This document shows positions 1 to 42,618 of a DNA stretch of 42,618 bases, in pieces. The stretch covers positions 1-42,618 of the forward strand of contig JBIJDH010000042.1 in NCBI GenBank assembly GCA_044344255.1, given 5' to 3'. Within the stretch, counting starts at the first letter, position 1; each line of letters starts with the position of its first letter. Source of the DNA: Myxococcota bacterium. Lineage in GTDB: Bacteria; Myxococcota_A; UBA796; UBA2385. The notes under the pieces are model-generated. The model saw only the letters and a program-made list of their open reading frames with translations, ran no database searches and was not told the origin of the DNA. The position numbers were made by a program, and so were the translations under genes.

Positions 1-1
1 G

Positions 2-181
2 CTACGCGGCCTTGTCGGCGCGGGGGGCGAGGTCGTCCTTGTTGAGCAGGAGACCGCCGGCGCGGGTGTGGCGCAGGACGTAGGCGACCGCTCGGCCTCC
101 AGCGGTGCCGTCCGGCAGGACGAGGACGACGCGGAGGGGGAGCTCAGAGGGCTTGACGGTGAGGGTGTGGGGCTGGGCCAT
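2..181 (-). CDS. Small 59-aa protein with a HemP-like C-terminal motif
   Basis: ATG at 181 preceded by GAGGT. MAQPHTLTVKPSELPLRVVLV...YVLRHTRAGGLLLNK resembles the HemP-type YxLRxTRxGKLILTK motif. The longer 2..370 ORF start is unlikely. Confidence 0.5.
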   Translation of the reverse strand: MAQPHTLTVKPSELPLRVVLVLPDGTAGGRAVAYVLRHTRAGGLLLNKDDLAPRADKAA

Positions 182-565
182 GGGGACCTCGCAGGTGGCG
201 AACAAGGGACAGATAGGCCGGCGTTTGCGGCTCGCATTCGGGAGCCGCCTCGACGAGGCCACATGCGGGGAGCTTAGTGCTGCGTCGGTCGGATGCCACA
301 TCGAGGCACCGCCCGGAGGCGTTCGTAGCCGTTTGTAAACGGTTATTTCGGGGTGGAATTCCGGCGACAAGCACCTGTCAACCGTCTGGCAAGCGAAAGT
401 CCAAAAGAACTTCCAGGCGAGCCGCTTACGGGGTTTGGCGCGGGATCCCCCGGAGCAGTCCCCGAGCGCTCCGCGAAAGTCCTTGAGCCCGCCGGCGCGC
501 GGGAGGGAGCTGAGGTCCGCATGAACGCCGCCGCTTGGAGGCTGGGCCTTGAACCGACGTCCTGC

Positions 566-1924
566 CTATCCGGGTGCGGTTTGGGCTCTGAGGCTGGCGA
601 GGCGGGGCAAGACGCGGGCCAGCTCGTCCCGGGCGGGCTTCGTCCCCCGGGCCCGGAGCGCCGTGGCGAGCTGCTCGTACAGAGAGATCGCGAGATCGGG
701 GCGCTCCTGCTCGGCGGCGGCCGCCAGTTCGAGCGCGGCGCCCTTCCAAGCGCTCTCGGGCAGGGTGCGGAGGATGGTCGCGGACTCCTCGAACCGACCG
801 GCGGCGGCGAGCACGCGCACCCGGACGGGTTGGATGCTGGTCTTGTCGCGGTCGACCGCCGCGAGCGCGAGGGGGAGCACAGCAGCCCACCGGCCGGTGG
901 CCCTCGCCTCTTCGACTAGGCGGAGCCAGTGTTTGAGGTCGGGGCGACCTCGGAAGGTGTCGAGCGCATCGACCAGCTTTTTGAGCCGCTCTCCGTCGAT
1001 CCCGCCGCGGGCCACTCGCCACCTTCGGAGCGACCAGGCTCGGGACTCCAGGAGGGCCGGGTGTTGGTCCACCACGTCGGTCACCTCGGCCTCGAGGCCT
1101 GCGGCGAGGAGCCGGTCCGCGAGGTTCTCGAGGTCACCCCCGTCGGCGTGGCGCAGTACGTCGATGGCCTCGTCCTTACGACCGGCGGCGAGCAGCAGGT
1201 CGATGTGCTCCCGGGACATGTCGGACTCAGCGAAGAGCCCCGCTCGCGCGTCGTCGTCGAGCTCATCGCCGATGAGGCGCAGGATCACGGCACCACCGTG
1301 TTGCCGCCGCCAGGCACCATGATCCTGGACCGTCCTGGGGAGAGCGGCGCGTATCCAGCCAGCGACCCGGCCCCGCTCATCCCCGACAGCCTTCGAGCAG
1401 AGCACCTCCTCGGCTGCTCTGTCCAGGCCGTAGCCGCCGTGATCGAGCGCATCCCAGCGATAGACGTCGAAGGCGTCTCGCAGGTAGCGCTCGCGCAGCC
1501 CCGGATCGGGGCTGGCGTCGAGGCAGGCTCCGATCCCCTTCACGCACCGCTCGACCATGTGGCCGATCTCGCTCTCTTCGTCTCGGAGCTGCTCGTAGTG
1601 CGGCAGGATCCCGTCGATCATCGCGCGATAGACGGTGCGGGCGTCCTCGATGCGCCCTTCGGCCCGGTAGGAGTTGCCCACCTCGATCACGGGCCAGAGC
1701 TCGCCCTCGGCGCGGGTGGAGGCCATCCAATCGTCGCCCATGGTGAGCACGATCCGCGCGACCTGGGCGCGGATCGCAGCTCCGTCCGGCGGTCCCTTCT
1801 CCCCGGGGAGGGGGAGGTGGACGAGGTCCGCGAGCTCCGGCTGTTGGGCGACGAGGCGCTCGAGGATCGCGACGAGCTGGTCGCGGTCGAGGGAGGCGAG
1901 GCGGGCGGCGAGCGGGGTGGACAT
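566..1924 (-). CDS. Hypothetical all-alpha (TPR-like) protein, 452 aa
   Basis: Long ORF with natural composition and helical repeats. The N-terminal LASLDRDQLVAILERLVAQQPEL resembles the region that follows SWIM fingers in bacterial SWIM proteins, but no SWIM motif is present. Confidence 0.7.
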   Translation of the reverse strand: MSTPLAARLASLDRDQLVAILERLVAQQPELADLVHLPLPGEKGPPDGAAIRAQVARIVLTMGDDWMASTRAEGELWPVIEVGNSYRAEGRIEDARTVYRAMIDGILPHYEQLRDEESEIGHMVERCVKGIGACLDASPDPGLRERYLRDAFDVYRWDALDHGGYGLDRAAEEVLCSKAVGDERGRVAGWIRAALPRTVQDHGAWRRQHGGAVILRLIGDELDDDARAGLFAESDMSREHIDLLLAAGRKDEAIDVLRHADGGDLENLADRLLAAGLEAEVTDVVDQHPALLESRAWSLRRWRVARGGIDGERLKKLVDALDTFRGRPDLKHWLRLVEEARATGRWAAVLPLALAAVDRDKTSIQPVRVRVLAAAGRFEESATILRTLPESAWKGAALELAAAAEQERPDLAISLYEQLATALRARGTKPARDELARVLPRLASLRAQTAPG

Positions 1925-2433
1925 GGGGGACCCGATGAGGCGGGTAGTGGGGAGCGCCGCTGAGCGTCGGGGGACCGAAGAGATCCGTCCCCTCGTGAAG
2001 CTCGGTGGTGGTTGCGCCCGCGGGTTGCTGACCAGTTAACGGGAGGCGGTTGACTCTGGCCTCGTCGAAGATTCCACCTGTCACATCGGCCCCGCCAGCC
2101 GCCTCCAGCGCGAAGTCGAGCTTCAGGTTGAAAATTGTGTTCTCGGTCAGTCTGCGAGGTCTGTTGCCAATGCTTGGCCAGCCCTGCGGTGTGGCGGGTG
2201 ACGGGACCGGGCTCTCCGTTGTGAACATGGACGAGACTACCAAAACCTCGGTGAAACCAATCCTACAGGGAAGCTGACCGACAAACATGAGGGCCCCTCA
2301 GGCCCGCCGACGGGATCATCGGCGCGCTATCGGGTGCCCGTGAAGAGCGAGGAGATCAAGCCGCCCCGTCGCCGTACTACCGCTGCCGAGCATCCGTGGA
2401 AAATGCAGATTTGACCATCAATCGATGACGGTG

Positions 2434-3018
2434 TTACTCACGACCATTCGGGTCCCCGTGGCTGTTCGAGAGGAGCCACTCCACCGGAAACCCCGTGATG
2501 CTGACCTCGCCTCCGTCAAGGTGCACCTCGACCTCTGGCGCCTCCGCCATGTCCGACGGACCGTACCGACCGGTCAGGAAATGGACCCTCTGGTTCGTCG
2601 ACCCGCGCCACGGAAGTCCGCTCGCGCGTTCCGCCTCGACGTAGCGCCCGGAGACGACGACATCTGCAACCGCGAGCAGCGCCCGTTGATCAGGATGGAC
2701 GAGCTCGTCTAGTTCGTACCCCGTGAACACGAAGACGGAGAGGCCAGCCGCACGCAGAGGTTCCGCGAGGGCGACCAGCCCTCGGGCCTGCCCGAAAGGC
2801 TCGCCTCCCGTCAGGGTCACGCCCTCGATGCCTTTGGTCGCGAGGATCTCCGCCGCAAGGTCAGCGACGTGCCGAAGGTCACGGCGCTCGAAGGACCAAG
2901 TGGCGGGGTTCCAACAGCCCGGGCACGCGAGCGGGCAGCCCTGAACCCACACGACGAAACGCTCGCCGGGGCCGTTGGCGGCGCTCCGTGGGAGGATGTG
3001 GGCGACGTTCAGCCGCAC
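2434..3018 (-). CDS. Radical SAM / 4Fe-4S single-cluster protein, NrdG/organic-radical-activase-like
   Basis: NGPGERFVVWVQGCPLACPGCWN (CxxxCxxC), GVTLTGGEPF, and GSTNQR, which is NrdG-like. Confidence 0.9.
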   Translation of the reverse strand: MRLNVAHILPRSAANGPGERFVVWVQGCPLACPGCWNPATWSFERRDLRHVADLAAEILATKGIEGVTLTGGEPFGQARGLVALAEPLRAAGLSVFVFTGYELDELVHPDQRALLAVADVVVSGRYVEAERASGLPWRGSTNQRVHFLTGRYGPSDMAEAPEVEVHLDGGEVSITGFPVEWLLSNSHGDPNGRE

Positions 3019-3020
3019 AG

Positions 3021-3515
3021 TCAGTAGGCCCGCTTCACGAGGATCATCCGGATGGTGTCGCCCTCGCGCTTCTCCTCCACGCGGTAGCCCATGTTCTTCG
3101 CCCGCTCGTGGACGGCCTGTCGCTGGGCTTCCACAACGCGCTGCCGCTCCTCCTCCTGGCGCCGCCGTTCCTCCACCGCGAGTCGCTCCTGCTTCACCGT
3201 CCAGTGGGTCTGGTACCGGCTGTTGAGCTGCGTAAGCCAGCCAGTCCCGAACCGGGGATGGTCGTAGCCGCTCACGAAGGCTTGATAGCCGACGACCGAC
3301 GCCAGGAAGCCCACGTCGTTCGAAGCCGCGCCGACGTGTTGGCGCCGGATCACGATGTTGGCGGTCTGGGCGCGCCGGTCTCCGGCGTAGCCCACCAGGT
3401 TCACTGGCGAATCATGGACCTCCACCTTGGATTTGTCAAACCCCAGATCGGCGAGCGCCGACAGCAGGCACTCCTGGTCCGTCATCGGCGTCAACAACGT
3501 CATGTACGCGCTCAT
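3021..3515 (-). CDS. DUF1257 (Ycf35)-like protein with C-terminal coiled coil, paralogue B
   Basis: MSAY..L.TPMTDQECLLSALADLGF...NDVGF...MGYRVEEKREGDTIRMIL matches the DUF1257 pattern. Lies near DUF2997-like and Ycf46-like genes. Confidence 0.75.
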   Translation of the reverse strand: MSAYMTLLTPMTDQECLLSALADLGFDKSKVEVHDSPVNLVGYAGDRRAQTANIVIRRQHVGAASNDVGFLASVVGYQAFVSGYDHPRFGTGWLTQLNSRYQTHWTVKQERLAVEERRRQEEERQRVVEAQRQAVHERAKNMGYRVEEKREGDTIRMILVKRAY

Positions 3516-3524
3516 CCCGTCCCC

Positions 3525-4007
3525 TCAGTAGGCCCGCTTGACGAGGACCAAGCGGATGGTGTCTCCCTCACGCGTCTCTTGGACCCGGTAGCCCATTTTC
3601 GTGGCGCGCTCGTGAACCGCCTGCCGCTGGGCCTCGACAACGCACCTCCGCTCCTCCTCCAGGCGCCTTCGATCCTCGGCAGCCAGTCGCTCCTGCTTGG
3701 CGGCCGAGCGAGCCTGGTACGCGGCGCTCACCTTCGACAACCACGATTGGCCAAACCGGTGGTGGTCATTGCTGAGGATGGCCGTGTAGCCGGCCGGACC
3801 GCGGAGGAAGCCTACATCGTTGTAGGCATCGCCGGTGTGCTCCTTGGGGAGCACGATGTTCGCGTGACGCCCCTTCTGCCAGCCTCGCAGCGGCACGGGA
3901 TGTTCGGAGCGGATGAGGTTCGCTTCGCGAAAGCCCTGGTCCACGATGGCCGCGACGAGGCACTCCTCGTCGAGCATCGGGGTGACCAAGGTGATGTACG
4001 CGCTCAA
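3525..4007 (-). CDS. DUF1257 (Ycf35)-like protein, paralogue A
   Basis: TTG start at 4007 overlaps the upstream stop (TTGA). The sequence is collinear with 3021..3515 (SAY.TL.TPM.D.ECL; VVEAQRQAVHERA..MGYRV.E.REGDTIR..LVKRAY). Confidence 0.75.
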   Translation of the reverse strand: MSAYITLVTPMLDEECLVAAIVDQGFREANLIRSEHPVPLRGWQKGRHANIVLPKEHTGDAYNDVGFLRGPAGYTAILSNDHHRFGQSWLSKVSAAYQARSAAKQERLAAEDRRRLEEERRCVVEAQRQAVHERATKMGYRVQETREGDTIRLVLVKRAY

Positions 4008-4213
4008 GGTTTCTTCCCGACGGCTTGCGTGCGCGTCGTCGTCACCCGAGCCGTGCCAGCATCGGGCTTCCGGGCCACCGTGGCCGTGCCCGGGGCCAGA
4101 CCCTCCAGCAGGCGCTCCAGGTCCTTGAGGCACGCGTCTCCGGTGAAGCCGTCGGCGTCAGCGCTGATGGTGCCTTCGGGGCTGATGGTCACGATGATGG
4201 TTGTCTCTTTCAC
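4004..4213 (-). CDS. DUF2997-like small protein (69 aa)
   Basis: IIVTISPEGTISADADGFTGDACLKDLERLLEGL has the G(F)xGxxC signature. Coupled on both sides (GTGA and TTGA overlaps). Confidence 0.8.
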   Translation of the reverse strand: MKETTIIVTISPEGTISADADGFTGDACLKDLERLLEGLAPGTATVARKPDAGTARVTTTRTQAVGKKP

Positions 4214-5172
4214 TTGGCCTTTCCTTGGTTTGGTGACACTGCGCGGCGGTGCGCGACCTCAGCCCCGAAGAGGCCAGCCTCCGCTCGCGCCGCGTCTACA
4301 TTGACGTCTGGTCCTACAACCAGGTATCGTCGTCCCTGAACCACCATGAGTGCACCGAGCCTGGGCGGAGCCACGGTGGGAGCCGTGAGTTCACGCCTTC
4401 GCACTCCCCCCGGCTGGAAACGTGCCGCTGCTGGCGGGAGGGCCTGCTGAATCGCGCCGAGCTCCGCCAAGGCCGCGACCGTGTCCTCGGGGCTGCCTGC
4501 CGATGGAACCTGGCTCCGCAGCTGGAGTAGCTTCGACCGAAGGGGTGAGTCTCCGACGCGACCCAGGAGCGCTTCAATGCGTGCCGAGTAGTCCTTGTCG
4601 AACGCCTCCCAAGCTGCCACGAGGGGATCGTCGCCAGCACCCGGGGGGACGGTCGGAACAGCGCCGAGGGTCTTGGCCGAAGCTACCACGTTTAGGACCT
4701 CGGCGAGCCGCTCTTCGAGCTCCCGGGCGCGAGAGGCGGTTGCGCTCATTTTGGCCTTCAGGTCGGCGACCTCCTTGCCCTGCGCGTCCACCCGCGCCGA
4801 CAGTGTCTGTGCGGTGGATTGCAGGGCGAGTAGTGTCTGTGTTTGGCCCTTCACGACCTCCCGAAGAGATTGCACCTCGTCGCTGTTCAGTCCTTGAACT
4901 GGTGGCGTTGGGCTGGCGACGGCACTTCTGACTCCAGGCGGCGGCTTGATCGACAGATGGGCATTCCACTTGTCCATCGCGGATACCTTGTCGAGCGCGA
5001 AAGTGTAGGGGGAGGCCGCCGCGATCAACTTGTAGACTCCCCCCTCGTCGATCCATCGGCCGCGCTCCACATTGTACAGGGAGGGGTGGCTGATTGCGTA
5101 CTCGCGCAAATTCTTTGGATTCGCACCGATGATCGTAGCGACCTCGTCGAGTTCCCACTGTCTCTTGCTCAT
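4210..5172 (-). CDS. Hypothetical protein: putative N-terminal HTH, central coiled coil, C-terminal domain shared with the upstream gene
   Basis: ATG at 5172 in an ATGA overlap. LDEVATIIGANPKNLREY is HTH-like, the middle is heptad-rich, and the C-terminus reads PRLGALMVVQGRRYLVV. Confidence 0.75.
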   Translation of the reverse strand: MSKRQWELDEVATIIGANPKNLREYAISHPSLYNVERGRWIDEGGVYKLIAAASPYTFALDKVSAMDKWNAHLSIKPPPGVRSAVASPTPPVQGLNSDEVQSLREVVKGQTQTLLALQSTAQTLSARVDAQGKEVADLKAKMSATASRARELEERLAEVLNVVASAKTLGAVPTVPPGAGDDPLVAAWEAFDKDYSARIEALLGRVGDSPLRSKLLQLRSQVPSAGSPEDTVAALAELGAIQQALPPAAARFQPGGVRRRELTAPTVAPPRLGALMVVQGRRYLVVGPDVNVDAARAEAGLFGAEVAHRRAVSPNQGKAK

Positions 5173-7148
5173 GCGTTCTCCGGCGCGACGAGCCTGGCAG
5201 AGAGGCGCGAAGCGGCCTGTTCGCCGGGGGCCAGTTGTTCCCACGTCTGGATGACGAGGTACCGCTGCCCCTTGCAGCTCCGCAAGGAGCCCACGTCGGG
5301 GAGTGCCTCTTCGGGTACGATGGAGGCAGGCCGTGTGGTCGATGCCGGCGGAACGAACCGCCCGCCGGTCTGGGCGGGTCGGCCGGGCGGTAGTGACGGC
5401 GGGCGGAACTCGAACTTCTCGACGGACTGCTCCTCCAGCGCAGTGACTTCGCCTCGAAGCCGGGTGATGTCCTTGTTGGCGCGGGCAAGATCGTCGGAGA
5501 GCTTGCGTTGGTTCGCGGTGAGGTCCTTTCGGCTGTCCTTTTCGGCGGCCTTCAGGGCCACGTCCACCGTCGAAAGCTCCTGGATGATCTCGCCTCGGCG
5601 GCTCTCGGCGCTGGTCAAGGCTGGGCGACGTTCAGCGAGGCCGAGCTTCGCGGTGTCCACGCGAGATCTCCATTCCCTTTCCTGCTTTTCGCGCTCCTCC
5701 TCGTCTCGTGCCTTGCGCTCGGAAATCTCGAGTTCGGACTCGAGCTTGCGGGTGGAGTCCTCGATCCCCGCGAGGCGCGAGAGGAGCGCAGGGGCTCCGG
5801 CTGGCCCTGCCAAGGAAGGCCGCTGTCCCTCCAGGTCGCCGACTTGGGAGAGGAGAGCGCCCTGCGTGCGCTGAAAGCCCAGCACCGCGCTAGCCAGGCG
5901 ACTGAATGCGCGGCCGATGCGCGTTCGATTGCCTTCGGCGGCGGAAAGCTGCTCTCTGAGCTGCATGAGGCGGCCGGCCCACTCTTCGTCGAGCTTCCGC
6001 CACCTGGCGATAAGCGGGTCCTCGTCAGTGCCGGTCGGGGCGCCCAGAGGAAGCACTGTCCACATGTATCGGACGGCGAGTGCCAAGGGCTGGCCCGAAG
6101 GGAAGCTCCTCGGCGAGGTCTCCGGCATTGCCCGCAGGCTGGGGGCCGCAATAGCAGGGAGTGACACGACCTGTTCAGCCTCCAGCGTCGCGGCCTTCGC
6201 AACTTCGGGGAGCCAGAAGGAGGCCGCTCGGTGGGTTGGTTCGCCCAAGCGAATCCGGGTCTGGAGGCGCCAGGAGGCTTCGGCCAGGAGGAGGAGGCTC
6301 AGATCGGCCGCTTGACCTGCGTTGAAGCGCAGACGCAAGCGGCCTCTCTGGCCGGGGAGCAGCGCCTCACCGGTCTCACCGGAGATCACCATCTCGGGGA
6401 GACCCCGGTCTTCCCAACGCACCTCGGTGCCGACTTCGACGAGGCGCCCCAAACGCTCCTGGTGGTCGGGGCCCGCGGGAAACCAGAGGCGCTTCGGCGC
6501 AGCGTCGGGCGGGGCCCCACCCGGGAGGTGCACCAAAGCACCTCGCATTTCCAGGGAGAGATGAGCGTCGGGCCGCTCCCATCGCAGTAGAGAACTGGCT
6601 GGAAGGTCCGGCACATCGAAGGGGCGCTCGGCGGCGGGCCGCCAGGCGAAGCTGCTTCCGTTCGACCAGCCTTCTTCGGTGGCTTCGTACCAGAACTGCC
6701 GCAGAAAGGTCTGCCGAAGGGCCTCGGCCTGGGGGATGTCGAGGCGAAGCGAGTAGCCCCCTCCCAGCCAGAGCCGAGCCTCGGGGCCCACCAGCATAGC
6801 GCTCGCCGGGAGCTCCGGGAGCCGGCGAACGAGCAGGTTGGGCACAGCGGCGAGCTCGGCCTCGGCCCCCCTGCCCCAGGTGGGGCCCACCAGGGCGTAG
6901 GTGCGCGCGCCGAGGCGCGAGAGGCCCGTGAGCGTGGCCGCCATGTTGCCGGTTCCAATCGACCCGAGCAGGGCAAGCACCGGGCCCTGTGTGGCTGGCG
7001 GCGGTGGGGCAGCACCTCGGTGAAGCCATTCCCCGCGGACGGGAGCGGTGGGCGGTCCAGGGAGCTCGACCCAGGCCGTGGGAATGCGGACATCGCCACG
7101 GGACTCCAGGCGTTCGAGGGGAATCGGCTGGATTCGGCCGCGGGTCAT
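5169..7148 (-). CDS. Hypothetical protein (659 aa): alpha/beta N-terminus, possibly a degenerate PLD-like fold, with a long C-terminal coiled coil
   Basis: ATG at 7148 in an ATGA overlap. Long charged coiled coil (EISERKARDEEEREKQERE). No intact HKD motif seen. Confidence 0.8.
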   Translation of the reverse strand: MTRGRIQPIPLERLESRGDVRIPTAWVELPGPPTAPVRGEWLHRGAAPPPPATQGPVLALLGSIGTGNMAATLTGLSRLGARTYALVGPTWGRGAEAELAAVPNLLVRRLPELPASAMLVGPEARLWLGGGYSLRLDIPQAEALRQTFLRQFWYEATEEGWSNGSSFAWRPAAERPFDVPDLPASSLLRWERPDAHLSLEMRGALVHLPGGAPPDAAPKRLWFPAGPDHQERLGRLVEVGTEVRWEDRGLPEMVISGETGEALLPGQRGRLRLRFNAGQAADLSLLLLAEASWRLQTRIRLGEPTHRAASFWLPEVAKAATLEAEQVVSLPAIAAPSLRAMPETSPRSFPSGQPLALAVRYMWTVLPLGAPTGTDEDPLIARWRKLDEEWAGRLMQLREQLSAAEGNRTRIGRAFSRLASAVLGFQRTQGALLSQVGDLEGQRPSLAGPAGAPALLSRLAGIEDSTRKLESELEISERKARDEEEREKQEREWRSRVDTAKLGLAERRPALTSAESRRGEIIQELSTVDVALKAAEKDSRKDLTANQRKLSDDLARANKDITRLRGEVTALEEQSVEKFEFRPPSLPPGRPAQTGGRFVPPASTTRPASIVPEEALPDVGSLRSCKGQRYLVIQTWEQLAPGEQAASRLSARLVAPENA

Positions 7149-8818
7149 CGGAGTCCCCCGCCGAGCCATTGCGCAAAGCGGCTAGGGAGCTCTTCTGGGA
7201 CAAGGCGGGACGCGGTGAGATCTCGCCAACGGAGGGCAGCCTCGGGACCGGCGCCGGAGGTTTCGGCGCGGGCGTGGAGGGGGCTGTTGCTCATTTGCCA
7301 TCCAAAACCCCTTCCAACGGCGGGAAGGACGATGACGTAGCGATCGTGCGGGGGGCTGCGCTGGAAGGCCTCTCGATAGCTTCGAGCTGCGGTTCCCGTA
7401 AGGGCCTGTATCTTCTTCATGTCGGTCTCCTCTTCACCGGTCCAGATCTCCACAGTGACTCCTGGGGAGATCGACCGAAGTGAAGCGATGAGAATGCGCA
7501 GTGTGTCCAGGTTCTCATCCCCCCGCACATAGCGGTCGCAGAGGAGGACCTTGTGCGGTATCGCTTCTGCCAGCACACGCTTGACGAATTGACGCATGGA
7601 CCAGCCCCCGCGGTAAGGCACGCGAAGGAGCGTCGGGGCTTCCACTGGAGGAGCGACCGCCGGGGATCCTGCCTGAAAGGGGCCAAGCTCGTCGGCGTGT
7701 ACCGGGATGGGGCATAGGTCGACCGGCGCGGCGAGCGACCAGAAACGCTCGGGGTCCTTGGCAGACAGGACGAGCATGTCCACGTGCGATGGAAGGATCG
7801 GCTTGTGGGCTTCGAGGGGGCTTCCGTCTATGAGAGAGGCAAACTCCTGGCGCACCTCGCTTCGGCTGCGGAAGCGAGGCTGGTGGGCGAGGTGGCGGTC
7901 GAAGCGCGCCGTCGCCCATTTCTGGGCGTCTTGTGGCGAGGCGGGACCGATGGGCACGTCCTCCAACGATACTTCGTCGTAGGAGCCATTTCCAGGGACC
8001 TCAACCCGTCGCAATAGCAGGGTCTTGCGGAACGATTCCACCTCCCCCTCCGCCAGACCAGCGAAGGAGACGGCCAGTCGCCGCTCCCCTGGCTGCCAGC
8101 GACCGAACGTTGAAAGGGGCCCGGCTGCCCAGATTGACGCGAGGTTCCACAGGTCAAGCGTGTCGCTCTCGGGCATGTGCTGGATCGCCTTCATGGCGTA
8201 TTTCCCGCTGCCCTGGGGCGCCTCAATCAAGCCGTCGAGCTGCCACTGGTCACGGGCCTGATCGAAGTCGAGGGTCCAGCGGAGGCGGCAGGTCGCGCGC
8301 GTCTCGCCGGGCACTCCAACGGGCTGCCCGTGGTTGGACGGAAGGTCGCGGACCATGAACCGCTCCTTGCCATCCAACACGGAGCGGAACACCGTGCCGC
8401 GGTCGGGTTCGATTGCAAGCGACTGGATCGAATCAAATCGCGGGTCGCGGCTTGACGAGAGCCGCTCAACCGCAAGAACGCGGTTGCCGAAGAGCGGGTG
8501 CTGGGCGAGCCACAGACCGTACACGCCCTGTTCGGGCACCGGCGCTTCGTCTGTGTCGGCCACCTCCTCGCCGAGCGCCGACAGGCCGCCCCGCGAATCG
8601 CAGATGCCGAGCATCCGGCACCAGGCGATCACGTTGTTCGCGCCCGCATCTTGCAAGCCGGGAAGCGCCGCTTGAACGACGGCGGTTGTGATCCGGTCGC
8701 CGCTCTGACGCGCGGCCCGGCATAGCAAGCCCAGCTCGGGCCGCCGCTCCAACCAGGCCATCTCGGCGAAGACAGCGACCCGCCAAACGGGGACATCAGC
8801 AGAAAGTACAGCTCTCAT
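7145..8818 (-). CDS. Hypothetical protein (557 aa) with a C-terminal MIT_C/PLD-like domain
   Basis: ATG at 8818 in an ATGA overlap. The C-terminal KVLLCDRYV...VEIWT...PHDRYVIV...WQMSNS resembles PLD-fold domains carrying an HDR motif. Confidence 0.75.
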   Translation of the reverse strand: MRAVLSADVPVWRVAVFAEMAWLERRPELGLLCRAARQSGDRITTAVVQAALPGLQDAGANNVIAWCRMLGICDSRGGLSALGEEVADTDEAPVPEQGVYGLWLAQHPLFGNRVLAVERLSSSRDPRFDSIQSLAIEPDRGTVFRSVLDGKERFMVRDLPSNHGQPVGVPGETRATCRLRWTLDFDQARDQWQLDGLIEAPQGSGKYAMKAIQHMPESDTLDLWNLASIWAAGPLSTFGRWQPGERRLAVSFAGLAEGEVESFRKTLLLRRVEVPGNGSYDEVSLEDVPIGPASPQDAQKWATARFDRHLAHQPRFRSRSEVRQEFASLIDGSPLEAHKPILPSHVDMLVLSAKDPERFWSLAAPVDLCPIPVHADELGPFQAGSPAVAPPVEAPTLLRVPYRGGWSMRQFVKRVLAEAIPHKVLLCDRYVRGDENLDTLRILIASLRSISPGVTVEIWTGEEETDMKKIQALTGTAARSYREAFQRSPPHDRYVIVLPAVGRGFGWQMSNSPLHARAETSGAGPEAALRWRDLTASRLVPEELPSRFAQWLGGGLR

Positions 8819-11800
8819 CGGCTTCCTCGCCGCCAGCGGCGGACTTCCGGTTCTTCCACCAGCGGCGTGCGGCGGGCAAGCTCCTCCAGCTCGGAGACCC
8901 CGCAAGAGGTGAAGTAGCTGTGGTGGCCCACGACCACCAATTGCTGCCGTGCGCGGGTCACGGCGACATTGAGACGGTTCGGGCTGTCCAGAAAGCCGAC
9001 CCGCCGCGTGTTTCGCATCGAGAGCATCACCAGATCAGCCTCCCGGCCTTGGAAGCGGTCGACTGTGCCGCAGACGATTTCGACCGGGGCGTCGCGGACG
9101 ATGAATCGCGTTTTCCGGTCGTCCCCCGTGACCTCGCGGAGCATGTCCGATATTGCCCGCTCCTGCTTCACATAGAAGCACAAGCAGGCCACCTCCCACA
9201 CACCCGGCAGATCCCGCGCAGGTGGACCCTTTTGGCCTGCCCAGGCGATGAAGTCGCGGAGGACAGCGGCCATCGCCCGGATCTCATCGCCGTTCACGCC
9301 ACCCGCTTCGCGGCCGTCGACGTGCGCCCACATGCGTCTCGCGCGCAACTGGCCGAAGTCCCAGCCGAGCTTGGTGTCTCGGATTTGGATGGTGTTCGCG
9401 TCGTGAAGCGCCTGGCCCTCGTAGATGACCTCACGGGAGAAGGCAGCGATCTCGGCATGCATCCGGTGCTGGTAGCTCAGGCTGACGAAGCGGGCTGAGA
9501 AGTCTGCCGGCAGGGTCGACTTGAGGCCCGCCGTAAGCGCGCTGCGCCGCTTCGCCCTGTCCACGCCGATGCCCTCCTGCAGGACCTCCAGGATGCTCGG
9601 GAGACCAATGTCCTCGATCTCGGCGATGGGCTCCTCGATGCTGACTGCGACCGGCTGGAGGCGACCGAGATCATCACGCAGCCGCCTGCGCTCCCGCTCG
9701 TTCTGGCTGTGCCGGAGCTCGTGGAGGCGAGTCAGGCGCCAGGCGAGCTCCTGTGCGAGGTCATTTCTACGGAGCCAGTCCGACTCGCAGGCCTGGGCAT
9801 CGGCGAAGGTGGTCACATCTTCCCGACGGAACTTCCGTTCCTGGTAGGACCGTTCGAGGGCGCCCGCTCGCTGCATCCACCAAGCCTGTCGGGTGAGCAG
9901 CACGCTGCCCTCCGCGAGGGGAGCGCCCGCTCCACAGACCTCCTCGGCGATGAGCAGGTTCCCCGGCAACAGGCCTGCCACCTCACCGATCAGGTCGTCC
10001 CCAACGAGCACCCAGCTCGCCGCAGCCAGCCGCAGGGCCGCCGCGGCACCCGCGCGGAGCTGTGGGACGGTCACCACCTGGACGGGCCCCGCCGCCCGGC
10101 CCTCCTTGGCAACGACCCGCACCACGGAGAGATCGGCCACTGGCTCGACCTCGAGCTCCCGGGCGATCCACTCCAGCACGCCCGGCCGCTCGACCAGGAG
10201 CCAGCGCATGCCCGGCTGCCGGAGTCGCCCCTGAAGGAGTCGGTACAGGAGCAGGCAGGCCCGCTGGTGATCGGCCGGAAACACCGGTCTGTCGTTTTCG
10301 TCCACCAGATCGCGCAGGTTCGCCACGATGTCGGCGCGATCGGCGAAGGGCGGGAGCTGGCGCACGTCGCCCACGACGATCCACCTCCGGGCCATAAGCG
10401 CCGGGACCATGAACTCCTGGATCAGCGTCTTGCTGGCCTCATCGACGATGAGCACGTCCCAGTGCGGCATCGTTGTGATCGGCCGCTCCCACACCTGCAG
10501 GTCCTCGTCGCGCCCTCGGAAGAGCGGGTGGTTGACGATCCCCATCGTTGTCCCGCAGGTGAGGTTGGCCGCCATGATGACGGTTCGCTCTGCCATCTCT
10601 TCCAGCTCGGCGTCACCGTACTTGCCCCTGTTCGGCTGCCGCTTCCAAGCGGCCACCAAGGCGCCCACCCGCTCGTCGAGCTGGGTGGCCTGCACCTTTT
10701 CGTCCACCTTGTCCACCTTGCCGATGCGGACCGCGTCGATGGGCGACTGCGAGTCCAACAGTCGCTCCAGTACATTGTCGATGGCGACGTGGGTGGAGGC
10801 GCAGAGCAAGACGCGCTCGCCCCTCTCGACGAGCTGCTGTACGATCTCACAGATCGCCGTCGTCTTTCCCGAGCCTGGCGGCCCTTCGAGGATGGCCAGA
10901 TCCGGGCTCCCGAGCGCCTTCTGGACGAAGGAGCGCTGCTCGTCCGTGCCGCTCCGGCTGGCGTCGGTCAGCGCCCGCCATCCGTTGGCGGGCAGGTTGG
11001 TAGGCAAGACCGACGGCCAGCGCGCGTGCTGGGGATCCTCGCACAGCCGCAGGAGGCCCTGGTGGTGCGGAAGCGGCGCCTCGGTGAGCTGCCGGAGCGC
11101 CCGCTTCTGCAGATAGAGGTTGCGAAGATCTACCGGCAGGAAGAGCGTGGAACCCTCGGGGGGGTAGCGGTCCAGGAGGAGCTGGTAGCGGTCCTGATCG
11201 ACCTTTCGGACTTTGAAGGTCGTGTCGGGGCGCCTGCGCTTATCGGTGAGCACCTCGCTCACGTCGCCCTCACAGAAGGCGGCCCGCGGATCGAGGAATT
11301 CGTCGGCCTCGGAGGTCTCCGGCGGCAGGAGCTGCACCCAACAACCGCGGCGACCACTGGCTCCGACCTCCTCCCAGCGGTAGCGGACGCCGTTGTCGCC
11401 TCGTAGGAGGCCCTCGGCCGGCGGCTCCTCGACGCGCAACATTCCGCCGCTCAGGTCGAAGGAGGCTCCGCCCTGGTCGATCAGGCGGTGTAGGCCTTCG
11501 GAGACCGGAAGCGCCTCCGCCTCCACCTCCTCTCCGTCGACGACGAGGTCGCAGTCGCCGAGGACCCCCTCCAAGAGGAGCAGCCAGCTCCGGTCGTCCG
11601 CGTCAGCCCGCGGTGGAGACAGGAGCTTCAACCGCCGCCCCTGGACATCGACCACCTGCCGAGGCGGAAGTGGCGCGGCCTCCTGCTTCACGCCACTCTC
11701 CACGCCGCACCAGAACACCCGGTCCGTCGGGAGCAAAGGAACGTCGGCGCGCACGAGGAGGCCGTCCGCCGTCGCAGTGGCGGCCTCGAAGCGCACCGGG

Positions 11801-12104
11801 ACGCCGCGGTTCATCACGAAGCCCATTTGCGTGAAGTCGTAGGCTTTTCCGGTTGGCCAGCTCGCCAGCACCACACCCGGAAGACGTCGCGGCACCCGCA
11901 GCAGGCTGTCTGCCGGCTCCAGTCGAATCGACAGGAGGTTGCGCACCCGCTCCCAGGGGAGGTGGTAGCGGGTCTGCCGCTGCTTGGCGGTGTGGATGGC
12001 CTGGCCGATGAAGCGGTTGAAGGGCCGTAGCACGTTGCCCGCCTGGCTCATCAGCGGCGGCGCCACCTTGGGATGGCCGGCGGTCGCGTGGAAGAAGAGC
12101 ACCT

Positions 12105-12108
<4 letters not shown>
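8815..12108 (-). CDS. UPF1/DNA2-like superfamily 1 helicase (AAA_11/AAA_12)
   Basis: GTG at 12108 in a GTGA overlap. Motifs EGPPGSGKTT, ASTHVAIDN, IVDEAS, VGDVRQLPP, YQHRMH, TVDRFQGREAD, RLNVAVTRAR. Confidence 0.92.
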
Positions 12109-13685
<1,577 letters not shown>

Positions 13686-13747
13686 CTGGACTCAAGGGAC
13701 GCCGAAGGGTTCAAGAAGCGGACAGCAGCGCCAACACCGACAGAACT

Positions 13748-16700
13748 TCATCTGTTGTGCTCGTTGAGTTCGACCACCCCCAGAAACCGCGCCACCGCCT
13801 CGATCTCGTCGCCGTCACCAAGCGGAATCTCCCGATGTTCCGGGTTCGAGCTCACCGGGCGGAGCGCACGCCCGCGCTCGCCCTCCATGAGCCGCTTGAA
13901 CGTGAATCGCCCCATCTCCGCGTCCGCGCCATCCGGCAACCGCACGACGAGGTCCTCTCCCGGCACCACAGCCGCGACTCCTGGCTCGCGGAGGTGCTGC
14001 CACAGGCACCAGGCGCCCTTCGGAGCCACCTTGTCCATGGAGTCGCCCACCACCTGCGCGACGAACCGGCCGCGACGCGGGGCACTGCCCTCCACGCGGC
14101 CGTAGCCGATCGCCTCAGGGCTCTGCCCCTCGGAGAACGCCCCCGCAGCGATCCGCAGGTCGTATATCGGCACCGCGCCGGTAACCTCGCGCTCGCACCG
14201 AATGAGCCGAAGATGCGTCCTGGAGCGGGACGGGGCGGGAGCGGCCAGGGCGCGGTCGAACCACGCGGTGTCCTTCCGGAGCTCCTTCTGCTTCTCCTTT
14301 CCCATGAGCCGGGCGGCGATCCTGGCGATTGCACGGACGACGGCGTCCTTGTCGTCGAGCTCGAAGGAGCGCACGGTGATGACCTCGTACCCGAGGCTGT
14401 CGAGCTTCGCGCGGATGGCGTTGTCCTTGGCGGCTTGTTCCGGGTTGCCGTGGATGTGACCCGCCATCCCGTCCAGGTAGATGCAGATGCCGGGCTCGTC
14501 ATCTTCGCCGTTGTAGAAGAAGTCCGGGACGGTGTTGCCGTAGCCGACGCCCTGCGAGATGGTGTGCTGGCAAATGGGCGCGGGCAGGCCCGCCTCGGAC
14601 AGGAAGCGCTTGAAGCGCACCTCGATGTGGGTCTGCGGCCCGGTGCCGCCGACGGCCGGCAGGTGCTCGGGGATGTCGTGGGTCTTCACCAGCGGGCCCG
14701 TCGCGGAGCGCAGGACCTCCGCTGCCTTGTGGCGGTTGAGGTGCTCGTGGTAGAAACGGTTTCGGTAGGTCTGCAGACAGTCGATACAGGAGGCCTCGCA
14801 GGCGCTCACGCAGCCGTCCAGCAGGGACAGAGCGGCCGTCCGAACCTCTTCCCAACGCTCGGAGAGGTGCTCCAGCAGGCCCGATCCGCCGGGCATCGGG
14901 TCGTAGAGCAAGATGTCTACGCGGTCTTCGCCGATGTGCCCGAGCGCCAGGAGCTGGAGATCCTCGACCTCCATGTCGAGCACGCGAGCAGCGCCCATCC
15001 GGACCGCCTCGACAACGCTGAAGCCGATGGTGCGGTCTTCCACGTCGTGCAGGTCCAGCACATCCACCTCGACGTCCGCGTAGAAGCCGGTCGGCTGGAC
15101 CTGATGGCTGCAGCGCTCCCAATGGAGCTTCTCGAACTCCTCACGCGATTTCTTGCTCGCGAACGGAGAGTGGGACTGACCGCATGCGAGGCACAGCGGG
15201 AACCCGAGTCGCTGCTGCTTCACTTCGTTGCGCGGCCCGACGTTCAACATGCGGAGCTGCACACCGCGCCGGAAGCGCACGTCGAGGTCCGCCCACCGCC
15301 AGGCTGTCCCGCCGCGATGGTATCCGCGGTCGTTGCCGTAAGTGGCGACCGGCATCTGGAAGCGGAACTCCTCCTCATCGGAGATCTGGGACTGCGAGGG
15401 CATGATCACGTCGCAGACGGGTACGGCGCGGATCTCCTGCACAGCGAGCGGGGCCGCGGCGGCGTCGGTGCCGACCTCCTGCACCACCTGCTGCTCCACC
15501 ACGACACGAAACCGGAGTGTCTCCTCTGGGGTGAGCTGGAACCGACGCGGGACGAAGCGGAAACCGTTGGCATAGATGGCGTTGCCGGGGACGTACTCGC
15601 GGAGCGCCAGCGTCGGTGCGCGCGGCAGCTCAAAGTCATCGAGGCCCCAGGTCATGCGGGGCGGCTCGGCGAGGCCGACGATGCTGCCCGATTCGAGTCC
15701 GTAGCCGGGGAGGAAGCCCTCTCGTGCGAGCGCGCCCATCGTCTCGGAGTCCTCCGGGCCGCCCTGGGCGCTCCCTCGCCCGCGCGTGTAGGTGCCCTTG
15801 AGGCGCTGAATGACCTTCTCGCAGCGGCGCTCGTGCGCCTTGTCTTCCGGATCGAGGTCGCCCTTCTTCAGCTTGATCTCCGAGAGGCGGCGCAGCTCCC
15901 CGAGCGCCCAGTCCAGTCGGCGCTTGAACCGTTTGAGCACAGTCGCGAGGGAGCTCGGCATCTCGGCCACGACGCGCGCGATCCGCTCCGGGGCGACTGC
16001 CGCTGCATCCTCCGCGGGCCAGGTGGAGGTGAACGAGCGGAGCACTTCATCCATCACCGCCGCCTGGTGCGCCGCGATGACGGCGCCGAGCGGGGACATG
16101 TCCATCACCTTGTCGAGGACTTCGCCGCCGGGGGTGAAGAGGTAGGTCCGGAGCGTCGGCGGGAAGCAGCGACGCAAGACCTCGTCGATCGCGGCTCGGG
16201 CCTGCTCGCTCGCGCGACGGGCGACGCCGAGGAGGGCGGTCAGCACGCCCGCGTGGACGTGCTTGCGGATCATCACCTCGTTCTTGAGGTTGAAGCGGGG
16301 CGGCTCGACCTGGCCGGCGAGCAGCTTCAGCGGCTCCCGAAAGTAGCTCTGGTCGAAGCCGGTCCCCTGCGCGTAGGTGACATCCACGGCCATACGGTGC
16401 CGCCGGCCCGCCCGCCCTGCCCGCTGCCAGTAGTTGGCGGCCGTCGGTGGGACGTTGCGCATGAGCACGGCGTCGAGCGCCCCGATGTCGACCCCCAGCT
16501 CCAGAGTGGGCGTGCAGACCAGCGTGTTGAGCAGGGTGCTGTCGCTCTTGAACTGGTTCTCGATGCGCTCGCGGTTGGCGTGCGGCACCTGGGCGGAGTG
16601 CTCCGCGACGCGCAGCATCTTGTAGTCGCCGTCGAGCAGCCGGAGGTCGAAGTCGTCGCCGTCCTCGAGCTCCCACCGGAGCTCGCCGCCGCATCGCCAG

Positions 16701-19684
16701 GCCATGCAGGTGCTCTTCGGCCCCCGGCGCACGGTCGTGCGGCGGCACTTCTGGCAGCGGTAGCGGCCGCGGTGCGGCAAGAGCGTGAGCCTGGCGCTGT
16801 CGATCTGGTACGCACCGGCGCCGCCCTTCAGTGGCTTGCCCCAGCCTTCGAGGGTCGATGGGACCAGCAGCTTGAGCGCCTGGAGCGCGGTCCAGAGCTC
16901 GCCGAGGCATGTCTCGAGGTCTGCCTCCGGCACCCCCCAGCCCGCCACGGCGTTCCAGACCTGAGTGGGCCGGGAGCCGACCCACTGGGTGACGCGCGCG
17001 GGGAGGTCATCGCTGTTGCGCGACAGCTTCGCGCCCTTCGGCCCACCTGCGAAGGTCGGGACGTAGCCGTACTGGACCTCTTTGTCTCCGCTGTTCCACA
17101 TCTTCTGGAAGAGCTTGGTCGGGTCGTGGAGGACGCGGATGCGCCGGAGGTGGTCGAGCAGAGCCGCGATCCCCTCAACCAGCGCTTCTGGCTGCACACC
17201 GAGGACGGGAGCCCACGTCTGAACGAAGGGCAAGGTCGGCGTGAGGCCGGCGTAGTCCACCCGAAGGCGGCCCCAGGGCTCGAGGCCGAGGCGCTGCTTG
17301 ACGCCCGTGGCCACCTCGCGGAGCACCTGGATGCGGAGGAAATACTTACGCTCTTCCCGGTGCTTGGTCCCGCTCTCGTCGAAGGGCACGACCTGCCAGA
17401 CCTCCGGGAGCAGGGCGCGCGAGAGCTCGGGGTCTGCTTCCATGAGCGCGTCGAGCCCGTGGACCACATCGCCGATGGAGGCGCCTGCCGCGGGGATCTG
17501 CTGCGAGAGGAAGGCGCGGAGGCGGAAGCGCCGCGCGTGGTCGCGCATCCAGCCGGCCTGGAAGGCTGCGTCCTGCCGGTTGTCCGCGAAGACGAGCAGC
17601 CTCGGCCTCTCGGAGAGGTGCATCATCGACTGCGCGAGGACGTGGACGTCGGAGACGCCGACCGCGCGCATCGGGCGCGCCGGCTCCCGGTATTTGCCGC
17701 CCCGCGGGCGCCGGCCCGGAGACTGGCAGGCGACGCAGGAGTGGAGCAGTCCCTCGTACTCCGGCTTGTGGCGCACCACCTGGACGTCCACGAAGCTGCG
17801 CTGTGCCTGGCAGGCACCGCAGGCCTCCGTTCGCCCCTCTTGGAGCCCGCCGCAGTGGCTGCAGGCGAACATCGGGTGGAGGCGGCGGTGCGCGTAGCCG
17901 TGGCCTGTGGGCGGGACGGGGTTGCCGTCCTCGTCTACATCGTCGCCCTCGTCGTCGTCCTCGTCTGGGCGCACCACGAGGCGGTCCACGAGGAGCGCGC
18001 GGTCTCCGTCCGTCTCTTGCCCTTGGTGCGGCCAGAACCGTGTCGAGCCGACCTTTTCGCCGCCCTCCGGGCCCTTGGAGCCCGCCTTGAGCACGAAGTC
18101 CTTCACCCAGCTCTCGTAGTAGTGCTGCCCGCAGGTGGTGCAGGTGATGACCGGGAACCTGCGGAAGCGCTCACCGAGCTCGGCCTCCGCCTCTTCTCCC
18201 GCGAGCCACAGCCTCGCGGCGGCGCCCGGGTTCGAGAAGGTCACGACGGCACCGCCCACGCCTCGGACGAAGCTGTGGGCCACGGGCCGGAGGAGGGGGT
18301 CATGGCCGCCTCGCCCGGTGGCCGCGCCCAGCGCCAGCCACGCCAGGATCTCTGCCTCCGGCACCGGGCGGCCGACCCGGAGGGTGAGCACAGGAGGGAG
18401 GTCGGCCAGGGCCCGTGGGGTCCGCAGCTCAAGGGCGAGCTGGTAGACCAGCTCGTTGCTCGCGAGCTGGCTCGTCAGCGCCGCCTGCCAGCCTGCGCGG
18501 GGGAGCCGCGCTCCCCCCAGGGCGAGGTGGCAGTCGGACACGGCGGCCGCCACCTCCTCGTCGGGGAGGTCCACCGCCTTCAGCAGGCGGGTGAGCACCT
18601 CGTGGACGTCGTCCGGCGGCCCGGCCGGCACGCTGCGGCGCTCATTCCAGCGCTGCTCGTCATAGGCCTCGCGGATGAGGGTGACCCGGGCCTCGTCCAC
18701 CCCGAAGAAGCGGCGGGCGAAGTCTTCGGCCGGCTTCGGGGAGCCGTCCGCGCTGGCCATGGTGGCGGAGGTGGCGACGTGCCGGACCTCGTCCGCAGAC
18801 TTGCCACAGAAGGTGCGCAAACGTCGAATGAGGCAGGCCGTCTCGGCGCCCTGGGCTCCGCGAAAGGTGTGGGCCTCGTCGAAGACGAGAAATTCCAACG
18901 GCGCATCGGCAAAGATGCCCACGTCCTTGCCGCGCGTGAGGAGCAGCTCGAGCTGCTTGACGTTGGTGAGGAGGATGCGCGGCTGGCCGCCCTCCTTGCG
19001 CATCGCCTTCCGGCTGGCCCGCTCTTCGGGGGGCAGGAGCGAGATGTCCAGCCCGGCCTCGCGGACCTGCTTCAGTCGCGCCTGGTAGTCGGCGTTCGAG
19101 GATCCGGCGGGCAACCGCTCGCCGCGCACCTGCGCCTCCTCCTCGGGCGTCTTGCCGACGTACATCCCGAAGGGGATGCCGCGACCGGCGAGGAGCCCGC
19201 GCAGGCGGTCGAGCTGGTCCTCGGCGAGCGCGTTCATCGGGTAGATCAGCACCGCAACGACGCCCGGGGGCGCGTTGTTCTCCTTCAGCTCCAGGCAGCG
19301 GCTGATGATCGGGTAGAGGAAGGCCTCGGTCTTGCCCGACCCGGTGCCTGTCGAGACGATGGTGGTGTCGCCGCGGTGGATGCCGCGGATGGCCTCGTCC
19401 TGGTGCGCGCGGACATGGGTGTGCTCCGCAGGGACGATCGCCTGCATGGCCGGATGGAAGACTCCGTCCGACACCAGCTTGGCGACGCTCGACCCCTGCT
19501 TGAACGGGCGAGAGAGGCTGATGAACGGACCCTTACGAAGCGGCGTGTCGCGAGAGCGGTCAAGGTGCAGGAGCGCACGGAGCTGCGCGTACAGGTCGGT
19601 GTCCGCGAGGGGGTAGGTCGTGAGCTGGTAGTGGAGGAAGTCCTCGACAACGCGCTCGGTGAAGGCGATGGGGTTCAGGGCCAA
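13748..19684 (-). CDS. Large DEAH-box helicase with DUF1998 (DrmA/DrmB- or DruE-like), DUF559-like nuclease and C-terminal S24 peptidase-like domain
   Basis: TTG start with GGAAGG SD. Helicase motifs HQDEAI, TGTGSGKT, YPMNALAEDQ, DEAH, SAT, TPTLELGVDIG, QRAGRAGRR. Several CxxC pairs. DUF1998 YDPMPGGSG..C...C..CL. Nuclease-like PDFFY..IYLDG..H. Peptidase-like IAAG..GDSM..TFKR. Confidence 0.92.
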   Translation of the reverse strand: MALNPIAFTERVVEDFLHYQLTTYPLADTDLYAQLRALLHLDRSRDTPLRKGPFISLSRPFKQGSSVAKLVSDGVFHPAMQAIVPAEHTHVRAHQDEAIRGIHRGDTTIVSTGTGSGKTEAFLYPIISRCLELKENNAPPGVVAVLIYPMNALAEDQLDRLRGLLAGRGIPFGMYVGKTPEEEAQVRGERLPAGSSNADYQARLKQVREAGLDISLLPPEERASRKAMRKEGGQPRILLTNVKQLELLLTRGKDVGIFADAPLEFLVFDEAHTFRGAQGAETACLIRRLRTFCGKSADEVRHVATSATMASADGSPKPAEDFARRFFGVDEARVTLIREAYDEQRWNERRSVPAGPPDDVHEVLTRLLKAVDLPDEEVAAAVSDCHLALGGARLPRAGWQAALTSQLASNELVYQLALELRTPRALADLPPVLTLRVGRPVPEAEILAWLALGAATGRGGHDPLLRPVAHSFVRGVGGAVVTFSNPGAAARLWLAGEEAEAELGERFRRFPVITCTTCGQHYYESWVKDFVLKAGSKGPEGGEKVGSTRFWPHQGQETDGDRALLVDRLVVRPDEDDDEGDDVDEDGNPVPPTGHGYAHRRLHPMFACSHCGGLQEGRTEACGACQAQRSFVDVQVVRHKPEYEGLLHSCVACQSPGRRPRGGKYREPARPMRAVGVSDVHVLAQSMMHLSERPRLLVFADNRQDAAFQAGWMRDHARRFRLRAFLSQQIPAAGASIGDVVHGLDALMEADPELSRALLPEVWQVVPFDESGTKHREERKYFLRIQVLREVATGVKQRLGLEPWGRLRVDYAGLTPTLPFVQTWAPVLGVQPEALVEGIAALLDHLRRIRVLHDPTKLFQKMWNSGDKEVQYGYVPTFAGGPKGAKLSRNSDDLPARVTQWVGSRPTQVWNAVAGWGVPEADLETCLGELWTALQALKLLVPSTLEGWGKPLKGGAGAYQIDSARLTLLPHRGRYRCQKCRRTTVRRGPKSTCMAWRCGGELRWELEDGDDFDLRLLDGDYKMLRVAEHSAQVPHANRERIENQFKSDSTLLNTLVCTPTLELGVDIGALDAVLMRNVPPTAANYWQRAGRAGRRHRMAVDVTYAQGTGFDQSYFREPLKLLAGQVEPPRFNLKNEVMIRKHVHAGVLTALLGVARRASEQARAAIDEVLRRCFPPTLRTYLFTPGGEVLDKVMDMSPLGAVIAAHQAAVMDEVLRSFTSTWPAEDAAAVAPERIARVVAEMPSSLATVLKRFKRRLDWALGELRRLSEIKLKKGDLDPEDKAHERRCEKVIQRLKGTYTRGRGSAQGGPEDSETMGALAREGFLPGYGLESGSIVGLAEPPRMTWGLDDFELPRAPTLALREYVPGNAIYANGFRFVPRRFQLTPEETLRFRVVVEQQVVQEVGTDAAAAPLAVQEIRAVPVCDVIMPSQSQISDEEEFRFQMPVATYGNDRGYHRGGTAWRWADLDVRFRRGVQLRMLNVGPRNEVKQQRLGFPLCLACGQSHSPFASKKSREEFEKLHWERCSHQVQPTGFYADVEVDVLDLHDVEDRTIGFSVVEAVRMGAARVLDMEVEDLQLLALGHIGEDRVDILLYDPMPGGSGLLEHLSERWEEVRTAALSLLDGCVSACEASCIDCLQTYRNRFYHEHLNRHKAAEVLRSATGPLVKTHDIPEHLPAVGGTGPQTHIEVRFKRFLSEAGLPAPICQHTISQGVGYGNTVPDFFYNGEDDEPGICIYLDGMAGHIHGNPEQAAKDNAIRAKLDSLGYEVITVRSFELDDKDAVVRAIARIAARLMGKEKQKELRKDTAWFDRALAAPAPSRSRTHLRLIRCEREVTGAVPIYDLRIAAGAFSEGQSPEAIGYGRVEGSAPRRGRFVAQVVGDSMDKVAPKGAWCLWQHLREPGVAAVVPGEDLVVRLPDGADAEMGRFTFKRLMEGERGRALRPVSSNPEHREIPLGDGDEIEAVARFLGVVELNEHNR

Positions 19685-19727
19685 GCGGTCATCCTTCCGA
19701 GCGGTCTCGCCGGAGGTTCAGGGCGCG

Positions 19728-21503
19728 TCATCGGGTCGGCCAGACAGCCAGGAACTCCCGCTCAAGCTTCTCCGTGCGGAGCCGGATCCTGTCCTCGGTC
19801 CAGCTCTTCTCCCCGGCCAGGAAGGGCCGGACGATGTCGTCGAGGGTGATGGCGAGCGTTCCGTAGGCCTGCATTCCCTTCTTGCGCCCCACTCCCAGAA
19901 CCTTCTTGTCGAAGGCGGAATGACTGAGCGAGGTGTTCAATCGCGCATTCAGCAAGGTCATGTTGCCCAGCCACCCCACCACCGCACTCCGGTGCCTCCG
20001 CGCGGCCGCGATGGCGTCGGGACGGTCGGTCGCGGTCGTCGGTGGCAGCGGCCAGTGCGCCTCCCACTTCTGCGGCATGACGTGTTCGAGCGTGTAGTTG
20101 AAGACCAACCCGACCTCGTCGTACCGTGAATCGGCCGAGCGGCGCGCCAATTCCAACCAGAACAGGACGATCCTGGCATCCTTGTTCGAGATGCGGCGCA
20201 GTCCGGCCGAGACCTCGGCGTCGCTCGTCTCGGCGGCCTTCTCAGCCACCCGCTCCGGGTGCTGGAGGAAATCCAGGACCAGCTTGTTCAGCGACTTGAT
20301 CTCACCCCCGGCGATCAAGCGACGTACCAGGAAACGCTCAAGCTCAGTCAGATCCCGGTCGGCGCTCGCACCATGATCGTAGAGGATGAACAATACATAC
20401 GGGTGCAAGGAGGATATCTGGTAGGCGTCGAGGATGTGGAGGAGACGCCGGGTTCGATCACCAAAGGTCATCGGGGTCGTCGAGTCGGTCACCCCGAAGT
20501 GTTTACGATAGGTCTGCGCGTAGGCACGCAGGAGCGACGCGAAGGCATGAACACCCTCCCGTGTGGAGAGCGCCTCGATCCGACCTTTGTAACAGGCCCC
20601 CAGATCCTGCATCGTGTGCTTCTCGGGGTCGTAGAAGCCCCGGATGACCGCGACCGCGTGGAGGAGGATCTCGAGGTTGTCGCGGACCAGGCGACCGACG
20701 GTCCGCTCCTGGTCCCAGAACGCGCGGGTATCTTCGTCTGTCAGGAAGACATTTCCCCAGGTCTCTGAATACAGGGAGATGGCGTCCTCTTCACCCATGA
20801 CCCGAATGGCCTGCTGGAACAGGGCGTTCTTGATGATGTCCGCGCTGCTCAGGCGGACCCCCGCGCTGTTGATCGTGTCGAAGATCTTCTGCTCGTCGTC
20901 CCCCGGGTCAAGGGTGATGAGCACCAGCATGCGGTTGCTTCCGTCCAGGAGGTGATTGAGCAAGGCGACGCGTTGCTCTTCGCGCCAACTGCTCAGCTCT
21001 TGCACGAACCATGCGTAAGCCTGGGTGATCAAGCTCTCCCCATGCGGCCCGGGCTGGTCGGGACTGAGAGCGGCTGCATTGTCGAGGAGTCCTCGGCGAA
21101 TAACCGCGTCGTAGGCCGGCCGATCCAGGCGCGAGTGCTGGATCCGCACCTTGTAGTCGCGGTCGAGCGGGCGCACCTTGTAGCACAGCGCCTGGCGGAT
21201 CGAATCGCGGGCCGCCTCCCTCGCGTCGGCGGCGAGGGTGTCGTAGAGCGCCTTGAGGAGGACGCTCAGGGTCGTGAGGCGCTGCTGTCCATCGATGACG
21301 AGGGCCGAAGAGTGGTCACCCACGGTGTGGCTCGCCCACTTGAAGATCACAGAGCCGAGGAAGTGGCTCCGCCGTGTGTCGCTCAGATCCCGCAGCAGGT
21401 CCTCCCAGTTCTCCTTGGTCCACACATAGCTGCGCTGGAAGAACGGAATCTCGACCTTCTGGGTCTGGCTCAAGAACATAAGGTCTTTGGCTTTGGCTTC
21501 CAC
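19728..21503 (-). CDS. gmrSD: GmrSD-family (DUF262 + DUF1524/HNH) modification-dependent restriction endonuclease
   Basis: IPFFQRSYVW, IDGQQRLTT and IFDTINSAG (DUF262); LEHVMPQ...GNMTLLNARLN (DUF1524 HNH). Confidence 0.9.
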   Translation of the reverse strand: MEAKAKDLMFLSQTQKVEIPFFQRSYVWTKENWEDLLRDLSDTRRSHFLGSVIFKWASHTVGDHSSALVIDGQQRLTTLSVLLKALYDTLAADAREAARDSIRQALCYKVRPLDRDYKVRIQHSRLDRPAYDAVIRRGLLDNAAALSPDQPGPHGESLITQAYAWFVQELSSWREEQRVALLNHLLDGSNRMLVLITLDPGDDEQKIFDTINSAGVRLSSADIIKNALFQQAIRVMGEEDAISLYSETWGNVFLTDEDTRAFWDQERTVGRLVRDNLEILLHAVAVIRGFYDPEKHTMQDLGACYKGRIEALSTREGVHAFASLLRAYAQTYRKHFGVTDSTTPMTFGDRTRRLLHILDAYQISSLHPYVLFILYDHGASADRDLTELERFLVRRLIAGGEIKSLNKLVLDFLQHPERVAEKAAETSDAEVSAGLRRISNKDARIVLFWLELARRSADSRYDEVGLVFNYTLEHVMPQKWEAHWPLPPTTATDRPDAIAAARRHRSAVVGWLGNMTLLNARLNTSLSHSAFDKKVLGVGRKKGMQAYGTLAITLDDIVRPFLAGEKSWTEDRIRLRTEKLEREFLAVWPTR

Positions 21504-21506
21504 TTG

Positions 21507-22220
21507 TCAGGCTCCATAAGAGGTTTCGTCGGGAGGGTGATGTACTGCGGGCGAGAGCTCGTTCCTGACCAGCCCCCCACGGGACCAGTGAGCGTCGATG
21601 GCCTGCGTGAATTCGGCCCGGACCAACTTGCCGCGGGCCTCGGTCCAGCCCGCGTCTTCGGTGCGGACGACCAGGCCCTCCATGGGCCCACCCCCGACTC
21701 GTGAAGAGCCCAGAAGTCCCCGTAGGGCGGGGAGGTCGAAGCGACCGGCGGCGAGCCGCGGCACGGGGTGCAGCTCGAGCGCGGCGAGTAGCGCGTCGCG
21801 TCGGGCCGTTTCCCAGAACCGACCCTCGGCGCGGTCGTAGACGTCGAAGCCCAAGAACCAGTCCGGCAGGCGGTCGTAGCGAATGCTGTGCATCGCGTGG
21901 CACCACTCGCCGAAGAGCATCAGGTCGGGCCACAGCGCGTCGACGAGGGCGTCGTGGTGCCTCGCGAGCCAGTCCCAAAGCGGCTTGAACTGCGGGTGCG
22001 CTGTCTCCCTGGCGAGGTAGCTCCCGCGGTTCTGAGCTCGCAACTCGCCGTCCTCGCTGACCGAGAGGCCCAGGTTCGCTCCATCCACCTTCTCTTCCAC
22101 CACGAGCGGTTGGGCCAGCATCTCCGTGACCTCGGCCGGGGCCAGCACCTTGTCGCCCCGTGGAGCACCGGCCCCGAGCCAGGCGAGGTGCGGGGTGTGG
22201 GGGAAGCGGAAGAAGTCCAT
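21507..22220 (-). CDS. ATP-dependent RNA ligase family nucleotidyltransferase
   Basis: ATG at 22220 in a TGATG overlap. FFRFPHTPHL, motif I EEKVDGAN, LFGEW, FLGFDVYD, EGLVVR, GKLVRAEF. Confidence 0.88.
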   Translation of the reverse strand: MDFFRFPHTPHLAWLGAGAPRGDKVLAPAEVTEMLAQPLVVEEKVDGANLGLSVSEDGELRAQNRGSYLARETAHPQFKPLWDWLARHHDALVDALWPDLMLFGEWCHAMHSIRYDRLPDWFLGFDVYDRAEGRFWETARRDALLAALELHPVPRLAAGRFDLPALRGLLGSSRVGGGPMEGLVVRTEDAGWTEARGKLVRAEFTQAIDAHWSRGGLVRNELSPAVHHPPDETSYGA

Positions 22221-22711
22221 CAGCGCGCCGCGTGGGTGGCGCGCAGCCATGCGTCCAGCAGTTGTTCGACGTGGATGCCCACGGCGGCACATCCATCGGC
22301 GACGTCAAGCCAGTCGGAGTCCGCACAGTTAACGATCGTAGTGGGACCTGGGGCGGCGAGAGCGGCGGCAGCGAATTTCCGATCGGAGTAATCGAGGGTG
22401 TCGAGATCCGCCGGGACAACCCCATGCCCATTCTGGTCTGTCTCGATCTCGACCCACTCGGCATCCGCCATCCGCTCGTGGATGATCTGGAGCCCGAGGT
22501 CCTGATCACCGAGCTTGTTCCGGTATTCGTTGTAGATCTCCATCGTCATGTCAAGGACGAGCTTTCTCGATTTGTCCGACTTGAATGCGACCAGCCAGTT
22601 TAGAACAGTCTCGCGGTGTTCAGGCGGCACGTGCGAGTCAGAGAACGGCGAAAAGGGATGAGCGGCCGAGGCGACCAGGAGCACGTTTGTGTCGATGACG
22701 TGATCAGGCAT
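22220..22711 (-). CDS. PIN-domain protein (putative RNase)
   Basis: N-terminal VIDTNVL, central EY, and DYSDRKF...DSDW supply the acidic PIN residues. Overlaps the upstream ATPase stop. Confidence 0.75.
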   Translation of the reverse strand: MPDHVIDTNVLLVASAAHPFSPFSDSHVPPEHRETVLNWLVAFKSDKSRKLVLDMTMEIYNEYRNKLGDQDLGLQIIHERMADAEWVEIETDQNGHGVVPADLDTLDYSDRKFAAAALAAPGPTTIVNCADSDWLDVADGCAAVGIHVEQLLDAWLRATHAAR

Positions 22712-24008
22712 TGGTCGGCCCTCCAGTACCCTTACCCTCCGACTTCATTCGTTCAATCATGGCCCGCATCTGTCGTTCGGTTTCACCGATGGCGTCGCCG
22801 AAGAAGTGTTTGGGCCAGTTCCTGATTCGGCCGAACCTGTCCATTTCCAGATGCCGGACGATGGCGGCGCCCGCCTCGTCGCGGTCGATGAAGTAGAGGC
22901 GAACGTGTTTGCCATCGACGGTCCCGTTCGCCACGAGGAGCTGGAGCCGCCGAAACAGGTGCTCCGAATGCGTCTCGATGAGGAATTGGGAACCTCGCTC
23001 TCGCGAGGCATTCACGAACAGGTCGGCGAGGTTTGCCTGAGCCAGTGGATGGAGGTGCATTTCCGGCTCTTCCAAGATCGCGGTGTTGGCCCGAGGGAGG
23101 AAATATGCCAGCGTGACCACAGGGAGCACCTGGGATACCCCAAATCCGACATCAAGTATGTTTGAAGTTACTCCTCCGCGACTGACAAGAACCTCGTGGA
23201 GAGGCGAGTTCCCGATCTGGTGCACTTCCAGCGAATCTAAGAGACCGATCTCGCGCATCCAACTGCTTACCTTTGCGACCAGATTGTCCTGATCGTTCTT
23301 TGTTGCGCTGGCAAGCAGCGCCTGAACGGCAAGCCGGCCGTCGTGTCCGAGGTTTCCGGGACGCTGTTGATTCCACTGTTCGAAACGCTTCGGCGGAGCA
23401 CGCAACGGACCGAGATAAGTGAGGGCACGAACTTGCCTTGCGACTATATTTGTAGCGTCGCTCAACGCCCGCTGAGTTGAGCCGACCGCAACCATCGCTT
23501 CGGGGGGAAGGAAAAGCGAACGCTGCGGCTCGAACGCTCGCGTTGACCGATCTCGTCCTTCGGGCGCCCCCGGCCAGTCGATCGTGTACCCACCCCGGCG
23601 CTGGCGTGTGACGGTCCACATGTCACTGGCCCCGCGCGTGATGCGGAGGGACTCGACCACGATGCGCTTATCAGTGTTCAACCTGTACAACACCTCCGCT
23701 GACGCATCAGCACCTCCGCGATGGACTGCGAGCGCGATGCCGAGCGACGCAGCATGATCGTGTAGGTGCACCGTGTCCTGGAACGTTCCGAGATGAAGCC
23801 CATCCGCCTCGGTGTTGCCGAGGTTCAGCTCCATTTCGGGATCGGAAGAAGCGACGGTCTGCTGCCAGAGTCTGAGGGGCTGCAGTAGGCTCGACTTCCC
23901 AGCCGAGTTCACGCCGAGAAAGAGGGTGATGGGCGCGAGCTCGATGCCAGTCTCCCAGAGCTGTTCGCCCCAGGCCTTGAAGTTTTTTATACGGAGCTTG
24001 GTAAACAT
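22704..24008 (-). CDS. ABC-type ATPase (AAA_15/AAA_21) with DUF3696-like C-terminus
   Basis: IKNFKA, Walker A GVNSAGKSS, signature DVGFGVSQ, Walker B LEEPEMHLHP, ETHSE, C-terminal WPKHFF. Confidence 0.9.
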   Translation of the reverse strand: MFTKLRIKNFKAWGEQLWETGIELAPITLFLGVNSAGKSSLLQPLRLWQQTVASSDPEMELNLGNTEADGLHLGTFQDTVHLHDHAASLGIALAVHRGGADASAEVLYRLNTDKRIVVESLRITRGASDMWTVTRQRRGGYTIDWPGAPEGRDRSTRAFEPQRSLFLPPEAMVAVGSTQRALSDATNIVARQVRALTYLGPLRAPPKRFEQWNQQRPGNLGHDGRLAVQALLASATKNDQDNLVAKVSSWMREIGLLDSLEVHQIGNSPLHEVLVSRGGVTSNILDVGFGVSQVLPVVTLAYFLPRANTAILEEPEMHLHPLAQANLADLFVNASRERGSQFLIETHSEHLFRRLQLLVANGTVDGKHVRLYFIDRDEAGAAIVRHLEMDRFGRIRNWPKHFFGDAIGETERQMRAMIERMKSEGKGTGGPTNA

Positions 24009-24015
24009 TTGGTCG

Positions 24016-24363
24016 TCCTATCTGGGGCGGATGAGAAGAGGGGGCCGAGGTCGCGGGCGGGAGGAGCAACAGTGGGTGCCGGAGGCGGAGGTGCGGCGAC
24101 GGTGCCCCCTCCCCGATCACCTTCGCATACCGCTCGCACTCCGTCTATGAGTCCTCCTGGGTCTGCGCGAGCTGCTCGTCGAGGAAGCGTTCGCCCGTCG
24201 GGCTTACAATGGGCTGCGGGGTGCGGGCGTGCTGGTCGTAGACGCCGTCATCTACGGAGCGGGTGACGACGCGGTGGGTGTCGGCGAGCGGGTAGACGTT
24301 GGGCGGGTCGAGGCAGAGCTCCACGAAGGCACGCCCGGTGAAGGCGATCGGGCTCAGATCCAC
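24016..24363 (-). repeat. Junction 2: degenerate chimera of the helicase 5' end and the MTase 3' end
   Basis: Translates as VDLSPIAFTGRAFVELCLDPPNVYPLADT-HRVV-TRSVDDGVYDQHARTPQPIVSPTGERFLDEQLAQTQEDS*. About 80% nt identity to the MTase end over a 91-nt block (hand count), with a W codon mutated to a stop. Confidence 0.85.
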
Positions 24364-25085
24364 GTCGTCACCCCATGTCTCTGGACCAGCGTCACGATGT
24401 TGGCGCCCAACACCGCGGGGCCTGCCGGGAGCTGGGACACCGCGACGAGCCACACGAGCACGGCGCCAAAGGGATGCTCGCAGGCGGCCGCGCGGATCTC
24501 CGCGGCCCACGCCGCGTCGGTTGGAGCGACACGATCGTAGAGATAGAGCGCCGCGATCAGGTCGATGAGGGCCTGACGGCGACCATGCGGGAGTCGCCGC
24601 GGCACCGTGTCGTCGTTCAGCTTGAACACTCGGATGGACTCGGCACCCTTTGGGCCGATCGGCGCGAACTCTCCCGTTTGTGAAACAAAGAGGAGGTGCG
24701 CGGAGGGGTCGTCCACCGATGGGTCGAGGAGGAGCGGCTGCCCGGTGGCGTCCACCGGAAATTCGTTTCGTTTGAGGTTGCTGTTGCAGTGGCTGCAAGC
24801 AAGCAGGTAGTTGGGCCACGAGAAGGCACGGCCGGGGTAGGTCGCCTTTGGCCAGAAGTGGTCGATGTCGGTGCCGAGGCTGTCTTCGCAGTACATGCAA
24901 CGCGCGCGGCCATGTGCCATCTGCCAAAGCGCCGAGCGGACCTCATCGAAGGCGGCCTCCGGCTTGGACTCCCAGCGGCTCTTCGCCTTCGCCTTCGGAT
25001 CGGTCGCACCGACGACCTGTTGGGTGATATTGGCGAGCGTGTCCAGGGTCGGCTGCGTCAATGCGGTTCGTTGAACGCTCCGCAT
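24354..25085 (-). CDS. ptuB: HNH endonuclease, Septu/retron PtuB-like
   Basis: RCMYCE..IDHFWPK..WPNYLLACSHCN..K..F, LLLDPSVDDP. TGATG-coupled to the upstream ATPase. Confidence 0.82.
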   Translation of the reverse strand: MRSVQRTALTQPTLDTLANITQQVVGATDPKAKAKSRWESKPEAAFDEVRSALWQMAHGRARCMYCEDSLGTDIDHFWPKATYPGRAFSWPNYLLACSHCNSNLKRNEFPVDATGQPLLLDPSVDDPSAHLLFVSQTGEFAPIGPKGAESIRVFKLNDDTVPRRLPHGRRQALIDLIAALYLYDRVAPTDAAWAAEIRAAACEHPFGAVLVWLVAVSQLPAGPAVLGANIVTLVQRHGVTTWI

Positions 25086-26407
25086 CAGGTGCCCACCACC
25101 AGCTCACGGAGCCGGCGGTCGGCGAGCTCGCCAAGGTCGGTCGGGAGCTGCGTCTTCATCTCCTGGTAGCGGACGACCTCGGCGGGGGAGGCTGTCCCGA
25201 GGAGGGCCTTCACCTCCAAGGCGGCCACCTCTGCTCGGAGGCGCTCCGAGCGGGCGGAGTGGGCGTGTTCCAGGCCGAAGAGCTCCGTGAGGACGGCGTC
25301 GTCGGCGCCCCCGTTCACAACGGCCTTGAAGAGGTCATCGGGTACGTGCTCCATCCTTCGATCTTCGCCCGGCGCGGGGAGGCGGATCAGGCCCCGGGGG
25401 CTGGCAGCCTGGCAGATGTAAGGGCTGTGGGTCGTCACGAGGAACTGGATGGCGGGGAAATGGGCGGTCAGCCAGGGGCCGATGCCCTGCTGCCAAGCGA
25501 CGTGCATGTGCGCATCGACCTCGTCAATGAGGACCACGCCCGGGAGCCGGCAGATCGTCCGGTTCGGCTCGCCTTCGAGGCCCAGTCTACCAAAGGTGTC
25601 CTGGAGGCGACGGATCAGGTCGACGACCAACGCCGTGACGGTCCGGTAGCCGTCGCTGACCTGCTCCAAGGGCATCTTCACCCCGTCCCGCTCGATCCAG
25701 AGGCCCTCGGAGTCCACCCCCCGCACGGAGCTTCCGTCGGGCAGCAGCCCGTCGTTGAGGACGCGGATCACGTCGTCTCGCAGCTCGGCCGCGCCGGGGC
25801 GCTCCTCGAGCGCGCGAAGGTGGATCCCCTTCAACCAGTCGACCGCGTCGGAAAGGGTTGCCGACTCGTTGAAGAGGTTGATGAGGCGGGCCATCACCGG
25901 GTCTGCCGAGAGCTTCACCACCTCAGTGGGTGGCGCGCCCAGGTGCCGGTAGGGCCCGTAGCCGGCGATGAACCATCCCATGGGCGCGTCGGCCCATGGG
26001 CCGTTGGCGCCCGACCTTGTGGCTTCGATCTTCTTGTCTTCCCAACGCGCCAATACGTCGGTGGCGTGCGGGGTCGCCTTCCACGTGAGGCCCACCCAGA
26101 AGGGATTGTTGGTCGGCCGACCGGCCTTGAACTGGTCATGGGACTGGTCACGCACCATGCGCGCTCGAAACACCGCATGTTCGGCGCCACGACAAACCCA
26201 GTCGGTGAAGACCCCGGCGAGGGAACGAGACGCGAGTGGCCCGATGGTGGCCAGGGCCAGCGCCTTCAGGAGGGTGCTCTTTCCAGCGCCGTTGCGCCCG
26301 GCGAACACAGTCCAGCCGGGGTAGGTGCCGTCGCCGCGGTCGAGGTCGATCGAATGTTCCCCTCGAAGGCTGCGCAGATTGGACGCTACGATTTCGGTGA
26401 TGTACAC
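25085..26407 (-). CDS. ptuA: ABC-type ATPase, Septu/retron PtuA-like
   Basis: GRNGAGKST, AGYGPYR, QVSDGY, VVLIDEVDAHMH..WQ, FPAIQFLVTTHSP. Confidence 0.85.
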   Translation of the reverse strand: MYITEIVASNLRSLRGEHSIDLDRGDGTYPGWTVFAGRNGAGKSTLLKALALATIGPLASRSLAGVFTDWVCRGAEHAVFRARMVRDQSHDQFKAGRPTNNPFWVGLTWKATPHATDVLARWEDKKIEATRSGANGPWADAPMGWFIAGYGPYRHLGAPPTEVVKLSADPVMARLINLFNESATLSDAVDWLKGIHLRALEERPGAAELRDDVIRVLNDGLLPDGSSVRGVDSEGLWIERDGVKMPLEQVSDGYRTVTALVVDLIRRLQDTFGRLGLEGEPNRTICRLPGVVLIDEVDAHMHVAWQQGIGPWLTAHFPAIQFLVTTHSPYICQAASPRGLIRLPAPGEDRRMEHVPDDLFKAVVNGGADDAVLTELFGLEHAHSARSERLRAEVAALEVKALLGTASPAEVVRYQEMKTQLPTDLGELADRRLRELVVGT

Positions 26408-26419
26408 AGTGCCTCGTTG

Positions 26420-26799
26420 ACGTAGGCCCTAACGCGGGCGGAACAGGGGGCTGAGGTCGCGGGCGGGAGGTAGCGGCAAGGGGGGCCGGAGGCGGAAGGG
26501 TTGGCCCCGGCACCCGCTCCACTATCGCCCTCGAATGCCGCTCGCACTCCGCCCACGACTCCTCCGGGGTCTGCGCGAGCTGCCAGTCGAGGAGGCGCTC
26601 GCCCATCGCCCCGGCGACGGGGTGCGGGGTGCGGGGTGCGGGGTGCGGGGTGCGGGGTGCGGGTGCGGTGGTCGTAGACGCCGACATCGACGGAGCGGGT
26701 GAGGCCGAGGTCGCTTCCAGCGTTCGGGTAGGTGTTCAGCCGGTATCGGAGGAAGTCCTCGATGACCCGCTCGGTGAAGGCGATGGGGTTCAGGGCCAT
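26420..26799 (-). repeat. Junction 1: chimera of the helicase 5' end and the MTase 3' end
   Basis: 26768-26798 is identical to 19653-19683 (31 bp, helicase start). 26671-26712 is identical to 29285-29326 (42 bp, MTase). 26535-26625 differs from 29177-29267 at about 4 of 91 nt. Confidence 0.95.
26619..26666 (+). repeat. Heptanucleotide tandem repeat (GGGGTGC)x6 plus a partial unit
   Basis: Read directly. The homologous sites in the MTase (GGGCTGC GGGGAGC) and in junction 2 have only two imperfect units. Confidence 0.95.
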
Positions 26800-26802
26800 G
26801 AA

Positions 26803-27636
26803 CTACTCTCCGTCCGTGTCGGGACCGAGGCGCAAGACGGTCAGCAGGCGGGCGAGCCCGGACTTCGGCCAGAGGCGCCGCAGGCGGGCCACTCGTTCCG
26901 GGATCGGAGTGTCCGCCAGTGTCGCGGACGGCAATCGCAAGCCTCGCGCGGCCGAGTGCGCGTCTTCCAGTAAGGCCAAGAGCTCCACTGCAGTCAGCAG
27001 GGAGCGCCGACTACCTCCAGCCCATTCCACCGGTGTCACTGAGCCCGCTGGGACCGGATCCGAGCACCACGAGGCCGGTCCGTCAGGTTTCTGGAAGGCG
27101 ATAAAGTGGCGTCCGGAGGCAAACTTCGGCGCATTTCGGATGTCGATTAGCCGCAGCCGCCCCAAATCCGGGGCATGCCAGACCTCATCAACCGAGAACA
27201 TCATGCCGCAGGCGTAGTAGACCTGCGCAGAAGGAATCGTTGCGAGCCTTAGGAGAAGGTCATGTTGGCTGAACAACGCGTTCTTACTCTTCTGGAGGCG
27301 GATCTCAGAGCGGAAGTATGGACGAGTAAACCCCTTGGGCAACAGACGGCTCCGACGGAGCATCTTGTCGACGGTCTTGAACTGGAGAAAGTAGGCTATG
27401 TAGATCTTCGGTTGTACACCAGAGAAGGACGCGAAGGACTCGATCTCAGCGAGGAGGTCCACTGTTGCAGGATCCGCGTGCACCCAGCCCTGATCGAAAC
27501 CCAGGAATGCCTCTTTGCCTGGGGCAGGTTTGAGCATCCGAACCGTCTTCGTCCCATGACGCTGAAGCATGAGATTCACGATTGCCGGATGAAAGTGCAT
27601 CTCCAGCAGGGTTTCGATGACGGGTTCCGGTTTCAT
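26803..27636 (-). CDS. Hypothetical protein, possible PD-(D/E)XK-type nuclease
   Basis: ATGA-coupled to the HEPN gene. EAFLGFD...YFLQFK resembles a D..QxK variant active site. Confidence 0.65.
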   Translation of the reverse strand: MKPEPVIETLLEMHFHPAIVNLMLQRHGTKTVRMLKPAPGKEAFLGFDQGWVHADPATVDLLAEIESFASFSGVQPKIYIAYFLQFKTVDKMLRRSRLLPKGFTRPYFRSEIRLQKSKNALFSQHDLLLRLATIPSAQVYYACGMMFSVDEVWHAPDLGRLRLIDIRNAPKFASGRHFIAFQKPDGPASWCSDPVPAGSVTPVEWAGGSRRSLLTAVELLALLEDAHSAARGLRLPSATLADTPIPERVARLRRLWPKSGLARLLTVLRLGPDTDGE

Positions 27637-29054
27637 GTTCGCCCCACGGGGCCATCATCGGGGACCCGAGCGTCGTCCGCGCCGACTTCGATCCACTTGT
27701 CAGGGCCTACGGCTTGCCCCGCGTCGATCGCGCTCGCCAGAAAGTCGACCAGTTTGCCCCAGCGTGTGACGTCGAAGTCAGCGGTCTTGGTCTTGCGCGC
27801 GCGCAGCGCGGCGAAGAGGACATCTTCAGCGAGGGAACGGGCTGCGGTGGCGACTTTTGGTTCGGGACTACGCCCCTCATGTACATATTTGCTACGGGCG
27901 TCGTAGACCGCCTTCGTAGCGGCGAACTCCACCGGCACTGTTGTGCCCCGACCCCGGTGCACAAGCAGCGCTACCCGCGTGGCTACCGTGCCGCCGATCC
28001 GCTCCGTCCCGCCCAAAAGTAGGTCGAGAGCGATGACGTAGTGCAAGAAACCCTCGGCACGGCGGCCTGCCGCCTCGTGCCTGCGCGCCTTCGCAATGAA
28101 CCTCAGAAACGAGGCGATCGACCGGTCCAGGGCAACCGACGGACGCCACGGATCAAATCCGAACTCGCGCGAGAGTCGTGCAAACGCCGCCATCATCGGT
28201 CTGTCGTGCTGCCGAACATCGATGGTCGGCCCTTCGTGCAGAGACGGTGCGACCAGGCCCAGCTTGTGCCGTCCGATACCTCGGATGTAGGAGATAGTCC
28301 GGCGCCCGTCGATGGTCCGTATCGCCTCGTCATCAAAGAAAGGCGTCCCGAGAGCGATTGCCGGATCCTGGACCTCCTCAAAGGCGTCCCAAAATCCAGC
28401 GAACAAAGCGTCGGACACAACGTGAAAGTAGTTCTCGATCAAGCCGTACACCAGCGAGACTCGAGGATCGCGATCCCGGAGGACGCCCTCGCTGAACTCG
28501 GCAGCGGGTAGGAACGGAACCGACACCGGCCCGCGCTCGATGACGAATTTCCCCTTCAGTTCGCCAGCGTACCGGGGGAAGAAGTCAGCGCGGTCCTGTT
28601 CTGACCACATCAAGAGCCGCGGTAGATCGATCTCACCGATGAAGAACTCGCGCATCCTGAGATCGAAGCCTGTGCGTGCTTGACCGGGGAATACGAAAAG
28701 CTGCGTGACCGCGGCGGGTGCGATCTGCTCGAGCCACTCGTTCAACACACGGACCCGGTTTCCCGAAGGATGAAGCGCGAGCAGCAGGCCCAGCACTGCG
28801 TAAACGACTTCGTTCCCGGATTCGTGCCCACGACGCCGCAGCTCATCTGCGACGCGACGTACGAACGCCTCGAAGCTGACAGGTTTGGTGTCTGAGTACC
28901 TGATGCGGAGCGCGGTGGCGACAGCCTTCCGCCCGTTCTCATCAACGAACGTATATTCGCCGCGGACTACAATCGAGGGCTCGTGAAGCTGGTCTGTAAG
29001 CGCGGCCCCGTCGAGGACTCGCCTGAAGTCGTCAGAGACCGGGATGGGCGGCAT
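27633..29054 (-). CDS. ApeA-like HEPN-domain protein (putative RNase)
   Basis: C-terminal FLHYVIALDLLL...ATRVALL...VYDARSKYVHEG carries the RxxxxH HEPN motif. Confidence 0.8.
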   Translation of the reverse strand: MPPIPVSDDFRRVLDGAALTDQLHEPSIVVRGEYTFVDENGRKAVATALRIRYSDTKPVSFEAFVRRVADELRRRGHESGNEVVYAVLGLLLALHPSGNRVRVLNEWLEQIAPAAVTQLFVFPGQARTGFDLRMREFFIGEIDLPRLLMWSEQDRADFFPRYAGELKGKFVIERGPVSVPFLPAAEFSEGVLRDRDPRVSLVYGLIENYFHVVSDALFAGFWDAFEEVQDPAIALGTPFFDDEAIRTIDGRRTISYIRGIGRHKLGLVAPSLHEGPTIDVRQHDRPMMAAFARLSREFGFDPWRPSVALDRSIASFLRFIAKARRHEAAGRRAEGFLHYVIALDLLLGGTERIGGTVATRVALLVHRGRGTTVPVEFAATKAVYDARSKYVHEGRSPEPKVATAARSLAEDVLFAALRARKTKTADFDVTRWGKLVDFLASAIDAGQAVGPDKWIEVGADDARVPDDGPVGRT

Positions 29055-29056
29055 TC

Positions 29057-32000
29057 CTACCTCCGAGTCCTGAAGAGTGGGCCCAGGTCACGGGCTGCGG
29101 CGGGAGCTGGGGCCGGCGTAGAAGCGACCGCAGGCGAGGGAGCCGGCACCGCCGTCCCCTCCAAGATCGCCTTCGCATGCCGCTCGCACTCCGCCCACGA
29201 CTCCTCCGGGGTCTGTGCGAGCTGCCAGTCGAGGAAGCGCTCGCCCATCGCTCCGGCGACGGGCTGCGGGGAGCGGGCGCGGTCGTCGTAGACGCCGACA
29301 TCGACGGAGCGGGTGAGGCCGAGGTCCGCGAGGCAGAGGGCCTCGGGGAGCATCCATCCATCGCCCGCGTGCTGGTCGCAGAAGGCCTGGATGCCCGCAT
29401 CCCGCCCGCCGGCGGCGGCGATGGCGCGCTGCAGATCGTCGAAGGCGACCAGCGAGAGGACGGTGTGGCGCAGCTCGGGGGGCTGGGCCTTGTCTACGCG
29501 CCAGAAGCCCTTGGGGTCGAGGGTGCGGCAGAAGCCCTTCTCGGCGAGGCGGGCGGTGGGGTGGTCGCAGTCGCGGAGGATCCAGGCGAAATCGTCGCGG
29601 TCGAGGCCGTAGAGGGTGGCGACGATGGCGTCGAGCATACAGCGGAGGCGGAGGCGCTCGTGGGGCGTCAGTGCAAACCGAACCTGCTCAGTTGGCGACC
29701 GGTTCAGCCACCATCCCGCAAAAAGTGGATGCGTGCAGTTGAGCGCCAACACACCGCGGTCAAGGCCGGGAACGGTTAGCAAGTCGTGGGGAATTGGGGC
29801 CTGCGAAAGATAGTACCGACTCACGTGTTGCCCCGTGAGATTCGAACGCACAGAGTAGTCGAAGACGAATGAGTTCATGGAGGCACAAAGCCGAAGGTGT
29901 GCCTCAACCGAATCCGCCGCAGCGATGACTACGGCGTTGTTCACTGAATGCCCTGTTGGAACTGCTGGAAGGCAGCTGGCGATCACTGTCCGCGTATTGG
30001 TTGCCCCCGTTACGTCCATCACTGCGACTTTGGGACCGAGAAAGCACTTGGCCGAGCCCATGAATGTGTCGCGTGGAACGTAGTATTGGGCTCCTGTTTC
30101 AGACGTAGCGCCGGGCGGAAGGACACCCCACCGCGCGGCCCGCCCCTTTCCTGACTCCCAGCGTGCGCAGAACGCTTGGTACTGGTCAATACTTCGCCCT
30201 TCGACGAGCGGAAGGAATATGTCCTCCCCCTTGGTAAGTAGACCATTAGACGCACAGTAGGTGCCAGCGTGTTCCAGGTCCGACCTGTGTTCAAACTGGC
30301 TTCGATCATCCTTCATGTTGAATTCGCGGGAAAACTGAATGCCGAAATCGCCATGCCCATCTCCACCGAACCGGCCGTTCTCAAGGGAAAGCCGGGTGAG
30401 TACACGAAGGGCGACGGGATTGGGCAAGAGCGGAAGCCCGTAGGTCGTTCCAGATACCGTTTCGATCAGAGTTCTGGAAACAAGCATGTGGCTCGGGCGC
30501 GCCTCGGACCACCGTTCCAAGTCGCTGACCATCGCGGCGCATCGCACATCCACGGTGACGGATCCGCGTGCTGCGATCACTGCAGAGAACCTGCTGGATC
30601 GGTGAATCGGGAACAGTTCGTCCTGGTTGGTGAAGTCGAACATCCACTCCCACGAGCATTCCTGCAGTAAGTACCTTCGGATCTCGTCTCCGCCCTTCTC
30701 GGAAGCAAGAATTGTCGGAACTATGACCCCAATCCGGCCTCGGGGATGGAGAATCGAGACAGCAACCTCCATGAACGCCCGGTAGGTGTACAGTTTCCCC
30801 CCACCTTGCCGGACGAACGGTCGCTTTGACTGTTTATTGGTGGAACCTACGTTCTTGACCCAGTTCGTCATTGTTCGTACGCGATCGTTCTCCGCCAGCC
30901 AGCGGGTCTCCACATCCGATTCGGCAGCCATAAGCTCCAGGCGGCGCGTCTCAGCACGGGCTGGATCGTACCCGCGGTACAGGGCGTCCTCGTTAGAGAA
31001 GAACTCCAATGCCTGTACCGTCACCGTTTCCCAGGGCGGGTTCCCCACCACCGCGTCAAACCCAGCCCCCTCCACGGTGAACACGTCGGGGAACTCCAGC
31101 TCCCAATGGAAGAAGCGAAGCCGATCCCGAACCGCCTTCGCCACCCCCTTCGCTGCCTCGCTGGGTGCATGGAGGTCGCGCGGCCCGGGCACGTCGGCGA
31201 TCCGGTCCAATGGCCAGAACCAGAGCGCGCACCAAGTGTCGAAGGCCGTCCGCACCAGAGTCAGCGCTGGGTCCGTCTGGATGCGCTCGCGCCAGATCCG
31301 CGCCCGCTCGTGCGGCATCCCCGCCGGCACCGCCCGGAGCTCGCGGTACAGCCGGCGCACCCGCGCCACCGCGGTCTTCAGCTCTTCGTCCGAGGTCCCC
31401 CCCGGGAACAGCCGCGCCTGGCTGCTCAACAGCGCGGCCTGCTCCGCGATCACCACCGTGCGGCGAGCCTTCAACGCGTCGTGCCAGGTGTCGGCTGCGT
31501 GGTGGACGCCCTTCCACTTCTTGTCGGGGCTCTCGCGGTCGAAGGCGAGCAGCGGGTAGTCGCGGAAGCGGTCGAGCCACGTTCCGATGAGCGCGTTTCC
31601 GCAGCGCAGCTTGTGGTCCAGAAAGGTGAAGGGCAGCCGCTTGTCGAGGGTCTCCACCCAGAGGGCCACGCGGCCCAGCTCAACGGCGAGGGGGTCGACG
31701 TCTACCCCATAGAGGCAGTGCTCCACGACGGCGCGGCGGGCCAGGGCGTCGAGCCGCTCGTCCATGGCGCCGGACGCGGAGGAGGCGGGGATGCGGCGGT
31801 CGCCCTCGGGGAACGCGTCGCAGCGGATGGTGGTGCCGCCGTTCTCTGAGGACAGGCGCCCATGGACATGCAGCGACTCGACCAGGGCGGCGGTGAGGGT
31901 GCGCAGGGCCGCCACGAGGAAGCTGCCAGAGCCCATCGCAGGGTCACAGACCTTGAGCGCGAGGAGCTCCTCGGGGCGGCGGAGGGTGCGGGCCGCGTCC

Positions 32001-33784
32001 TCGCCGGTGTACAGCAGGGGCTCCAGCGTCCGCCGGACGGTCGGCATCGTGAGCTGGGGGCGGGTGTAGAAGGTGCCGGCGCCCTTGCGTGTGCCACCCC
32101 AGCGCACGAGGAAGAGCTCGCCCGGGAGCTTCACGTCGGCGATGAGCTGGTTGGCGGCGGCGTCGAGGTCGCGCAGGTAGCCGGGGTCAGTGGGCTTGCC
32201 CTTCTTCACCAGCTTACCCACGCGGGCGGCCCGGCGGCCCCAATCGACGGCGCGGGCCCGGGCGGCGGCGCGGCGGTCGTCGGGGCGCTGTTCGGCCGGC
32301 GCCTCGGCCTCCACCGCGGGCGCGCCCGCCGCATCGTCGTCCTCCTCGGCCTCGTCGCTCGGTGCGTCGTCCTCTTCGGCGTCGTCGCCGGCCTCCTCCG
32401 CGGCGGCCTTCTTGACCTTTGCCTTCTCAACGAGGGCGGACAGCGTCTTGTCGTCCATGCCTTCGAGGCGGTCGAGCGGCAGGGCGGGCTGATCGCCGAG
32501 CGCCAGGAACACGATGGGCTCGGCGTCGGCCCGCCGCAGCTCGTAGTCGAGGAGCCCCTCGTAGAGGATGCCGATGTACTCGCTCGTGAGCTCGGTGAAG
32601 TCCACCGGGGCCGCGACCCTCCGCCAGACGGCGCCCTCGCGCACCCGGATCTCGGTGCGGGTGAGGAGCACGAGGATGCGGTGGATGGCGTCGTCGTCGG
32701 GCGGGTCGGTGATGGCTTCGAGCAGGGTGAGGGCGCGCTGGACGCCATCGCCGCTGGGGTCGCCGATCTTGAAGAGGTCACCTCCATAAGCGGGCACGGC
32801 GAGCGCGGGGTGCGGAGAGCCCGCGTGGAGGAGCCGGAAGAGCGCGAGGAGGCGGGGCCAGGCGGCGTGTCGGGCGCGGCGCCGCTCGGGGGTGAGCCGG
32901 TCGAGCTGGTCCTGCAGGCCCCGGAGCCCGTAGGCGTGGTGATAGACCGGGTTGTCGATCGGCAAGAGCTCGCGGGCTTCGGCGAAGAGCACCACCACGA
33001 GGCGCATGACGAGGTGGCAGGCCGCCACGTAGACGTCGGTGCCGGCGTGGTGCTCCCAGGCCGGCGCTACCACGGGCGCGCGGGCGTGGAGGAGGGCCTC
33101 GACGGAGCGCCGCACGCGCTCGCCCAGCTCCTTGCTGAGCTTCGCCTGGCCGCGCCGCGTCTCGCGGATGGCCAGCAGCAGGGGGGCGTGGGCGGCGCCG
33201 CTCCGGGCGAGGGCGGGCAGGGAGAGCACGCGGCGGAGCACATCCAGCGGCGCCGAGAGCACGTCGGCGTCGAGCCAACGATCGGCGTCCCACTCCACCC
33301 AGGCGAGGCTGTCGGTGTCTGCCCAGACGAAGCGCCACTCGCGGCCGTTGGTGAGGAGCCCGAAGGGCAGGCTCCGCCGGCGCAGGTACTCGACGACCTG
33401 GGCCACGGGGCGACGCCCGACGCCGACGCCGATCCGCTGAGCAGGCGTGGTGAACACCGCGAGGCGCTCGCCGTCGGGGGCCTCCCACACCCGGCGCGGC
33501 TTGAAGGCGGTGCCGTCCAGGAGCCGCTCGGCGTCGGCGGCGCCGACGTTGGCGCCCTTCCGCCAGCTCGCGGTGAGCCCGCAGAGCGACTCCAGCACGA
33601 GGTCGAGCAGGGTGGAGAGGGCCTCGCCGCCAGGGCCTTGTGCCGGGAGGGAGACGATCGCGGCCCGGAGCGCGTCCGCGAGGTGGGCGGGCGCTGGGCT
33701 TCGCGTGGGGAGGCCGTCGAGGGCCTCGATGGAGAGCAGGTTCCCGCCGTGACGGAGGCCGGTCCAGGCGTCGTGGAGGCTCAC
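29057..33784 (-). CDS. drmMI: Large N6-adenine DNA methyltransferase (DrmMI/Eco57I-like, type IIG-like architecture)
   Basis: GTG in a GTGA overlap with the SNF2 gene. LLTNGREWR, GILYEGLL, GTFYT, motif I CDPAMGSGSFL, YGVD, FHWELEFP, motif IV GNPPW, followed by a TRD. Confidence 0.88.
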   Translation of the reverse strand: MSLHDAWTGLRHGGNLLSIEALDGLPTRSPAPAHLADALRAAIVSLPAQGPGGEALSTLLDLVLESLCGLTASWRKGANVGAADAERLLDGTAFKPRRVWEAPDGERLAVFTTPAQRIGVGVGRRPVAQVVEYLRRRSLPFGLLTNGREWRFVWADTDSLAWVEWDADRWLDADVLSAPLDVLRRVLSLPALARSGAAHAPLLLAIRETRRGQAKLSKELGERVRRSVEALLHARAPVVAPAWEHHAGTDVYVAACHLVMRLVVVLFAEARELLPIDNPVYHHAYGLRGLQDQLDRLTPERRRARHAAWPRLLALFRLLHAGSPHPALAVPAYGGDLFKIGDPSGDGVQRALTLLEAITDPPDDDAIHRILVLLTRTEIRVREGAVWRRVAAPVDFTELTSEYIGILYEGLLDYELRRADAEPIVFLALGDQPALPLDRLEGMDDKTLSALVEKAKVKKAAAEEAGDDAEEDDAPSDEAEEDDDAAGAPAVEAEAPAEQRPDDRRAAARARAVDWGRRAARVGKLVKKGKPTDPGYLRDLDAAANQLIADVKLPGELFLVRWGGTRKGAGTFYTRPQLTMPTVRRTLEPLLYTGEDAARTLRRPEELLALKVCDPAMGSGSFLVAALRTLTAALVESLHVHGRLSSENGGTTIRCDAFPEGDRRIPASSASGAMDERLDALARRAVVEHCLYGVDVDPLAVELGRVALWVETLDKRLPFTFLDHKLRCGNALIGTWLDRFRDYPLLAFDRESPDKKWKGVHHAADTWHDALKARRTVVIAEQAALLSSQARLFPGGTSDEELKTAVARVRRLYRELRAVPAGMPHERARIWRERIQTDPALTLVRTAFDTWCALWFWPLDRIADVPGPRDLHAPSEAAKGVAKAVRDRLRFFHWELEFPDVFTVEGAGFDAVVGNPPWETVTVQALEFFSNEDALYRGYDPARAETRRLELMAAESDVETRWLAENDRVRTMTNWVKNVGSTNKQSKRPFVRQGGGKLYTYRAFMEVAVSILHPRGRIGVIVPTILASEKGGDEIRRYLLQECSWEWMFDFTNQDELFPIHRSSRFSAVIAARGSVTVDVRCAAMVSDLERWSEARPSHMLVSRTLIETVSGTTYGLPLLPNPVALRVLTRLSLENGRFGGDGHGDFGIQFSREFNMKDDRSQFEHRSDLEHAGTYCASNGLLTKGEDIFLPLVEGRSIDQYQAFCARWESGKGRAARWGVLPPGATSETGAQYYVPRDTFMGSAKCFLGPKVAVMDVTGATNTRTVIASCLPAVPTGHSVNNAVVIAAADSVEAHLRLCASMNSFVFDYSVRSNLTGQHVSRYYLSQAPIPHDLLTVPGLDRGVLALNCTHPLFAGWWLNRSPTEQVRFALTPHERLRLRCMLDAIVATLYGLDRDDFAWILRDCDHPTARLAEKGFCRTLDPKGFWRVDKAQPPELRHTVLSLVAFDDLQRAIAAAGGRDAGIQAFCDQHAGDGWMLPEALCLADLGLTRSVDVGVYDDRARSPQPVAGAMGERFLDWQLAQTPEESWAECERHAKAILEGTAVPAPSPAVASTPAPAPAAARDLGPLFRTRR

Positions 33785-36700
33785 GCGACACCTCCCGGCA
33801 GGCGCACTTCCACGGCGATGGGGTACAGGCGGGCCTCGCTGCGCAAGGTGTAGCGGAGGGGGAGGACCTGCTTCAAGGTCCGGGCCTCCTCGTCGGCGAG
33901 GCGATCGAGGACCTGGTCGTAGTGGCCCTTGCGCAACGCCAGCTCGGCGTCGAGGTCGGCGAGCTGCTTCTGGAGCGCCTGGTTGATCTCCGAGAACAGG
34001 GAGACCTGCCGCGCCTTCTCCCGCAGCTTCTCGGCGTCACCCGCGATGCGGGCGAGCTGGTTGTCGCCGATGGCGCGCTCCAGCTCTCTCCGGCGTTTGT
34101 CAAAGCGCCGCTTCTCGCTCTCCATCACCACCTTGCCGGCCTGCTGGATCCGCTGCCGAAGCCCGGTGGTGAGCTGCCGTTGAAGGGCGACCACGAGCTG
34201 CTTCACCTCGCCCTCCACCTCGTCCCAGACGTCCCGGGCGGCAGACCGATCTCCGAGGGTGGGCGTGCCGGCCCAGGCGCCCGGCGGCGCGTGGGGCAGA
34301 GGGTCACCGAGGGCCTCCCCTCGCACAGGCAGGGCCAGCGTGCGCACCCAGTGGTGGCAGGGCTCGCGGAGCTCGTTGACCGCCAGCTCTTCGACCGTGA
34401 GGAGGATGAGGGCGCTGGCACCGACGGGGACCCCGCCCGTGCGGACGGTCCAGCGTGTGGCCGCCGCGGGGCCCCCTGGGAACCGGTACCGGGCAAAGGT
34501 GGACATCACCCGGTGGTAGAGGGCGTCGCCGAGGTGGAGGAGGCGAGAGTCGGCCTCGGGGAGGTAGACGGGGCGGCCCGAGCGGGTCTGGACGTAGTGG
34601 GCAGCGTCGAAGACCAGCGCCAGCATCGGGCCCGTCGGGCCACCCTCGCGGAGGGTGTGATCGACGAGCTCCTGCCAGACCGCCGGCACCGGGTGTACGA
34701 GGCGCTCTCGGCCGCGCCCGTCCGTCTGGAGCCGGGGGCGGCTGCTCTCCACCGCCAGCGCGGTCTCGAGCGTCTCTCGGAGGCTCGCGGGCGAGAGGTC
34801 GAGCTCGGCCTTGAGCGCGTCGAGGCGGGCCTGGTCGTCGGCGCCGGGCATGGCGAGGCTGGAGGGGAGGTCGTCTGCGCAGTCGGCGTTGGCGGCCTGG
34901 GCGAGGCGAACCGTGCGGTCGAGGTCGGGGGCGGCGGCGTGCTCCTCGTCGGCGAAGTGCGCGAGGATGGCGTCGGCGAAGATCTCGTCGGTCACCACGC
35001 GGTCTTCACGGGTCTGGCTGCGCTTTCGGAGCACACGCCCGAGGAATTGCATCGAGGCGTCGTCGGTGCTGTCGAAGTGGAAGATCTCCACGTCGCGCTC
35101 TTGTCCGTGGCGATCCAGGCGGCCGTTACGCTGCTCCATCCGCCCGGGGTTCCACGGGATGTCCCAGTGGAGCAGGAGGCGGGCGGCGCGCTGCAGGTTG
35201 AGCCCCTCGCCCGCAGCGTCGGTGGCGATCAAGATGCGCGCCGGGTGAGTGGGGCTGTTGAACGCCCGCTTGATCCCATCCCGCTCGGCATCGTTCATGC
35301 CGCCGAAGAGGCTGAGGAGCCACTCTCCGTCCCCATAGCGGGCCCGCAGCCGGGCGCGCAGGTAGTCGAGAGTGGCGAGGTACTCGGTGAACACCACGAG
35401 ACGCTCGTCGGCCTTCCAGCCCTTGCCGCTCCGGAGGCGGTCGTCGATGAGCAGCTCGAGGGCCCGCATTCGCGCGTCCGCCTTCACCTTTGTCGCGCGC
35501 TCGGCGACGGCCGCGCGGTGGTCCACCGGATCGAGGCCCGGCGGCACCCGCGTGACGCCAAGGAGGCCCACGAGCTCGGAGATGGGGACGATCTCACCGG
35601 CGACCTGCGCGCTCCATTGCCGGAGCCAGGCGCCGACCACCTTGCCGGCGTGGCGGTGGCGGCTCTCCTTCTCGGCGTCGTCATCGGTGTCGTCCACCGA
35701 GAGGGCGCTCACGCGGGCCACCGCCTCCGCGTTCGCGCCCGCGTCGCCGAGGCCCTCCACCAAGGCGAGCCAGCTCTGTCCGAAGGCCCACGGGCCAGAG
35801 AGGAGCCGCTTCTGGAGCACCTCGGCGGCGAAGGCCGCCGCTGTCCGGTCGTTGTGCGGGGCCCCGCGCACCGCCGCGCGGAGGGCCTTGCGAAAGTCCC
35901 GGACGGCCAGCTGGAGTGATCGCTCCTGGGCGCCGAAGTGGAGCGCCGGTAGGGCGCGGACGTGCCGATCGGAGAAACGAGCCGGTTGGCTCCGGGTCGT
36001 GTAGCTCTCGTTGATCTCGCTCTTCAGCCGACGAATGACGGCCTCGCCGACGCGGCGGCGGTCTTCGTCGTCGAGCTCCGACTTGCGCGTGAACCGCACG
36101 GGGTCGAGGGACTCCAGCAGGCCCGAAAAGGAGCGCGTGTGCCCGTTGTGGGGGGTGGCCGTCAGGAAGAGGCGGTGCTCGAACCAGGGCGAGACGCGCT
36201 GGAGCATCTTCGAGAGGTCGGAGTCGACGCCGAAGCTCGCGGGGGAGAGGTTGTGGGCCTCGTCCACCACGAGGAGGTCCCAGCGGAGGCGGCCATCGTC
36301 GCCGGGCTCGGCGGCGCTGCGGAAGGCCTCCATCACGTCGGGCTGCTTCAGGTAGTGGTAGCTCGCGATGATGCGCTCGTGGGTGCGCCAGGGGTTGGCA
36401 TCGACCCCCAGCTCCTTCTGGAGCTTCAGGGTCTGCGGGCGGTCCACCACCTCGAAGGGGAGCGCGAACTTGTCCTGCATCTCGTCCCTCCACTGTGTGC
36501 GGAGCGCGGCGGGACAGAGGACGAGGATGCGTCGGATGCGGCGGCGCAACATCAGCTCGCGCAGCACCATGCCGGCCTGAATGGTCTTGCCGAGGCCGAC
36601 CGCGTCTGCGAGCAGCAGCGCCACGCGGGGCATGTCCAGCGCCCGCAGGACGGGGACCAATTGGTAAGCCTCGGGGTAGATCGCGCCGTAGAGGGGGGCG

Positions 36701-37029
36701 GCCAGCGGCGGGCGATCTTCGGCGAGCCCCGAGAAGGGCAGCGAGGGCGTGAGGGCCGACCAGCGCGCCGCGCGCACCATCGCGTCGAGCTCACGAGGGT
36801 CCATCGGCGCGGTGCTGCCCACCTTCGGCAGCGCAGCGGGCTCCAGCACCTCCGCGCCGGGCTCGACCTCCCAGAGCACCTGATCCGCCTCCGCGCCCAG
36901 GCCGTCGCTGTATTCGACATCCACGAGGTGGAAGCGGCCCTGCTCGTCCGCGTCGAAGGGCGCGACCCCGGTGATCATGGCCCGGCGGTTGCGGACAACG
37001 GCCATCATGCCTTCGCGGGGTGCCTGCAC
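33781..37029 (-). CDS. drmD: SNF2-family helicase, DISARM DrmD-like
   Basis: YQLVP, LLADAVGLGKT, QWRDEM..KF, DEAHN, LTATPHNG, ATDAAGEGLNLQ, PWNPGRMEQRNGRLDRHGQ. Start chosen at GTG 37029 (GGAG SD); ATG 37008 is an alternative. Confidence 0.88.
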   Translation of the reverse strand: MQAPREGMMAVVRNRRAMITGVAPFDADEQGRFHLVDVEYSDGLGAEADQVLWEVEPGAEVLEPAALPKVGSTAPMDPRELDAMVRAARWSALTPSLPFSGLAEDRPPLAAPLYGAIYPEAYQLVPVLRALDMPRVALLLADAVGLGKTIQAGMVLRELMLRRRIRRILVLCPAALRTQWRDEMQDKFALPFEVVDRPQTLKLQKELGVDANPWRTHERIIASYHYLKQPDVMEAFRSAAEPGDDGRLRWDLLVVDEAHNLSPASFGVDSDLSKMLQRVSPWFEHRLFLTATPHNGHTRSFSGLLESLDPVRFTRKSELDDEDRRRVGEAVIRRLKSEINESYTTRSQPARFSDRHVRALPALHFGAQERSLQLAVRDFRKALRAAVRGAPHNDRTAAAFAAEVLQKRLLSGPWAFGQSWLALVEGLGDAGANAEAVARVSALSVDDTDDDAEKESRHRHAGKVVGAWLRQWSAQVAGEIVPISELVGLLGVTRVPPGLDPVDHRAAVAERATKVKADARMRALELLIDDRLRSGKGWKADERLVVFTEYLATLDYLRARLRARYGDGEWLLSLFGGMNDAERDGIKRAFNSPTHPARILIATDAAGEGLNLQRAARLLLHWDIPWNPGRMEQRNGRLDRHGQERDVEIFHFDSTDDASMQFLGRVLRKRSQTREDRVVTDEIFADAILAHFADEEHAAAPDLDRTVRLAQAANADCADDLPSSLAMPGADDQARLDALKAELDLSPASLRETLETALAVESSRPRLQTDGRGRERLVHPVPAVWQELVDHTLREGGPTGPMLALVFDAAHYVQTRSGRPVYLPEADSRLLHLGDALYHRVMSTFARYRFPGGPAAATRWTVRTGGVPVGASALILLTVEELAVNELREPCHHWVRTLALPVRGEALGDPLPHAPPGAWAGTPTLGDRSAARDVWDEVEGEVKQLVVALQRQLTTGLRQRIQQAGKVVMESEKRRFDKRRRELERAIGDNQLARIAGDAEKLREKARQVSLFSEINQALQKQLADLDAELALRKGHYDQVLDRLADEEARTLKQVLPLRYTLRSEARLYPIAVEVRLPGGVA

Positions 37030-37299
37030 TCGGGAGTCTCCGGGGTCGCGGACCTGATCCGCCTTGGGGGAGCGACCTCCCCGCGAGGGGGAGCTTCGGA
37101 TTGTAACGAGCACGAACGCTATCGACCCCTCCGCGCCACGGAATCCCGCAAGATGGGTGGAGGTGACCGATGTGCAGATCGCCTCCGCGAGGCCCTGGCC
37201 AATCGAGCGCACCGTGCGCCTTGCGTCCAGGTGTGAGGCGGAGACTCCTCGAACGGGAGGTTTGAACGGCGCGCCCGGTCCTCCCAGCGGGTGCGTCGG

Positions 37300-37350
37300 T
37301 CGATCGCTTCAATCGATCGCTTCGATCGATCGAAGCGATCGATCGCTTCG
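37300..37350. repeat. 13-bp-period repeat containing a perfect 32-bp palindrome and six CGATCG/GATC sites
   Basis: TCGATCGCTTCAA TCGATCGCTTCGA TCGATCGAAGCGA TCGATCGCTTCG. The stretch 37312-37343 equals its own reverse complement. Confidence 0.9.
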
Positions 37351-37569
37351 CCGAAACGAACCGAACAGGTACCCGCAGCGCGCGGGGGGCGCGGGACGTC
37401 CGGAGGGCCACAGCTTCGACCCGTCGTCCTCATCTCCCGCGAAATGCACAACGGCGAACGGTTTACGCTTCGCTTCCACAACCGTTGTGAAAGCAGTGAA
37501 ACCGACCACTTCGCGGTTGCCGCAACTCCTGCGAGCAGGTATCATGGTACCGAAACAAGAGGCGCACAC

Positions 37570-39432
37570 ATGGCTCCAGCCGCCCCCCGCAGCAACTCCG
37601 CCCCCACAACCCCGCCCGAGGCCCTCCGCGTCGCGCTCTACACCCGCGTCTCCACCGACAACCAGCTCGGCGACGAGGGCTCGCTGGAGACCCAGGAGGC
37701 CCGCCTCCGCGCCTCGGTCGCCTCACGGCAGGCCCCGCACCTGGTCGCCCGGGTCTTCCGCGAAGAAGGAGCCAGCGGCAAGAGCCTCGACCGCCCGCAG
37801 CTCCAGGAGATGCTCGCCGCCGTCCGAGGCGGACAGGTCGATGTGGTCATGGTCACCCGCCTCGACCGCCTCTCCCGCTCCCTGCTCGACTTCTACGAGC
37901 TGCACCGCGCCTTCGAGGCCCAGGGCGTCCAGTTCGTGTCGCTGAACGAGTCTTTCGACACCTCGCAGCCCATCGGCCGAGCGATGCTGAAGCTCGTCCT
38001 CGTGTTCGCCGAGCTGGAGCGTGAACAGACCGCCGACCGCACCCGCGTCGCCATGCAGGCCCGCGCCGAGCGTGGCCTGTGGAACGGCGGCGCCCCGCCC
38101 CTCGGCTACGACTCCGACGGCAACGGCCACCTCTCTGTCAACGAGGAAGAGGCCGCCGTCGTCCGCGAGGCCTTCGAGCGGATGATGGAGCTGCGCAGCA
38201 TCCGCGAGGTCGCCCGCTACCTGAACGCGAAGGGCTACCGGCAGAAGCGCTACTCCTCACGCCGCAAGGGCGACAAGGGCGAGCGGGTGTTCACCATCGC
38301 CGTCGTGGACATCATGCTGAAGAACCGGCTGTACCTGGGAGAGGTGCCCCACTGCGGCAACTGGCACCCCGGGCAGCACGCGCCCATCCTCGACACGGTC
38401 ACCTTCGACCGCGCCCAGAACATCCGCGAGGACAACCGCCGCGGGGCGAAGGCGCCGCGGGAGGACCGCCCCCACGAGTACCTGCTCACCGGCCTCGCCC
38501 GCTGCCCCGCCTGCGACCGGGCGCTCACCTCGGCGACCTCGATCAACAAGATGGGCCAGCGCTACTTTTACTACCGCTGTGTCTCCACCTCGAAGGACGC
38601 CTCCTCGACCTGCCCCATCGGCCAGCTCCCCGCGGGCATCCTGGAGGAGGCCGTGCTCGCCATCGTCCGTCGCGCCGCCTCCGACCCCGCGCTGGTGGAG
38701 CGGGCCATCGAGGAGTCCAACCGCATCGCCCGGGAGCTGTTGGAGCCGGCCCGTGCGCGCCTGAAGACCCTCCAGGCGGACTTCGCGGCCAACAAGACCG
38801 AGCGCCACCGCCTGCTCGACGCCATCCTCGCAATCGGCGCCGCCGGCCTCGACACCGCGCGCGACCGGATGCAGGCGCTGGAAGCCCGGGGCCGTGCCCT
38901 CCAGACGAGCATCGCCGAAGAGGAGGCGAGGCTCGGGGCGGACGAGGGGCGGTCGCTGTCGCTGGCCGCCATCCATCAGGTGCTGCGCGACTTCGATGAG
39001 CTCTACCGCCACTTCACCCCCGGCGAGCGGCGGGAGCTGCTGCATGAGCTTGTGGACGAGGTGCGCGTCTACCCGGGGCGCATCGAGGTGGCCCTGTACG
39101 ATGGCACCCACGCCTCGGCGCCCTTGGAGCAGGCGGCGCGGAAGGCGCGCGGCCCCAACGGCGGTGGAGGGAAGCCCACCGGCGCGGTTCACGCGGTTCA
39201 CGGGGAGGTTCACGCCCCACAAGGAGGGCGTGAACCGTCACCCGGGACCACCAAGGCGCTTGCCGCGACTGTGAAGTGCGCGCAGCGCGTGGATTGGCTC
39301 CCCGCGCCATCTCCGACTGTAGATTTGCCGCACCTCCCCCCTGTCCGCCGCTCCCCCATTCCCCGGAGCCCCCTCCACGCCCTCCCGGGCTGGCAACCTC
39401 GTCCACGAGGTGCTTTACACCCGCCGAGTTGA
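37570..39432 (+). CDS. Large serine recombinase (resolvase + recombinase + Zn-ribbon + coiled coil)
   Basis: ATG at 37570 with GAGG SD. LYTRVST..Q, SGKSLDRP, RLDRLSRS, FAELERE, PPLGY, LKNRLYLG, LLTGLARCPAC..YYRC. Confidence 0.93.
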   Translation: MAPAAPRSNSAPTTPPEALRVALYTRVSTDNQLGDEGSLETQEARLRASVASRQAPHLVARVFREEGASGKSLDRPQLQEMLAAVRGGQVDVVMVTRLDRLSRSLLDFYELHRAFEAQGVQFVSLNESFDTSQPIGRAMLKLVLVFAELEREQTADRTRVAMQARAERGLWNGGAPPLGYDSDGNGHLSVNEEEAAVVREAFERMMELRSIREVARYLNAKGYRQKRYSSRRKGDKGERVFTIAVVDIMLKNRLYLGEVPHCGNWHPGQHAPILDTVTFDRAQNIREDNRRGAKAPREDRPHEYLLTGLARCPACDRALTSATSINKMGQRYFYYRCVSTSKDASSTCPIGQLPAGILEEAVLAIVRRAASDPALVERAIEESNRIARELLEPARARLKTLQADFAANKTERHRLLDAILAIGAAGLDTARDRMQALEARGRALQTSIAEEEARLGADEGRSLSLAAIHQVLRDFDELYRHFTPGERRELLHELVDEVRVYPGRIEVALYDGTHASAPLEQAARKARGPNGGGGKPTGAVHAVHGEVHAPQGGREPSPGTTKALAATVKCAQRVDWLPAPSPTVDLPHLPPVRRSPIPRSPLHALPGWQPRPRGALHPPS

Positions 39433-40978
39433 AGGGGACCTTGAAGTGGATCTCTATCGTCTGCCGGTCCTTCACCTCGATCTTCTCGATGAAGTGAAGG
39501 ATGACCTCCCGCCGTGCCTGGGCGTGCATCCCGTCGAAGCGGTCCTTGAGGACCTCCGACAGGCGGCGCAGCTCGGCGAGGTTGCGCTCGATGGCCTTCC
39601 GATAGTGGTCCTCTCGGCGCAGGAGGGAGGCTTCTCGCTCCACCTGCTCCTTCTGGGCGTTGAGCTCGGCGATCTGGGCCTTACAGACGGCGGGATCGAG
39701 GCCGTCGCCGATGGCGCGGACGAAGTTCTGGATGCGACGGTCGATGTCGGCGAGCTTTCCCTCCACCGAACGGCTGTCCGAGCCGATGGCGCGGCGCTGG
39801 GCGTCGATCTTGGAACGGACCATCTGCTCCAGCTCGGCGAGGCCGTCGGGCTCGGCGACGCGGGCCTTGATGATGCCGAGCACCACGCCCTCGATCCAGT
39901 CCCGCTGGATGGGGAGCGGCGGACAGACCGACTTACCCTTGCTCATGTAGGAGCCGCAGTAGTAGGCGAAACGCTCGATCTGCGTGCCCTTCTTCGCGTT
40001 CCGCTGGTAATAGCGCCGGCCGCCGTAGTTGGCGCCGCAGTGGTCGCACTTGATGAGGCGGGCGAGCAGCCAGGAGGCGTGTCGGGAGGGGCTCTTGTGG
40101 GCGTCGAAGCGTCGGGTGGAGGCGATGGCGGCGCGGCGGTCGAACATCTCGGGGTCGATGATGGCGGGGTGGGCGTTCTCGACGACGATGCGCTCTCCCT
40201 CTTCGGTGGGCTGGCGTCGATCGCGGCCCTGCTTGCGGCTCTTGAACCAGACGAGGTGGCCGAGGTAGGCGCGGTTGTTGAGGAGGGTGTGGACCGTCGA
40301 GCCTGTCCAGTGCGGGCTCCGCGGCGCGCGAATGCCCTCGGTGTTGAGGGTGTTGGCGATAGACTTCACGCCGAGGCCCTCCGTGGCCGCCATCTGGAAG
40401 ATGCGCTGCACGAGCTGGACCTCACTGTCGGGTCCGAGGACGAGGTGACCGTGCTCGCGGCCCTTGCCGTCGGTCTTCCGCTCCAGGCGATAGCCGAAGG
40501 GCACGCAGCCGCCGTTGACGTAGCCGCGCTCGGCGTTCTCCTTCATCCCCTTGAGCGTCTCGGTGGCCAGGTTCATCGAGTAGAACTGGTTGATGACCTC
40601 GATCATCCCCTCGTAGAGGAAGCCCTGGGGGGTGTCGGCGTCGAAGTTCTCGGTGATGCTCTTGATCTGGACGCCGTGCTTGCGGAGGAGGCTCTTGAAG
40701 AGGATGGACTCCTCTCGGTTCCGGCTGAAGCGGTCGAGCTTGTGGACGAGGATGGCGTCCACCTTGCTCTTGCGGCAGAAGCTCACCATCTCGCAGAAGC
40801 CGGGCCGCTTGTCGGCGGGGGCATAGGCCGACTGGCCCTCGTCGACGAAGCTCCCGACGATGTTGACCTCGGGGCGCTCTTCAGCCCATCGGATGAGCAT
40901 CTTCTTCTGGGCGGGGATGGAGAGGTCCTTCGCGGCCTGCTCCTCGGAGGACACACGGCAGTAGGTGACGACCTGCAT
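39014..40978 (-). CDS. Large serine recombinase, second copy, convergent
   Basis: YCRVSSEEQ, HKLDRFSRN, VPFGY, LNNRAYLG, HPAIID, LLARLIKCDHCG..YYC. AGGAG SD upstream. Confidence 0.93.
   Translation of the reverse strand: MQVVTYCRVSSEEQAAKDLSIPAQKKMLIRWAEERPEVNIVGSFVDEGQSAYAPADKRPGFCEMVSFCRKSKVDAILVHKLDRFSRNREESILFKSLLRKHGVQIKSITENFDADTPQGFLYEGMIEVINQFYSMNLATETLKGMKENAERGYVNGGCVPFGYRLERKTDGKGREHGHLVLGPDSEVQLVQRIFQMAATEGLGVKSIANTLNTEGIRAPRSPHWTGSTVHTLLNNRAYLGHLVWFKSRKQGRDRRQPTEEGERIVVENAHPAIIDPEMFDRRAAIASTRRFDAHKSPSRHASWLLARLIKCDHCGANYGGRRYYQRNAKKGTQIERFAYYCGSYMSKGKSVCPPLPIQRDWIEGVVLGIIKARVAEPDGLAELEQMVRSKIDAQRRAIGSDSRSVEGKLADIDRRIQNFVRAIGDGLDPAVCKAQIAELNAQKEQVEREASLLRREDHYRKAIERNLAELRRLSEVLKDRFDGMHAQARREVILHFIEKIEVKDRQTIEIHFKVPFNSAGVKHLVDEVASPGGRGGGSGEWGSGGQGGGAANLQSEMARGANPRAARTSQSRQAPWWSRVTVHALLVGREPPREPREPRRWASLHRRWGRAPSAPPAPRAPRRGCHRTGPPRCAPGRRAPRPQAHAAAPAARRG
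39207..39236. repeat. 11-bp-stem hairpin GGTTCACGCCC-N8-GGGCGTGAACC, preceded by two more GGTTCACG copies
   Basis: Read directly. Lies in the overlap of the two recombinase tails. Could be a terminator or an att-related site. Confidence 0.6.
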
Positions 40979-41312
40979 CGACTGGCTCCTATGGGGATAG
41001 GGATTGAGCCCGGTGGGGCTCCGGCTCGACCTTCAATTCCTTCGTCAGCAAGAAGGATGCCAGCGGACCGTGCCTGTCAAGACCCCTCGGTGAAATTCTG
41101 TTTCACTGGCTTTTCTGGATATTTTTCGAGTGCGGAGGGTGCCCCGCGGGGCCTGTTTGGAGTGACCCGGCCCGGGCCGCTTCGGTTCCAGCGCGGCCCG
41201 TCACCGCACCAACCCGGCCGCGATCCGGTCCGGGGGCTCCGCCGTCGGTCCCACCGAGGCCAGGGACGGTCCCAGGCCCGACGGTGGGCGCCCGAGCGAC
41301 CCTCCCAGCGCG

Positions 41313-41356
41313 TTGACGATATCGGTATCTCGATGTAGATTCTGGTACACCGATAT
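41313..41356 (+). promoter_or_regulatory. Sigma70-like promoter with an overlapping inverted-repeat operator
   Basis: TTGACG (41313-41318), 17-nt spacer, TAGATT (41336-41341). Inverted repeat ATATCGGT (41319-41326) / ACCGATAT (41349-41356). Confidence 0.65.
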
Positions 41357-42128
41357 GCGACGCCAACCCACCCCGACCAACCTCGATAAGACCCGCATGC
41401 ACATCGTCTCGCGGGTGCGGGAGCTCCGCGTCGAGCGGCGGTGGACCCAAGCAGAGCTGGCGGAGAAGCTGGGCCTCTCCCAGGCCCGGCTGAGCGAGGT
41501 CGAGCGCGGCGGAGGCTCGCTCACCGCCGAGCAGCTCGTCCTGGTGCTCCGCCTCTTCAACGTGCGCCTGGAGGATGTGGTCGGCCTCCAGCCCGTGGAG
41601 GACGAGCTCCAGAACGCCCTCGCGCGGCTCGGGGCGCTGCACCTGCGGGAGGTGGCCACGGCGCTACCGAGCGAGCGGGTCGCCAGCGCGCGAGCCGCGG
41701 TGCGGGAGACGCTGCTCGCCCCCCGAGACACCCGCCTGCTCCTGGCCCTCGCGCCGGTGCTGGTCGCCAACGTCGATGGGCTCAACCTCGACGTGCTCCA
41801 CGACGAGCTCAGCCAGCTCGGCTTTCCGGCGCGAGTGCCCTGGCTGGTGGACAACGTTCGGGCGGCCTTGGGCCTGACCTCGCCGACGAAGGCGTCGGCG
41901 CCGTGGCGTCGGGCCGCCACGGTGCTCGGCGACTTCCTCGAGCGCCATCCGCCGCCGGGGGAGGCCGAGCTTCGCCTCGATTACATCGACGGTGGGGTCC
42001 GCAGTGCCCGTACGCTGGCGCATGTGCGGGACACTGCCTCGATCTTCTCCCGGCGATGGGGGGTGCTGAGCGAGCTTCAGCCCTCCGACTTCGCTGATGC
42101 GCTGGGGGCCGCCGATGCCGCAGGTTGA
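41355..42128 (+). CDS. XRE/HTH_3 transcriptional regulator with C-terminal domain (putative antitoxin)
   Basis: VRELRVERRWTQAELAEKLGLSQARLSEVERG. Overlaps the downstream nucleotidyltransferase gene. Confidence 0.85.
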   Translation: MRRQPTPTNLDKTRMHIVSRVRELRVERRWTQAELAEKLGLSQARLSEVERGGGSLTAEQLVLVLRLFNVRLEDVVGLQPVEDELQNALARLGALHLREVATALPSERVASARAAVRETLLAPRDTRLLLALAPVLVANVDGLNLDVLHDELSQLGFPARVPWLVDNVRAALGLTSPTKASAPWRRAATVLGDFLERHPPPGEAELRLDYIDGGVRSARTLAHVRDTASIFSRRWGVLSELQPSDFADALGAADAAG

Positions 42129-42618
42129 AGACTTCCTCCGTGACCTGGACCGCCGCTGGGCGCCGCCGCTCCCGGCGCCGCTGACGCTGCGGGTGCTGGG
42201 GTCGACCGCGCTCCTGCTCCAGACCGACTACGTCCGCGGCACCAAGGACGGCGACGTCCTGGAGACCCCGGAGATCACCCCCGTGGTCAGCGCAGCGCTG
42301 CTCCGACTCGGAGGCAAGGAGACCGAGCTGCACGTCCGCCATCGGATGTACCTGGAGATCCTCGCTGCGGCCTTCCCCTTCCTGCCTGACGCGCCCGGCT
42401 GGCGAGCGGTGTCTTTCGACCCGCCGCTCTCCCGGCTGGGGGTCGAGGCCCTCGACGTGACCGACGTGTGTGTCGCCAAGCTCGCCCGCTTCCACCGGAC
42501 AGACCGCGACGATATCGCGGCGATGGTGGAGCGGGGGCTCGTGGGCCCGGAGCGGCTCGTCGAGCGCTTCCGGTCGGCGGCGGAGCGCTGGCACTTCGAT
42601 GCCCGGGGCGACGACCTG
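42115..42618 (+). CDS. DUF6036/AbiEii-like nucleotidyltransferase (3'-truncated by the window edge; absent from the ORF track)
   Basis: Hand translation from ATG 42115: MPQVEDFLRDLDRRW...LRVLGSTALLLQTDYVRGTKDGDVL...DVCVAKLARFHRTDRDDI. Shows the GS..T.D.D and K..R...D motifs and stays open to the end of the window. Confidence 0.8.
   Translation, partial: MPQVEDFLRDLDRRWAPPLPAPLTLRVLGSTALLLQTDYVRGTKDGDVLETPEITPVVSAALLRLGGKETELHVRHRMYLEILAAAFPFLPDAPGWRAVSFDPPLSRLGVEALDVTDVCVAKLARFHRTDRDDIAAMVERGLVGPERLVERFRSAAERWHFDARGDDL

What the first reader, a model, noticed from the sequence alone, without database searches (positions are those of the whole stretch)
19600..29340. Polar, integron-like array of defence cassettes delimited by chimeric [helicase 5' end | MTase 3' end] junctions
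Seen: the interval between the MTase and the DEAH helicase holds three cargo blocks separated by two non-coding chimeras (26420-26799 and 24016-24363). Each chimera is ~90 bp of helicase start (MALNPIAFTERV..TYP) fused to ~250-290 bp of MTase end (..TRSVDVGVYD..QLAQTPEESW..), running to the stop/RBS region. Both fuse in the same register: YPNAGS-DL-GL-TRSV and YPLADT-HR-VV-TRSV, against native helicase YPLADT-DL and native MTase CLA-DL-GLTRSV. The native genes share GACCT at the crossover and a nearby 10-mer GTCCGCGAGG (19601-19610 and 29324-29333). The MTase-proximal junction is ~95% identical to the MTase end; the distal one is ~80% with a stop. Inference: units of [MTase end - cargo - helicase start] circularise at a fixed crossover and integrate at the MTase end. 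This would restore both core genes, give the cargo an RBS and operon transcription, and push older cassettes distally. I know of no description of such a mechanism for DISARM-like loci.
Basis: partly seen in the sequence, partly recalled or inferred. Interest (0 to 1): 0.92.

Follow-up and report, generated by a model that had tools for sequence, protein, structure and literature searches.

The report
Stacked defence cassettes with recombination scars
Three sets of anti-phage genes sit stacked inside one larger defence operon, separated by two decayed scars made of the neighbouring genes' ends, and these scars record how and in what order the sets were slotted in.

Summary
All genes lie on the minus strand. 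A DISARM-like core (SNF2/DrmD, 1575-aa methyltransferase, 1978-aa DruE-like helicase) encloses three cargo blocks: an unknown two-gene module, Septu, and HEC-03 plus GmrSD. Two pseudogene scars separate them. Each scar is about 90 nt of helicase start fused in frame to about 270 nt of methyltransferase end, at the same register.

The slot between methyltransferase and helicase is a family-wide cargo site. Of 47 loci with both gene ends, 37 carry 0.8-9.4 kb of varied defence genes.

The integron-like reading is only partly supported.
- **Supported:** polar, stepwise addition at the methyltransferase side. The distal scar is about four times more decayed, the scars share almost no derived sites, and the family-typical cargo lies next to the helicase.
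- **Not supported:** a dedicated site-specific mechanism. The window's serine recombinases have no close homologue in any of 67 related loci. No attC-like structure is present. Scars in other lineages break at other positions and are not chimeras.

Best reading: recombination anchored in the conserved gene ends, closed by a short-homology joint. Embedding itself is published; these scars were not found in print in my searches.

The parts
33781..37212 (-). SNF2 helicase, DrmD-like (core gene 1)
   Evidence: PADLOC DrmD E 3.2e-184. Pfam SNF2-rel_dom and Helicase_C. Conserved upstream of the MTase in most related loci.
29057..33784 (-). 1575-aa N6 methyltransferase, type IIG/DrmMI-like (core gene 2). 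Built as conserved N-terminal two thirds, a variable ~1.6-kb block, and a conserved ~0.6-kb tail.
   Evidence: PADLOC REase_MTase_IIG E 0 and DrmMI 4.5e-120. Pfam Eco57I and N6_Mtase. Residues 1-985 are 71-73% identical to relatives and 986-1574 are 46-47%. Sliding nucleotide identity.
29057..29326 (-). Native MTase tail: the ~270 nt from codons D-L (GACCT) to the stop that recur in both scars
27633..29054 (-). Cargo A gene 1 (473 aa), unknown family. Weak lead only: ApeA-like HEPN.
   Evidence: No Pfam or PADLOC hit. Atlas feature scores 0.87-0.89 to HEPN_Apea clusters, below the 0.9 bar.
26803..27636 (-). Cargo A gene 2 (277 aa), unknown family
   Evidence: No Pfam or PADLOC hit. 37% identical over 197 aa to a gene in the same slot of L018. 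Atlas lead DUF6615 at 0.85.
26429..26799 (-). Scar J1: helicase head (26710-26799) fused in frame to MTase tail (26429-26709). Frameshifted by a 28-nt expansion of a 7-nt repeat at 26618-26668.
25085..26407 (-). Cargo B: Septu PtuA (ABC ATPase)
   Evidence: PADLOC PtuA E 1.1e-145. Pfam AAA_21 and AAA_15.
24354..25085 (-). Cargo B: Septu PtuB (HNH). Its stop codon lies 10 nt inside the helicase-head part of J2.
   Evidence: PADLOC PtuB E 4.8e-63. Coordinates.
24018..24363 (-). Scar J2: helicase head (24274-24363) fused to MTase tail (24018-24273). Nonsense TAG at 24145-24147. The more decayed of the two.
19728..24008 (-). Cargo C: HEC-03B ABC ATPase/DUF3696 (22704-24008), HEC-03A (22220-22711), RNA ligase (21507-22292), GmrSD/HEC-06-like type IV nuclease (19728-21503)
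   Evidence: PADLOC HEC-03B 2.8e-80, HEC-03A 4.7e-10, Orf5/HEC-06 about 1e-43 to 1e-45. Pfam RNA_ligase 1.5e-32, GmrSD_N and GmrSD_C. Homologues of the trio occupy the same slot in 14-20 related loci.
13748..19684 (-). 1978-aa DEAD/DEAH helicase with MZB (DUF1998) domain, DruE-like or fused DrmA/DrmB (core gene 3). Its first 90 nt (19595-19684) are the native head.
   Evidence: PADLOC DruE 1.9e-105, DrmA 1.3e-18. Pfam DEAD, Helicase_C, MZB. The first 90 nt are the best-conserved part of the gene, at 92-93% against L009 and L013.

Best explanation
This is a DISARM-like operon (SNF2, methyltransferase, helicase). The gap between the methyltransferase stop and the helicase start is a cargo slot used across many phyla. 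The methyltransferase's last ~0.6 kb and the helicase's first ~0.1 kb are conserved islands flanking variable DNA, so they act as homology arms.

In this lineage two cassettes were added one after the other at the methyltransferase side rather than swapped in. Septu came first, then the unknown two-gene module. Each incoming piece carried its own methyltransferase tail, its cargo, and the first ~90 nt of its donor's helicase.

One side recombined by homology within the methyltransferase or its tail. The other side closed by a short-homology joint between the helicase head and the resident tail, at the codons D-L (GACCT), next to a shared 10-mer. This restored an intact methyltransferase and pushed the old tail downstream as a scar.

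The joint is in frame. When new, each scar could be read from the helicase start codon to the methyltransferase stop, which may have kept the downstream cassette translationally coupled. Both scars have since decayed.

What is shown: the anatomy, the order of events, the mosaic tail, and the family-wide slot. What is inferred: the recombination route, and that no dedicated enzyme is needed.
For: **Slot and arms**
- Of 47 loci with both gene ends, 10 have a gap under 170 nt and 37 carry 0.8-9.4 kb.
- Cargo is diverse: HEC-03, NsnABC, HEC-01, DarTG, AbiE, PDC-S02, PDC-S19, PDC-S68, GmrSD, TIR.
- Sliding identity shows a conserved MTase tail (77-94%) after a ~1.6-kb block at 37-60%. The helicase's first 90 nt are its best-conserved part.

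**Order of events**
- Derived sites against 11-13 clade natives: J1 has 7 (head) + 4 (tail), J2 has 18 + 20, and they share 1 + 0.
- J2 has lost invariant tryptophans.
- The HEC-03 trio, present in the slot of 14-20 loci, lies next to the helicase.

**Homologous exchange in the tail**
- Native tail against J1 is 152/163 identical over the first five 40-column blocks of the alignment, then 58/100.
- J1 against J2 in that last part is 75/98.
- The three tails are each other's closest relatives among 67 loci, except that L006 outscores both scars against the native tail.

**Short-homology joint**
- Shared GACCT plus the 10-mer CCTCGCGGAC.
- The window has the longest head/tail exact run (10 nt) of 44 loci, where the median is 5.5.

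**Scars of displaced gene ends elsewhere, at other breakpoints**
- L022, L025 and L065.

**No recombinase linkage**
-.
Against: - Two independent illegitimate joints at the same register in both partners is improbable if breakpoints are random. A rough estimate is (13/400)^2, about 1e-3. So a site preference or a shared origin must be assumed.
- The 5-nt GACCT is weak homology, and the 10-mer lies 6 nt off register in the helicase.
- J1's derived head sites cluster in the 17 nt before the joint (7 of 8). This is unexplained.
- No donor locus and no second head|tail chimera was found. There were 0 among 67 loci from one genome per species, and 0 related among 11 pattern hits in metagenome contigs.
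- Recombination itself was not observed.
Confidence: 0.5

Rival explanations
1. Units of [MTase tail - cargo - helicase head] circularise and integrate by a dedicated site-specific recombinase at a fixed crossover in the MTase tail, giving a polar, integron-like array. The enzyme could be the adjacent serine recombinases or one acting in trans.
For: - Both scars join at the same register in both partner genes.
- The joints are in frame.
- The age gradient is polar.
- J1's head is native-like over its first ~73 nt, so it came from a recently functional helicase gene. That implies a second, independent joint.
- Two large serine recombinases lie 3.5 kb upstream.
Against: - The two recombinases have no close homologue in any of 67 related loci; the only hit is 24.6% identical over 346 aa in L010.
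- No integrase lies in any cargo block.
- No common inverted repeat or hairpin is present at the four sites.
- The LAD-region DNA is no more alike between head and tail than the shared codons explain: median exact run 5.5 nt over 44 loci.
- Scars in L022, L025 and L065 have other breakpoints and are not chimeras.
- The tail mosaic points to homologous exchange.
Confidence: 0.15
2. One head|tail joint arose once, either by tandem duplication of the tail-to-head interval at the short repeat or in an ancestral donor array. It was then copied by unequal crossing-over, or carried in with donor arrays by ordinary homologous recombination, with later cargo replacement between the arms. On this reading the identical register is inherited, not recurrent.
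For: - It explains the identical register without any special enzyme.
- All three tails belong to one sub-lineage.
- A donor fragment ending in a scar's tail could add a cassette by double homologous crossover alone (inference).
- The 10-nt direct repeat in head and tail is the longest of 44 loci.
Against: - J1 and J2 share 1/90 and 0/171 derived sites, no more than chance (expected about 0.6 and 0.2).
- Their decay is unequal, 11 against 38 derived sites, so they had no common period as pseudogenes.
- J1's head lacks J2's changes.
- No array with this joint was found elsewhere.
Confidence: 0.2
3. Assembly artefact. Strain variants of a single-cargo locus were concatenated by the metagenome assembler.
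For: - The window is a whole 42.6-kb contig of an 83-contig draft.
- Relatives are mostly fragmented assemblies.
Against: - Head and tail share at most a 10-nt exact match, so no assembler k-mer can join them.
- Copies share at most 42 nt exactly and are 71-94% alike.
- The scars carry their own decay: a nonsense codon, a repeat expansion, and clustered changes.
- 11 other runs hold at least half of the stretch's sampled words, one of them 0.94.
Confidence: 0.03

Closest known systems
[quoted passage not shown] I read sections 5 and 11 and ran a term search of the text.
   Same: - Co-oriented defence cassettes are nested between the genes of a larger defence operon.
- The same cargo families occur here: Septu, HEC-03, and HEC-06/GmrSD-like.
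- DISARM is named as a host operon for embedded genes.
   Different: The preprint catalogues embedded genes and offers a 'genomic sink' idea. The word 'recombination' occurs 0 times in its text, and pseudogene-bearing loci were filtered out. Here, scars made of the host genes' own ends give a mechanism and an order of acquisition, and three cassettes are stacked in one slot.
Homology-facilitated illegitimate recombination in naturally transformable bacteria
   Same: - Foreign DNA is added, not swapped.
- One end is anchored by homology.
- The other end is joined at a few bases of GC-rich microhomology.
   Different: That process is known from laboratory transformation assays. Here it is only inferred from sequence. 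Here the same joint was used twice, and the added DNA regenerates the interrupted gene.
Integron cassette arrays
   Same: Promoterless, co-oriented cassettes are added at one end of an array, so order reflects age.
   Different: There is no IntI tyrosine recombinase, no attI, and no attC hairpins. Here the boundaries are fragments of the two flanking genes.
Genomic islands and prophages that integrate into a gene's 3' end and carry a replacement end (tRNA or tmRNA type; recalled)
   Same: The target gene is restored by a copy carried on the incoming DNA. The displaced original end is left as a direct repeat. Repeated insertions give tandem arrays.
   Different: Those elements encode their own integrase and have a defined att core. 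The cassettes here encode none. The scars also include a piece of the downstream gene.
   Same: Leftovers of the flanking genes' ends mark the boundaries of embedded cassettes.
   Different: It concerns a different host operon. It is an AI note that I did not check. From the lines shown, no chimeric head|tail joint is reported.

Membership tests
Integron | IntI-type tyrosine recombinase next to the array | tested here: not met
   Pfam on 22 ORFs of the window found only two large serine recombinases (Resolvase + Recombinase + Zn_ribbon_recom). No tyrosine integrase was found.
Integron | attC-type imperfect inverted repeats at each cassette boundary | tested here: not met
   The inverted-repeat scan of the four junction regions found no shared structure. 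Only weak 10-15-nt pairs appeared, at unrelated places.
Integron | Polar array, newest cassette next to the insertion site | tested here: met
   J1 (proximal) has 11 derived sites and J2 (distal) has 38, of 261. This is a likeness in behaviour, not membership.
DISARM class 1 | DrmD SNF2 helicase and DrmMI N6 methyltransferase | tested here: met
   DrmD E 3.2e-184. DrmMI E 4.5e-120, although the best MTase model is REase_MTase_IIG at E 0.
DISARM class 1 | DrmA helicase plus DrmB (DUF1998) | tested here: inconclusive
   A single 1978-aa protein carries DEAD, Helicase_C and MZB/DUF1998. It scores best as DruE (1.9e-105) and only 1.3e-18 as DrmA.
DISARM class 1 | DrmC phospholipase-D nuclease | tested here: not met
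   No PLD-family hit among the 22 ORFs scanned. Not found with these queries.
Embedded defence cassettes (Payne et al.) | Known or candidate defence genes nested between, and co-oriented with, the genes of a host defence operon | tested here: met
   PtuA/PtuB, HEC-03A/B and a GmrSD-like gene all lie on the minus strand between the MTase and the helicase. The same slot is filled in 37 of 47 loci.
Homology-facilitated illegitimate recombination | Microhomology of a few bases at the non-homologous joint | tested here: met
   GACCT is shared at the joint. A 10-nt match lies adjacent.
Homology-facilitated illegitimate recombination | RecA-dependent homologous anchor on the other side | not testable with these tools
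   Only indirect evidence is available: the mosaic identity profile of the tails and of the MTase.
Integrase-borne genomic island in a gene's 3' end | Element-encoded integrase and a defined att core repeated at both ends | tested here: not met
   No recombinase lies in the cargo. The repeats are 270-nt and 90-nt gene fragments of 71-94% identity.

The most novel reading that the evidence does not exclude
DISARM-like operons of this clade act as a true cassette platform. A recombinase acting in trans, or a property of the core proteins themselves, cuts and joins at the paired L-A-D/D-L sites in the methyltransferase tail and the helicase head. This releases [tail-cargo-head] circles and inserts them in frame at the methyltransferase end. 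The result would be a second, integron-independent way for bacteria to stack and reorder promoterless defence cassettes.
Probability: 0.12. Interest if true: 0.9.

Novelty: new variant of a known kind. Interest (0 to 1): 0.55.

Why it matters
Embedding of defence systems inside other defence operons is documented, but how the genes get there is open. These scars show three things. The host operon's own gene ends travel with the cargo. Cassettes can be added as well as swapped. The order of acquisition can be read from scar decay.

That turns the 'genomic sink' idea into a testable recombination model: recA dependence, crossover distribution, and the role of short homology. It also suggests a simple search rule for finding more such platforms, and new defence genes such as the unknown cargo A: a displaced gene end lying next to co-oriented cargo.

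Tried and rejected
- **Junction pattern in metagenome contigs.** The scan gave 11 stretches. None encodes a helicase head, an MTase tail or any core gene. The pattern matches J1 but not J2, so this is a narrow negative.
- **Viral contigs.** Searching with the tail alignment gave 46 pattern matches and 0 relatives.
- **Plasmids.** There was 1 hit, a Synechocystis plasmid with a fragmented locus and a small PIN-gene cargo, and no scar.
- **Laying reads.** Junction support from reads, and any cassette-loss variants, therefore remain unseen.
- **The 10-mer as the crossover.** Rejected. It lies flush with the joint in the MTase but 6 nt upstream of it in the helicase. Across 44 loci, head and tail DNA around the L-A-D codons is no more alike than the shared codons explain.
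- **Template for J1's divergent 12 nt before the joint.** No source was found in the genome.
- **attC-like hairpins.** None found.
- **Promoter and terminator scan of the array.** 0 promoter-like sites, and 7 terminator-like sites against 5.4 expected. Uninformative.
- **Earlier scan notes by sequence.** Nothing found.
- **Same taxonomic order.** Of 154 genomes, only the window's own genome holds more than one tail copy.


Full report
**Anatomy**

The window is a whole 42.6-kb contig of an 83-contig, 8.18-Mb draft genome. Records that carry the closest related loci are mostly labelled Myxococcota or 'proteobacterium'. All relevant genes lie on the minus strand. In reading order they are:

1. 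An SNF2 helicase, 33781-37212 (PADLOC DrmD E 3.2e-184).
2. A 1575-aa methyltransferase (MTase), 29057-33784 (type IIG model E 0; DrmMI 4.5e-120).
3. Cargo A, two genes of 473 and 277 aa with no Pfam or PADLOC family.
4. Scar J1.
5. Cargo B, Septu PtuA and PtuB (E 1.1e-145 and 4.8e-63).
6. Scar J2.
7. Cargo C: HEC-03B, HEC-03A, an RNA ligase and a GmrSD-like nuclease.
8. A 1978-aa DEAD helicase with an MZB/DUF1998 domain, 13748-19684 (DruE 1.9e-105; DrmA 1.3e-18).

No PLD-type DrmC was found among the 22 ORFs scanned. I therefore call the core DISARM-like, not DISARM.

There are no other copies in the genome.
- Each scar reads from a helicase-type start codon through about 29 helicase codons, then D-L (H-R in J2), then the MTase tail from G-L-T-R-S-V to the tail's own stop.
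- J1 is 160/171 identical to the native tail in the conserved part. J2 is 140/171.
- J1 is knocked out of the MTase frame by a 28-nt expansion of a 7-nt repeat. J2 carries a TAG and has lost both invariant tryptophans.
- An artefact is unlikely. Head and tail share no exact match longer than 10 nt, and no two copies share more than 42 nt.
- 11 other sequencing runs hold at least half of the stretch's sampled words, one of them 0.94. I could not lay reads.

**The slot is a family feature**

A scan of one genome per species returned 67 related loci from many phyla, including two archaeal groups. Of 47 loci where both the MTase end and the helicase start are on the contig, counting the window:

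- 10 have the genes 28-162 nt apart.
- 37 hold 0.8-9.4 kb between them. The window's 9.4 kb is the longest.

I scanned 80 of the 100 cargo ORFs found in 36 loci. I left out most of the shortest ORFs (mostly those under about 110 aa) by hand. The cargo is highly varied: the HEC-03 trio, NsnABC, HEC-01, DarTG, AbiE, PDC-S02, PDC-S19, PDC-S68, GmrSD-like and a TIR pair.

Homologues of the window's HEC-03 trio occupy the slot in 14-20 loci. Septu was found in none. Cargo A gene 2 has one homologue, in L018.

In 7 loci the last cargo gene ends 10 nt inside the helicase gene (coordinates), just as PtuB ends 10 nt inside J2. In the helicase heads I read a TGA spans codons 3-4 at that spot. So a short piece of helicase head is functionally part of such cassettes.

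Sliding identity against three relatives shows alternating conserved and variable segments:

- The MTase is conserved up to about 1.9 kb from its end.
- A ~1.6-kb block follows at 37-60% identity.
- The last ~0.6 kb is conserved at 77-94%.
- The helicase's first 90 nt are its best-conserved part.

The tail and the head are thus natural homology arms.

**Order and independence of the two events**

I compared the scars with 11-13 native sequences of the clade.

| Scar | Derived head sites (of 90) | Derived tail sites (of 171) |
|---|---|---|
| J1 only | 7 | 4 |
| J2 only | 18 | 20 |
| Shared by J1 and J2 | 1 | 0 |

The shared counts are no more than chance.

- The scars therefore had no common history as pseudogenes.
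- J2 is the older, and J1's head came from a helicase gene that was functional until recently.
- With HEC-03 next to the helicase, this supports stepwise addition at the MTase side: C first, then B, then A.

**Homologous exchange is visible**

- Native tail against J1 is 152/163 identical over the first five 40-column blocks of the alignment and 58/100 after that.
- In that last part J1 resembles J2 (75/98).
- This is the pattern expected if the last event crossed over inside the tail.
- The three tails are closer to each other than to any of the other loci, apart from L006 (83.7% to the native tail, which outscores both scars).

**What does not fit an integron-like machine**

- The two serine recombinases upstream have no close homologue in any of the 67 loci. 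The only hit is 24.6% identical, in L010.
- No recombinase lies in any cargo.
- No common inverted repeat marks the four sites.
- Across 44 loci the DNA around the shared L-A-D codons of head and tail matches no better than the codons require. The median exact run is 5.5 nt.
- Other lineages do carry scars, but with other breakpoints and not as chimeras:
  - L022 has the last 104 nt of its MTase repeated (89%) after an inserted PDC-S02 gene, and about 30 nt of helicase head repeated before another inserted gene.
  - L025 and L065 have 361 nt of helicase head repeated (95-97%), continuing after an internal deletion.
- G014 and L051 look like decayed remnants of whole loci.

**What remains unexplained**

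- Two independent joints at the same register are unlikely by chance, about 1e-3 on a crude estimate.
- The window has the longest head/tail exact match of the 44 loci, at 10 nt. With the following C-T it forms a 12-nt match interrupted by 6 nt of helicase sequence (read). A short-homology hot spot is therefore plausible but unproven.
- J1's derived head sites are crowded into the 17 nt before the joint (7 of 8). I found no template for them.

**Literature**

- Payne et al. (bioRxiv 10.1101/2024.01.29.577857; sections 5 and 11 read, plus a term search) describe embedding in Hma, BREX, DISARM and type I R-M operons. They leave the cause open, and 'recombination' occurs 0 times in the text.
- Four full-text searches listed no paper on junction scars of embedded cassettes. 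I saw only search listings and abstract openings for papers other than that preprint.
- Its supplements, and those of other preprints, are closed and could bear on this claim.
- An earlier, unchecked note of this scan reports similar gene-end leftovers in a type I R-M operon.
- Homology-facilitated illegitimate recombination, and islands that restore a gene's 3' end, are recalled from memory and were not read here.

**Verdict**

This is a real and unusually legible stack of embedded defence cassettes. It is best explained by recombination anchored in conserved gene ends plus a recurrent short-homology joint. A dedicated cassette recombinase is not excluded, but nothing found here argues for one.

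Noticed in passing
window 29057-33784: The methyltransferase is a mosaic. Residues 1-985 are 71-73% identical to two relatives, but 986-1574 are only 46-47%. A ~1.6-kb block shows 37-60% nucleotide identity, and GC dips to 58% at 30001-31000. This looks like a swapped specificity module flanked by conserved DNA.
   Followed up: partly
window 1115, 12479, 19057, 19601, 29324, 33674, 38161: The 10-mer GTCCGCGAGG, or its complement, occurs 7 times in the window. Dinucleotide shuffles predict 0.5, and the genome-wide rate of 160 copies in 8.18 Mb predicts 0.8. Cause unknown; codon bias was not excluded.
   Followed up: partly
window 26618-26668: A 7-nt repeat (CGGGGTG on the plus strand) has 7.4 copies in scar J1. 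The native tail lacks the extra 28 nt, four repeat units. This is slippage in a stretch no longer under selection.
   Followed up: yes
window 8815-13685: Downstream of the helicase lie a 526-aa AAA+ ATPase (IetA-like, E 3e-24) and a 1141-aa SF1 helicase (MkoA-like, E 1.3e-72). They may form a further defence module. Neither was found in any of the 67 related loci.
   Followed up: partly
window 37291-40978: Two large serine recombinase ORFs converge and overlap by about 420 nt as listed. In the first, the resolvase domain begins only at residue 114, so its true start is probably further in. They may belong to an element that carries the whole island.
   Followed up: no
window 13748-14200 (helicase C-terminus): There is a weak Peptidase_S24-like match at residues 1839-1966 of the helicase. 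At E 5.6e-4 it falls below Pfam's cut-off.
   Followed up: no
L002/L046 (G025:C47), MTase end to 17157 in L002: The methyltransferase reading frame runs on without a stop into the HEC-03B-type ABC ATPase, giving an open frame of 2144 aa. This is either a natural MTase-cargo fusion or a sequencing error.
   Followed up: no
L005 (G014:C668) and L051: These are decayed remnants of the locus. A short SNF2 fragment lies next to an MTase-tail fragment. In L005 that is followed by frameshifted HEC-03 genes and a frameshifted helicase head at the contig end.
   Followed up: partly
L084 (Synechocystis sp. B12 plasmid CP101713.1, 16134-40469): This is a plasmid-borne copy of the locus, split into many annotated ORFs and interrupted by IS elements. 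A 74-aa gene and a PIN-domain gene sit in the MTase-helicase slot.
   Followed up: no
L024 and L027 (one alphaproteobacterial chromosome): The same genome holds two copies of the core operon. One has 1.7 kb of cargo in the slot and the other has none, with a 39-nt gap.
   Followed up: no
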